A stretch of 64,000 nt of DNA, from positions 137,020,001 to 137,084,000 of the forward strand of contig NC_086102.1 of assembly GCF_963921235.1 (NCBI RefSeq), written 5' to 3'. The first letter of the stretch is position 1. The number at the start of each line of letters is the position of its first letter. Positions 1 to 64,000 of the stretch are shown here, piece by piece. The notes beneath the pieces are model-generated. The model did not search any database. It worked only from the letters and a program-made list of their open reading frames with translations, and was not told the DNA's origin. The translations under genes were made by a program, and so were the position numbers. This DNA comes from Mobula hypostoma. Its lineage: Eukaryota.

Positions 1-980
1 AGATCTTCTCTTGTTAATGAAATCCACAGATACACCACCTTCTGCCAAAAGAAATTCCTCCTCACTTCTGCTCAAAAGGGACCAAACTGAAATGTCAATG
101 GTTTCTCTACAGTAGCTCCATAACACTGGCTGACCCAGAAATTATTTCCAGCATTGTCTGATTTCACTTCACTCTCACTCTTGTGGTGACAGGTTTAAAT
201 CAATGGCCCTCACAACCTGCTCTTCATTCTTAGGAATTGATCATTTCCATTGACCACAACAAATTTCTGAATTTTTGTAATAACTTCCTATTAAAATAAT
301 TCTTCTCTGCACCAATAAAAATTGTCTTGAAATCTCAAATTTCCTAACTGCAGTTTTTTTATATCATTCCTAGCATGCCAGTAATTCCATCCTAGCCACT
401 GGCTGTGGGTTCAGTGCCCTTTCTCCTTCTCTGGCAGATCAATTTCTTGGTACCAGCAGAGCCCACCGCAGGACACTACAGGAGGCAGTGACACGTGGCT
501 AGTTCAACAGGCTTATTGCTGGTGAGACCATTTCTTGTCATCACGGATGTGGCACTTACCTGGTCATCAACTGGTAGGCAACATCAAGGGTGATATCTGA
601 GAGAAGGCTACTGACCTGAAGCAAAATCATTCCTCTCCATCACCACCAAAGTCCCTACGTAGGGGCATTCAGTAACATTCTGCTCAGATTTGGTTTGGGG
701 CGCTCTGCACATCTCTCAGCCCTGACAAGATTTCAGGAACAGTTCTTTTCTCTCTTCTTCCCCTCGGCCATCCATTTTCTAAATGGACATTGAGCCCATG
801 AACACTGCCTCACCACTTTTTTATTTCTGTTATTTGGCACCACTTATTTTAATATAACTAGTTAATGTACATATAGATCCTTAAAGTAACTCAGTTTTCC
901 CCCATATTTATTTGTCATAAAATTCATTGTACTGCTGCCAAAAAGTTAACGAATTTCACAATATATGCCAGTGTTGTTAG

Positions 981-1920
981 CATAGAACATAGAAAACATA
1001 CAGCACAATACAGGCCCTTCGACCCACAAAGCTATGCTGAACATGTCCCTACCTTAGAACTACCTATGCTTTACCCATAGCCCTCTATTTTTCGAAGCTC
1101 CATGTAGCCATCCAGGAGTCTCTTAAAAGACCCTATCATTTCCGCCGCCACCGGCAGCCCATTCCACACACTTACCGCTCTCTGCGTTAAAAAGCTAACC
1201 CTGACATCTCCTCTGTACCTACTTCCAAGCACCTTAAAACTATACCCTCTCATGCTAGCCATTTCAGCCCTAGGGAAAAGCCTCTGAGTATCCACACGAT
1301 CAATGTCTCTCATTATCTTGTACACCTCTATCAGGTCACCTCTCATCCTCCGTAGCTCCAAGGAGAAAAGGCCAAGTTCACTCAACCTATTCTCGTAAAT
1401 CATGCTCCCCAATTCAGAAACATCCTTGTAAATCTCCTCTGCACCCCTTTCTATGGTTTCCACATCCTTCCTGTAGTGAGGCGACCAGAATTGAGCACAG
1501 TACGCCAAGTAGGATCTGACCAGGGTCCTATATAGCTGCAACATTACCTCTCGGCTCTTGAACTCAGTCCCACGATTGATGAAGGCCAATGCAGAGTCAA
1601 CCTGCATAGCAGCTTTGAGTGTCCTACGGACTTGGACCCCAAGATCCCTCTGATCCTCCACACTGCTATATTCTGCCATCATTTTTGACCTACCAAGATG
1701 AACCACCTCACACTTATCTGGGTTGAACTCCATCTGCTACTCTCAGCCCAGTTTTGCATCCTATCAATGTCCTGTTGTAACCTCTGACAGCCCTCCACAC
1801 TATCCGCAACACCCCCAACCTTTGTGTCATCAGAAAATTTACCCATCCCTCCACTTCCTCATCCAGGTCATTTATAAAAATCACAAAGAGTAGGGGTCCC
1901 AGAACAGATCCCTGAGGCAC
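981..1920 (-). mobile_element. CR1-like LINE 3' fragment, nested in the tail of a Rex1/L2-like remnant (~740-1955)
   Basis: [29 protein letters not shown] and RRMRGDLIEVYKIM motifs; short-repeat tail at 981. Confidence 0.85.
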
Positions 1921-1959
1921 ACTTAAATCTGATATATCTGTTTCTGACTCTGATTTTAA

Positions 1960-2400
1960 TTTTCCAGGCATCATTCCAGTAACACTAACCTTAACTCTTC
2001 CGTTTTCAATGGGTTAAACTTGGAGCAAACATGTCAGTGTTTGGTTAATCTGATTTGTAAACAGAATGGTGATTTCACACAATTGAGTATTTCTGAGCAG
2101 CACTGACTGTTGAGATGATCCACTGTGCCGTGTGTGGGTGTACCAATTAACTGATGTAGGGACAGTGTGCACACGTTGGCCACGTCCAACATGGTTTTGT
2201 GGGAAGCTCATGAACTGATGGTCTCTTTATCTACCGGCCAAGTTTGTGTGGGATAAATTCCCCATTTCACTCTCAAGAATCCAGTTTGTTGATAAATAAA
2301 TTAACGAATGTGCAGATAAACAGTAATCAAGGATTATGAGTAATCCAGCACCCAGAAACTGAAGCATTCACACTGGAGAAGGCAAACAAGATGCTGAAAA
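1960..2400. promoter_or_regulatory. Conserved upstream noncoding block (candidate enhancer) of a fourth copy left of the window
   Basis: Near-identical to 16790-17230 and 40285-40720; contains FOX-like (GCAAACA, GTAAACA), HNF1-like and GATA motifs. Confidence 0.5.
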
Positions 2401-2800
2401 GCCCCAGTGCAGTCTCTGAGAAAGCGATATCAGAATGTGTCGTTCTGTTCAACTCAGTTTGTGTCAACAATAGCAATAATGCAGAAACGTTGATGGCCCT
2501 GTGTTTTCATTTAGCCGGTGTTAATGCTCAGAGATTTGAATCACAGGCCTTTGGGACAGTTTTGACCGTGGTCATGCATTGATCCACAATGTGCGGAACA
2601 TTTGCTCAAACCTCGACAGACATTGAATTCATATTATTGTAGCATTACTGCAGTCATGTCTGAATAAAAAAGGATCACGCCCATTGTAAGGATTTTTCTG
2701 CAATTTGTTCCTGATAACAGAAGCTGTTTATCACTTCAAGCATGGGTACTACGCCCAGGGCTTTGTTTTGGACTGGGAGTTGTTGACAGTAGTCATGAAA

Positions 2801-3716
2801 TCAACATATCTTGAGTGCATGCAGAGTCAACCTTTCCAGCGGCATGTACACTTGAAGACATAACAACTTCTCAAAGTTGTAACAGAAGCGGTTGAGCAGA
2901 GAGTACTGCAGCACAACTTATCTCATGCCCCATGCTGCACAGAACATTGTATATCATTTGTGAAAGAGGGCTCCAAGTCAAGGGTGTACAGCACAGGCTC
3001 ACGATCAAGCATACTTTCTTCAGCCAATGATTGGTGTGTCAAGGCTGACCTGGACGGGAAAGGCAGTTTCCCGGAGCAAATAGCTTTCACAACATTGCGT
3101 CCAGATATAATCATATGATCTGACAGCAGTAGAGAAGCGGTTATTGGTGAACTCACAGTCCTCTGGGAAGACAACATCGATGAAGCCCATGAGCGCAAGT
3201 TAACCAAATATGCAGAGTTAAGATCAGAGTGCAGAGACAGAGGGTGGAAGGTCTCATGCTATCCATTCAAAGTAGGCTGCCGTGGGTTTATTGCGTTCAC
3301 TCTCCAGAAGTGGTTGCGTGACCTTGGCTTCACTAGAAGAGAGATCAAGTCAACCAGCAGGGCTGTAGCTGAGGCAGCAGAGAAAGGATCAGCATGGGTG
3401 TGGACCAAGTATGTCCAGAGGGGCAGATAGTCAGACAATGTATACATATCTTGCAAACCTTTCAGTAGTTGCATAGACACCTGAAGAGCAGACTGTCTGT
3501 CGGATGGAAGTGACCAACAAATCTGATAGAGGCAGATGCCAAGTTTTTAAACTCACCAGTGGGAGATGGTGCTTTAGCACTGCTGGCCCACCACCTCGAG
3601 GGAGTCTTGGTCATAAGCGGGCCGAAACTTCTGAAGACAGGTGGCAGATCAGCTGATGATCCCACTGGTGATAGCACAGGACAGTTAACATCTTAGTCCA
3701 TGTGTACTTTGTAACT
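2801..3716 (+). mobile_element. HERO-like (R2-group, restriction-like endonuclease) non-LTR retrotransposon 3' fragment
   Basis: Translates to HILSAC...RHN and LRPDIII*...ELTVLWEDNIDEAHERKLTKYAELRSECRDRGWKVSCYPFKVGCRGF. It is absent at the homologous sites 18060 and 41820. Confidence 0.75.
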
Positions 3717-4050
3717 CTGTGGTCAGGGTTTCTGGCTCCTGGGCTGTATGCTGACATCAGAGTTCATGTGGGAGGGGACAGGGAGAGTGAAAGAGAAAAC
3801 AGAAAATTAATTTGTGGAGGTAAACAGTTCAAGAAACGTTAACAAGTCAACACTTGCTGGGGAATCGTGTCAACAATTGCATTAATTATCAATCATTGTT
3901 TAACAGAACCAGGCTCACGCCTTTTCAACATAAAGACTTGCAAAATGTTTTAAAAGAATCAGAATCAGATTTAATATAACCGGCATACATCCTAAATTTG
4001 TTAACTGTACGGCAGCAGTACAAGGCAATACATGATAAATAAATATAGAG

Positions 4051-4206
4051 NNNNNNNNNNNNNNNNNNNNNNNNNNNNNNNNNNNNNNNNNNNNNNNNNN
4101 NNNNNNNNNNNNNNNNNNNNNNNNNNNNNNNNNNNNNNNNNNNNNNNNNNNNNNNNNNNNNNNNNNNNNNNNNNNNNNNNNNNNNNNNNNNNNNNNNNNN
4201 NNNNNN
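4051..4206. other. Assembly gap (156 N) inside a short minus-strand repeat
   Basis: Run of N. Confidence 0.99.
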
Positions 4207-4579
4207 ATTTAGAAATTGGATGGCAGAGGAGAAGAAGTTATTCCTGAATAGCTGAGTGTATGTGTATGCCTTCAGGCTTCTGTAAAAGCAGGAAGATTTG
4301 AATCCTATTATCTTGTGAGAAGTCCATTTATCTCCAGTTTTCACCGGGTAGTACACTTAAGTTAACCCTTTACATGACAAAATTCATTAGTTGTGGCTGG
4401 TGTTCCATTTTCATGTTGCTCATTGAAGCAAAGTTTCTGTCAATAATGCAGCCGTATGAAGTGCTGCAGACTCTGCTTTCAAAGGAGGATGGAATGCCAA
4501 GAAAGGTTTGGTGATTGGCATTTGCAGAGGAAACTAAGTATGAGCAAGTTTACCCTTTATGCGTTACAAGGTGGATTGG

Positions 4580-5110
4580 ATCTGGGGGAACCCAGAATGC
4601 CATCTATAAATTCACCAATGACACAACTGCTGTTGGCAGAATCTCAGATGGCGACAAAGAGGCATACAACAGTGAGACAGCAGCTAGTTGGGTGGTGTCA
4701 CAACAAAAACTATGCACTCAGTGTCAGCAAGACCAAGGAATTTACTGTGGATTTCAGGAAGGGGAAGTTGGGAGAACACATCCCAGTCCTTATCGAGTAG
4801 TGGAAAGGGAGAGCATCACCATCTATATCTCCATCATGGCTAACAGCCTTCCCACCATCAAGGACATACCAAAAGACAATGCTTCAACAGGATGGCATCT
4901 ACAGCTTTGTTCTCTCAGCCATCAGATTTCAGAATGGATCATGAACCCATAAACGCTGCCCCACTTTTTGCACTCTTTTTGAACTACGTATTTACTTTTT
5001 TATATTTTCTACTGTAATTTATAGTAATATTTTATGTATTGTTCTGTACTGCTGCCACAAAACAACAAATTTCATAACCTATATCAGTGATAATAAATCT
5101 GATTCTGAAT
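4580..5110 (+). mobile_element. Decayed Rex1/L2-like LINE fragment (paralogs ~25260-26040 and ~42360-42530)
   Basis: KFTNDTTAVGRIS and SKTKEFTVDFRK motifs; ctgattctga tail. Confidence 0.6.
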
Positions 5111-5974
5111 GGGCCTTGAATATTCAGTAACACTGTGGCTGTTCTGTGCCAACTAGTCACTTGATTTTGACACCTTTATGTAACAACATCAGTGAAATCC
5201 ATCTGCATCCTTCATAAAACTGTAAGTTGCTCAATCAGATCCTGCCTTCCAGCAAGGCAGTTTCAGGTTCCAGCACGTTTGAGAAATTGTCTCTTGACTC
5301 CACAATGGCCATACTTTACCTCATGCTTTTATATCTTCATGAAGTGAACTCTTCTCTTTCAATCATATTGGCACATTGTTTTAATTAGCAATGAACCCTA
5401 TTCAAATCACTCTAGACATTTTCTATACCTGAGACAAGACAAAACATCTCTTCTGCATTTAAAAATTTCACAGATTGCTTTTCCCGATCTGTGTCACTTA
5501 ATCACTTGATTCTGGCACCTTTGAGTACCAACATGACAGAAGGAAACAGATGCTTTCCAGGTAAACACCTGCATAGATGAGTTCCGCCAGCTATTAATGT
5601 GTGTTCTGCAAGATTATTCATCATTTGGATGGATAAGTAAAGCAGTCTGCATTGATTGTGAGAAGCAAATTACCATTGATCAGTGATTGAGATTTTTCAT
5701 CAAAAAATGTGCTGGAGGTGCTTCAATGAACTTTTGATGAGTGCTTGATAAAGCAGTCAAAACAAGCTTGTCATCAGAACTAAAGCAAATGGAATGAAAG
5801 TAGCAGAGCCTGAGTAAGGACAGGAGCAGAGTCAGGAGGAGCAGAGTTTTTTTTGGTAGACAGACATTTGCAGTGGTGTTCCCCAAAGTCTGTACAAATC
5901 TACACATACAATGGTCTCTTCTCATACAATGGCCGGCCTCGATTTCTTCTCACCGTTATCCAGGACACCACATG

Positions 5975-7072
5975 AGAAAAGGAGGTGCATAGCAGGTGTA
6001 GGCAGGTAGGAACAAATGGGGTACTAATGGGGTATAAGAAATGGAAGAGAACATTTAAGAAAGAAATCAGAAGGGCTCAAAGAAGGCATGAAGTTGCCCT
6101 AGCTAACAAGGTGAAGGAGAATCCTAAGGGATTCCACAGATATGTTAAGAGCAAAAGGATTTACAAGGGACGAAATTGGAAAGTCAGAATGGTAATTCAT
6201 GAGTGGAGCCACAAGAGGTGGGGAGATCCTATATAAATTTTTTGCATCAATATTTAATCAGGAGATGGACACTGAGTCTATAGAAGTGAGATCGACAAGT
6301 GTGAGATGTTGCACTTTGGTAGGACCAACCAGGGTAGGTCTTATACAGTGAATGGTAGGGCACTGAGGTGTGCGGTAGAACGATGGGATCTAGGAATACA
6401 GGTCCATAATTCATTGAAAGTATCGTTACAGGTGCATAGGGTCATAAAGAAAGCTTTTGGCACAATGGTTTTCATAAATCAAAGTATTGAGTAAAGGAGA
6501 TGGGATGTTATGTTGAAGTTGTATAAGACATTAGTGAGGCTGTATTTGTAGTAATGTATGCAGTTTTTGTCATCTACCCACAGGAAAGATGTAAATAAGG
6601 TTGAAAGAGTACAGAGAAAAGTTACAAGGATATTGCTGGTTCTGGAAGACCTGAGCTATAAGGAAAGATTGAATACATTAGGGCTTTATTCCCTGGCATG
6701 TAGAAGATTGAGAGGAGATTTGATGGAGGTGTACAAAATTATGAGGGGTATCAAGAGGGTAAGTGCAAGCAGGCTTTTTCCACTGACAACAACCAAAGGT
6801 TATGGGTTAAGGGTGAAAGGTGAAATGTTTAAGGCGAACATGTGGGAAACTTTTTCACTCAGAGGGTCATGAAAGTGTGGACTGAGCTTCCAGTACAAAT
6901 GAAGCATGCAAGTTCAACTTCAACATTCGAGTGAAGTTTGGATAGGTAGGGGTTTGGAGGACTGTGGTCCAGATGCTGGTCGATGGGAGTAGGCACTTTA
7001 AATGGTTCGATACGGTTTAGATAGGTTGAAGGGCCTGTTTCTGTGCTTTTCTTTTCTATGACTCAATGACTC
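5975..7072 (+). mobile_element. CR1-like LINE remnant with internal deletion (paralog of 26040-27800 and 44290-55335)
   Basis: KENPKGFHRYVKSKR, LHFGRTN and RRLRGDLMEVYKIMRG motifs. Confidence 0.8.
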
Positions 7073-7280
7073 TGAGATAGATCAGATCGTTAAATGATGC
7101 GGCAACAACATACTCTCATTCAGAGTCATCAAGATCAAGGTACTGATAGTTAACTTCAGAAGGGGAATACACACCAGTCCTCACTGAGAGGTTAGTGTTG
7201 GAAAAGGTGAGCAGTAAGTTCCTGAGTGTCAACAGCTCGAAGGATCTATCTTGGTCCCAGCACTTCAATGCAATTACAAT

Positions 7281-7667
7281 TGAAACCTTACTGGTTTCCT
7301 TGCCTGTGTGAGTCTAGGGAATACACACTCCTCTCCCAACAAACCTACAAGATTGAGACTGCTATCCCATCCCAAATGCTGGTTTGTGTGGATGCTGTGT
7401 AATTTGCTACCCTGTTACAACTCAGTACCAAGAAATAACAGACAGCACACAGCATACAATTAAAGGAATTATATTTATGATCTTAACTAAAGGGTTAGTT
7501 AAGAAAAGAAAGAAAAAAAACAAAAAGGGCCCATTATAATTAAACAGTTAAATGTGCACAAGAATCAGAATCAGGTTTATTATCACCAGCATGTGACGTG
7601 AAATTTGTTAACTTAGCAACAGCAGTTCAATGCAATACATAATCTAGCAGAGAAAAAAATAAATAAA

Positions 7668-7702
<35 letters not shown>

Positions 7703-8122
7703 GACAAGTAAATCAATTACATATATTGAATAGATTTTAAAAAAGTGCAAAAACAGAAATACTGCATATTTAAAAAAGTGAGGTAGTATCCAAAGATTTA
7801 ATGTCCATTTAGGAATTGGATGGCAGAGAGGAAGAAGCTGGTCCTGAATCACTGAGTGTGTGCCTTCAGCTTAACTCTCCCAAAGGTCAGAAATATTCAC
7901 CCACCCGCAGTCGAAATTGGCTCCTTGCTCCAGCAAATCATGGACCCCCCACTGGGTTGAATCCTACGATCGGTTCTCTCCAGTGTTTTCTCTCTGCATC
8001 TCCCGATGAACAAAGGACCCAGCTCACATTACAAAGCACCCATAATCTCTACCCATAAGCCAAGAACTGCTTCTAGAGAAAGACCTTGACTTTAGTAGTG
8101 AAACCTTTCCCTGGGTGTTACA
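7281..8122. mobile_element. Probable solo LTR inserted in a Rex1/L2-like remnant, with a nested short repeat and (AAT)n at 7561-7868
   Basis: TG...CA ends; absent from the paralogous site near 28020. Confidence 0.45.
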
Positions 8123-8499
8123 CAAAGAAGGCACACCAGCAGCTCTAATTCATTAGTAGTTTAAGAAGATTTGGTATGTCATCAAAGATTCTTGTGAATT
8201 TCTACAGATGTGGAGTCACGAGCTTTCAAAATGGTTGCATTGGCACCTGGTATGAAGGTTCCAAGGCACAAGATTGAAAGAGGCTGCAGAGAGTTGTAGA
8301 CCCAGAAAGCTCCATCACAGGAACACCCCTCACACTGCCAAGGACATCTTCAAGAGGCAGGGCCTCAAGAAGGTAGCATCCTTCAAAAAGACCCTAAACA
8401 TCTGACTCATGCAGTCCTTTAGTTACTGAAATTGGGGAAGAGGTACGGGATCCTGAAGACGTATACACATCAGGACAATTTTGGATATTTACCCATTGA

Positions 8500-8895
8500 A
8501 TAAGAGAGAAAAAAATTTCCCTCCACCTTCACTTTCTTTCAATTGCCAACTTTGGCCTCATACCTCTTCTAACCTGCCTATTACACATTACACTCTACCC
8601 CTAGTCTCCTCTGCCTTCCCTTACCCCTATGGTCCATTCTCCTCTACTATCAGATTTGTTCCTTTCCAGTCCTTCTCTTTCCAACCCACCTGCTTTAACC
8701 TATCACCTCATTCCTCCCTCCCCAGCTGTTATTCTGGCATTTTCCCACTTCCTTTTCAGTCCAGAAAAAGGGTCCCGGCCCGAAACACCAAGAGTTTATT
8801 GGTCTCCATAGATGCTGCCTGGCCTGCTGAGTTCCTCAGCATTTTGTGTGCGTTGCTTCGATTTCCAGCATCTGCAGATTTTCTTGTGTTTATAA
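8500..8895 (+). mobile_element. Penelope-like 3' terminal remnant (paralog ~55940-56315)
   Basis: Pyrimidine-rich tract, degenerate hammerhead-like motif and a gatgctgcctggcctgctgagttc...cagcatctgcaga terminus. Confidence 0.6.
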
Positions 8896-9292
8896 ATATT
8901 AGAGCTGCTGCAATAAGGCAGATGTTCACCTTATTGATACCTCGGTCCTAATTATGTCTAAAATGTCTCAATGGCCCCAAGGTCCTTCAAAATGTAACTT
9001 TTGGAGATTTTAAACAAAATTTTAAAAAGACAAAATTAAACAATCCAAAGATTTCAAGCTTGCTGCAATTGGAATAAGCAGTCCAGGATGCACAGCATCT
9101 CATTCAGCGCCTGCTGTCAATATTAAGACAGCAAATTAAGCAAGATAACAGGAGATCCCACGTCAGGAGGTCCTACCAGACACTATCAGCAAGAGACAGA
9201 TGAACATGAGCATAATAACTGGATGAACTACCTTAGGTCAGGGACAAACAAAACAACTTCCAGATACAATTCTGTAAATATACAATACAGTA

Positions 9293-9306
9293 TTTATTAC
9301 TTTATT
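9293..9306 (-). terminator. Tandem AATAAA polyadenylation signals, copy A
   Basis: Two AATAAA about 220 nt after the stop; conserved in all copies. Confidence 0.7.
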
Positions 9307-9522
9307 TTGATCCACAATACATTAAACAATAATATGCAACAAAGGACAGAACATTTACAAACAATCTAGTGTCCCAGTTACAATAAAATCTTCAGTCAGG
9401 AGCTCCAGGCCCCTCAGTCTTGTAATCAGTAAGTACAGTACAATTATTAACATCTTGTGTATTCTGAATGAGGTCTTCTTGTGTTCACAGTGAGTTCAGA
9501 CTTTGTGGAGTTTCTTTCATGG

Positions 9523-12500
9523 TTAGTGATGGGATCTCAAGTCCTCATTTTGTTCCTGGAATGGGAAGATGAGCAGATTTGTAATCTTCAGCTGGACTGA
9601 ACTCACTCTGATGTCAATGTTTTCTCATTAGTTTTAATGATGATCATATCAGACACAAAGCTTCAGTTTATACTTACATTTGAAGGCTCCTCCGATGATA
9701 ATTCTGTTGACTTGCTTTTCATCTGTTTTACAAGATAAAATCAGATTTGCACATCAGTGATAGATCCACATCAAAAACTTTACAATCAATCTGAATCTCG
9801 GCAAAATATTAACATAATGAAATCAATTGCAAAGAATGTCATTATGTTGAAGAAGATGCAAACAAGAATTGTGAAGATATTACCAAGACTGGAGGGTTTG
9901 TTGTGTCAGAAAAGGCTGGATAGGTGAGGAGTTGATTCCCTGAAGTGCAAGAAAGTAGGTGAAGATGTAATAGTGGTTAATAAAACTTGGAGAGGAATAG
10001 ATAAGGCAAATAGGGTAGAGGAGTCTAAAGTGAGAGAACATAGATTTAAAGTGCAAGGGGAAGATTCAAAAGTGAGGTGAGGAGCAACTTTTTCAAACAG
10101 AGATGGTGGTTTAATGGCATGAACGGCCAGTAGAAATGTGAGATTTAAAATGCATTTGGACAGTCCATAGATAAAAAAACGATATTTAAGAGATATGGGC
10201 CAAATGTAGGAAACTTGTTCAGCACAGATGAATTGGACCAAGGACCAGCACCTGCATTGTATAGCTCGATGATTCTATTAATTTAAGAGGGGTGATTGAT
10301 TACTTCATTTGTTCTCGACTGTGCTGACATTGGGTGCTTAAGGTTGTTATAGGCGGGGGCTGTAGTTGGGATAGGCTCCCACTACCTATTAAATGCTCCC
10401 AATAGCATATATTTCAAATAACCTCTTGACAACCAAACCCAGCTCCAGGCCTTCACATGTACCTTAGCTACTAAGCCAATGGAACTGTTTCTACTGAAAG
10501 GAGGAGGGGCAAAGATGGTTTACTGGCGCTTTAAAACTAGTCGCTTCAGGCACATGGGGCTCATCAGCTGTGGTTAGCAGTTCATCTTGGAGAATGAATA
10601 CTCCGATCTCAAACCTCCACTGCTTTGCGTCTACAGCCACCCATGGGAATGGCTTTCAGAATAAACCACAAGGAAAGCTCTGGATCTGCAGTCCCTAAGG
10701 CAGTCCTATGTTGAGTTCAAAGCTGACTGGCAACTCCTGCAACACCACTGGTGCCAAACTGTATCAGTCTCCGTCGTCCTTTGGACTCATCAGCTATGTG
10801 GACAGGGTGAGCCTACGACATGGACAACAGCTTGCTCTCCATATCATACTGCCCTGGCTTGTGTGCCACATAGACAGCTGGGACACCACCTCCATGGTTG
10901 ACCGGACCGGTGGAAAGCCTCAGTGCTGGCATCTCCCTGCACCATACACTTCTATACTCAGGGCCAATAGTTATAGTGATTTAAATGAGGGGATCCTCCT
11001 TTCATGAAACTACCAGAAATATCAATCCACAGGCTATGATTGTCTGCAGGAGAGAGTGTCCTTCCAAATTCTATTTCAAAATTTCGTGAAGAACAAACTC
11101 AAACTCAGGCTAATGATGGGCATCTCCAGGACATGCACAGAGAATTTGTGCATTAATATGCCATCCTCTCCCTTCTCCAGGTAGTCATTAAATTATGTTT
11201 ACCCAGATTAGTTTTCATCGGTATATTATGGTTGAAAATCAATAGATGAAAATTCCAAGATTAGACTTACATCAGAAGACTCCTCGACTGATGTCTCATT
11301 TGACTTGCTCTCTACCTGCATGAAAAGATCAAAATTTATATGCTCAGCATGTTAATTTATGAAAGTTTGTGAAGTAACCTGAGAACAAGCCCTTTAAAGA
11401 TTTAATTATTTATAAACCTAGATATATCCCCTTTATTTATTTATTACCGCAGTGGAGAAATGCTCACCAGAACAACTAAATTTTGCAAAAATAATCATAT
11501 CACATAATGTGAGGTGTGACGGGTCTCTAGATAATTTGGGGAAAATGTCACTCTCACCCAATTAATTGGTATTGTTGTATTGAACCTGCTCTGCACCTTC
11601 ACTTGGTCTCTTTAATTGGTGAGTGTTACAGACATTGCCCTCATGTCTAGCACCCAATCTTGTTGCTATCCAGCTCGCTTTATCCTTGAGAGGAAGCAAA
11701 CTCACTTTCTGTTTTGGAGCCCCTCAGTCAAACTTCCCCTCAGGAATCAAACATCGCAATACCTATCTCAATAGACTGACCTAAAGAGAGCGGTGCAGAC
11801 TTGATGGCCAAATGGTCTTATTCTGCTCCTATATCTTATATTTTATGGTCTAAGTGGCCCTTTCTCCTCTACTCTGACATAGTTGAATGCAATATGTTTA
11901 ACATATTTACTTAGCGTCGAGATCAAAAAGATCATCAATTTTTTTTCCATTTATACTCACATCAGCTGAATCCTCAAGAGATGACTCTGTTGATTTGTCT
12001 TTTTCCTGTACGGAAATAATATTAATTTGTTTAGTACAAGACAGTGAGGAATTTTGAAAATATATAAACTGAAAAATTCCCAGTTTGCACAAGTATTAAA
12101 TATTGAAATATAATTCAGTCTTTGTTCACTCTGGGCATTTCAGCAGAAAATGCAGCAGGCCATTGGGAAGGCAAATTATCTTTATTGCAAGAGGACTTGA
12201 AAAGAAGAATACTACAATTGTATCGAACCCTGGTGAGGATTGTATGGTTTTGGTCGACTTATCTGAAGAAAGATATGTTTGAGACAGAGGATACAGCAAA
12301 GTTCTACAAGTATACTACCCATGAAGGTACATCTGCCACATGAGGAGAGATTAAGTGCGATAGACTCTACTCACTCCAGATTGGAAGAATGAGAGGTGAT
12401 ACCATGAGCAAAATTATGAGAGGTCTTGAATACTTATCAGGGAAAGGGTTTTCACCAATCCAAGGAGTTGAGACTTGGCTTACAGTCTCAAAATAAGAGC

Positions 12501-14967
12501 TTGGTCAATGAGGAATGAGGTGAAACTCAGATGGTGAATCTTTGGAATTCTCTACCCTGGAAAGCTGGGGAGCCTCATTCGCAAGTTCATCCAAAACAGG
12601 GTTGATGAATTGTTCGATTTTAAGGGAATCAGGGCTTACAGTGTTACGACAGGAAAATTGCTTTGAGGTAGAAGCTAATATTCAATATCCTCGCTGTCCT
12701 CTTTCACCCATTGTCTAGAACAGGCCTAGAATGAAGTAAGATCCTCAGACTCTATTCTGACAGATCAATCTAGGTTTCATATCTTATTGAGAAACCGGAT
12801 ATCAAATCCCAAATTAAACTTACGTTTGAAGATATTTCCAGTGAAGTTTCCTCTGAACTGCTTTTCACCTGTATAAAAACATGTACATGTATATCATTAG
12901 TACAAGGTATATTTAGTAAATCTAAAACAAATAATAGACCAGAATGTTGAATTATCAACGGAGAGTTATTAATCCTAACATTTCTGAATGATAATTCAAT
13001 GAATTAGTGTTAGATTGCAGAAGCTTCAATAAAAATTATCTCTATACTACACTGATGTACAAAAAAAATGTCAGGAGCAGAATGAATGGATATTCCTATA
13101 ACAGTTGCTGTAGGCATCATTGCCATCTGTTTTATTGAATCCATGGAAGGATTGGTACTTCATGAATCTCAGTGATGAGAGTTTGTCAGACACTTCTCCT
13201 GTAGTCCTGTTCTGCTGATGCTCAGCTCATCTTCAGTAGAGAACAAACCCATCATGCACTGAAATCTAATATTAGGATTCCCTCCCTACACATCAGACAA
13301 CAAAAAAAATCTGATAAATTACTGATTAATACTCACATCTGAGGTTTCCTCAAATGATTTTTCTTTTGATTTGCTTTGTGCCTGTAAGATAAAGATACTT
13401 ATTTTCAGATCTTCAGCATACATAAACAATGAAATCTTCAGTAAACAATCTTCTGTTAGAAATTCCATTGCCCTGAATTGTATGAATGCAGTTACCTCGA
13501 TACTGTTTTCATTTGATTCTGTTGAGTCACTCTCGCTGTCAACCGTCGTCAGACCGTCACACTCCACATCAACGTCAGCTACCTTATCAGCAAAAAATTC
13601 CACATGGCTTTTGCAGAACCCTTTCTCCTGTTAGAATGAAGCAGAATGTAAGGAAATTATTTATGATTCCAAGCAAGACACAAAATCAAAATGATTATGC
13701 TCTAACTTAATTCTTAGCCTTTACTTTGATATAACCACATATGTATGGCCATTTCTATCAAACAGGTTGTAATTAAAGTTTGTATTTTGTTGCTAATACA
13801 TACACGGACTTGCATGATCTAAGATATAACTCTGGACTCACCGCAATGTTTTTATGGCGGAAAGAGCAACTGGGATCATCAAATTCCTGTCCAGAATTCT
13901 TGGAGCAGACAGTTTCTTTCACGGAGAATGTTAAATCCACACTGTAGGACAGTTTACCCGTACGATATGTCTTAAGAAAGGGAAAAGGATAATTGGTGAA
14001 TTATTACTTCTGGTGTTTTTCCACTGGTCTGATAAAACTCAGAGTTACAGAGGCTTTAATTCCAGCAAATGGTTACAGTGGTAGCGTCTGAGCAGTCAAC
14101 CAAAATGAACAGGAGGATGACTTTGCCCAGTGGTAAAACTGTCACTTAAACCATCACAATAGGGATACTCAATTTTCATGAATCCATAATTATTGGAGGA
14201 AATTAACTAACAAATTTGGGAAACTTTCAGTGACTTCAAAATCAAAGATTGGCTGAACTTCCAAACTTAATTCCAAAGCTTTGGTCCAATCAAAGTTGCA
14301 CAACTCAAACACTGATGGAGAGTTAAAAAGCTGACCACTCTGTACACAATATAATATTCAGCTCCCGTTGAAGACTTAGATTCCATCTTATCTTAACATT
14401 TATCTCATACATTGAATTATGCAGCTTGAGGCCACTCAGCCCTTCAGGCATATACTGGCTCCCAGCTGACCCATCCCATCAATCCCACTCTCCCTCTCGT
14501 CAAATCCCCATAATGTTGCAACTTACTCTCTCTATCACAAACATCATCTCTCCTTTGATTTGTTTTTTGGTGTTAAACTACTCTTAGGGTAAGTTTAAGT
14601 AGACAGTTACCCTGCACTCAGACACATCAATAGTTTGTGAAACACAATCAGCCAAAGGCACACTTACATTTGTCACGCCTCTCCTGGAGATACCACAGAG
14701 GTTGGTGATCTCGGTGATTTCATTCAGCTTTATCACTGAGGCTCTCAGAGCTTCCTTGGTGCTTGGCACTCCTGTAGAGAGAGAGGGGAAGTCATACAAT
14801 ATGCATTCGAACAAACCTCTGTGAATTCTTCTCACACCTGGGTGAAATGTCGTTGCTTGAAGCTCAGTACCAACAACTTTCTGCTCTCTGATTTCCCACT
14901 CTCCCCAGTACTTACCTGAGCAGTAGAGGATCTGCACTGCAGCAATGGCAAGCAGGAAAGTTTTCAT
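9523..14967 (-). CDS. spp2: SPP2/SPP24-like secreted cystatin-domain phosphoprotein, copy A (10 coding exons, 224 aa, five 15-aa Ser/Glu mini-exon repeats)
   Basis: Hand-spliced exons, all AG/GT bounded and in frame: 14967-14916 MKTFLLAIAAVQILYCSG (signal peptide, phase 1); 14771-14668 VPSTKEALRASVIKLNEITEITNLCGISRRGVTN; 13970-13842 TYRTGKLSYSVDLTFSVKETVCSKNSGQEFDDPSCSFRHKNIA; 13627-13496 EKGFCKSHVEFFADKVADVDVECDGLTTVDSESDSTESNENSIE; 13381-13337 AQSKSKEKSFEETSD; 12868-12824 VKSSSEETSLEISSN; 12005-11961 EKDKSTESSLEDSAD; 11315-11271 VESKSNETSVEESSD; 9722-9678 MKSKSTELSSEEPSN; 9555-9523 EQNEDLRSHH*. From memory it resembles SPP24 (ALxASVxKxN, LxFSxxETxC, C-x17-C loop, then Ser-rich). The symbol denotes the family; orthology is untested. 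Confidence 0.88.
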
Positions 14968-15055
14968 TCTGGTTTGTGTGGAATCAGCTAGTTTCTCACA
15001 GTGAAGGAACTGCTTCTCTCTCTCTCGATCTGCCTTTACCACGCTGCCTTCAGTC

Positions 15056-15061
15056 TTTATA
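15056..15061 (-). promoter_or_regulatory. TATA box, copy A
   Basis: GGATATAAAG about 90 nt upstream of the ATG; conserved in all three copies. Confidence 0.75.
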
Positions 15062-15763
15062 TCCTGCACCTCCACCACATTCAAACACTAGCTCGTGTTT
15101 GCATTGCTTGCTGACCGTGGGCACCGGAACCAGATGAGAGGTGGGTCTAATTATGGGCAAGCTTCCTCCTAGTATCGTCATCATGTTTAGGTTTGGTGGG
15201 AAATTGAGTCAGTTCATGTTGCATTCCTTGGAATATGAAATAATAAATTTACAGAGGTGAAGAAACAATCTTCTCAAACTTGTACAAATTCAATTAACAC
15301 TTGCACTAAATTCCCTGATGATTTACCTACAGTGTACCAGGAATATGCTGGAAATACCAGCACACTGTTACAAGAAACCTTAGTGATAAATCCAAAGTAT
15401 GTTGAGAGAAGTCTTGTATGTTTTTCATGTTCTACCAACGTTTACAGTGATATTGATGACATTATTAGAGGTAAATGAGTTTTCTGAGCAGTTGGGAGAG
15501 TTTGTGTGATTGGATGATTGAAATATAGAAGGCAGAAAATAAAGAAATTAAAAGGGTTAACTCAACATTGTGGGCCAGAAGGCCTGTAATGTGCTCTAAT
15601 GTAATTTTGGAGACACAGTAGACTGCGGATGGTAGAAATCTAGACTACCATACAAAGGCATTGGAGAAACTCTGCAAGTCAGGCAGGATCTATGGTGGGA
15701 AATGGACAGGCAAGATTTTGGTTTAAGTCTCTCATCTGGGCTGGAAATAAAGAGGGGAGGTAG

Positions 15764-15994
15764 TGATGCACTATCAATAACTCCAAAAGCTTGGAAGTTG
15801 AGTAAGTACTGAAAGGCTTTTGTTAGCAGTAAAACGTGACCTCCACCATGCTGAGTATCTGTCCTGGACTGAGAGGAGGAGCAATGGCACAAACGCCTTT
15901 ATTCAGGGATCTGTGGGAGGAGCCACAGGAGCAGTCAGCAGAGGGGTGTGTCCAGACAGGTTACCTAGTTACAACATATATATGGTTTACCACA
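15764..15994. mobile_element. Solo LTR (231 bp) upstream of copy A
   Basis: TG...CA ends; 5-bp TSD GGTAG (15759-15763 and 15995-15999); empty site near 38962. Confidence 0.75.
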
Positions 15995-16789
15995 GGTAGT
16001 TAGTATAAAAGTGAAGAAAGTGATGGAGCAAGATTTGACAGCATAACACACTATAGCCTGGTTTATTCATTATTAGAAATATTTCATTCCTTTATTTTTT
16101 TTTGCTTTTTTTTATAGATCTTTACAAAGACAGTGCAATGAATGTTCTAATTGCTGCACATGAAGAAATTTCTCTAAATGTCACATCTGACATTCGGAAA
16201 GCAAAATACCCTCTGTTGCTGGAAATCTGAACTTCACTCTCACTCTCTTGGTGACAGGTTTAAATCAATGGCCCTCACAACCTGCTCTTTGTTGTTAGGA
16301 ATTGATCATTTCCATTGACCACAACAAATTTCTGAATTGTTCTATTAACTTTCTATTAAATTAATCCTTTTCTGTTCCAATGAAAATTGTCTTGAAATCT
16401 AAAATTTCCTAACTGCAGTCTCATATCATCCCTAATATGCCAGAAATTCTATCCTATCCACTTGCTGTGGGTTCAACATCCTTTCTCCCTCTCTGGCAGG
16501 TTGATTCCTTCGTATTGGCAGAGCCCAACACAGGATGTTATCAGAGCCAGTGACAGGTGGCTAGTTCAACAGGTTTATTGCTGTTAAGACCATTTCTTGG
16601 CATCATCAATCCAGCGCTTATGTGGTCACCAACCAGAAGGCAACATCAAGGGTGAAGTCTGAGAGAAGAACACAGACCCCAAAGAAACATCATTCTGCTC
16701 CATCATTAAGTTCTGATGTAAGGGCATTCTGTAACATTCAGCTACGATTGGCTTGTGTTCCACTGTGCATCTCTTAGCCCTGCTGTGAT

Positions 16790-17230
16790 TTTCCAGGCAT
16801 CGTTCCAGTAATGAAAACCTTAAATCATTCATCTTCAATGGGTTGAACTTGGAGCAAACATGTCAGTGTTTGGTTAATCTGATCTGTAAACAGAATGGTG
16901 ATTACACACAGTTGTGTATTTCTGAGCAGCACTGACCATTGAGATGACCCACTGTGCCGTGTGTGGGAGTACCAGTTCACTGATGCAGGGGCAGTGTGCA
17001 CACATTGGCCACGTCCAACATGGTTTTGTGGGAAGCTCATGAACTGATGGTCTCTTTATCTACCAGCCAAGTTTGTGTGGGATAAATTCCCCATTTCACT
17101 CTCAGGAATCCAGTTTGCTGATAAATAAATTAACAAACATGCTGATAAACAGTAATCAAGGATTATGAGTAATCCAGCACCCAGAAACTGAAGCATTCAC
17201 ACTGGAACAGGCAACAAGATGCTGCAAAGC
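16790..17230. promoter_or_regulatory. Conserved upstream block (candidate enhancer), copy A
   Basis: About 2 kb upstream of the TATA box; high identity to the paralogous blocks. Confidence 0.5.
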
Positions 17231-18940
17231 CCCAGTGCAGTCTCTGAGACAGTGATATAAGAATGTGTCGTTCTGTTCCATTCACTTAGTGTCAACAATA
17301 GCAATAGTGCAGTAAACACCTAATGTGTTGCTGGCCCTGTGTTCACATTTACCCCAGTATTAAAGCTCATAGATTTGAATCACAGGTCCTTGGGATAGTT
17401 TTGACCGTGGTCATACATTGATCTTCAATGTGCGGGGCATTTGCTCAAACCACTTTATGGCATTTTTGGGATTAGGAGATATGGCAAAATATTAAGTATT
17501 AACGTCAGCAGCTAACTGCTGCCACCAAGCTCCAGATCTGAATATGGACTGTAGATTAAACTTAAAATGCAGCTGTGGCCAATGGGTTTCAAAGAGCTGT
17601 GAACTGCAATTAATTAAAAAACCAGACTATGCTGATTTAACATTCATTTGGGTGTCTGTAGTGTGGGTACAAAGAAGGATGTGTGAACGATATATGCAAT
17701 TCAAAGGAAGTATTGTAGATACATCATAAATATAGAATTGTCCTTTGATCTTTAGCATATAAAATATCATGAAATGTTGGGTCGAGTAAATCTCTTCCTC
17801 CGAAAGGGTATCAACATGATGCCCTCTGTGTTTCATTTTGTTGAATAAAGACACTACTTCATATCCACCAGCTGCCTCTACACACATTGAGTTCATATTA
17901 TGGTAGCATTACTACAGATTAGTGTCTGAATAAAGGATCAACCCATTACAAAGATTTCGCTGCAATATGTTCTGATGACAGAAGCTAGTTAGTGACCCGA
18001 ATATGGGTACTTCACCCAGGGCTTTGTTTTTGGACTGTGTGTTGTTGACGGTGGTCATGAAAGCTGTGGTCAGGGTTCCTGGCTCCTGGGCTGCATACTG
18101 GTGTCAGAGTTCATGTGGGAGGAGAAGGGGAGAGTTAAAGAAAAAACACTAAATCAATTAGTGGAGGTAAACAGCTCAGGAAAAGGAAACAAGTCAACAT
18201 CTGCCTGGAAAACATGTGCCAATATTTGCATGAAAATATCAATCATATTTTGAACAGAATGAGGCTCTCATCTTTTCATCATAAAGACTTGCAAAATGTT
18301 TTAAAAGTAGGAAAATCTGAATCCAGTTATCTTGTGAGAAATCTATTTATCCCCAGTTTTTACAGGGCAGTACATTTAAGTTAACCCCTTTCATGCCAAA
18401 ATTCATTAGTTGTAGCCGGTGTTTCATCTTCATGTTGCTCATTGAAGCAAAGTTTCAGTCAATAACAAGGCCATAAGACCATAAGATATAGGAGCAGAAG
18501 TAGGCCATTTACCCCACTGAGTCTGCTCCATCATTCAATCATGAGCTGATCCAATTCTTCCAGTCATCCCCACTCCCCTGCCTTCTCCCCATACTCTTTG
18601 ATGCCCCGGCTAATCAAGAACCTATCTATCTCTGCCTTAAATACAAACGTTTGTACATCCAATGACTTGGCCTCCACAGCTGCTTGTGGCAACAAATTCC
18701 ACAGATTTACCACACTCTGACTAAAGTAATTTCTCTGCATCTCAGTTCTAAAAGGATGTCCTTCAATCCTGAAGTTGTGCACTCTTGTCCTAGAATCCCC
18801 TACCATGGGAAATAAATTTGCCATATCTAATCTGTTCAGGCCTTTTAACATTTGGAATTTTCTATGAGATCACTCCTCATTCTCCTGAACTCCAGAGAAT
18901 ACAGCTCAAGAGCTGCTAGACTTTCCTCATACAGTAACCC

Positions 18941-21900
18941 TGTAGCGATGTGCTACACACAGCGCTAGAATAACCACACGGAGTCGGTGAGTTGGAGTCG
19001 CGATGAAAGAGGTTTATTCAAACTTCGCGGCCCGCTTTAAAGCCTTCCTGTTCCCGTCCTTTTTGCTGCCGGCCCTCTGCCTGCGCGCGCTGTTTCGTGA
19101 GCCGGTTCGTGGGTGTCAGAAAGTGGATCGCCACATAACCCCCCCCCCAGAAACGGCGATACCTCCCCCAATGTCCACAGTCTGGATCGGCCTCTGTTTG
19201 GGAGGTCTGCCCCTGCGCCGCGGTGCCTGAGCCCGGACCGGTTGCGCCAAGTCCACATGGGCCGGTTTGAGTCGGTCCACCTTGAAAACCTCCTCTCTCC
19301 CCCCAATGTCCAGCACGAACGTGGACCTGTTGTTGCTGATCACCTTAAACGGCCCCTCGTAGGGCTGCTGTAGCGGTGCCCGGTGTCCGCCCCGTCGTAC
19401 AAAAAGAAACTTACAGTTCTGCAGGTCTTTGGGTACGCAGGTCGGGCTCTGTCCGTGCTGTGAAGTGGGTATGGGGGCCAGGTTACTGAGCCTCTCCCGT
19501 AGTCTGTCCAGGACTGCTGTGGGTTCTTCCTCTTGCCCCCTTGGGGCTGGTATGAACTCTCCTGGGACGACCAGGGGCGTGCCGTACACCAACTCGGCCG
19601 ACGAGGTGTGTAGATCCTCTTTGGGCGCCGTGCGGATTCCAAGCAGGACCCAGGGAAGTTCGTCCACCCAGTTAGGCCCCTCCAGGCGGGCCATGAGAGC
19701 CGATTTCAGGTGACGGTGGAAGCGCTCCACTAGTCCGTTCGACTGTGGGTGGTAGGCAGTTGTGTGGTGTAGCTGTGTTCCTAAAAGTCTGGCCATAGCC
19801 GACCACAGGCTGGAGGTGAACTGGGCGCCCCTGTCGGAGGTAATGTGGGCCGGTACCCAAGTTGCGATCAGTGCTCGGGCGCAGGATTCGGAGGTGGTGT
19901 CGCTGAGCGGGACTGCCTCTGGCCATCTGGTGAACCGGTCTATCATAGTTAGGAGGTACCGCGCTCCTCGTGACACTGGCAGGGGCCCCACGATATCTAC
20001 ATGGATGTGGTCGAACCTCCGGCGGGTGGGTTCGAACCGCTGCGGCGGAGCCTTGGTATGCCGCTGCACCTTGGCCGTTTGGCACTGCATACACGTTTTG
20101 GCCCATTCACTGACCTGTTTACGAAGTCCATGCCACACGAACCTGTTGGAGACCAGCCGGACAGTTGTCCTGATGGAGGGGTGCGCTAAGTTGTGAATGG
20201 ATTCGAACACCCGCCGGCGCCAGGCTGCTGGGACGACGGGGCGGGGTTGGCCAGTAGCTACGTCACATAGTAGGGTCCTCTCACCTGGGCCTACGGGGAG
20301 GTCTTGGAGCTGCAAACCGGAGACTGCAGTCCTGTAACTGGGGATCTCAGTGTCTCCCTGCTGTGCCTCTGCCAGCGCTGCATAGTCCACCCCCTGGGAC
20401 AGGGCCTGTATGGTAGGTCTGGAGAGTGCGCCTGCCACGACATTGTTCTTTCCAGAGACATGCCGGATGTCCGTCATGTACTCGGAGATGTAGGACAGAT
20501 GTCGCTGCTGGCGGGACGACCAGGGGTCGGACACCTTAGTGAACGCAAAGGTAAGCGGTTTGTGATCTGTGAACGCGGTGAAGGGCCTACCTTCTAAGAA
20601 GTACCTGAAATGCCGGATTGCCAGGTATAGTGCCAATAGCTCCCGGTCGAAAGCACTGTATTTGAGTTCGGGTGGTCGTAGGTGTTTGCTGAAGAACGCC
20701 AGGGGTTGCCAGCAACCCTCGATGAGTTGTTCCAGCACTCCACCGACTGCTGTGTTGGATGCGTCCACCGTGAGGGCAGTAGGAACGTCCGTTCTGGGGT
20801 GCACTAGCATCGCGGCGTTTGCCAAGGCTTCTTTGGTTTTAACGAAAGCGGTTGCGGCCTCTTCGTTCCAGGTAATGTCCTTGCCCTTACCCGACATTAG
20901 AGTGAACAAGGGGCGCATGGTTCGGGCTGCTGAGGGGAGGAAACGGTGGTAGAAATTCACCATACCCACGAATTCCTGCAAGCCTTTGATTGTGTTGGGT
21001 CGGGGGAAGTGGCGGACCGCGTCTACCTTGGCGGGCAGAGGGGTTGCCCCATCTTTAGTAATCCTGTGGCCCAGGAAGTCGATGGTGTCAAGTCCAAACT
21101 GGCATTTGGCTGGATTGATTGTAAGGCCGAATTCACTCAGGCGGGAGTAGAGCTGGCGGAGGTGGGACAGATGCTCCTGCCGACTACTGCTGGCTATGAG
21201 GATGTCGTCCAAATAGATGAATGCAAAGTCCAGGTCGCGTCCCTCCGCGTCCATTAGCCGCTGGAAAGTCTGTGCGGCGTTCTTTAGACCAAACGGCATT
21301 CAGAGGAATTCGAAAAGTCCGAACGGGGTGATAAGTGCTGTTTTGGGGATGTCGTCCGGATGTACAGGGATTTGATGGTATCCCCGGACGAGGTCTACCT
21401 TGGAAAAGATCCTTGCGCCGTGTAGGTTTGCTGCGAAGTCTTGAATGTGCGGCACAGGGTAGCGGTCTGGCGTCGTAGCCTCGTTCAGTCTGCGGTAGTC
21501 ACCGCATGGTCTCCAGCCCCCTGTTGCCTTGGGCACCATGTGAAGGGGGGAGGCCCATGGGCTGTCGGACCGTCGTATGATCCCTAATTCCTCCATCTTC
21601 TTGAACTCCTCCTTCGCCAGTCGGAGCTTGTCCGGGGGAAGCCTTCGAGCACGGGCGTGGAGGGGTGGTCCCTGGGTCGGGATGTGGTGCTGTACTCCGT
21701 GTCTGGGCATGGTTGCCGTGAACTGCACTGTCAGTACTGATGGGAAATCCGCCAGGACCCTGGTGAATTCATCGTCGGACAGCGTGATGGAGTCCAGGTG
21801 TGGGGCTGGCAACTGTGTTTCACCCAGGGAAAACGTTTGAAAAGTCTTGGCGTGGACTAATCGCTTCCCTTGCAAGTCGACCAGCAGGCTGTGGGCTCGT

Positions 21901-23121
21901 AGAAAATCTGCCCCCAGCAGTGGTTGGGCCACGGCGGCCAGTGTGAAGTCCCACGTGAACCGGCTGGAGCTGAACTGTAGCCGCACCATGCGGGTGCCGT
22001 AGGTTCGTATTGTGCTGCCATTAGCGGCCCTCAGGGTGGGTCCCGGTTCTCTGTTGCAGGTGTCGTAACTCATTGGAGGTAAGACGCTGATCTCCGCTCC
22101 GGTGTCGACCAAAAAGCGGCGTCCCGACTGCTTGTCCCAGACGTACAGGAGGCTGTCCTGAAGGCCAGCCGCCGTAGCGATCGGCAGCGGCTGGGCCTTG
22201 GTGTTTCCCGGGAATTTGCAGGGCTGTCTGCAGCGGCGGGCCTCCGTGCCCCACCGCTGGTGGTAGAAACACCATTGTTCGTTGGGCTCCTCACTCCCGT
22301 CGCCGGGTTTTGTAGGCTCTGCTGCCGGGCCCGGTCTGGTCTGTTGTTGGGCACGCGGCTTGATGATCTGTGCGACGGATGCCCCTCTATCTTTCCTGGC
22401 ATTCCACAGCACATCTGCTTGGGCCGCCACCTCCCGGGGTTTGCTGAAATCTGCGTCGGACAGCAGCAGGCATATGTCCTCGGGCAGTTGCTCTAGGAAC
22501 GCCTGCTCAAACATGAGGCAGGGTTTGTGTCCTTCAGCCAGGGCCAGCATCTCGTTCATTAATGCTGACGGCCGCCTGTCTCCCAAACCATCCAGGTGCA
22601 TTAAGCAGCGTGCTCGTTCGCGCCGTGAGAGTCCGAAAGTCCTTATGAGCAGGGCTTTGAATGCTGTGTATTTGCCGTCCTCCGGGGGCGACTGTATAAA
22701 CTCCTCAACTTGTGCAGCAGTCTCCTGGTCGAGGGAGCTCAGCACGTAGTAGTAGCGGGTGGAATCCGAGGTTATCTGCCGAATGTGGAATTGTGCTTCT
22801 GCTTGTTCGAACCATAAATGGGGTCGCAGCGTCCAAAAGCTTGGCAGTTTTAACGAAACTGCGTGAACAGATGCAGCATCGGTCATCTCTGGTCCAAATA
22901 TCGTTTGGGCCGTCAGGGTCACCAATTGTAGCGATGTGCTACACACAGCGCTAGAATAACCACGCGGAGTCGGTGAGTTGGAGTTGCGATGAAAGAGGTT
23001 TATTCAAACTTCACGGCCCGCTTTAAAGCCTTCCCGTTCCCGCCCTTTTTGCTGCCGGCCCTCTGCCTGCGCGCGCTGTTTCGTGAGCCGGTTCGTGGGT
23101 GTCAGAAAGTGGGTCGCCACA
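18941..23121 (-). mobile_element. Full-length Ty3/Gypsy LTR retrotransposon
   Basis: 195-bp LTRs at 18941-19135 and 22927-23121 (TG...CA, 6 transitions apart); 4-bp TSD ACCC; PBS TGGTGACCCTGACG (tRNA-Trp-like); G-rich PPT at 19136-19150. Confidence 0.96.
19116..22886 (-). pseudogene. Gypsy gag-pol (Gag-PR-RT-RNaseH-IN) with a single premature stop at 21300-21302
   Basis: LVDTGA protease, YLDD RT, TVDAS RNaseH, HHCC and DDE integrase, PYEGPF. FEFL*MPFG corresponds to the canonical FEFLRMPFG. Confidence 0.93.
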
Positions 23122-26039
23122 ACCCTTTCATTCCTGGAATCATCCTTGTGAATCTTCTCTGACCCTCTCTAATGTCAGCATATTCTTTCTAAGATAAGGA
23201 GCCCAAAACTTCACACAATACTCCAAGTGTGGTCTCACGATTGCCTTAAAGAGTCTCAACATCACATCCCTGCTGTTATATTCTATACCTCTAGAAATGA
23301 ATGCCAACATTGCATTCACCTTCTTCATAACCAACTCAACCTGGAGGTTAACCTTTAGTGTATCTTGCACAAGGACGCCCAAGTCTCCTTGCATCTCTGC
23401 ATTTTGAATTCTCTCCCCATCTAAATAATAGTCTGCCCATTTGTCTCTTCTACCAAAGTGCATGACCATACACTTTCCAACATTGTATTTCATTTGCCAC
23501 TTCTTTGCCCATTCCCCTATACTATCTAAGTCTCTCTGCAGGCTCTCTGTTTCCTCAACACTACCCGCTCCTCCACCTATTTTTGTATCATAGGCAATTT
23601 TAGCCACAAATCCATTAATACCTTGGTCCAAATCATTGACATACATTGTGAAAAGCAGCGGTCCCAACAACAACCCCTGTGGAACTCCAGCTAGCCAGAA
23701 TAGAATTCCTTTATTCCTACTCTGTGTTTTCTGCCGACCAGCCAATACTCCACCCACTCTAGTAACTTCCCTGTAATTCCATGGGTTCTTGTCATGCTAA
23801 GCAGCCTCATCTGCAGCACTTTGTCAAAGGCATTCTGAAAATCCAAGTACGCCACGTTTACTACATCTCCTTTGTCTACCCTGCTTGTAATTTCCTCAAA
23901 AAATTGCAGTAGGTTTGTCAGGCAGGATTTTCCTTTCGGGAAACCATGCTGGCTTTGGCCCTATCTTGTCATCTGCCTCCAGGTTCTCCATAATCCCATC
24001 CCTAAAAGTTGATTCCAACAACTTCCCAACCACTTATTTCAGGCTAACAGGTCTATCATTTCCTTTCTGCTGCCTCCCACCCTTCTTAAAAAACAGAGTA
24101 ACATTTGCAATTTTTCGGTCATCCGGTACAATGCCAGAATCTATTGATTCTTGAAAGATCATTGTTAATGCTTCCGCAATCTCTCCAACTACTTCCTTCA
24201 GAACCCGAGGGTGCATTCCATCAGTTCCAGGAGATTTATCCACCTTCAGACCAATAAGCTTCCTGCGCACCTTCTCAGTTGCAATTTTCACTGCATAAAC
24301 TTCACTTCCCTGACACTCTTGTATGTCCGGTGTATTGCAGACATCTTCCACTGTGAAGACTGATGCAAAATACACATTCATTTCCTCTGCCATCTCTGCA
24401 TCTCTCATTACACGATCTACAGTGTCATTTTGTATTGGTGCTATATCTACCCTCGACTCTCTTTTGCCCTTTATATACTTAAAAAAGCTTTTTGTATCTT
24501 CTTTGATATTAGTTGCCAGTTTCCTCTCATAATTCATCTTTTCCTTCTGAATGACCTTCTTAGATTCCTTCTGCAAGTTTTTAAAAGCTCTCCATTCCTC
24601 TATCTTCCCACTAGCTCTGGCTTCCTTGTATGTCCCCTCTTCTGTTTATACTTTGGCTCTGACTTCACTTGTCAGCCACGGTAGTGTCCTTCATCCCTTT
24701 GAAAATTTCTTCTTATTTGGAATATATCTGTCTTGCACTTCCCTCATTTTTCGCAGAAACTCCAGCCATTGCTGCTCTGCTGTCCTTCCTGCAAATGTCC
24801 CTTTCCAGTCAACTTTGGTCAGTTCCCCTCTCATGCCATTGTAATTATTCCACTGAAATACTGACACATTGGATTTTATTTTTTCCCTCTCAAATTGCAA
24901 TGTGAACTCGGTCATATTGTGATCACTGTTCCCTAAGGATTCCTTAACCTTAAGCTCTCATATCACCTCCAGATCATTGCACAACACTCAATCCAGCACA
25001 GCCAATCCCCTAGTGGGCTCAACAACAAGCTGCTCCGAAAAGCCATCCCTTAGACATTCTGCAAATTCTCTCTTTTTAAGTTCAGTACTGACCTGGTTTT
25101 CCCAATCCACTTTCCTGTAGCTGTATGTGATGGTGCAGACCCTGCTTTCTAAGGTGGATGGCATGCCAAGAAAGGTTTGGTGACTGGCATTTGCAGAGAA
25201 AACTAATGAGCAAGTTTACCTTCTATGCATTATACTGGGTGGATTGAATCTGGAGGAACACCAGAACGCCTTCTCTCAATTCACCGGTGACACAATTGTT
25301 GTTGGCAGAATCTCAGATGGTGACGAAGAGGCATACAACCGTGAGACGTCAGCTAGTTGAGTGGTGCTACAAGAACAACATTACACTAGATGTCAGTAAG
25401 ACCGAAGAATTTATTGTGGATTTCAGGAAGGGGCAGTTGGGGGAACACATACCAGTCCTTATCGAGTGGCCAGCAGTGTAAAGAGAGAGCAGCTTCTAGC
25501 TCTGGGTTGTCAGCATCTCTGAAGATCTATCCTGGACCTAACATATTGATGCAATTATGAAGAAGGGACAACAAGAGCTATATTTCATACAGTTTGAGGA
25601 GATTTGACATGACAGCAAATACTCTTACAAAATTCAACAGGTGTACCATTGAGTGCATCCTGTCTGTTTGCATCTCCATCATGGGCACCAGCCTTCTCAC
25701 CATCAAGGACATATTGAAAGGCAGTGCTTCAACTGGATGGCATCTATAGATTCATTCTCTCAGCTATCCGACTTCAGAATGAATCATGAACCCATAAACA
25801 CTGCCCCACTTTTTGCTCTCTTTTTACACTACTTGTTTATGTTTTATATTTCCAGTTACAATTTTTGGTATTTTTTATGTGTTGTTCTGTACTACCACCA
25901 CAAAACAACAAATTTCATGACAAACAACAGGAATTCTGCAGATGCTGGAAATTCAAGCACACACATCAAAATTGCTGGTGAACACAGCAGGCCAAATTTC
26001 ATGACATATATCAATGATAATTAAGCTGATTCTGATTCT

Positions 26040-27800
26040 GAGGGACCAGATATATGAGTGTTTGAATAGATATAAACTGGTTAAGGATAGTCAGCGTGGC
26101 TTTGTGTGTGCTAAATCATGTCTACCCAATCTTATAGAGTTTTCCGAGGAAGTTAGCAGCAAAGTTCAAGAAGGCAAGGCACTGGATGTCATATGCATGA
26201 ACTAAAGTAAGGCCTTTGACAAGGTCCAATATGGGAGGTGTCAGTCTCTCACCATTCAAGATGGCATAGTAAATTATATTAGACATTGCTTTGTGCAAGA
26301 AGCCAGAAATGGTAGTAGATGGTTGCCTCTCTGACTGGAGGCCTGTGGCTAATGGGGTGCTGCAGGGATCAGTGCTGGGTCCATTATTGTTTGTCATCTA
26401 TATCAACGATCTAGGTGACAATGCGATTGATTGGATCAGCAATTTGTGGATGACACCAGGATGAGTGGAGAGCGAGGATGACTATCAAAGCCTGGATCTG
26501 GACTGGCTGGAAAAATGGCAGGTGGGATCTAATGCACACAAGTTTGAGATGTTGCACTTCAGTAGGACCAACCAGAGTAGGTCCTACACAATAAATGATT
26601 GGACACTGAGAAGTGCGGTAGAACAATGGGATCTGGGAATACAGGTCCATAATTCATAGAAAGTGACGTCACAGGTAGATAAGGTTGTAAAGAAAGCTTT
26701 TGACACATTGGCCCTTTTAAATCAAAGTATTGAATGCAGGAGACGGGATGTTATATTGAAGTTGTACAAAGTATTGGTGAGGCCTTATTTGGAGTATTGT
26801 GTGCAGTTTTGGTTACCTACCTACCGGAAAGATGACAATAAGGTTGAAAGAGTACAGAGAAAATTTACAAGGACATTGCCAGATTTGGAGTACCTGAACT
26901 ATAAGGAAAGATTGAATACGTTAGGATTTTATTCCTTGGCATGTAGAAGATTGAGAGGAGATTTGATAGAGGTGTACAAAATTATGAGAGGTATAGATAG
27001 CAGCGCGATGCAGCGTGCACAGCTCTCCAGTGAAATGATATCATATCTGTTAAATAGGGGCCGTGGACAATTCTGATTTGATGGAGACAGACGTGAAAGC
27101 ACAGAGGAACATCAGGAGAAATTTCTGAAATGCAGGTTCACTGCCATTGTTACCGTGCGATCGAGAATCTTCCGGAGGGAAGGCCCCAAAATCCCCGGCT
27201 TTGCCTGCTGCTGGCGACTGAGGCTGAGGTCGAAGCGCTCGGATAGAGATGGTGCTCGGTATTCGGTGTCGGAGGGCGGATCGGAGGCTCAAAGTTTTCG
27301 GCCGGCTCAGAGTCGGACTGTGGTCGGGCATGGCAGGGAGAGTTTTCTTCCTTCTCCCGTCTGCATGAGATTTGGGACATTCAAGAGACTTTGAACTTTT
27401 TTACTGTGCCATGGCCTGTTCTTCATCAAGTTATGGTATTGTTGCACCGTTGTAAATATATTTTATAATTATGTGGTTTTTGTTAGTTCTTCAGTTAGTT
27501 AGTCTGCCCTGTATTTCTGTGATATCACACCGGAGGAATATGCATGCATTACTAAATGACAATAAAAGAGGACTGCGTGTCCTCATAATCTAATCTAATC
27601 TAATAGGGAATCTTGTCACTCAGAAGGCCATGAGAGTGTGGAACAAGCTGCCAGCACAAATGGGGCATCCAAGAAGAGAAGTTTGGACAGGTAGGGGTAT
27701 GGATGACCATGGCTCCAATGCAGTTTGATGGGAGCAGGCAGTTTAAATGGTTCGGACTGGAGGGAACCATTTCTGTGCTGTACTTTTCTATGACTCTATA
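26040..27800 (+). mobile_element. CR1-like LINE 3' fragment with a ~600-bp non-autonomous insert (27001-27603, (CTAAT)n tail)
   Basis: DSQRGFV..KSCLPNL and RPYLEYCVQFW motifs; the insert interrupts the RT C-terminus. Confidence 0.8.
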
Positions 27801-28715
27801 ACTCTGTGATAGATCAGATCGTTAAGTGGTGCCCCAACATTAAACTCTCATTCAGAGTCATCAAGATCAAGGGACTGAGTGTTAACTTCAGGAAGGGGAA
27901 GTCGGTAAAACACACACCAGTCCTCATTTAGGTGTTAGTGGTGGAAAAGGTGAGCAGTTTCAAGTTCCTGAGTGTCAGCATCTCAGAGGATCTGTCTTGG
28001 TGCCAATACATTGGTGCAACTACAAAGAAGGCACATCCCAGCAGCTCTACTTCATTCGTACTTTGAGAAGATCTGGTATGTCACCAAAGATTCTTGTGAA
28101 TTTCTACAGATGTAGAGTGACGAGCTTTCAAAATGGTTGCATTGGCACCTGGTATGAAGGCTCCAAGGCACAGGATTGAAAGAGGCTGCAGAGAGTTGTA
28201 GACCCAGAAAGCTCCATCAAAAGAACATCCCTCACACCACCAAGGACATCTTTGAGAGGCAGGTACTAAAGAAGTCAGGATCCTTCACAAAAGACTCTAA
28301 CCATCTGACACATACTGTCAACTGGTTTCTGAAATTTGGGAGGAAGTACAGGAGCCTGATGATGTATGCACAACAGTATATTTTTGGATAATTAACCACT
28401 GAATAAGAGAAAAAATGAATTTCCCTCCCCTCCACTTTTATTCTATTTCCCACTCTAGTGTCTTATCTCTTCTCACCTGCTGATTATCCCACCTTCCCCC
28501 CAACTCCAGATCCCACATCTGGAGGTTCCACCAGACAAAGCATTTGCACCAGCAGTTGGCCCCATGTCAGGAGGTCCCACCAGACAAAGGAGATACACTA
28601 TCCTCAAGGGACAGGTGAACATAATAACATAAGCATAATAACTGGATGAACTCCCGCAGGTCAGTGACAAACAAAACAACTTCCATAAGCAATTCCGTGA
28701 ATATACAATACTGTA

Positions 28716-28729
28716 TTTATTACTTTATT
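28716..28729 (-). terminator. Tandem AATAAA polyadenylation signals, copy B
   Basis: Homologous doublet. Confidence 0.7.
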
Positions 28730-28946
28730 TTGATCCACAATATATTAAACAATAATATACAACAAAGGACAGAACATTTACAAATAATCAAATCTCCCAT
28801 TTGCAACAAAATGTACAGTCAGGAGCTCCAGGCCCCTCAGTCTTGGACATGAGTGAGTACAGTACAATTGTTAGCATCTTGTAAATTCTGAATGAGGTCT
28901 TCTTGTGTTCACATTGAGTTCAGACTCTGTGGAGTTTCACTCATGG

Positions 28947-31900
28947 TTAGTGCTGGGCTCTCGAGTCCTCATTTTGTTCCTGGAATGGAAAGATGAACAA
29001 ATTTGTAATTTTCAGCTCGATGGAGCTCACTCTGATGTCAATATTTTGTCATTAGTTTTAATAATGATCACATCAGTCACAAAGCTTCAGTTTATACTTA
29101 CATTTGAACGTTCCTCCAGTGATAATTCCGTTGATTTGCTTTTCATCTGTTTTATGAGATAAAATCAGATTTGCACATCAGTGATAGATCCACATCAGAA
29201 ACTTCACAATCAATCTGAATTTCAGCAAAATATTAACGTAATGGGACTATAAGATTGAGTAATACAAAGTATGCCATTATCTTGGAGAAGATGAAAACAA
29301 GAATTATGAAGATATTACCAGTACTGGAGGGTTTGTGTTATAAGGAGAGGCTGGATAGGTGAGTTGATTCCCTGGAGTGCAAGAAAGTATGGGAAGATAA
29401 AATTATGGGGTGAAAAGATATGGCAAATAGCCAAAGTAATTTTTTTTAGAGTAGAGGAGTCTAAAATGAGAAAACATAGGTTTAAATTGCAAGGGAAAAA
29501 ATTCAAAAGTGATATGACGGGCAACTATTTCAAACAGAGATGGTGCGTTTATGGAATGAACAGTCAGTAGAATCGGTAGAGACAGGTTGAATTGTGACCT
29601 TTAAAATGCATTTGGACAGTTCCATAGATAAGAAAGATTTTTAAGTGATATGCCCTGGCTTAGTACTGGCTTGCATAACACACTTGAGGACCTTGAGGAC
29701 CTGAGGAGAGTAAGGTACCGGTGACCCCTGTTTCCATCCATGGGGTCAGTGTGGACATGGTGGAGGATTACAAATACCTGGGGATACGAATTGACAATAA
29801 ACTGGACTGGTCAAGGAACACTGAGGCTGTCTGCAAGAAGGGTCAGAGCCGTCTCTATTTCATAGAAGACTGAGGTCCTTTAACATCTGTCGGACGATGC
29901 TGAGGATGTTCTACGAGTCTGCGGTGGCCAATGCTATCATGTTTGCTGTTGTGTGCTGGGGCAGCAGGCTGAGGGTGGCAGACACCAACAGAATCAATAA
30001 ACTCATCCATAAGGCCAGTGATGTTGTGGGGATGGAACTGGACTCTCTCACGGTGATGTCTGAAAAGAGGATGCTGTCTAAGTTGCATGCCATCTTGGAC
30101 AATGTCTCCCATCCACTACATAATGTACTGGGTGGGCACAGGAGTACATTCAGCCAGAGATTCATTCCACCAAGATGCAGCACAGAGCATCATAGGAAGT
30201 CATTCCTGCCTGTGGCCATCAAACTTTACAACTCCTCCCTTGGAGGGTCAGACACCCTGAGCCAATAGGCTGGTCCTGGACTTATTTCATAATTTACTGG
30301 CATAATTTACATACTACTATTTAACTATTTATGGTTTTATTACTATTTATTATTTATGGTGCAACTTTAACGAAAACCAATTTGCCCCGGGAGCAATACA
30401 GTATGACTATGACTATGACTATGACACAGACAGCTGGGACACAACTTCCGTGTTCAACCTGACCAACGAAGGTCTCAGTGCTGATATCTACACCATACAC
30501 TTCAGCTCATAGTTATAATCAATTAAATGTGAGAAATGTTATGGATCCCCCATTCATGAAACTACCAGAAATATCAATCCACAGACCATGATTGTCCCCA
30601 GGAGAGAGTGTCCTTCTAAATTCTATTTCAAAATTTAGAGAAGAACAAACTCACACTCAGGCTAATGATGGGCATCCTCAGGACATGCACAGAGAATTTG
30701 TGCATTAATATGCTATTCTCTCCCTGATCTCTGTAGTCATTTAACTATGTTTGCCCAAATTAGGTTTTATCTGTATATTATGGTTGAAAATCAATAGATG
30801 AAATTTCTTAGACTTACATCAGAAGACTCCTCGACCGATGTCTCATTTGACTTGCTCTCTACCTGCATGAAAAGATCAATATTTATATGCTCAGCATGTT
30901 AATTAATGAAAGTTTGTGAAGTAACCTGAGAACAAAACTAGAAATATCTTGATTTTTAATTTATTACTGCAGTGGAGAAGTCCTCGCCAGGAGAATTACA
31001 TTCCGTATAATGATCAACATAGCCGGGAAAATATGAGGTGTGGGGTGTCTGGAGATGAATTGGGGAAAATGTCACTCTCACCCAATTAATTGGCATTGCA
31101 TGTATTGAAGCTGCTCTGCACCATCACTTGGACTCTGTAATTGGTGAGTGTTAGAGACTTTGCCCTCACTCCTAGCACCCAATCCAGCTCACTTTATCCT
31201 TGAGGGGAAGCAAACTCATTCTCTATATTGGAACCCCTCAGTCAAACTTCCCAACAGGAATCAAACAACATATTCCCTTTCTCAATGCACTGACCTAACG
31301 TTAGTGGAGCAGATTCAATGGGAAAAATGGCATAATTCTTCTCCTTTGTCTCGTATCTTATGGTCTAAATTGCCCTCTCTCCTTGTATTCTGACAAGGCC
31401 GAATTGAATATGTTTAACGTATTTACTTAGCGACGAGGTCAAAAAGATCATCTGAATTTTTTTAGTTATACTCACATCAGCTGAGTCTTCAAGAGATGTC
31501 TCTTTTGATTTGTCCTTTTCCTGTATGAAAATAATATTTATATGTTTAGTACAAGACAGTGAAGAATTTTGATGATATATAAACTGAAAAATCACCAGTT
31601 TGCACAATTATTAAATATTGAAATATAATGTAGACTTCGTTCACTCTGGGCATTTCAGCAGCAAATGCAGCAGGCCATTAGGAAAGCAGATTATTTTTAT
31701 AGCAAGAGGACTTGAAAAGAAGAGTACTACAATTGTATCGAGCCCAGTGAGGGTTGTGTAATTCTGGTTGCTTATCTGAAGAAGGATATGCTTGAGACAG
31801 AGGATATAGCAAAGTTATACTAGTATAGTGCCCATGAACGTGGATCTGTCACATGAGGAGAGATTAAGTATGATAGACTATTCATTACAGATAGGAAGAA

Positions 31901-34900
31901 TGAGATGTGATTGCATAACCATAAGCAAAATTGTGAGAGGGTTTGATTGGATATCGGGGAAGGGTTTTCACCTGTCTAAGGAGATGAGAGCTTGGCTCAT
32001 AGTCTCAATATAAGAGCTTGGTCAATGAGGAATGAGGTGAAACTCAGATGGTGAATCTTTGGAATTTACTACCCCCAAAGAGCTGTGGAGGCTCAATTGA
32101 AAGTTCATTCAAAACAGAGATTGGTGAATTGTAGAATATTAAGGGAATCAAGGCTTACAGTTTTATTATAGGAAAATGGTTTGAGGTGGGCACTAGCTAA
32201 TATTCAATATTCTCTCTCAACCCCGCTGTCTGGAACAGGGCAAGAATTAATTAAGATCCCTAGACTCTATTCTGACAGATCAATCTAGGTTTCACATCTT
32301 ATTGAGAAACTGAAGATATCAACTCCCAAATTAGACTTATATTTGAAAACAATTCCAGTGAAGTTTCTTCTGATTTGCTTTTTGCCTATATAAAATATGT
32401 ACATTTATAGCATTAGTACGAGGTATATTTAGTAAATCTAAAGCACTATCACCGAATAATAGACCAGAATGCTGAATTATGAATGGAGCTATTAATCCTG
32501 ACATTTCTGAATGATAATCCCATGAACTAGCGTTAGATTGCAGAAGCTTCAATAAAAATTCTCTCTATACTACACTGATACTCAAAAAAAATGTCAGGAA
32601 CAGATTGAATGGATATTCTGACAATAGGTGAAACAGGCATCGTTACCATTTGTTTTATTGAATCCATGGAAGGATTGGTACTTAATGACTCTCAGTGGTG
32701 AGAGTTTGTCATACACTTCTCTTGTAGTTCTCTTCTGCCGATGCTCAGTTCATCTTCAACAGAGAACAAACTCCTCATGCACTGAAACCTAATATTATGA
32801 TCCCCTCCCTACACATCAGACTGGGACAAGACCACAGACCACAACATCATAATACATAGGAGCAGTATTAGGCCATCTAGCCTATCGAGTGTGCTCCGCC
32901 ATTCAATCATGGCTGATCTTTTTTTCTATCTCCTTCTCAACCCCAGTTCCCGGCCTTCTCCCCGTACCCTTTGATGCCACATCCAATCAATAACCTATCA
33001 ATCTCTGCCTTAAATACACCCAACGACCTGGCCTCCACAGCTGCAAGTGGCAACAAATTCCACAATTTCACCACACTTTGGCTAAAGAAATTTTTCCTCA
33101 TCTGCTTTGAAAGGGCGCCCCTCTATCCTGAGGCTGTGCACTCTTGTCCTAGACTCTCCCACCAAGGGAGCCATCCTTTCCACATCTTCTCTGTCTAAGC
33201 TTTTCAATATTCGAAAGGTTTCAATGAGATCCTCCTTCATCCTTCTGAATTCCAGCGACTGCTGGTATAACCCTTTCATTCCTGGAATCATCCTTGTGAA
33301 CCTCCTCTGGACCCTCTCCAATGCCAGCACATCTTTTTTAAGATGAGGGGCCCAAAACCTTTCACAATCGTCAAGGTGAGGCCTCACCAGTGCCTAATAA
33401 AGCCTCAGCATCAAAACCTTGCTCCTTTATTCTAAACCTCTTGAAATGAATGCTAACATGGCATTGGCCTTCCTCACCACCAACTCAACCTGCAAGTTAA
33501 CCTTAAGAGTGGACTCCCAAGGACTCCCAAGTCCCTCTGCAACTCATATTCCTGGATTTTCTCCTCGTTTAGAAAATAGCCCACACATTTATTTCTACTA
33601 CCAAAGTGCATGACCATGCATTTTCCAACATTGTATTTCATTTGCCACTTTCTTGCCCATTCTCCTAATCTGTCTAAGTCCTTCTGCTTCCTACCTGTTT
33701 CCTCAACATTACCTGCCCCCCACTAATCTTTCTATCATCTGCAAACTTGTCAACAAAGCCATCTATTTCATCATCTAAATCATTTATATACAGCATAAAA
33801 AGAAATAGTCCCAACACCGACCTCTGCGGAACACCACTAGTCACTGGCAGCCAACCAGAAAAGGACCCTTTTATTCCCACTTGCAGCCTCCTTCTAATCA
33901 GCCAATGCTCTAACCATGTTTGTAACTTTCCTGTAGTACCATGGGCTCTTAATTTGGTAAGCAGCCTCATGTGTGGCACCTTGTCAAAGACCTTCTGAAA
34001 GTCCGAATGCACAAAATTCCCTTTATCTATCCTACTTGTAATCTCTTCAAAGAATTCTAACAGGTTCACCAGGCAGGATTTTCCATGAAGGAAACCATGC
34101 TGACTTTATATTATCTTGTCCTGTGTCACCAAGTACTCCACCTCGTCCTTAACAACTAACTCTAACATCTTCCCAACCACTGAGATCAATCTAACTGGTC
34201 TATACTTTCCTTTCTGCTGCTTTCCTCCTTTCTTAAAGAGTGGAATAACATTTGCAATTTTCCAGTCCTCTGGCACCATGCCAGAGTCCAATAATTTTTG
34301 AAAGATCATTTCTAATGCCACCACAATCTCTAACGCAACCTCTTTCAGAACCCTAGGGTGCAGTTCATCTGGTCCAGGTGACTTATGTACCTTTAGGTTT
34401 TCCAGCTTTTTGAGCACCTTCTCTCTTGTAACAGTAACTGCACCCACTTCTCTTCCTTCACACACTACATTATCAGGCATACTGCTGGTGTCTTCCACAG
34501 TAAAGACTGACGCAAAATACTCATTCAGTTCAGCAGCCATCTCCTTGTTCCCCGTTATTATTTCTCCTGCCTCATTTTCTAGCAATCCTGTATCCATTCT
34601 CATTTCTCCTTTATTTTTAACTCGAAAAATCTTTTACTGTCCACTTTGATATTACTTGCTAGCTTGCTTTCATATTTCATCTTTTCCCTTCTAATGATTT
34701 TTATAGTTGCTTTCTGTAAGTTTTTAAAAACTTCCCAATCCTCTATCTTCTGACTAATTTTTGCTTTGTTGTATGCCCTTTCATTTGCTTTTATAATAGC
34801 TTTGAACTCCCATGTCAGCTACGGTTATACTATTTTACAATGTGCGTATTTCTTCATTTTTGGAATACACATGTCCTGCACCTTCCTCATTTTTCCCAGA

Positions 34901-37364
34901 AACGCACACCATTGTGATTCTACTGACATCTCTGCCAGCAGCTCCTTCCAATTTACTTTTGCCAACTTCTCTCTCATACCACTATAATTTCCCTTACTCC
35001 ACTGAAATACTGCTACATCACACTTCACTTTCTCATTATCAAATTTCAAGTTGAACACAATCATATTGTGATCACTGGTTCCTAAGGGTTCTTTTATATT
35101 AACCTCCCTACTCGCCTCCAGTTCATTACATAACACCCAATCCAGTATAGCTGATCCCCTAGGAGGCTCAACAACAAACTGCTCTAAAAAGCTATCTCTT
35201 AGGCATTCAACAGACTCACTCCCCTGAGATCCATTACTAACCTGATTTTCCCAATCAACCTGTATGTCAAAATCTTCCATGACTACCATAACATGCTGTC
35301 TCACCCACTATTCCTAATGGAGAACTTAAAATTTCATTGCGAAGAATTTTAATCATTTCATCGTGAACAATTGAGTGCAACAAGAAAAAAATCTGATAAA
35401 TTACTGATTAATACTCACATCTGAGGTTCCTTCAAGTGATGTTTCTTTTGATTTGGGTTGCGCCTGTAAGATAAAGATATTTATTTTTAGATCTTCAGCA
35501 TACATAAACAATGAAATGTTCAGTAAAGGATCTTCTGTTAGAAATTCCATTGCCCTGAATTGTATGAATGCAGTTACCTCAATACTGTTTTCATTTGTTT
35601 CTGTTGAGTCACTCTCGCTGTCAGCTGTCGTCAGACCGTCACACTCCACTTCAACGTCAGCTACCTTATCAGCAAAAAATTCTACATGGCTTTTGCAAAA
35701 CCCTTTCTCCTGTTAGAATGAAACATAATGTAAGGAAATTATTCATGATTCCAAGCAAGACAATAAATCAACATGATTATGATCTAACTCAATTCTTAGC
35801 CTTTCCTTTATTATAACTACATATGTATGTATGGTCATTTCTATGAAATGGGTTGTAATTAAAGCCTGTATTTTGATGTTAAAACATACAAGGACTTGCA
35901 TGATCTAATATAACTCTGGACTCACCGCAATGTTTTTATGGCGGAAGGAGCAGCTGGGATCATCAAATTCCTGTCCAGAATTCTTGGAGCAGACAGTTTC
36001 TTTCACGGAAAACGTTAAAACCATGCTGTAGGACAGTTTACCCGTACGATATGTCTTAAGAAAGGAAAAGAGATCATTGGTGAATTGTTATGTCTGGTAT
36101 TCTTCTACGGGTCTGAGAAAATGCAGAGTTACAGGGGGTCTACTTCCAGCCGATGGTTTCACTGGTCATGTCTGAGTTTTTTTTTTGTACGTCACATCCG
36201 GAGTTTCTCCGGTTAGCAGACAATTTCCATCCACGTCTCTCTGACGTAGCGGGGAACCGCGTACGAGGCAAGTTACAGCAATGGTTTGCCATTGCCTTCT
36301 GCCGGGTGAGTTTCCAAAGAGATCACCAGCTCCTAACCCAGCGCGGATAGAAAGCGTGCAGAGGAGCCGGCTGGAGCTGGATTCGAACTCAGAACCTTCC
36401 GTCCTGAAGTCCGATGCTGATGCCACTACGCCACTAGCCAGGTCATGCCTGAGTAATCAACCAAAATGGATAAGAGAATTACTTTGCCCAATGGTAAAAC
36501 TGTCACTTAAACCATCATGATAGGGATATTCAGTTTGCATGAATTCGTAATTATTGAAGGAAATTAACTGACAAATTTGAGAAAATTTTCAGTGACTTGC
36601 AAATCAAAGACTGGTAGAACATCCAACCTTAATTCTGAAACTCTGGTCCAATCAAATTTCCACAACTCAAACACTGATTGAGAACTAAATTGCTGAACAC
36701 TCTGTACATAATATGAAATTCAGCTCCTGTTGAATACCTAGATTCTATCTTATCTTAAAATGTATCTCACAATTAGTTTTATGCAGTTTGTGGCCAGTCA
36801 GCCCTTCAGGCTTATACTGGCTCCCAGCTGACCAATCCCATCAATCCCACTCTCCCTCTCATCAAATCCCCATAATGTTGCAATTTATTCTCCTTATCAC
36901 AAAACATTATCTCTCCTTCCAGCATCTGCAGAATTCCTCGTGTTTACTCTCCTTTGATCTGTTTTTTGCTGTTAAACTATTCTTAGGGTAGGTTTAAGTA
37001 GACAATTACCCTGCACTCAGACATATCCATAGTTTGTGAAACACAATTAGCCAAAGGCACACTTACATTTGCTACGCCTCTCCTGGTGATACCACAGAGG
37101 TTGGTGATCTCGGTGATTTCATTCAGCTTTATTACTGAAGCTCTCAGAGCTTCCTTGGTGCTTGGCACTCCTGCAGAGAGAGAGGGGAAGTCATACAAGG
37201 TATCCCAAAAAATCTCTGTGAATTCTTCTCACACCTGGGTGAAATGTTGCTGATTGAACTTCAGTACAAACAATTATCTGCTCTCTGATTTTCCTTTCTC
37301 CCCAATACTTACCTGAGCAGTAGAGGATCTGCACAGCAGTGATGGCAAGCAAGAAAGTTTTCAT
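28947..37364 (-). CDS. spp2: SPP2/SPP24-like secreted phosphoprotein, copy B (9 usable coding exons, ~209 aa)
   Basis: Exons 37364-37313 MKTFLLAITAVQILYCSG; 37170-37067; 36054-35926 TYRTGKLSYSMVLTFSVKETVCSKNSGQEFDDPSCSFRHKNIA; 35709-35578; 35463-35419 AQPKSKETSLEGTSD; 31520-31476 EKDKSKETSLEDSAD; 30862-30818 VESKSNETSVEESSD; 29146-29102 MKSKSTELSLEERSN; 28979-28947 EQNEDSRAQH*. All open with canonical sites. The exon-6 homolog has a dead donor. Confidence 0.86.
29700..30425 (+). mobile_element. Rex1/Babar-like LINE 3' fragment in an intron of copy B
   Basis: YKYLG..IDNKLDW and MLRMFYESAVANAIMFAVVCWG...SFLPVAIKLYN motifs; (GACTAT)n tail. Confidence 0.8.
32341..32385 (-). pseudogene. Splice-dead mini-exon 6 of copy B (AKSKSEETSLELFSN)
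   Basis: Homologous to 12868-12824. The TAG acceptor is intact but the donor reads ATAAGT instead of GTAAGT at 32340. Confidence 0.8.
32829..35290 (-). mobile_element. CR1-like LINE in intron 5 of copy B
   Basis: Endonuclease/RT fragments (SDHNMI, KSPGPDELHPRVLKE, SGVPQRSVLG, KFADD); empty site ctgggacacatgctg at about 60928 in copy C. Confidence 0.88.
36178..36440 (-). mobile_element. tRNA-derived SINE with RTE-like 3' end in intron 2 of copy B
   Basis: A box TGGCGTAGTGG, B box GAGTTCGAATCC, poly-A tail, 14-bp TSD ggtcatg(t/c)ctgagt at 36164 and 36441. Confidence 0.8.
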
Positions 37365-37455
37365 TCCGGTTCAGCTAGTTAATTAGCTAGTTTTTCACAG
37401 TGAAGAACAGCTTCTCTCTCTCTCTCAATCTGCCTTCACCAGGCTGCCTTCAATC

Positions 37456-37461
37456 TTTATA
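37456..37461 (-). promoter_or_regulatory. TATA box, copy B
   Basis: TATAAA at the homologous position. Confidence 0.75.
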
Positions 37462-39255
37462 TCCTGCACCCCCACCACATTCAAACACTGACCTGTGTTT
37501 GCTCAGCTTGCTGACCGTGGGCACCAGAACCAGATGAAATGTGGGCTCTAATTATGGGCAGAGCTTCCTCCTAGTACCATCATCATGTTTAGGTTTGGTG
37601 CAAAATTGAGTAAGATCATGTTTTATTCCTTGGAATATGAAATAATAAATTTACAGAGGAGAAGACTCAATCATCTCAAACTTGTACAAAATCCCTGTGC
37701 CCTGTGCATTTAAACTAAATTCCGTGATGATTTACCTCCAGTGGTCCAAAAACGCGCTGGAATTACCAGCACACTGCTGCAAGAATATCTGGGTGATAAA
37801 TCCAAAGTATGTTGAGAGAAATCTTGTATTTTTTCATGTTCTATCAACATTCCTATTTACAATGATATTGATGACATTACTGGAGGTAAAGGAGTTTTGA
37901 GGGCAGTTGGGAGAGTATGTGTCATGACTGCTTCAGGAATATCTCTCATCAGAGTTAGCACCTTCAACTTGATTGTGAAATATTTGACTTTGAAATGTCA
38001 AATTTGAAGGCAAATTTGGTGTTAGTGGCAGGAATCTTAACGGTGTTGGGGGAACAGGGGAAACCTGGTGCCATGTCTATAGATTTCCTCTAAGATGCCA
38101 TGAAAGTTCATCAGTTTGTTAGGAAGGCAGTTAGTGTCTTGGGGAATTGAGTTCAAGAGTCAAGAGGTAAATTTGCAGTGATATAAGTCCCTGATCAGAC
38201 TATCCTTCAAATATTGATTTCAGTACTGGTTGATTCAATCTGGATTCAAATAGATTTAAGTTAATTTGGCACATGTACATCGAAACATACAATGAGATAC
38301 GTCCTACATGAAGAACCAACACACCTGAGGCTCTGCTTGGGCAGCCCACAAGTGTCGCCACACACTCCAACGTCAGCTTAGCAGGCCCTCAGTACTCAGC
38401 AGATCAATACAGAACACAACAAGCAAAAACAGCAGCAGCAAAAACAAGCCCTGTTCCTCTTTTCTCCATGGATTGAAGGAGGATCAGACATGAAGTGATA
38501 GATATGTAGAAGATAAGAGGTATTGATCGAGTGGGCAGCCGGAAACATTTTTTCCCAGGATGGAAATGCCAAAAATGAGTGGACATAAATTTAAGGTGAT
38601 AAATGTATAAGAATGAAAAAGGTGGATGTCAGAAGTAAGTTTTTTTATAAAGAAAGTGATGGATCCATGGAAGACCCTGCCAGGGGTTGTGGTAGAGGCT
38701 GTTACATCAGGGATATTTAAGCGACACTTATAAAAGCACATTAAAAAATAAAGGATAGAAAATAAAGAGAAGGGTTAGATTGATCTTACAGTATATTAGA
38801 TGGTCAACACAGGGCCAAAGGGCCTGTACTGTGCTCTAATCTACTACGTTCTAATTTTGAAGACACAAGAGACTGTGGATGGTAGAAATCTGGACTACGA
38901 GAAATGGATAGACAAGATTTCAGTTTAAGTCTCTTCATCTGGGCTGGAAATAAAGACAGGAGGTAGCTAGTATAAAAAAGTGAGGAAGGCAGAGCGAGTG
39001 TTGACAGGCTACCACACTGCAGCGTGGTTTCATCATTATTAGAATTATTTATTTTCCTTTATTGCTTTTATACCTTTACTTTAAAGTGTATAGATCTTTA
39101 AACTGGCAATACAATGAATGTTCCATTTCCTCCACATGAAGGAATGTCTCCAACCCCCCACTTTTCATAAGATGAAAACAAAAATTCCCATAGGTGCTGG
39201 AAATATGATATAAAAACAGATAACATGAAAGGAAGTCAGTGGATTGGGCAGCATC

Positions 39256-39258
<3 letters not shown>

Positions 39259-39308
<50 letters not shown>

Positions 39309-39348
39309 GACAGACAGAGAGAGAGAGAGGGAGAAAGAGAGACAGAGA
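39259..39348 (+). repeat. (GA)n microsatellite
   Basis: Direct observation. Confidence 0.95.
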
Positions 39349-40284
39349 GTTGCTGTTGCTGTCCTATAAGGCATAGGAGCAAAATTAGGCCATTTGGTAT
39401 CTCAAGTCTGCTCCGTATTCCATCATGGCTGATTCATTATCCTTCTCAAATGCATTCTCCTGCCTTCACCCAATAAACTTTGACACCCTTACAAATCAAG
39501 AACCAATCAACCTTCACTTTAAATATACCCAATACTTGGCCACCTTAGTTGTCTGTAGCAATGAATTCCACAGATTCACCATCTTCTGCCTGAAGAAATC
39601 CTCCTCATTAAGGGACGTCCCTTCTCGGAACTGTTCTTATTAACTGGTTATCAAACTGAAATGTCAACTGTTTCTCTACAGTTGCTCCATAACACTGCCT
39701 GGCCTGGTAATTATTTCCAACATTGCCTGATTTCACTTCACTCTCACTCTCTTTGTGACAGGTTTAAATCAATGGACCACACAACCTGCTCTTCATTCTT
39801 AGGAACTGATAACCTCCTTTGACTGCAACAAATTTCTGAATTGTTCTGTTAACTTCCTATTAAATTAATCCTTTTCTGCTCCAATGAGAATTGTCTTGAA
39901 ATCTTAAATTTCCTAACTGCATTTTCTTATCATTCCTAACATGCCGGAAATTCCATTCTATCCACTTCTTATAGTTTCAATGTCCTTTCTCCCGCTCAGG
40001 CAGTTTGATTTCTTGATACCAGCAGAGCCCAACATAAGATGTTGCAGGAGCCAGTGACACGTGGCCAATTCAACAGGTTTATTGTTGTTAAGATCATTTC
40101 CTGGCATCACCAATCCAGTGCTTACTAGGTCACCAACCGGAAGGCAGCGTCAAGGGTGGGGTCTGAGAGAAGAACACAGACCTGAAGCAACATCATCTGC
40201 AAAGTTCTGACATAAGAACATTCAATAACATTCAACTCTGTTTTGGCTTGTGGTGTGCTGCACATCACTTAGCCCTGCCGCAAT

Positions 40285-40720
40285 TTTCCAGGCATCATTC
40301 CAGGAATGAGAACCTTAACTCTTTCATTTTCAATGGGTTAAACTTGGAGCAAACATGTCAGTGTTTGGTCAATCTGATCTGTAAACAGAATGGTGATTTC
40401 ACACAATTGAGTATTTCTGAGCAGCACTGACCATTAAGGTGACCCACTGTGCCGTGTGTGGGAGTACCAGTTCACTAATGCAGGGACAGTGTGCACACGT
40501 TGGCCACGTCCAACACGGTTTTGTGGGAAGCTCATGAACTGATGGTCACTTTATCCACCGGCCAAGTTTGTGTGGGATAAATTCCCCATTTCACTCCCAA
40601 GAATCCAGTTTGCTGATAAATAAATTAACAAACGTGCTGATAAATGGCAATCAAGGGTTATGAGTAATCCAGCACACAGAAACTGAAGCATTCACACTGT
40701 GGCAGGCAAACAAGATACTG
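40285..40720. promoter_or_regulatory. Conserved upstream block (candidate enhancer), copy B
   Basis: About 3 kb upstream of the TATA box; high identity to the paralogous blocks. Confidence 0.5.
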
Positions 40721-40996
40721 CAAAACCCCAATGATGTTCCTGAGAAAGTGATATCAGAATGTGTCTTTCTGTTCATGTGTCAACAATAGCAATAGTTCAG
40801 TAAATGCCTAATGTGTTGATGGTCCTGTGTTCACTTTACCTCAGAGTTTGAATCACATGTCTGTGGGACAGTTTTGACCGTAGTCATGCATTGATCCACA
40901 ACGTGTGGAGTAGTTCATCAAACCACTGCCTGGGCATTTTTGGGGTTAGGACAAATATGGAAAAAACATTAACTATTAACTTCAGCAACTAACTGT

Positions 40997-41300
40997 GTTG
41001 GCGCGTGGCCAAGTGGTTAAGGTGTTCGCCTAGTGATCTGAAGGTCACTAGTTCGAGCCTTGGCTGAGGCAGCATGTTGTGTTCTTGAGCAAGGCACTTA
41101 ACTACATATTGCTCTGCAACGACACCAGTGCCAAGCTGTATGGGTCATAATGTCCTTCCCTTGGATAATATCGGTGGTGTGGAGAGGGGAGACTTGCAGC
41201 ATGGGCAACTGCCGGTCTTCCATACAACCTTGCCCAGGCCTGCGCCCTGGAAACCTTCCAAGGCGCAAATCCATGGTCTCACGAGACTAACGGATGCCTA
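40997..41300 (+). mobile_element. tRNA-derived SINE
   Basis: A box TGGCCAAGTGG, B box GTTCGAGCC, TSD taactgt at 40990 and 41301; absent near 17515. Confidence 0.8.
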
Positions 41301-44300
41301 TAACTGTAGCCACCAAAGTTCAGATCTGTATACGGACTGCAAATTAAACTTAAAATGCGGCACTGGTCAATGTGAACCGCAGTTAAATGGAAAACCAAAT
41401 ATTGCTGAATTAACTTTCAATTGGGTGTCCATAGTGTGGATGAAGAGAAGGAGGTGTGAAAGATATATGTAATTCGAAAGAAGTATTGTAGATACATCAT
41501 AAATATAGAATTGTCCTTCAGTATTTAACATATAAAATGTCATGTAATGTTGGGTCGAGCAGGCCTTCTCCTCTGAGAGGCTGTAAGTATAATGCCTGCT
41601 GTGTCTCATTTTGTTCATATCTTCCAACTGCCTCTACAGACATTGAGTTCATATTATTGTAGGGTTACTACAGATTAGTGTCTAAATAAAGAATCAACCC
41701 CATTACAAAGATTTCTCTGCAATATGTTCCTGATGACAGAAGCTATTTAGTACTCTTGAGCATGGACAGTTCACCTGGGATATTGTTTTGGACTGGGAGT
41801 TGTTGACCGTGATCATGAAAGCTGTGGTCAGGGTTCCTGGCTTCTGGGCTGCAAGTTGATGTCAGAGTTCATGTCGAAAAGGAAGGGAAGAGTGAAGGAG
41901 AAAACATCAAATCAATTAGTGGAGGTAAACAGTTCAGGAAAAGGTAACATCTGACTGGAGAAACATATGCCAAGATTTGTATGAAAATACCATTCATATT
42001 TTGAACAGAACTAGGCTGTCATCTTTTCAACATAAAGACTTGCAAAATGTTTTGAAGGTAGGAGGATTTGAATCTTATTATCTTGTGAGAAGTTCATTTA
42101 TCCCCAGTTTTCACTGGGCAGTACATTTAAGTTAGCCTTTTCATGACAAAATTCATTAGTTGTGCCTGGTGTTCCATCTTCATGTTGCTCATTGAAGCAA
42201 AGTTTTAGTCAATAATGCAGCTGCCGACTCTGCTTTCTAAGGATGATTGGATGCCAAGAACGGTTTGGTGATTGGCATTTGCAGAGGAAACTAAGTATGA
42301 GCAAGTTTGCACTTCATGTGTTATACAAGGTGGATTGGATCTGGAGGAACACTAGAGTGCCACCTCTCAATTCGCCGATAACACAACCGTTGCTGGCAGA
42401 ATCTCAGAGGGTGACGAAGAGGCATACAGCAGTGAGACATCAGATAGTTGCAACAACAACATTGCACTCAATGTCAGTAAGACCAAGGAATTTATTGTGG
42501 ATTTCAGGAAGGAGAAGTTGAGAGAAAAGACCTCAATGCATCTAACCACTTGATCCTGTCACTTTTAGATAACAACATCACAGAAGTCCATCTGCAGCCT
42601 TCAAAGAGCCTTAAGTTTCTCCTTCAGTACCTGTCTCCCAGCAAGGTAGTTCAAGGTTCCAGCTACGTTTGAGACACTGTTTCTTGATTCTTCTGCACAA
42701 TAGCCAAACCTTACATCATGCTTTTGTACCTTTGGAAAGTGAACCTTTTCTCTTTCCATCATATCAACTGATTGTTTAATTAAGAATGAACCCTATTCAA
42801 ATCTCTCAAACGTTTTCTAGATTTGAGACAAAACAAAAGATGCCTTGAACATTTAAGAAGTACATGAGCAGCTTGTACTTATCTGTGCCACTTAATCACT
42901 TGTTTCTGACACCTTTAGGTAACAACATCACAGAAAAAGACATTGTTTTCCAGGCAAACATCTTGCACAGAGTCCGTCACTTCTCATACAATAGCCGGCC
43001 TCTATTTCCTGTCACCAATGTCCGAGACCACACTCAGTTTTTTTACCCAGAACAACAGTTTATCTGTACTTTTTTGATCATATAGTTAGCCTTCATCACT
43101 GCACTACACTGTAAACAATTTAAACCACTTTTTATAATGGTGCTTATGTTGTAAATACAGGTTGCTATTAATGTATTGTTGCACATTTTATTATATATTA
43201 ACACTTTAAACTCTATTTATCTTTTATATACTATCGTATTCTTCATAATTGCTGAATGTTGTTTTTTTGTTGCATGTCATTCCAGCACATCACAGCAAAT
43301 TCCTAATAAGTATACTGTAAATGTAGATGGTGAATATGATCAATCCTTGATAATCCTTGGTCTTTGATGATCCTTGTTTCTGGACAATACACTGTAGATA
43401 CTTCTCGGGACTCGTTCTTTGCTGCAACAGGCAGAGCAATGAAGAGATCATTATCCCAGTGCAAAACCAAACTGCTAGTCATGCCATTTTCAATCTTGGT
43501 CACCCCCTGACCTCATATTCTTCAATATAAGTCGGGGGAACCGCTTAATATCTTCTCACCAGGTCTTCCTAACTCAGCAGAGCAACCAACAATTTCAGGT
43601 ACTCAGCATTTCCTACATATTTCATCCAGATTTCCAGAAATCCCCCCACGTTCCTTTGGTACATTCAGTTTTAACACACCCAAAATGTAGCAGGAAGTCA
43701 GCAGGCCAGGCAGCATCTGTGAAGGGAAATGAACAGTCGTGATTGATGAAGGGTCCTGGCCTGAAATGCTGATTGTTCATTTCCCTATGTAGATGCTGTC
43801 ATAAATCTTGAACTTTGCTCCAGAATTTTGTGTGTGTTACTCCAGATTTTCAGCATCTGTAGAGTTTCTGTCTGCATTCAGATTTCTTTGTTACTTTGCT
43901 TGCTCAAATGGCCCTTTCTTTCACCTTGGGCTTTCAAGCTTCCTATCATTTAGTGTCTATTGACTTCCATCTTATCACTGAAGTTTCCTTTGTTCTGTCT
44001 GGGTCTGCTCCTTTCCTCTGCATCGTAAGAGTTGTTTCACCTATCCGCGGCCTGAAACTTTTGTGGATTACGTCCCGCTCAAGCCACAGCCTGTGGTCTC
44101 ACCCCTCTCATGCCTTATCCCAAACTATGGTTACATTAATCTTTTGGGTCCTGTGATCTCCCAGCCTCAGCCATTCCATGAGCAAGTGCCAGGCCACAGA
44201 GCAGCTGGTAGGATAAGCACTACCCATAGGTCTGCTGATGGGTTGTTCTGTCACAAGGTCTCTGCATTAATTCCAAACAGTGGAAAGAGTTAATATAATT

Positions 44301-47207
44301 TAAAAAGCAGTGCCCAATCAGAGATCAGAAGCCTGAGAAGACATAGATCACTCATGTTCACTTATTGGTACCTGTGAGAAGTGCATCCAGCTGCAGCTTC
44401 TAACACTCCACATTAAGGAGTTGTAGTTGGAACTGGAGGAACTCTGGGTCATCTGGGGGGCTGTGGGGGTGCCAGGGAGGATATGTAGAGACATTGTTAC
44501 ACCCAAGGTGCAGGGCAAATAGACTGGGGACACTCAGGAAGGGGAAAGGAGTTAAACAGCCATTGCACAGTACTCCTGAGGCCTGCCCCCTCAACAACAG
44601 GAAGACTACTTTGAATACTGTTGGAGGACTGACCTAGCATGTGTCCAGCACTGTCTCCGTGACTCAGAAGGAAAGGGGAGAGAAGAGGCGAGCTGTGGCG
44701 ATAGGGTTTGATAGTTAGGGGAACAGAAAGGACATTCTGTGGACGAGAACGAGATTCCTGGATGGTATGTTGCCTCCCAATTGCCAGAGTCCAGGACATA
44801 TCAGATTGAGTCCTCAGCATTCTTAAGTGGGAGTGCAAACAGCCAGAGGTCGTGGTCCATGTAGGTGGCAATGACATGGGTAGGAAGAGTGATGAGGTTC
44901 TGCAAAGTGAGTTCATGGAGTTAGGTGCTAAGTTAAAGGGCAGACATCCAGGGTTGTTGTATCAGGATTGCTATTCATGCTACATGCAAGTGAGGCCAGA
45001 ACTAGGAATATGATACAGTTTAACACATGGCAAAGGAGTTGCTGCAGGAGGGAGGGCATAAGATTTTTAAGTTGTTGGGCTCTATCCAGGGAAGGTGGGA
45101 CTTGTACAGAAGAGACAGTTTACACCTCAAATTAGAGGGAGGAACTAATATCCTCGAGGGAATGCTTGCTAGTGCTGCACGGGAGAGAGGGATAGTGTGT
45201 GTGTGTGGTTTAAACTAGAGTTGCAGGAGAGTTGGAACCAAAGTGCCAGAACAGATACTGGAGAGGTTGTGGAGACATGTTGTTAAGACTTCAGACAAAG
45301 TCGGGAACCAAAAGATTGAGTATGGTGCGACTGAAGTCTTGAGCTGCATATACTTGAATGCAAGAAGTATCGTAGGAAAGGCAGACTAGCAAAAGGCATG
45401 GGTCAACACCTGGAATTGTGACATTGTAGCCATTAGTGAGATTTGGTTGCAGGAGAGGCAGGACTGTCAGCTCAATATTACGGGGTTCTGCTGATTAGAC
45501 GCGACAGAGTGAGAGGGTTTAAAGGATGAGGTGTAGCGTTACTAGTCAGGGAAAATGTCACAGCTGTGCTCAATCATGACAGACTAGAGAATGCCTCGAG
45601 TCAGGCGTTATGGGTGAAACTAAGAAATAAGAAAGGTATGACCAGGTTAATAGGGCTATATTACAGACCATCCAACAGTCTGAGGGACTTAGGGGGACAG
45701 ATTTGCAGAGAGATCGCAGACGGTTGCATGAAAAATAAACTTCATAGAGTAGGTGATTTTAACTTTCCACATATTGACTGGGATTCCCACACTGTAAAAG
45801 GACTAGATAGGATAAAATTTATCAAATGTGTCCTGGAAAGTTTCCTTAATCAGTATGTCGAAGTCCTAACAAGAGCGTGTGCGATAATTGATCTGCTATT
45901 AGCGAATGAGACAGGGCAGTGACAGAGGTTTGTCTGGTAGAACACTTTGCATCTAGTGATCACAATGCCATTAGTTTCAAAGTAAATATTCAAAAAGACA
46001 TGTCTGGTCCACGGGTGAGATTCGAAATTAGTGAAAGTCCAATTTTGATGGTATCAGAAAGGACCTGACAAATGAGGTTTGGGGAGACAGTGTGACGAGA
46101 GACCTTGATAAGAATGGTTCAGATCCATGTGCTGGAGTATCTGAGGTTAGGATCGAGACACAGTACGAGACTGAAACAAGAACTGAGCACTAAACAAGAC
46201 ACCAGATGAGCACTAAACAAGACACCAGATGATAACCCAAGCTGGGTTTGTGATTGGGCACTGAACCTCCATTCAGGTGCTCTTTAAATACTGAAATACT
46301 GGTTTAAGGAAAAATGGAGGTGCATAGCAGGTATGGGCAGGTTGGAACTAATGGGGTACTTACAGAGTATAAGATATGCAAGAAAACACTTAAGAAAGAA
46401 ATCAGAAGGACTAAAAGAAGGCGCGAAGTTGCTCTAGCCGACAAGATGAAAGAGAATCCTAAGGGATCCTACAGATATGCTAAGAGCAAAAGCATTGCAA
46501 GGGATAAAATTGGTCCTCTGGAAGGTCAAAATGGTAATTCGTGTGTGGAGCTAAAAGAGATAGGGAGATCTTAAATAATTTTTTTGCATTGATATTTAGT
46601 CAGGAGATGGACACAGATACTATAGAAGTGAGGGAAAGCAACATCAACTTCATGGACCCTATACAGATTACAGAGGAGGAGGTGTTTGCTGTCCTGAGGT
46701 AAATGAGAGTGGATAAATCCCCTGGGTGTGACAAAGTGTTCCTACGGACAGTGTGGCCCCATCTGCAGCCCTAGCAGACATATTTAAATCATCCTTAGCG
46801 ACAGGTGATATGCCAGAGGATTGGAGGATAGCTAATATGGTTCCACTGTTCAAGAAAGGTTGTAAAAGTAAACCTGGAAATTATAGGCCCGTAAACCTGA
46901 CATTGGAAGGTAGTCTGAGGCACCAGATATATCTGTATTTGGATAGATATGGACTGATTAAGGACAGCCAACATGGCTTCGTGTGGGGCGTCACGTGATG
47001 ACGTGGGATTGAGACGTGTAAATTCAGCTCTCCCGCAACAAATCAGTAAAGTACCGTTTAAACAAAACAAAGTTCATAAATATTTTTTGAAAACTATTTA
47101 TAAACTTTATAAGACTACTTTACGGTATGCCTCCTAAACCGCAACAAAAGAAGTCTGCTGTTGCGAAGCAGCTGTGAGACGGGAAGAAAAAAGGGCCTAC
47201 TGCAACG

Positions 47208-48248
47208 ATGGAGCCTCGGACTCAGGTTGGATCTCCTTCGGTAGAACAGGGAGCAATGGCGGTGGCAGAGGTTGCTCCGAAGAAGACAACGGAATTGTGC
47301 ATGCGCAAAGAAGAGCGCATGCGCAAATCGACACAACGCAAACTACAAGAACCGACACCCACTGCAATTGAAAATGACTCAGAGTCAGAACTGGATTCTG
47401 CAGAGAACACAGATGAAGAAGAGGAAGAAGAATTGGAAGCGAGTGGAAGTAAAGGAGATGATAGAGACATAAGAGAGGCTGTATTGCGATCAACGGCTGA
47501 ATTAAGGAAAGTAAGAGAAGAGCTTAGAGATACGAAGAGATGCTATAATAAAGTTATGGAAAGACAGGACAAAATGGAAAAGAAGCTTCAGAAGATGGAA
47601 AGAGAAATGGGGCTTATGAATGATAGAGTGGAAAAAACAGAAAATGATTTGCTTGTCTGGAACTCGGAAAGAAACCGACTCTTGGAGAAAGTGGACATGT
47701 TGGAAAATTTCAGTAGACGTAATAATATAAAAATTGTTGGTCTTGCAGAAGGTATGGAAGGAGATAAGCCAATAGAATTTTTTCAAAGATGGATCCCGGA
47801 GGTTTTGCAAATGGGAGAGGAGGCTCGATCAATTGAAATTGAGCGGGCACATAGAGCTTTAAGACCAAAACCAAAAGACGACCAATATCCACGATCGATT
47901 TTAATAAAATTCTTAAGATTTCAAGACAAGGAAAGGATTCTACAGACGGCTGTTCGAGCTGCCAAAGATAGAAAAGGGCCATTGATAATTAAAGGGAAAA
48001 GAGTTTTTTTCTACCCTGATATAAGTTACGAACTTTTGAAGAAAAGGAAGAAGTTTAATCCAGTGAAAAAAACCCTATGGGAGCATGGTTATCAATTTAT
48101 ACTGCGTTATCCTGCAACTTTGAAGAGTTTTTTGTCTGGTGGAGAAAAAAGATTTTTTGATGACTACCAGAAAGCAGAGCAGTTTGTGCAAGATTCTCTG
48201 AATATTCACCAGATACAAGAACAAACTCAGGAGAGGGAGATAGATTGA
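47208..48248 (+). CDS. L1 ORF1p (coiled coil, RRM, CTD)
   Basis: LENFSRRNNIKIVGLAEG, IERAHR, FYPDIS and LRYPATL motifs; open 346 aa. Confidence 0.88.
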   Translation: MEPRTQVGSPSVEQGAMAVAEVAPKKTTELCMRKEERMRKSTQRKLQEPTPTAIENDSESELDSAENTDEEEEEELEASGSKGDDRDIREAVLRSTAELRKVREELRDTKRCYNKVMERQDKMEKKLQKMEREMGLMNDRVEKTENDLLVWNSERNRLLEKVDMLENFSRRNNIKIVGLAEGMEGDKPIEFFQRWIPEVLQMGEEARSIEIERAHRALRPKPKDDQYPRSILIKFLRFQDKERILQTAVRAAKDRKGPLIIKGKRVFFYPDISYELLKKRKKFNPVKKTLWEHGYQFILRYPATLKSFLSGGEKRFFDDYQKAEQFVQDSLNIHQIQEQTQEREID

Positions 48249-51200
48249 AGATGAAGATTGGGTTTAAGAATGGATTTTTTGGATTTTTGAAGCTGGATGA
48301 ATGTATAAATATAGTATTAATTATATGAGGGGGGTAAGAAAGGTTAATACTGGAGGAAATTAGCTGGGAATAATAATACTAATTTTGTTTATATATATAT
48401 AACTTTTTTTTGTTGCGGGGGAGCTGGAAGAAGCACTGATCGATTGCTACGTTAATCATGTGTGCAAGCGTGGCTTTTCCGCGACCCGTAAAATGGAGGG
48501 GGGTAGTGTTGTGTATCTTTTCATTCACAACATTAGTGGGGGGGTATTTTGTTTTTTCTTTTTTTTTCTATCTTTTTTTTTTCTTTTTGCCTGGAAGGTT
48601 GGGGGGGGGGGGAAACACATATCATCATGGTGAAGTTTAAAGTGATTCCCCAAGGAACTATGAGAGTTGAGAAGATAAGTAATGTTTTAGATTGGAGTAA
48701 CTTTGTTAAGAATAATGACTAATTTATTGAATTTTTTGAGTTTTAATGTTAATGGGCTTAATGGACCAGTGAAAAGAAAAAGAATCTTAACATATATTAA
48801 AAAAATGAAGATAGATTTAGCTTTTTTACAGGAAACGCACCTAACAGAAACAGAACATCAGAAACTAAAGAGAGATTGGGTGGGTAATGTTGTTGCGGCC
48901 TCATTTAATTCAAAAGCGAGGGGAGTAGAAATTTTGATCAATAAAATGTTACCAATTAGGATACAAAATGTAATAACTGATTCTGCGGGGAGATATGTGA
49001 TTATACATTGTCAACTTTTTTCCGAACTATGGACTTTTATGAATATTTATGCACCAAATGAAAATGATGCAAAATTCATACAAGAAACTTTTTTGAATTT
49101 GGCGGATGCACATGAAAAAATATTAATTGGAGGCGACTTCAATTTTTGCTTAGACCCAGTCTTAGATAGATCAACCAAGGCTGTTATAAAATCGAAGGTA
49201 GTAAATCTAACTTTATCATTGATGAAAGATTTAAATTTGATTGATATATGGAGAAGAATCAATCCTAAAGAAAGAGACTATTCGTTCTATTCCCACAGAC
49301 ATAAAACTTATTCAAGGATAGATTTTTTTCTATTATCAATGCATATTCAACACAGAGTGAAAAATATGGAATATAAAGCAAGAATATTATCAGATCATTC
49401 TCCTTTATTAATGACAATAATAATGGCTGATAAGGAAGAAGTGGCTTATAGATGGAGATTTAATTCAATATTATTAAAACGTCAAGATTTTTGTGATCTT
49501 ATGAAAAAGCAGATTCAATTTTTTTTGGATACAAATTTTCATTCAGTGGAGGATAAATTTATATTATGGGATGCGATGAAAGCATATCTTAGGGGACAGA
49601 TAATAAGTTATACGTCTAAAATTAAGAAAGAATATATGGCAGAACTAGATCTATTGGAAAAAGAGATTACAAGAATAGAAAAAGAATCACAAAGATATAT
49701 GTCAGAAGAAAAACGAAGACAACTTGTCAATAAGAAGTTACAATATAATAAACTTCAGACACATAGAACGGAAAAAGCAATTATAAGATCTAAACAAAGG
49801 TATTATGAGTTAGGTGAGAGAGCACATAAAATTCTTGCCTGGCAGTTGAAAACAGAACAAGCTTCCAAAACAATAAATGCAATTAGAACAAGGGCAGATA
49901 AAATATCTTATAAACCTCTTGAAATAAATGAAACCTTTAAAAATTTTTATTCTGAATTATATCAACCAGAATCCCAAAACGATGTTAATGAGATAGAAAG
50001 GTTTTTATCACAAGTTTCTCTTCCAAAATTGAATTTGGAAGAACAGAGGGGATTAGATATGCCTTTTACATTAAAAGAAGTTGAAGAAGCTTTAGGATCA
50101 CTTCAAAGTAATAAATCTCCAGGAGAAGATGGTTTTCCACCTGAATTTTATAAAAAATTTAAAGATTTATTATTTCCTCTTTTTATGGAACTAATACGTC
50201 AAGCAGAAAAAATACATAAACTTCCAGATTCTTTTTCAACAGCGATTGTAATAGTATTGCCAAAAAAGGACAGAGATCCTATGAAACCAACATCATACAG
50301 GCCTATTTCTTTATTGAATACGGATTATAAAATAATAGCAAAAATTTTATCGAATAGATTATCTAAATATTTACCAAAATTAATACATATGGATCAAACA
50401 GAATTTATTAAAAATAGACAACTGGCAGATAATGTAACTCGGCTACTCAGTATAATTCATTTGGCACAAAAAAGGGATGAGAAGAGTATAGTAGTAGCTT
50501 CGGATGCAGAAAAAGCATTTGATAGATTAGAATGGGATTTTTTATTTAAAGTATTAGAAAAATATGGGTTAGGAACATCTTTTATAAATTGGATTAAAAC
50601 TTTAAATTCTAACCCTAAAGCTAAAGCAGTGACAAATTCTCAAATTTCAACACCATTTCTGCTAAAAAGGTCAACTAGACAAGGTTGTCCACTATCACCT
50701 GCTCTATTTGTATTGGCGATAGAGCCATTAGCAGAACTAATTAGATTGGATCCAGATATTATGGGTTTTAGAGTTAACCAAGAGGAATATAAAATTAATC
50801 TTTTTGCCGATGATGTTTTGATCTATTTAACAAACCCACAACATTCGTTACATAAATTATCTTCTAGATTGGATGAATATGGGAAGGTATCAGGTTACAA
50901 AACAAACTGGGATAAAAGTGAAATTTTGTCTCTTACTAAAGGAGACTATAGTCAATGTCGATTAGTAACTCAATTTAGATGGCCGGTAAATGGTATAAAG
51001 TATTTAGGTATAAGACTTGATAGTGATGTAAAGAATTTATATAAATTTAATTATTTACCACTATTGAAAAAAATTCAAGAAGATCTTGACAAATGGATGA
51101 TACTACCAATAACATTAGTAGGTAGAGTCAATGTTGTAAAAATGAATATATTTCCGAGATTACAATATTTGTTTCAAACATTACCAATACAATTGCCACA

Positions 51201-51894
51201 GAAATTTTTTCAAGAGTTAAATAAATCTGTGAAGAAAATTTCTTTGGAAAGGTAAAATGTCAAGAATATCATTGGAAAAACTGACATGTAAATTTAGGTT
51301 AGGAGGGTTACAACTTCCAAACTTTAAAAATTACTATAAAGCAAATCAACTTAGATTTATTGCATCTTTTTTCGATGATCAAAAACCAGCATGGATTAAA
51401 ATAGAACTAGACAAGATAGGAGAAAATAAACCTGAAGATTTTATATATAAATAGGAATCTAAATGGATACGGGAAAAGAAAGAATCTCCTATATTAACAC
51501 ACTTGATTGATCTATGGAATAAGATAAATGTTGATAAGGAAACACAGAAATCTCTATTAGCAAGGAGACTTTTGTTTCAAAACAGACTTATTCCTTTTAC
51601 AATGGACAATCAACTTTTATATAATTGGTACCAAAAAGGGATTAAATTTATAGGAGATTGTTTTGAGCGAGGTATATTGATGTCATTTGAACAATTAAAG
51701 GATAAATATAATATATCTAATAATACTTTCTTTTGCTACTTTCAGTTAAGGGCTTACTTAATAGGTAAGCTGGGTCAAACAATGTTTTTGCCAAAAGCTA
51801 ATGAAATTGAAATTTTAATTCAAAAAGGGAAAATTAAAAAAATTATTTCTTGTATGTATAATTTGATTCAAGAACAGACAATTAAACAAGGAAC

Positions 51895-53159
51895 ATACAT
51901 CAAAGTTGCTGGTGAACGCAGCAGGCCAAGCAGCATCTATAGGAAGAGGCGCAGTCGACGTTTCAGGCCGAGACCCTTCGTCAGGACTAACTGAAGGAAG
52001 AGTGAGTAAGGGATTTGAAAGCTAGAGGGGGAGGGGGAGATGCAAAATGATAGGAGAAGACAGGAGGGGGAGGGATAGAGCCAAGAGCTGGACAGGTGAT
52101 AGGCAAAAGGGGATACAAGAGGATCATGGGACAGGAGGTCCGGGAAGAAAGACAAGGGGGGGGGGTGACCCAGAGGATGGGCAAGAGGTATATTCAGAGG
52201 GACAGAGGGAGAAAAAGGAGAGTGAGAGAAAGAATGTGTGCATAAAAATGAGTAACAGATGGGGTACGAGGGGGAGGTGGGGCCTTAGCGGAAGTTAGAG
52301 AAGTCAATGTTCATGCCATCAGGTTGGAGGCTACCCAGACGGAATATAAGGTGTTGTTCCTCCAACCTGAGTGTGGCTTCATCTTTACAGTAGAGGAGGC
52401 CGTGGATAGACATGTCAGAATGGGAATGGGATGTGGAATTAAAATGTGTGGCCACTGGGAGATCCTACTTTCTCTGGCGGACAGAGCGTAGATGTTCAGC
52501 AAAGCGGTCTCCCAGTCTGCGTCGGGTCTCACCAATATATAAAAGGCCACATCGGGAGCACCGGACGCAGTATATCACCCCAGTCGACTCACAGGTGAAG
52601 TGATGCCTCACCTGGAAAGACTGTTTGGGGCCCTGAATGGTGGTAAGGGAGGAAGTGTAAGGGCATGTGCAGCACTTGTTCCGCTTACACGGATAAGTGC
52701 CAGGAGGGAGATCAGTGGGGAGGGATGGAGGAGACGAATGGACAAGGGAGTTGTGTAGGGAGCGATCCCTGCGGAATGCAGAGAGAGGAGGAGAGGGAAA
52801 GATGTGCTTAGTGGTGGGATCCCGTTGGAGGTGGCGGAAGTTACGGAGAATAATATGTTGGACCCGGAGGCTGGTGGGGTGGTAGGTGAGGACCAGGGGA
52901 ACCCTATTGCTAGTGGGGTGGTGGGAGGATGGAGTGAGAGCAGATGTGCGTGAAATGGGGGAGATGCGTTTAAGAGCAGAGTTGATAGTGGAGGAAGGGA
53001 AGCCCCTTTCTTTAAAAAATGAAGACATCTCCCTCGTCCTAGAATGAAAAGCCTCATCCTGAGAGCAGATGCGGCGGAGACGGAGGAATTGCGAGAAGGG
53101 GATGGCGTTTTTGCAAGAGACAGGGTGAGAAGAGGAATAGTCCAGATTTAATAGTCCAG
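51895..53159 (-). mobile_element. 5'-truncated Penelope-like element (GIY-YIG endonuclease) inserted in L1 ORF2
   Basis: VIYCVRCSRCGLLYIGETRRRLGDRFAEH; 15-bp TSD aattaaacaaggaac at 51880 and 53160. Confidence 0.92.
51953..51988 (-). ncRNA. Minimal type I hammerhead ribozyme in the Penelope terminal repeat
   Basis: AGUC-CUGACGA-AGGGUCUCGGCCU-GAAACGUC-GACU: full core, stem I AGUC/GACU, palindromic ACGU stem III and a GUC cleavage triplet. Confidence 0.75.
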
Positions 53160-56100
53160 AATTAAACAAGGAACCCATAAGTCAAAGCAAAAATGGGAAA
53201 CAGATCTGAATATTAATATTGATGAAATAAATTGGTCAAGACTTTGTCTGGACAGTATGACAAATACAATAAATGTTCGACTTAGATTAGTACAATATAA
53301 TTTTTTACACCAATTATATATTACACCACAAAAAATAAATAGATTAAATTCAAATCTATCTGATAAATGTTTTCGGTGTAATCAAGAAATTGGTACTTTT
53401 TTATATTCTACTTGGTCTTGTTTTAAAATTCAACCCTTTTGGATAAATTTAAGAGTCTTATTGGAACAAATTACTGGAATTCAACTTCCACATAACCCTG
53501 TATTATTTCTATTAGGTGATATTGAAGGGATAAAACGGAAACTTAAATTGAATAAATATCAGAAAGAATTTATAAAAATTGCATTGGCAGTAGCTAAGAA
53601 GACTATAGCAGTTACTTGGAAATCTGATTCGTATTTAAGTATGGATCGTTGGAATAATGAAATGGCTAGTTCTATTCCACTTGAAAAAATTACTTATAAT
53701 GTAAAGAGATAATTATCTAACATTCTTGAATATTTGGCGCCCTTATTTACAAAAGATAGGATGTCATATTTAAGTGCTCCGACAAAGAATTTGGTTACTT
53801 GGGGAAAATAACGAATAATTATACCAAATTTATTTTGAATCCCATGGAGCATGTGGAAACCTTCCAATACCCAGGCGGCTCTTCTTTTTTTTTCTCTTTC
53901 TTTCTTTTAGGTAGACTACATATATGGGGGGGGAGTGTTAAGGGGGGGGGTAGATTTTATCTTTTCATGTATTCTTTTTGAAAATTCAATAAAAATTATA
54001 TTAAAAAAACATGGCTTTGTGTGTGGTAGATCACACACGAACTAACTATCTAGCTAACTAGCTAACTAACTATCTAATTTACCTAACTATCTAACCAACC
54101 TTATGGAGTTTTTTGAGAAAGTTACCAGGGAAGTTTATGAATACAAGGCAGTAGATATTGTCTACGTGGGCTTCAGCGAGGCCTTTGACAAGGTCCCACA
54201 TGGGAGAGTAGTCAAGGATTTTCAGTCGTTTGGTATTCAAGATGAGGTAGTAAATTGGATTAGACATTGACTTTATGCAAGAAGTCAAAGAGTGCAGTAG
54301 ATGATTGCCTCTCCGACTGGAGGCCTGTGGCTAGTGGTGTGCCACAGGGAGCAGTTCTGGGTCCATTGTTGTTTGTCATCTATATCAACGATCTGGATGA
54401 TAATGTGGTTAATTAGATCAACACATTTGTAGATGACACCAAGTTTGGGGGTATAGTGAAGAGTGAGGAAGGCTGTCATGGCTGGCAGTGGGATCTGAAC
54501 CAGCTAGAAAATGTACTGAAAAATGATAGATGGCATTTAATGCAGACAAGTATGTGGTGTTGCACTTCGGTAGGACCAACCAGGATAGGTCTTACACAGT
54601 GAACAGTAGGGCACTGAGGAGTGTGATAGAACAATGGGGATCTGGGAATACAGGTCCATAATTCATCGAAAGTGGCATCACAGGTAGATAGTCATAAAGA
54701 AAGCTTTCGGCACATTGATCAACGTATCATCTCTCACACTATCAAGTACATATATCAATGTATTGATGGGATGTTATGTTGAAGTTGTATAAGATATTGG
54801 TGAGGCCTGATTTGAAGTATTGTGTGCAATTTTGGTCACCGACCTACAGGAAAGATGTAAATAAGGTTGAAAAAGAGCAAAGAAAATTTACAAGGGTTTT
54901 GCAAGGTTTGGAAGACCTGGACTATAAGGAAAAATTGTATAAATAAGGTTTTACTTACTTGGCATGGAGAAGATAGAGAGGAGATTTGATAGAGGTATAC
55001 AAAATTATGAGGGGTATCAATAGAGTAAATAAAAGCAGGCTTTTTCCACTGAGGTTGAATGGGACAACAATCAGAGGTCATGGGTTAAGGGCGAAAGGTG
55101 AAAATTTTAAGGGGAACTTGAGGGAGAACTTCTTCACTCAGAGTGTCATCAGTGTGTGGAACAAGCTGCCAGAAGAAATGGGACAAGCAAGCTAAATTTC
55201 AACATTCAGGCTAAGATTGGATAGGTAGGGGTATGGAGGACTATAGTCCCAATGTATGTCAATGGGAGTACACAGTTTGAATGATTGGCTCTGTCTGGAT
55301 GGGATGAGGGCCTGTTTCTGTGCTGTACTTCTCTAAGACTTTGTGATTTTGTGATAGATCAGCTGGTTGAATGGTCCCACAACAACAAACTGACCTTCAG
55401 CATCATCAAGATCAAGGAACTGATTGTTAACTTCAGGAAGGAGAAGTCGGGAAAGCACACACTAGTCCTCATTCAGGTGTTAGTGGTGGAAAAGGTGAGC
55501 AGTTTCAAGTTACTGAGCATCCACATATCTGTCTTAGTCCCAGCACATTTTTGCAATTAGAAAGGCATTCCAGCAGCTCCAATTCATTAGTAGTTTGAGA
55601 AGATTTGGGATGTCATCAAAGGTCTTTGTGAATTTCTACAGATGTAGAATGATGAGCTTTCAAAATGGTTGCATCGGCATCTGGTATGAAGGCTCCAAGG
55701 CACAAGATTGAAAGATGCTGCAGAGAGTTGTAGACCCAGCAAGCTCCATCACAGGAACACCCCTCACACTATCAAGTACATCTTCAAGAGGCAGAGGCTC
55801 AAGAAAGTGGCATCCTTCAAAAAGACCCTATCCATCTGACACCTGTTGTCCTTTAATTTCTGAAATTGGGAAGGAGGTACAGGAGCCTGAAGACATATAC
55901 TCAACTGTAAACCTTTGGATATTTACCCACCGAACAAGAAAAAAATAAATTTCTCTCTCCCTTCACTTTTCTTCTATTCCCCACTCTGGCTCATATCTCT
56001 TCTCACCTGCCTATCACCTCCCCCTGGGTGCCCTACACATTCCCTTGCTCCTGTCACCCACTCTCCTCTCCTATCAGATTCGTTCCTCTCCAGCACTTCC

Positions 56101-56639
56101 TTTTTCAACCCACCTACTTTCACCTATCACCTCCTTCCCCCTCCCCACCTTTTATTCTGGCATCTTCCCACTTCCTTTCCAGTCCAGAAAAAGAGTAACA
56201 GGTAAACAGCAACAGATTAATGATTTCCATAGAAGATGCCTGACCTGCTGAGTTACTCCAACATTTTGTGTGTGTTGCTTGGATTGCCAGCATCTGCAGA
56301 ATTTCTTGTGTTTATTAATATTAGAGCTGCTGCAATGAGGTAAAAAGTTCATTTCAATGATATCTCATTTCAAAATATGTCTAAACAATCTCGTGGACCC
56401 CACAGTCTCATGCCTTTAATTGGAGATTTTAAACAAAATAAAAAAAAAACAATTTCAACATTCCAAAGATTTCAGATTTGCTGCAGTTGAAAAAAGCAGC
56501 CCAGGATGCATGCCAGCTCATTCAGTGCGTGACCTTAATCTTAAAGCAGAAAACTAGCCAACATGTCAGGAGAGTCCAACAGAAAAAGAAGGTACATCAC
56601 CAGGAGATCTCACTTCTGGAGGTCCCACCAGACAAAGCA

Positions 56640-56820
56640 ACACTCACAACACGCTGGAGGAACTCAGCAGGTTGGGCAGCATCCGTAGAAACGATGAGTC
56701 AACGTTTTGGGCCGGAACCCTTCGTCAGGACTGTAGAGGGAAGGGACTTGACCTGCTGAGTTCCTCCAGTGTGTTGTGAGTGTTGCTTTGACCCCAGCAT
56801 CTGCAGAGTATTTTGTGTTT
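56640..56820. mobile_element. Penelope-derived mini element with inverted termini
   Basis: 40-bp inverted repeat at 56633-56672 and 56751-56790; 13-bp TSD accagacaaagca; degenerate hammerhead inside. Confidence 0.7.
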
Positions 56821-57035
56821 ACCAGACAAAGCAGCTGGCATCACATCAGACGGTCCCAGCAGACAAAGTGGCTGCACCAGCAGATGGCCCCACATCAGGA
56901 GGTCCTACCAGACAAAGGAGATACACTATCACCAAGGGACAAGTGAACATCAGCATAATAACTGGATGAACTCCCGTAGGTCAATGACAACCAAAACAAC
57001 TTCCAGAAGCTGTTCTGTGAATATACCATACAGTA

Positions 57036-57049
57036 TTTATTACTTTATT
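57036..57049 (-). terminator. Tandem AATAAA polyadenylation signals, copy C
   Basis: Homologous doublet. Confidence 0.7.
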
Positions 57050-57266
57050 TTGATCCACAATATATTAAACAATAATATACAACAAAAGACAGAACACTTA
57101 CAAACAATCAAATCTCCCATTTACAACAAAATTTACAGTCAGGAGCTCCAGGCCCCTCAGTCTTGGACATGAGTGAGTACAGTACAATTGTTAACATCTG
57201 GTAGATTCTGAATGAGGTCTTCTTGTGTTCACATTGAATTCAGACTCTGTGGAGTTTCATTCATGG

Positions 57267-60200
57267 TCAGTGCAGGGCTCTAGAGTCCTCATTTTGTTCC
57301 TGGAATGGAAAGATGAACAGATTTGTAATTTTCAGCTCAACTGAGCTCACTCTAACATCAATGTTCTGTCATTAATTTTAATGATGATCACATCAGACAC
57401 AAAGCTTTAGTTTATACTTACGTTTGAAGGCTCCTCCAGTGATATTTCTGTTGACTTGCTTTTCATCTGTTTTACGAGAAGAAATTTTGCATTTTAGAAC
57501 GTTTCCAGATGCACAGTTTAATGAGATTTAGTTTCTAAATTATTAAGTAGAACCACTTTAAAATCAGAATTGCACAGCACTGAGAGATTCATATCATACA
57601 ATCAGTCTGAATTTCAGCAAAATATTAACATAATAAGACTCTAAGATAGTTTATTACAAAGGACGTCATCATCTTGGAGAAGGTGCCAACAAAAATTGTA
57701 AGTGTATTACTTGTACTGCAGGGGTTGTGTTATAAGGAGAGGCTGTGTAGGTGAGGTGTTGTTTCCATGGAGTGCAAGAAAGTAGGGGAAGACATAAAAG
57801 AGGTTTACAAAATTATGAGGTGAATAGATAAGGCAAATAGCCATATTTTCCACAGGGGAAGTCTAAAATTAGAGAGTATAATTTTAAATTGAAAGGGGAA
57901 AGATTCAGAAGTGATCTGAGGGGCAACTTTTTCAAGCAGAGATGGTGGGTTTATGGAATGAACTGCCAGTCAAATTGGTGGAGTTGGGTACATATATGAC
58001 ATTTAAAATGCATTTGGATGATTCCATGAATAGGAACATTTTTAAGAGATGTAGGCAAAATGGGATTACATTACGTAAGCAACTTGGTCAGCACAGATGA
58101 ATTGGTTGAGAGGACCTGTTTCTGCATTGTACAACTCTATGACTCTATTAATCTAAGACAGATGATTTATTCCTTCAGTGGGTCATGATGTGCTGACATC
58201 GGTTCTTTACGATTGTTATAGCTGGAGGTGGTAATAGGGATAAGCTCCCTCTACCTATTAAATGCCACCAATGGTGTGTATCTCAAATAGTTCTGGCAAC
58301 CAAGTCAAGATCCTGGCCTTCATGCGTGCCTTAGCTACTAAGCCTGGTTGAACAGTTTCTACTGACGGGAGAAAGTGCGAAGGTGGTTTACTGGTGCCTT
58401 GAAATAAGTCCTTTGGGCAGATGGGGCACCTCAGCCATGCTTTCCTTCTTGGAGAAGGAAATCTCTGATCTCAACCTCCGCTGCTTTGTGGTTATAGCGG
58501 CTCACATGATAGGGTGCGGGAATAAACCACAAGGAAAACTTTGGAGCAGCAGTCCCTAAGGAAATCCTATATTGATTTCAAAGCTGACTGGCAACTCCTC
58601 TGACACCAGTGGTGCCAATCTGTAACAGTCTCTGCCGTCCTTTTGATTCATCAACTGCGTGAGGAGGATGAGCAACAGTTTGCTCTCCATATCATTCTGC
58701 CCTGCCTTGTGCACTGGCTTGCTTAACAAATGCAATGGATTCTCCTTTCATGAAAACACTAGTTATGTCTTCCCACAAACCAGGATTGACCCCAGGTGAG
58801 AGTGCCCTTTCAAATTCTATTTCAAACTAAAGTGAAGAACAAACTCACACTCAGGGTGAAGTTGGTCATCCTCAGGAAATGAATAGAGAATACTTTAGAG
58901 AATTTGTGCATTAATGTGCTATCCTCTCCCTGCTCTAGGTAGTCATTTAATCATGTTTGCCCAACTATGGTTTCACCATGTATTATGATTGAAAATCAAT
59001 AGATAAAAATTCCATTGATTAGACTTACATTGGAAGACTCCTCATTTGATGTCTCTTTTGATTTGCTCTCTACCTACATGAAAAGAATCAAAATTTATAT
59101 GCTTAGCATGTTAATCAATGAAAATTTGTCAAGTAACCTTTGAACAAAACCTTTAATGATTTAATTACATGTAAACCTACATTTATCATGATTTGTGCTT
59201 CAGTATTGCAGTGGAGAAGTGTTCCTCAGAACAATTACATTCTGTACAATGATCAACATCGCCTGGATAATGTGAGGTGTGGGGGTTAGTATATTATTTG
59301 GGTAACAATATCACTCACACTCAATTAATTGGCATTGGATATATTGAAGCTGCTCTGCACCAACTCTTGGTCTCTGTAATTGGTGATTGTTACAGACATC
59401 ACCCTCATGTCTAGTACCCAATCTTCTTGATATCCAGCTCACTTTATCCTTGAGGGAAAGCAAACTCATTCTCTGTATTGGAACCCCTCAGTCAAACTTC
59501 CCCATAGGAATCAAACATCACAATACCTTTCCCAATGCACCAACGTATCTTATATCTTATTCTCTAAATGGCCCACTCTCTTTCTATTCTGACATAGTTG
59601 AATCTAAGATGTTTAACATATTTACATAGCGTCAAGGTCAAAAAGATCATCTGATTTTTTTTTTCCATTTATACTTACATCAGCTGAATCCTCAAGAGAT
59701 GTCTCATTTGATTTGCCTTTTTCCTGTATGGAAATAATATTTATATGTTTACCACAGGACACTGATGAATTTTGAAAATACATGAACTGAAAAATTCCTG
59801 CTTGGACAAGTATTAAATATTGAATTATCATGGAGTTTTTGTTCTCTCTGGGCATTTCAGCAACAAATGCAGCAGGCCATTGGGAAGGCATATTGACTTT
59901 ATTGCAGGAGGATTTGAAAAGAGGGATACTAAAATTGTAGTGATCCCTGTATTGTGTAGTTTTGGTCTGCTCTCTGAAAATGGATCTGCATGAGGTAGTG
60001 GATACAGCAATGGTATATTTTCCTGGAAAGATGCATATGCCACATAAGAAGAGGATGAATTGTGTTGGATAATTTGGATAATCATTACAGGTTAAAACAA
60101 TGAGGGGTTATTGCCTGACCATGAGCAAAATTATGAGAGGGTTTGATTGGTAATGTAGGTATGTTTCTGCCAGTCGAAGCATTGAGAGCTTGGCTCATGT

Positions 60201-62659
60201 CTCAAACTAGGTGCTTGTCCAATGAGGAATGAGGTGAAACTCAAATGGTGAATCTTTGAAATTCACTGTCCCCAGAGAGCTGTGAAGGCTCAATCATGAG
60301 TTCATTCAAAACAGGGATTGGTGGATTGTTGGATATTAAGGGAAACAAGACTTACAGTTTTACTATAGAAAAATGGTTTGAGGTGGGATCTAGCGAATAT
60401 TCAATATTCTCTGTCTTCTCACCCCCACTGTCTGGAACAGGCCAAGAATGAATTAAGATTCTCATACTCTATTCTGACAGATCAATCTAGGTTTCACATC
60501 TTATTGAGAAATTGAAGATACCAGAAAACATTCCCAGCAATTAACAGACCAGAATACTGAATTACGAATGAAGAGCTATTAATCATGACATTTCGGAATG
60601 ATGTTCCCATTACTTAGCATTAGATTGCAGGGGCTTCAATAAAAAGACTACCCCCAATACTACATTGATATTCAAAAAAAGTGCTTGGCTACAGTAAACA
60701 CCTGGAGCAGAGTGAATAGATGTTCCTACAATAGATGGCACAGGCACCATGCCATCTGCTTTATTGAATCCATGGAAGGAATGGTACTTCGTGAATCTCA
60801 GTGATGAGAGTTTGTCAGACACTTCTCCTGTAGTCCTGTTCTGCTGATGCTCAGCTCATCTTCAGCAGAGAACAAACTCATCATGCACTGAAATCTAATA
60901 TTAGAATCCCCTCCTTACACATCAGACTGGGACACATGCTGTCTCATCCACTATTCCTAATGGAGAGCTTAACATTTCATTGCAAACAATTATAATCACC
61001 TCATCATGAACAATTGAGATCAACAAGATAAAATCTGATAAATTACTGATTAATACTCACATTTGAGGTTTCCTCAGGCGATGTTTCTTTTGATTTGCTT
61101 TGTCCCTGTAAGATAAAGATATTTATTTTTAGATCTTCAGCATACATAAACAATGAAATGTTCGGTAAAGGATCTTATGCTAGAAATTCCATTGTCCTGA
61201 ATTGTATGAATGCAGTTACCTCAATACTGTTTTCACTTGTTTCTGTTGAGTCACTCTCGCTGTCAACTGTCGACAGACCGTCACACTCCACTTCGACATC
61301 AGCTACCTTATCAGCAAGAAATTCCACATGGCTTTTGCAAAACCCTTTCTCCTGTTGGAATGAAGCATAATGCATGGAAATCATTCCTTATTGCAAGCAA
61401 GACACAAAACCAACATGATTATGATCTAACTCAACCAATGTGACCTAGCCTTTGCTTTGATATAACTGCATATGTATGGTCATTTACATGAAAAAGGTTG
61501 TAATTAAAGCCCGTGTTTTGATGCTACGACACACACGGACTTGCATGATCTAAGATATAACTCTGGACTCACCGCAATGTTTTTAGGGCGGAAGAAACAG
61601 CTGGGATCATCAAATTCCTGTCCAGAATTCTTGGAGCAGATAGTTTCTTTCACGGAGAATGTTAAATCTACATTGTACGACAGTTTACCTGTACGATATG
61701 TCTGAAGAAAGGAAACAAGATTATTGGTGAACTATTATGTCTGGTGTTCTTACAGTGATTGATAAAACTTAGAGTTACACAGGGCTTTATTTCCAGCAGA
61801 TGATAACATGGATAGTGTCTGAGCAATCAACCAAAATGGACAATGCATTTAATTTTCCCAATGATAAGATTACCATTTAAACCATCATGAATAGGGATAC
61901 ATAGCTGCATAGTTTTCAGGAACGCTTAATTATTGGAGGTAATTAGTAAACAAAATTGGGAAAGCATTCAAATCAAAGACTGGTTGAACTTCCAAACTTA
62001 TTTCCAAAGCTTTGGTCTAATCAAAGTACCACAACTGAAATACTGATGGAGAGTTAAATAGCAGACCACTCTGTACATAATATAATAGTTAGCTCCTGTC
62101 GAACACTTAAGACTTCATCTTATCTTAAAATATATCTCTTACTTAGAATTATGCAGTTTGAGGCCACTCAGCCCTTCAGGCCTATACTGGCTCCCAACAA
62201 ACCAATCCAACCAATCCCATTCCCCCTTCGTCAAATCCCCATGATGTAGCAACTTATTTTCACTATCACAAACATATCTCTCCGTTAATTTGTTTTTTGC
62301 TGTTAAACTACTCAGACTTATCCATAGTTTGTGAAACACAATCAGCCAAAGGCACACTTACATTTGTCACGCCTCTCCTGGTGATACCACAGAGGTTGGT
62401 GATCTCCGTGATTTCATTCAGCTTTATAACTGAAGCTCTCAGAGCTTCCTTGGTGCTTGGCACTCCTGCAGAAAGAGAGGGAAAGTCATACAAGGCATCC
62501 CAACAAAACTCTGTGAATTCTTCTCACACCTGGGTGAAATATCGCTGACTGAAGCTCAGTACCAACAACTTTCTGCTCTCTGATTTTCCGCTCTCCCCAG
62601 TACTTACCTGAGCAGTAGAGGATCTGCACTGCAAAGATGGAAAGCAGGAACGTTTTCAT
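57267..62659 (-). CDS. spp2: SPP2/SPP24-like secreted phosphoprotein, copy C (9 coding exons, ~209 aa)
   Basis: Exons 62659-62608 MKTFLLSIFAVQILYCSG; 62465-62362; 61701-61573 TYRTGKLSYNVDLTFSVKETICSKNSGQEFDDPSCFFRPKNIA; 61351-61220; 61105-61061 GQSKSKETSPEETSN; 59723-59679 EKGKSNETSLEDSAD; 59073-59029 VESKSKETSNEESSN; 57466-57422 MKSKSTEISLEEPSN; 57299-57267 EQNEDSRALH*. The exon-6 homolog is deleted near 60520-60545. Confidence 0.86.
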
Positions 62660-62751
62660 TCTGCCTTGTGTGGAATCAGTCAAATGACTTCTCAGAGTGA
62701 AGGAAATGCTTCTCTCTCTCTCGATCTGCCTTCACCAGGCTGCCTTCAGTC

Positions 62752-62757
62752 TTTATA
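62752..62757 (-). promoter_or_regulatory. TATA box, copy C
   Basis: TATAAA at the homologous position. Confidence 0.75.
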
Positions 62758-64000
62758 TCCTGCAGCTCCACCACATTCAAGCACTGGCTCGTGTTTGTAT
62801 AGCTTGCTGACCGTGGGCACCAAAAGCAGATGAAAGGTGGGTCCAATTATGGGCAAGCTTCCTCCTAGTATCATCATCATGTTTAGGTTTGGTGGGAAAT
62901 TGGGTGAGATCGTGTTTCATTTCTCGGAATATGAAAAAATAAATTTACAGAGAAGAAGAAACAGTCATCACAAACTTGTACAAGGTCACCATGCAGTTAA
63001 ACTAAATTCCGTGATGATTTAACTCCAATGCACATCCAATGTTCAAGGAATGTGCTAGAATTACCAGCACACTGCTGAAAGATAGGTGAAAAATCCGAGG
63101 TATGTTTAGAGAAATCTTCTATTTTTTTATTTTCTATCTACGTTTCTATATAATACTGATGACATTATTAGAGGTAAAGAGGCTTTGTGCGTAGTTGGGA
63201 GAAGTTGTGCAATGACTGTTGCAGGAATATCACCAGTCAGAGTTAGTATCTTCAAACTGAGTGTACAATTGAGAAGTAATTGACTATGGACAGGGGAATT
63301 TCAACACAAATCACAGTATTAATGGCAGGATTCTTAGGAGTGTGGAGGAACAGAGGAATCTTGGATCCATGCCCATTGATTACCTCAAAGTTGCAGCAAA
63401 AGTTGACAAAGTTGTTAAGAAGGCGTTTGGTGTGTTGGCCTTCATCAGCTGGTGAACTGAGGTCAAGTGCCATGAGGTAATGTTGTAGCTCTAAAAACCC
63501 TGGTCAGATCACACTTCAAATATTGTTTTCAGTTCTGGTTGTCACAATATGGATTCAAATACATTTCAAATAGATTTAAGTTAATTTCACATGTGTGCAT
63601 CGAAACGTCCAACACACCTGAGGCTCTGCTGGGAGCATCCCCCAAGTTCCTCCACACATTCCAGCGTCAGTTTAGCAGGCCGCAATACTCAGCAGAACAA
63701 TACAGAATACAACAAGCAACAAACCACAACAGCAAAAACAAGCCCTGTTCCTCACTCCCACCCAGGCACGTGTACAATCCTTTAAACCCTGTACAAGCAC
63801 TGGGCTTTGACCTCCCCAGCAGAGGTTCACAGACTGTCAGGGATCGGTGCTGGGTCTTTTGTTCTTTATCATCTCTATCAATGGTCTGGATGAAAATGTT
63901 GTTAACTGGATCACCAAATTTGCAGATGACAAGAAGATTGGGAGTGTAGTGACAGCAAAGAAGACTATCAAAGAAAACTACTGCAAAGATACAGGCACTT

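Follow-up and report, generated by a model that had tools for sequence, protein, structure and literature searches.

The window analysed here, a stretch of 64,000 nucleotides, lies within the tandem array of spp2 genes (secreted phosphoprotein 24) that the lesser devil ray, Mobula hypostoma, carries on chromosome 6, and it contains three intact spp2-type genes on the minus strand: copy A at 9523-14967, copy B at 28947-37364, and copy C at 57267-62659 (paralogues LOC134347648/Mhy7648, LOC134348762/Mhy8762, and LOC134348763/Mhy8763). Judged from the gene models, the C-terminal tail of their products is modular, in that one 45-nt phase-0 exon would encode one 15-residue unit with two S-x-E motifs, S5-x-E7 and S9-x-E11. 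Taken as a whole, the data are very probably best explained by spp2.3-type paralogues with a modular S-x-E tail acting locally in mineralising cartilage. The Spp2 expansion, including these three genes, is already known; what seems to be undescribed is solely how the tail is built from mini-exons.

The three genes follow a common plan, in which four exons for the signal peptide and the cystatin domain are followed by four to five exons of exactly 45 nt and a short last exon. The model of copy A comprises 10 exons, five of them of 45 nt, and encodes 224 amino acids; after splicing, it yields exactly the Mobula hypostoma protein XP_062906091.1, annotated as "secreted phosphoprotein 24-like." For copies B and C, the models predict 209 amino acids from nine exons each, four of which are 45-nt exons, and that of copy B would require skipping of an exon with a broken donor. 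AG/GT sites are present at all junctions, the reading frame is unbroken in all three models, and intron 1 is of phase 1, while every subsequent intron is of phase 0. An earlier, sequence-only reading had proposed exactly such intact secreted genes, tandem paralogues in which a cystatin domain precedes an S-x-E (Fam20C-type) tail with one unit per 45-nt phase-0 exon, and this description holds. Its count of four to five mini-exons per gene also stands, but it overlooked a fifth exon in B, whose donor is AT, and the deleted homologue of this exon in C.

A proximal promoter block, which contains the TATA box of copy A, is conserved among the three copies; GGATATAAAGA, located approximately 90 nt upstream of the ATG, is unchanged in all of them. 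The 3' UTR of copy A extends to about position 9290, with AATAAA at 9301-9306. The features of copy A are as follows.

15056..15061, minus strand: TATA box in the conserved proximal promoter block (GGATATAAAGA invariant in A, B, and C)
14916..14967, minus strand: exon 1, 52 nt, ATG and predicted signal peptide, phase-1 end (product identical to XP_062906091.1)
14668..14771, minus strand: exon 2, 104 nt, start of the cystatin-like domain (transcript contigs link 14668 to 13970)
13842..13970, minus strand: exon 3, 129 nt, cystatin-like core with Cys74 and Cys87 (Pfam Spp-24; joint 13841/13626 in 3 runs)
13496..13627, minus strand: exon 4, 132 nt, Cys100-x17-Cys118 loop and ancestral Ser-rich stretch (gene model, family alignment)
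13337..13381, minus strand: mini-exon u1, 45 nt, phase 0-0 (mini-exon scan; transcript joint 13336/12865)
12824..12868, minus strand: mini-exon u2, 45 nt, with the sole SSSEE (mini-exon scan; transcript joints)
11961..12005, minus strand: mini-exon u3, 45 nt (mini-exon scan; transcript joints 12005/12836 and 11965/11315)
11271..11315, minus strand: mini-exon u4, 45 nt (mini-exon scan; transcript joints)
9678..9722, minus strand: mini-exon u5, 45 nt (mini-exon scan; transcript joints 9722/11274 and 9681/9555)
9523..9555, minus strand: last coding exon, 33 nt including the TAA stop (transcript contigs span 9293-9555)

The corresponding features of copies B and C are as follows.

37313..37364, minus strand: B exon 1 (gene model)
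37067..37170, minus strand: B exon 2 (gene model)
35926..36054, minus strand: B exon 3 (gene model)
35578..35709, minus strand: B exon 4 (gene model)
35419..35463, minus strand: B mini-exon u1 (gene model, unit comparison)
32341..32385, minus strand: B u2 homologue, open 45 nt with AG acceptor, donor AT instead of GT (gene model, unit comparison)
31476..31520, minus strand: B mini-exon u3 (gene model, unit comparison)
30818..30862, minus strand: B mini-exon u4 (mini-exon scan, unit comparison)
29102..29146, minus strand: B mini-exon u5 (mini-exon scan, unit comparison)
28947..28979, minus strand: B last coding exon and stop (gene model)
62608..62659, minus strand: C exon 1 (gene model)
62362..62465, minus strand: C exon 2 (gene model)
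61573..61701, minus strand: C exon 3 (gene model; 100% to P0004)
61220..61351, minus strand: C exon 4, donor read through in XP_062908635.1, where the NCBI model ends (gene model)
61061..61105, minus strand: C mini-exon u1 (mini-exon scan, unit comparison)
59679..59723, minus strand: C mini-exon u3, the u2 homologue being deleted (gene model)
59029..59073, minus strand: C mini-exon u4 (mini-exon scan, unit comparison)
57422..57466, minus strand: C mini-exon u5 (mini-exon scan, unit comparison)
57267..57299, minus strand: C last coding exon and stop (gene model)

A search of the whole window for further Spp2 exons or copies yielded none beyond A, B, and C, and the window contains spp2 copies and transposons only. 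Other matches in the window are fragments resembling the odd C terminus of one Hypanus model, which lie inside a repeated intergenic unit. Conserved synteny (sh3bp4/arl4c/nme9/vps8/cops8) has been reported for M. hypostoma chromosome 6 (PMC13188829).

The mini-exon scan required an AG, 45 open nucleotides with a Ser-rich translation, and a GT; the matches lie on the minus strand. The strict pattern ....S.E.S.E.... was found in 13 exons versus 0.02 expected from 100 dinucleotide-model random sequences (maximum, 1), and all 13 of the 15-residue units share S5, E7, S9, and E11 without exception. The last 107 residues of copy A contain 17 S-x-E motifs, and SSSEE occurs once, both in exact agreement with the earlier count; copies B and C feature 12 S-x-E motifs each. 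The casein-like SSSEE cluster emphasised before is thus present a single time, in copy A, and in neither B nor C. For the tail of copy A, the net charge is -14 and the pI 4.4; it includes a single Arg and lacks the Arg-rich C-terminal region of SPP2, which is found mainly in spp2.1 (PMC13188829). Just past the fourth cysteine, exon 4 ends in a stretch rich in S, E, and D that is kept in A, B, and C and throughout the family. dN/dS values range from 0.14 to 0.24 for the cystatin exons and from 0.21 to 0.66 for the tail. The number of units is altered without a frame break by exon duplication, by exon loss (donor mutation in B, deletion in C), and by exon skipping.

Splicing of the mini-exons is supported by transcript contigs, which were compared with the copy A locus only and join mini-exons at the predicted GT..AG sites, as the sequence-only reading had anticipated. 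Note that these contigs are mostly just 90-95% alike to the locus and derive from paralogues or related species, so that they document splicing of this type of gene rather than expression of A, B, and C themselves. Within the introns of copy A, contig depth is zero, except for repeat-covered bins and traces in three other bins.

The assignment to SPP2, proposed earlier, was confirmed by profiles and phylogeny. Specifically, Pfam PF07448 (Spp-24; cut-off, 26) scores 41.0 bits for copy A and 40.6 and 38.6 bits for the B and C models, respectively, and exon 3 of copy A alone reaches 26.6 bits (E value of 6.8e-6). The cysteines C74, C87, C100, and C118 are invariant across 52 family members. AlphaFold predicts a confident cystatin/cathelin fold for residues 21 to 120, with a helix and four strands (pLDDT ≥94), preceded by a hydrophobic N-terminal helix comprising residues 3 to 15 in the predicted signal peptide region; for the tail, pLDDT values of 42 to 58 in 10-residue blocks signify disorder. 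Among solved structures, the model is most similar to the cathelin-like domain 4eyc (TM score of 0.78), cystatins, and fetuin-B, with which the sequence profile concurs. In a quick tree with bony-vertebrate SPP2 as the outgroup, the three genes fall into a multi-copy batoid clade (SH-aLRT of 98) within a chondrichthyan clade (97), separate from an Arg-tailed clade (99). Based on copy number and tree position, the clade of A, B, and C most likely corresponds to the published multi-copy spp2.3 group. The Q-x-V-x-G inhibitory-wedge motif of type-2 cystatins was found in none of the three translated proteins when read by eye, and a type-2 inhibitory cystatin was therefore rejected. Likewise, SCPP membership was rejected, since a cystatin-fold Spp-24 domain is present, intron 1 is of phase 1, and only the tail introns are of phase 0.

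In the proposed mechanism, each gene would encode a signal peptide, a four-cysteine cystatin/cathelin-fold domain, and a disordered, strongly acidic tail, in which the Golgi kinase Fam20C would phosphorylate the serines of the S-x-E motifs. Once poly-phosphorylated, the tail may bind calcium phosphate or apatite, and the Spp2 paralogues would have their effect locally, in the matrix of mineralising (tessellated) cartilage. Such a local role agrees with data for the catshark and the thornback ray, whose orthologues are expressed in Meckel's cartilage and mineralising chondrocytes (PMC13188829). According to the same study, heavy phosphorylation could also inhibit, not promote, mineralisation.

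The sequence-only reading had also considered a role in plasma or uterine milk, i.e., a casein-like circulating or secreted calcium-phosphate carrier produced in the liver or uterine trophonemata for plasma or histotroph. Mammalian Spp2 is carried in fetuin-mineral particles, and Mobula is a histotrophic, live-bearing ray; both facts would suit such a carrier, as would the disordered acidic tail rich in S-x-E and the one SSSEE of copy A. This role found no support and is very unlikely, as catshark spp2 paralogues are expressed in neither liver nor blood, with spp2.2/2.3 copies high in mineralising cartilage (PMC13188829), and SSSEE is missing from B and C. Moreover, the same tails are present in egg-laying skates and catsharks, so that histotrophy is not what they evolved for; a search of the literature turned up no paper connecting histotroph and Spp2. 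Still less probable, to the point of being hardly credible, is a cathelicidin-type host-defence precursor whose cathelin-like pro-domain frees a C-terminal peptide. Although the closest solved structure is the cathelin-like domain of human cathelicidin and Pfam Cathelicidins (PF00666) matches weakly with 19.3 bits, this score lies below the cut-off of 21, whereas Spp-24 is far above its own; with a tail that is acidic (-14) instead of cationic and a tree that groups the genes with SPP2, cathelicidin identity was rejected.

A different question concerns copies B and C, whose NCBI models, XP_062908634.1 (182 amino acids) and XP_062908635.1 (153 amino acids), both end in intron read-through, that of B running through the u2 homologue into the intron before it stops. 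These terminations, the broken donor of one copy B mini-exon, and the model of the M. birostris orthologue of B, which has three units only, would be compatible with B and C being decaying duplicates with truncated products only, so that the full phospho-tail would come from copy A alone. We consider this unlikely, however, given that the downstream mini-exons of B and C are all still open in frame, with their AG/GT sites and invariant S-x-E skeleton preserved, and that the tail dN/dS for B versus C is 0.21. Furthermore, the exon 4 donor of copy C equals that of copy A over GAG/GTAACTGCATTCATA, and the donor of A is spliced in the NCBI model equal to the copy A product. The predicted models of B and C presented here are fuller than the shortened NCBI ones and apparently undescribed. 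Shortened reference models of two genes lead to too few S-x-E motifs being counted in comparative analyses; in PMC13188829, B and C are represented by the shortened models.

The 15-residue units are present in every shark and ray sampled, and one unit is left in Callorhinchus (elephant shark); outside Mobula, the exon structure was deduced only from NCBI isoforms that differ in steps of 15 residues and from translations of read-through that begin directly after a unit. The repeat-tail innovation is old and chondrichthyan-wide. Because it is shared by all sharks and rays sampled, with one unit in the elephant shark, it is not specific to the devil-ray lineage, and the earlier claim that "this lineage independently evolved" it was too narrow. 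On balance, we lean towards the view that the phospho-tail is a modular cassette system undescribed at the exon level, in which each symmetric 45-nt exon is a two-site Fam20C module; duplication, loss, and skipping would adjust how many phosphate sites the different paralogues and isoforms carry, and the architecture would have converged on that of SCPP/casein genes from a cystatin-fold ancestor. Since one canonical unit persists in Callorhinchus, the cassette would be no younger than the last ancestor that sharks, rays, and chimaeras share.

The SCPP family, on which bony vertebrates depend, plays little or no part when cartilaginous fishes mineralise their cartilage. An expanded Spp2 set with Fam20C-type tails is therefore a strong candidate for their mineral-handling toolkit, which is now a published point: the tandem spp2 expansion, the accumulation of S-x-E, and the link to Fam20C in cartilaginous fishes were reported in April 2026 (Debiais-Thibaud et al., BMC Biol 2026, PMC13188829), with Mhy7648, Mhy8762, and Mhy8763 in the gene table and alignments. 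The possible novelty of the family raised by the sequence-only reading is thereby lost, as expansion, S-x-E motifs, Fam20C, cartilage expression, and these very genes are covered there; that reading had itself named a prior description of the repeat tail as evidence against it, and PMC13188829 supplies one. Its premise that chondrichthyans lack SCPP is also outdated (PMC9122587). Exons are mentioned neither in the text nor in the supplements of PMC13188829, and apparently undescribed are the modules formed by symmetric 45-nt exons, their invariant two-site unit, and the variation of tail length by loss and skipping of exons. The exon-level view adds a mechanism, with frame-neutral 45-nt modules allowing fast shifts in tail length and phosphate valency among paralogues and isoforms. 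The same modular-exon principle is thought to lie behind the diversification of SCPP and caseins, which therefore makes this a clean case of convergent gene architecture.

Among known systems, the chondrichthyan spp2.3 genes (PMC13188829) are the same genes, tandemly duplicated and characterised by a cystatin-like domain, numerous S-x-E motifs, and putative Fam20C sites; added here are the 45-nt symmetric modules with their invariant two-site unit, the loss and skipping of exons, and the one unit left in Callorhinchus. Bony-vertebrate SPP2/spp24 (PF07448), which is produced mainly in the liver (PMC13188829), shares the signal peptide, the four-cysteine cystatin-like domain, the C-x17-C loop, and the Ser/Glu-rich stretch. 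It differs in being single-copy and in having a basic, Arg-rich tail without a run of S-x-E units and, as previously stated and confirmed by our comparison, only one short Ser cluster (SSSxSxSSEE). In mammalian SPP2, too, the Ser-rich exon would be followed by short in-frame exons, as implied by a Pteropus isoform that lacks exactly 17 residues; for bony-vertebrate SPP2, isoforms point to short phase-0 exons of 54 and 51 nt. Cathelicidins share the cathelin/cystatin fold (TM score of 0.78 to 4eyc), but the Mobula tail is acidic and repetitive rather than a cationic peptide. Fetuin-A and -B share a cystatin-fold domain, with a marginal sequence match (E value of 0.026), yet possess two cystatin domains and another C-terminal domain; fetuin-A is phosphorylated by Fam20C and binds mineral (PMC13188829). 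As in SCPP genes and caseins, the products are secreted, disordered, and acidic with S-x-E Fam20C motifs, and the genes form tandem arrays with short phase-0 exons that are duplicated or skipped, whereas their origin is a cystatin-fold SPP2 gene and not SPARC-L, the N-terminal domain is folded, intron 1 is of phase 1, and the casein SSSEE cluster occurs a single time in the Mobula set, in copy A. The SCPP family, including caseins, is linked to calcium-phosphate handling, and the Mobula spp2 genes are an analogue, not a member, of this family.

A scan of both strands for AG, 45 open nucleotides and GT with a Ser-rich translation recovered the mini-exons reported for the three Spp2 genes, copies A (9523-14967), B (28947-37364) and C (57267-62659), in every case on the minus strand. 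Thirteen such exons fit the pattern ....S.E.S.E...., against 0.02 expected by chance, and with the intact gene models this confirms that the mini-exon tails are real. Self-comparison of the window resolved three duplicated units, each about 20-28 kb long, with positions 1-5500 representing the upstream region of a fourth. The main features of the genes are as follows.

Copy A exon 1, 52 nt, minus strand: signal peptide, phase 1 at its end
Copy A exons 2-4, 104, 129 and 132 nt, minus strand: cystatin-like domain and Ser-rich stretch
Copy A mini-exons u1-u5, 45 nt each, minus strand: phase-0 introns on either side
Copy A last exon, 33 nt, minus strand: includes the TAA stop
15056-15061, 37453 region and 62748 region, minus strand: TATA box GGATATAAAGA of the proximal promoter, about 90 nt upstream of each ATG

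The copy A model is identical to XP_062906091.1 over all 224 residues and thus equals the NCBI model; it shares 97.3% identity with a Mobula birostris protein. When its exons were mapped to the other two units, intact models of 209 amino acids resulted for B and C; both have four mini-exons, and all their junctions are AG/GT. Copy B carries an additional, fifth 45-nt exon with an AT donor, the homologue of which is deleted in copy C. The NCBI models of B (XP_062908634.1, 182 aa) and C (XP_062908635.1, 153 aa) terminate in intron read-through and lack the intact downstream mini-exons; the fuller predicted models are new here. The promoter with its TATA box is nearly invariant among the three copies. 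The little-skate model P0036 contains this stretch in translation, as a false N-terminal extension (ECGGGAGYKD), so the promoter seems to have been conserved in skates as well as in devil rays.

In copy A, 17 S-x-E motifs fall within the final 107 residues and SSSEE occurs once, which reproduces the hand count of the sequence-only reading; B and C have 12 S-x-E apiece and no SSSEE. Numbered within the 15-residue unit, S5, E7, S9 and E11 occur in every one of the 13 functional units and K4 in 12 of them, which places two canonical S-x-E sites in every unit. Pairwise dN/dS was 0.14-0.24 for the cystatin exons versus 0.21-0.66 for the tail, i.e., the tail evolves faster yet is still constrained. 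The copy A tail has a pI of 4.4 and a net charge of -14.

Exon 3 of copy A alone matched Pfam Spp-24, and the whole protein scored 41 bits (cut-off, 26). A word-based protein search with the open frame across exons 1 and 2 gave 57 matches, all from rays, skates or sharks and named "secreted phosphoprotein 24(-like)", bar a few "uncharacterized protein". AlphaFold2, run with an alignment of 52 sequences, predicted a confident cystatin fold for residues 21-120 (a helix and four strands, pLDDT at least 94); the tail blocks averaged 42-58 and are presumably disordered. The closest solved folds were those of the human cathelicidin cathelin-like domain (TM 0.78), of cystatins and of fetuin-B, in accord with the sequence profile. 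Four cysteines are invariant family-wide, and the inhibitory cystatin motif Q-x-V-x-G is absent from copies A, B and C. With the Pfam Cathelicidins profile, copy A scored under the family cut-off.

Transcript contigs from four RNA runs were aligned to 9250-15100. Minus-strand GT..AG joints lay at the predicted boundaries of exons 2-3, u1-u2, u2-u3, u3-u4, u4-u5 and u5-last, and of exons 3-4 in three runs; none of the joints listed was exon 1-2 or exon 4-u1. Two skipping forms joined u4 to the last exon and u4 to u2. Intron depth was zero except in dispersed-repeat bins, with traces in three other bins. Most contigs show just 90-95% similarity and so stem from paralogues or relatives; they demonstrate splicing of this gene type, not expression of copy A itself. 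In one run from a related organism, 56% of sampled words of the copy A 3' UTR were present. The stretches 10230-11013 and 11798-11993 within copy A introns showed very high depth and many loose ends in all four runs; these are dispersed repeats outside the gene's transcript.

Transposons lie between the copies.

18941-23121, ORFs on minus strand: LTR retrotransposon between A and B
21303-22946, minus strand: its ORF with DUF7041 domain, aspartyl protease and start of RT
19119-21299, minus strand: its ORF with remainder of RT, RNase H and integrase
47208-51255, plus strand: LINE-1-like element between B and C
47208-48245, plus strand: its ORF1, L1 dsRBD-like domain
48703-51252, plus strand: its ORF2, endonuclease and reverse transcriptase

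The LTR element, bounded by 195-bp direct repeats (18941-19135 and 22927-23121, 96.9% identity), accounts for the GC-rich stretch of the window. In copy B, the intron from u1 to the broken u2 measures about 3 kb versus 468 nt in copy A. Its positions 32836-35259 are 72-75% similar to intergenic DNA adjoining the LTR element (18468-18898 and 23121-25110), and the added sequence contains RT-like ORFs, so that it looks like a transposon insertion.

The sequence-only reading had proposed independent evolution of a casein/SCPP analogue in this lineage. The feature stands, the restriction to one lineage does not: these 15-residue units make up the paralogue tails in all sampled batoids and sharks, including catshark and sevengill shark, with successive units exactly 15 residues apart in 115 cases. 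For skate and stingray genes, one NCBI isoform differs from another in whole 15-residue steps, and in several shark models "VS..." immediately past a unit marks an intron at that position. Callorhinchus milii XP_007905871.1 (P0121) has a distinct short ESRE-type repeat (ESREDHSRDI-like) and retains one canonical unit and a terminal ...SRAR motif beside the C-terminus, so that both repeat systems arose on one ancestral scaffold; this trace of the unit is new here. At the sequence level the feature is thus chondrichthyan-wide. A quick maximum-likelihood tree, with bony-vertebrate SPP2 as the root, places copies A, B and C within a batoid multi-copy clade (SH-aLRT 98). One-to-one orthologues of copy A exist in M. 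birostris and Hypanus, which dates the split of A from B/C to before those species.

The Spp2 feature, these three exact genes included, is already published (Debiais-Thibaud et al., BMC Biol 2026, PMC13188829). In bony vertebrates, that work finds a single spp2 copy; in cartilaginous fishes, it finds a tandem expansion at the conserved locus into the clades spp2.1, 2.2, 2.3 and Like. It also describes a build-up of S-x-E motifs, interpreted as Fam20C sites, in the duplicates, and places expression of catshark spp2.2 and spp2.3 in mineralising chondrocytes, with none in liver. It tabulates the M. hypostoma chromosome 6 genes Mhy7648 (XP_062906091.1), Mhy8762 (XP_062908634.1) and Mhy8763 (XP_062908635.1), and its alignments use the truncated B and C models. 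"Exon" and "casein" are absent from its main text, "exon" also from its supplements. Added here are the exon-level architecture, the invariant two-site unit and the origin of tail-length variation in exon loss and exon skipping.

The feature is biologically meaningful and the earlier interpretation largely correct. Its assumption of no SCPPs in chondrichthyans is out of date, given the scpp genes already reported for elasmobranchs by Leurs et al. (2022, PMC9122587); roles in uterine milk or as a plasma carrier found no support. Homology and published expression data suggest that in Mobula the tail may be phosphorylated by Fam20C, would then bind mineral and could act in tessellated cartilage.

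Sharks and rays also have a single-copy Spp2 paralogue (P0033, P0049, P0051, P0052, P0057, P0103, P0106, P0108, P0110-P0112 and P0116) with a cathelin-like fold and a short, strongly cationic C-terminus, e.g., ...VYKRVKQVKRIVG. It is probably the published spp2.1, which is expressed in gill and taste-bud epithelium (PMC13188829). Its domain plan is that of cathelicidin antimicrobial precursors, and a role in host defence is conceivable. Bony-vertebrate SPP2 (bat, platypus, dunnart, tailed frog and notothenioid) has only a single SSSxSxSSEE cluster; one bat isoform is short by exactly 17 residues, which suggests that the mammalian tail, too, has short in-frame exons.

What the first reader, a model, noticed from the sequence alone, without database searches (positions are those of the whole stretch)
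12824..60545. One phospho-module in three states: intact with SSSEE (A), GT>AT splice-dead (B), deleted (C)
Seen: mini-exon 6 is canonical at 12868-12824. Its donor is ATAAGT at 32340. It is removed with flanks retained near 60520-60545. Because exons are symmetric phase 0, loss keeps the frame (224 versus 209 aa). Inference: paralogs tune phosphate load by exon gain and loss, as caseins do by exon skipping. The only perfect SSSEE is specific to copy A.
Basis: partly seen in the sequence, partly recalled or inferred. Interest (0 to 1): 0.75.

Follow-up and report, generated by a model that had tools for sequence, protein, structure and literature searches.

The report
Devil-ray Spp2 phospho-exon: kept, disabled, deleted
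Three neighbouring copies of a devil-ray cartilage-mineralisation gene (spp2.3) carry the same 45-base phosphorylation exon intact, with a dead splice signal, or deleted; this is ordinary module loss in a gene family already published, of the kind known from milk caseins.

Summary
The window is Mobula hypostoma chromosome 6. It carries three tandem minus-strand spp2.3 (secreted phosphoprotein 24-like) genes, each with 10 coding exons: signal peptide, cystatin-like domain, five 45-nt phase-0 mini-exons and a short last exon.

- **Copy A:** mini-exon 6 is canonical (12868-12824, VKSSSEETSLEISSN). The protein equals XP_062906091.1, 224 aa.
- **Copy B:** the exon has an open frame (32385-32341), but its donor reads ATAAGT at 32340. 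Contigs from the probable source sample agree with the assembly. The sister species (M. birostris) has G there, so the change is recent.
- **Copy C:** two deletions removed the acceptor, most of the exon and the donor. A 14-nt relic remains at 60537-60524.

Skipping keeps the frame (209 aa). It lowers the S-x-E site count from 17 in A to 12 in B and C.

The exon is ancient in rays and skates. In a stingray it is annotated as a cassette exon, with isoforms that differ only by it. The losses are therefore derived and independent.

Not shown: what copy B's RNA looks like. No usable RNA run was found for this species, and NCBI models B as a truncated read-through. Adaptive "tuning" is also unshown; the sister species' copy seems to carry a 1-nt deletion in the same exon, which points to relaxed constraint. 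The family and these loci were published in 2026, without exon-level analysis. The scan had already followed up this family in neighbouring windows.

The parts
9523..14967 (-). Copy A gene (LOC134347648, XP_062906091.1, 224 aa). Ten coding exons: e1 14967-14916, e2 14771-14668, e3 13970-13842, e4 13627-13496, e5 13381-13337, e6 12868-12824, e7 12005-11961, e8 11315-11271, e9 9722-9678, e10 9555-9523.
   Evidence: Exon model built from splice sites. Its translation is identical to P0059. Pfam Spp-24 PF07448, 41 bits against a cut-off of 26.
12824..12868 (-). Mini-exon 6 of copy A, intact: AG acceptor, GTAAGT donor, encodes VKSSSEETSLEISSN with the only SSSEE.
28947..37364 (-). Copy B gene (LOC134348762). 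All exons open and all splice sites canonical except the e6 donor. Exons: e1 37364-37313, e2 37170-37067, e3 36054-35926, e4 35709-35578, e5 35463-35419, e6 32385-32341, e7 31520-31476, e8 30862-30818, e9 29146-29102, e10 28979-28947.
   Evidence: NCBI's 182-aa model XP_062908634.1 equals e1-e6 plus read-through into intron 6.
32341..32385 (-). Mini-exon 6 of copy B: open frame AKSKSEETSLELFSN, AG acceptor.
   Evidence: It is close to the stingray module AKSKSEETSLELLAN.
32335..32340 (-). Mutated donor ATAAGT of copy B mini-exon 6. The +1 base is A here and G in the sister species.
   Evidence: table 3: at 32340 the plus strand is T; source-sample contigs agree; X24 (sister species) reads C, which is G on the coding strand.
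32822..35377 (-). LINE-type retroelement insertion of about 2.5 kb in intron 5 of copy B only, starting about 41 nt downstream of the e5 donor. It lengthens the intron upstream of e6 from 468 nt (in A) to 3033 nt.
   Evidence: A position 13298 aligns to both B 32821 and B 35378. (reverse-transcriptase-like ORFs 34106-34603 and 34825-35304 on the minus strand). (contig depth 10^4-10^6, so highly repeated).
57267..62659 (-). Copy C gene (LOC134348763). Nine coding exons, all open with canonical sites, 209 aa if spliced as in A. Exons: e1 62659-62608, e2 62465-62362, e3 61701-61573, e4 61351-61220, e5 61105-61061, e7 59723-59679, e8 59073-59029, e9 57466-57422, e10 57299-57267.
   Evidence: NCBI's 153-aa model XP_062908635.1 equals e1-e4 plus read-through into intron 4.
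60524..60537 (-). 14-nt relic of mini-exon 6 in copy C (CTGGGAATGTTTTC) between two deletions. Acceptor, 5' two thirds of the exon and donor are gone.
   Evidence: (three-way alignment).

Best explanation
The window holds three tandem paralogues of the cartilaginous-fish spp2.3 gene. Each encodes a signal peptide, an Spp-24 cystatin-like domain and an acidic tail rich in serine. The tail is assembled from five homologous 45-nt phase-0 mini-exons, each carrying two or three S-x-E (Fam20C-type) sites.

Mini-exon 6 is an ancestral batoid module that behaves as a dispensable cassette.
- Copy A keeps it, and in Mobula has sharpened it to SSSEE.
- Copy C lost it through two small deletions after C split from the A/B lineage.
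- Copy B lost its donor by a G>A transition at +1 in the M. hypostoma lineage, after the split from M. birostris.

The most likely consequence in B is constitutive in-frame skipping (e5 joined to e7, 209 aa, 12 S-x-E sites instead of 14), as happens with donor +1 mutations in casein genes. The pattern is best read as birth-and-death turnover of phospho-modules under weak constraint in a large tandem family, not as demonstrated adaptive tuning.

Shown: the gene models, the three DNA states, the direction and recency of the B mutation, the ancestry of the exon, and annotated isoforms with and without the exon in a stingray. Inferred: skipping in B, phosphorylation of the sites, and weak constraint.
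For: **Gene models and exact match to NCBI proteins:**

**Family identity:** Pfam PF07448 above cut-off. The loci are listed as M. hypostoma chr6 spp2 genes in supplementary file 9 of PMC13188829. S-x-E and Fam20C background comes from the same paper.

**Three states:**

**Recency and direction of the B mutation:** the sister-species DNA contig has G at 32340, and the source-sample contig agrees with the assembly and spans the site without a break.

**Exon ancestry:** e6-like modules (xxSxSEETSLE...) sit in second position in Hypanus, Hemitrygon, Amblyraja, Leucoraja and Rhinoraja proteins.

**Cassette behaviour:** H. akajei isoforms X2 and X3 (P0025, P0024) are identical except for this exon. 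P0024 is not on record as a separate gene.

**Orthology:** each of A, B and C pairs with its own M. birostris orthologue (support 99/96, 95/81, 100/97). A and B lie in one Mobula clade that excludes C. The losses in B and C are therefore independent.

**No rescue by a cryptic donor:** the in-frame GT at 32310 scores -11.2 against 10.3-14.6 for real donors. The GT at 32295 lies beyond the in-frame stop.

**Precedent for skipping:** PMC12470106.

**Rest of gene B not visibly decaying:** all other exons and splice sites are intact. Amino-acid divergence from M. birostris is about the same in A, B and C (5-6 changes each).
Against: - There is no RNA evidence for M. hypostoma. The laid RNA-like run X3 covers only the retroelement, not the exons.
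- NCBI's model for B includes e6 and reads through the dead donor (182 aa). I cannot tell whether transcript evidence supports that model.
- The source-sample contigs are probably the data from which the assembly was made. The A at +1 could therefore be an allele of one individual rather than fixed.
- The evidence that the sister species splices e6 in is indirect. It rests on one contig depth (19.7) shared across e5, e6, e7 and e8, on species-specific variants, and on piece ends that coincide with exon ends. The joints table was swamped by the retroelement.
- The whole-protein tree is dominated by the very conserved cystatin exons and may be blurred by gene conversion. The e6 peptides of A and B each resemble a different stingray gene.
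Confidence: 0.55

Rival explanations
1. Adaptive tuning. Selection has set different phosphate loads in the three paralogues by fixing presence or absence of the module. A is specialised as the high-phosphate form carrying SSSEE.
For: S-x-E counts differ: 17 in A against 12 in B and C. SSSEE is found only in A and its M. birostris orthologue among 60 homologues. Module number varies widely in the family. Phosphorylation level is thought to matter for mineralisation control (PMC13188829). Casein alleles show that such changes have phenotypic effects.
Against: There is no test of selection and no expression or protein data. The same exon of B carries a different apparent lesion in the sister species (1-nt deletion at 32379), which fits neutral decay better. 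Amino-acid divergence between the species (about 1.1-1.2% per non-synonymous site) is close to intron divergence (about 1.7%) in all three genes. That suggests generally weak constraint.
Confidence: 0.15
2. Copy B no longer makes a full-length protein in M. hypostoma. The dead donor leads to intron-6 retention, giving either the 182-aa product that NCBI models or nonsense-mediated decay. On this view B is an early pseudogene rather than a shorter isoform.
For: NCBI's model XP_062908634.1 is exactly e1-e6 plus read-through to a stop 13 codons into the intron. In M. birostris the same exon appears frame-shifted in DNA yet is present in a transcript contig, and the annotated protein there skips e5 and e6. 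A 2.5-kb retroelement lies 41 nt from the e5 donor.
Against: For 24-45-nt internal casein exons, donor-site mutations give complete skipping (PMC12470106). All other B exons, splice sites and the stop codon are intact. B's protein divergence equals that of A and C. A Gnomon model may simply follow protein homology up to the first invalid splice site.
Confidence: 0.25
3. The A at 32340 is an assembly or sequencing error, or a rare heterozygous allele of the sequenced individual.
For: Only one individual's data could be examined. Contig depth there is low (6.5). The sister species has G.
Against: Four runs of the probable source sample hold 95-98% of the sampled words of this stretch. A 401-nt contig spans the site with no mismatch and no break at the position, which a heterozygous site would tend to cause. 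The site is not in a homopolymer.
Confidence: 0.05

Closest known systems
Cartilaginous-fish spp2.3 tandem gene family (Debiais-Thibaud et al. 2026, BMC Biol, PMC13188829)
   Same: These are the same loci. LOC134347648, LOC134348762 and LOC134348763 of M. hypostoma chr6 are in that paper's dataset. Shared features are the signal peptide, the cystatin-like domain with conserved cysteines, and the accumulation of S-x-E motifs in the C-terminus.
   Different: The paper works at protein level and never mentions exons, splicing, isoforms or pseudogenes. It used the truncated NCBI models for B and C. The mini-exon build of the tail and the three states of exon 6 are not described there.
Allele-specific constitutive exon skipping in alpha-s1 and alpha-s2 casein genes (CSN1S1, CSN1S2)
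   Same: Small phase-0 exons encode acidic phospho-serine clusters. Mutations at the donor site, including G>C at +1 of buffalo CSN1S1 intron 6, cause complete in-frame skipping. Skipped exons include phospho-cluster exons such as QMKAGSSSSSE and EYSIGSSSE (PMC12470106).
   Different: Caseins belong to the SCPP family and have no cystatin domain. There the variants are alleles of one gene with RNA and protein proof. Here they are fixed or near-fixed differences between tandem paralogues, and the RNA outcome is only predicted.
SCPP family architecture (secretory calcium-binding phosphoproteins)
   Same: Secreted acidic proteins regulated by Fam20C at S-x-E sites, built from short phase-0 exons that duplicate and drop out. 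That Fam20C regulates Scpp proteins is stated in PMC9122587; the exon architecture is from my own knowledge of the SCPP literature.
   Different: The tail here sits on an SPP2 cystatin scaffold at the spp2 locus, not at the sparcl1/SCPP locus. Exons 1 and 2 join in phase 1. Any resemblance is convergent.
Mammalian SPP2 / Spp-24
   Same: Pfam Spp-24 cystatin-like domain, a signal peptide, and a serine-rich phosphorylated region after the domain.
   Different: It is a single-copy gene expressed in liver, with an arginine-rich C-terminus and no repeated S-x-E mini-exon tail.

Membership tests
SPP2 / Spp-24 (Pfam PF07448) | Cystatin-like Spp-24 domain scoring above Pfam's gathering threshold | tested here: met
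   A 41.0 bits, B 40.6 bits, C 38.6 bits, against a cut-off of 26.
SPP2 / Spp-24 (Pfam PF07448) | [quoted passage not shown] | tested here: met
   C43, C74, C87, C100 and C118 are invariant in 15 batoid sequences, including A, B and C or their orthologues.
SPP2 / Spp-24 (Pfam PF07448) | N-terminal secretion signal | tested here: inconclusive
   The hydrophobic N-terminus MKTFLLAIAAVQILYCSG was seen by inspection. No signal-peptide predictor was available.
Chondrichthyan spp2 cluster (PMC13188829) | Location in the tandem spp2 cluster of the species | tested here: met
   the three protein accessions are listed consecutively among M. hypostoma chr6 spp2 loci in the paper's supplementary file 9. 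The window itself shows three tandem copies plus the upstream flank of a fourth.
spp2.3 clade specifically | Placement inside the spp2.3 clade in a rooted family phylogeny | not tested
   My tree contains only close batoid relatives and no spp2.1, spp2.2 or spp2.Like references. The clade name is taken from the paper's description of the multi-copy, S-x-E-rich expansion and from earlier scan notes.
SCPP / casein family | Descent from SPARCL1 at the SCPP locus, with no other globular domain | tested here: not met
   The proteins carry an Spp-24 cystatin-like domain and lie in the spp2 cluster. It works like an SCPP tail but is not a member.
SCPP / casein family | Coding exons symmetric in phase 0, so exons can be lost or gained in frame | tested here: met
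   Exons e3 to e9 all start and end in phase 0. Only the e1/e2 junction is phase 1.
Cassette (alternatively spliced) exon | Transcripts of one gene with and without the exon | tested here: inconclusive
   H. akajei isoforms X2 and X3 differ only by this exon, but these are NCBI predictions. No reads could be examined for A or B of M. hypostoma.

The most novel reading that the evidence does not exclude
Rays carry an SCPP-like modular phospho-tail, built by mini-exon duplication on an SPP2 cystatin scaffold. On this reading the inclusion of one cassette module (exon 6) is first regulated by alternative splicing, as in stingrays. It is then hard-wired to 'on' (A, upgraded to a casein-type SSSEE phosphate centre) or 'off' (B by donor loss, C by deletion) in different tandem paralogues. 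The array would thus encode a graded series of mineral-binding strengths, a convergent replay of casein and SCPP evolution in cartilage.
Probability: 0.2. Interest if true: 0.6.

Novelty: new member of a known kind. Interest (0 to 1): 0.35.

Why it matters
The spp2.3 expansion is the current candidate for how sharks and rays mineralise cartilage. The published work treats the copies as near-equivalent dose amplifiers and relies on automatic protein models.

This locus shows that the copies differ in the number of phospho-modules. It also shows that two of the three published Mobula models (B and C) are truncated read-throughs, not the likely proteins. Finally, it shows the tail evolving by loss of whole phase-0 mini-exons, as caseins and other SCPPs do.

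That yields a concrete hypothesis: module number sets calcium-phosphate binding or inhibition. It also gives a natural allelic series (A with the exon, B and C without) to test it on. The finding does not change what is known about the family's identity or about splicing.

Tried and rejected
- **RNA evidence for copy B in M. hypostoma.** Two run searches (one search failed as busy) found no run recorded as RNA. The RNA-like run X3 laid covered only the intronic retroelement.
- **Choice of stretch for read laying.** Including the retroelement swamped the joints and pieces tables (501 joints and about 203,000 pieces not shown). No exon-exon junction is listed directly. The e5-e6-e7-e8 contig of the sister species is inferred from equal contig depth, species-specific variants and distances to piece ends.
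- **M. birostris and H. akajei genomic DNA.** Fetching it failed because the files were too large. The state of exon 6 in the C orthologue and in outgroups is known only from protein models.
- **Cryptic donors.** None is credible.
- **AT-AC splicing.** The donor does not match the U12-type consensus. The only AC near the e7 acceptor would add 2 nt and shift the frame. This is by inspection and my own knowledge of AT-AC introns.
- **My first model of the 3' end.** I initially ended the gene by read-through of the e9 donor (VSIN, 218 aa). NCBI orthologues showed a 10th exon, and I corrected the model.
- **Rfam.** No RNA family in the window.
- **Findings look-up by place.** Nothing returned.
Full report
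**What is in the window**

A self-comparison shows three tandem copies of about 20 kb, 75-90% identical. I call them A (about 9.5-15.0 kb), B (28.9-37.4 kb) and C (57.3-62.7 kb). The upstream flank of a fourth copy lies at the window's start.

All genes are on the minus strand. From splice sites and comparison between the copies I built a 10-exon model:
- e1 encodes the signal peptide and joins e2 in phase 1.
- e2-e4 encode the cystatin-like domain.
- e5-e9 are five 45-nt mini-exons, all phase 0 at both ends, each encoding about x-K-S-K-S-x-E-T-S-x-E-E-x-S-x.
- e10 encodes EQNEDxRxxH and the stop.

The translation of A is identical to XP_062906091.1 of Mobula hypostoma, 224 aa. A, B and C hit Pfam Spp-24 above threshold.

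The three loci (LOC134347648, LOC134348762, LOC134348763, chr6) are listed in supplementary file 9 of Debiais-Thibaud et al. 2026 (PMC13188829). That paper describes the spp2 expansion in cartilaginous fishes, expression of the catshark copies in mineralising cartilage, and the accumulation of S-x-E (Fam20C-type) motifs. It contains no occurrence of 'exon', 'splic', 'isoform', 'pseudogene' or 'casein'.

**The observation**

- **Copy A:** mini-exon 6 is 12868-12824, flanked by atacag| and |gtaagt. It encodes VKSSSEETSLEISSN.
- **Copy B:** the homologous exon is 32385-32341, with an open frame (AKSKSEETSLELFSN) and an AG acceptor. The donor reads ATAAGT, its first base at 32340. Every other exon and splice site of B is intact.
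- **Copy C:** the three-way alignment shows two deletions. One of about 95-104 nt removed the end of intron 5, the acceptor and the 5' two thirds of the exon. One of 23 nt removed the exon's end and the donor. A 14-nt relic (60537-60524) is left, matching B at 12 of 14 positions. I estimate the chance of such a match anywhere in the gap at about 4 in 10,000.

A profile of all mini-exons finds exactly 14 in the window and no other relic. S-x-E counts are 17 (A), 12 (B without e6), 14 (B with e6) and 12 (C). SSSEE occurs only in A and its M. birostris orthologue among the 60 batoid homologues retrieved.

**Is the donor base real, and how old is the change?**

I laid contigs of four public runs on 30700-36100.
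- A contig of the probable source sample (record 12, 32280-32680) matches the assembly without mismatch and is not broken at the site. This is not independent of the assembly, but it argues against a consensus slip or a heterozygous site.
- DNA contigs of a close relative, run X24, read the complement of G at 32340. That species therefore has the canonical GTAAGT.
- X24 is M. birostris by inference. Its variant at 30845 turns N into K in e8, exactly as in the M. birostris protein P0006. Its 31-mer share of about 0.46 corresponds to roughly 2% divergence.

The G>A change thus arose in the M. hypostoma lineage after the two species split. It is not at a CpG.

**What the sister species adds**

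The X24 contig also lacks one base of the A-run at 32379-32383, inside exon 6, and has a silent change at 32350 (tables 3 and 4). If real, exon 6 of B is 44 nt in M. birostris and would shift the frame.

Run X1 comes from the same M. birostris individual. It covers the bins that hold e5, e6, e7 and e8 and almost nothing between them. One 340-nt contig of depth 19.7 covers 35511-35418. The same depth figure recurs at the species-specific variants in e6 (32350) and e8 (30845), and the distances to piece ends coincide with exon ends. I read this as a spliced transcript contig that includes e6 through the intact donor.

This is indirect. The retroelement in intron 5 flooded the output, so no exon junction is listed. 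NCBI's M. birostris model of B (P0006, 194 aa) skips both e5 and e6.

**Ancestry of the exon**

- A module of the type xxSxSEETSLE... stands second in the tail in Hypanus, Hemitrygon, Amblyraja, Leucoraja and Rhinoraja proteins.
- B's exon 6 peptide is nearly identical to AKSKSEETSLELLAN of Hypanus and Hemitrygon. A's resembles VRSRSEETSPEISSN of Hypanus.
- Exon 6 is therefore ancestral, and only losses are seen here.
- In a protein tree each of A, B and C pairs with its own M. birostris orthologue. A and B fall in one Mobula clade that excludes C (95/95). The losses in B and C are therefore independent events.
- In Hemitrygon akajei two annotated isoforms (P0025, 224 aa; P0024, 209 aa) are identical except for this exon. 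Only the longer one is on record as a gene product. This suggests the exon is a cassette exon there.
- Annotated Mobula paralogues carry from two to five modules.

**Likely consequence in B**

- No credible in-frame cryptic donor exists. A position weight matrix from the 25 real donors of the three genes scores them 10.3-14.6. The in-frame GT at 32310 scores -11.2, and the GT at 32295 lies beyond an in-frame stop.
- The donor does not fit a U12-type site. The only AC near the e7 acceptor would add two bases (inspection).
- In casein genes, donor mutations next to 24-45-nt phase-0 exons cause complete constitutive skipping, including G>C at +1 (PMC12470106).
- I therefore expect e5-e7 splicing and a 209-aa protein, with about 60% confidence.
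- The rival is intron retention, giving a truncated product or decay. This is what NCBI's 182-aa model amounts to: it equals e1-e6 plus read-through.
- NCBI's 153-aa model of C likewise reads into intron 4, although all of C's splice sites are canonical. The e4 donor is GTAACT in all three copies.

**Selection or drift?**

Nothing here shows adaptive tuning.
- Amino-acid differences between the species number 6, 5 and 5 in A, B and C. That is roughly 1.1-1.2% per non-synonymous site.
- Intron divergence, from the listed X24 contigs, is about 1.7% (34 differences in 2046 nt).
- Constraint therefore looks weak in all three copies, and B's remaining exons are no worse than A's.
- Two different lesions in the same exon of B in two sister species fit an exon that was already dispensable.
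- A 2.5-kb LINE-type insertion, present only in B, starts about 41 nt after the e5 donor. It appears shared with M. birostris, since the gene spans are 8418 and 8336 bp. It may have weakened recognition of the flanking mini-exons. This is speculation.

**Comparison with known systems**

The genes are members of the published spp2 family. The tail works like an SCPP or casein tail (short phase-0 exons, S-x-E sites, loss of exons in frame), but it is not an SCPP: it sits on a cystatin scaffold at the spp2 locus. Elasmobranchs have at least one independently evolved scpp gene (PMC9122587), so the tail is not simply a substitute for a missing family.

**Verdict**

This is a tidy example of a known evolutionary process in an already published and annotated family, with practical value for correcting two gene models. 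Interest is modest.

Noticed in passing
window 32379-32383 (copy B exon 6), seen in run X24: The sister species' DNA contig has a 1-nt deletion in the A-run inside exon 6 of its B orthologue. The exon would be 44 nt and frame-shifting there, although its donor is intact and a transcript contig seems to include it.
   Followed up: partly
window 61220-61351 and 32341-32385; NCBI XP_062908635.1 and XP_062908634.1: The public protein models of copies C (153 aa) and B (182 aa) are read-throughs into introns 4 and 6. Full 209-aa models with canonical splice sites exist for both. The 2026 family paper used the truncated models in its alignment.
   Followed up: yes
residue 51 of A, B and C (exon 2; window about 14671, 37070, 62365): All three M. 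hypostoma / M. birostris orthologue pairs differ at the same residue, T versus A: A has T/A, B has A/T, C has T/A. This suggests gene conversion between paralogues or a shared polymorphism.
   Followed up: no
window 9663-9722, 29087-29146, 57407-57466: The donor of mini-exon 9 (GTAAGTATAAACTGA/TAA) carries an in-frame stop four codons in. An unspliced transcript would therefore end in ...VSIN. One M. birostris model (P0015) ends with the similar ISIN read-through. All mini-exon donors share gta/gagtataaa-like flanks, so the duplication unit included intron ends.
   Followed up: partly
window 19116-22946, minus strand: A GC-rich (51-58%) LTR-type retrotransposon lies between copies B and A. It has two long open frames (548 and 727 aa) with protease, reverse-transcriptase and integrase-like motifs.
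   Followed up: no
window 47208-51994, plus strand: An AT-rich (30-32% GC) LINE lies between copies C and B. It has an open ORF1 (346 aa) and a long ORF2 (850 aa, with a further 163-aa frame). It may be a young element.
   Followed up: no
window 4051-4206: A run of 156 N (gap or mask). I left it untouched.
   Followed up: no
window 1-2612: This stretch matches the regions 1.3-2.5 kb upstream of A and B (16231-17451, 39560-40924). It is the upstream flank of a fourth gene copy whose body lies before the window, probably LOC134347647.
   Followed up: partly
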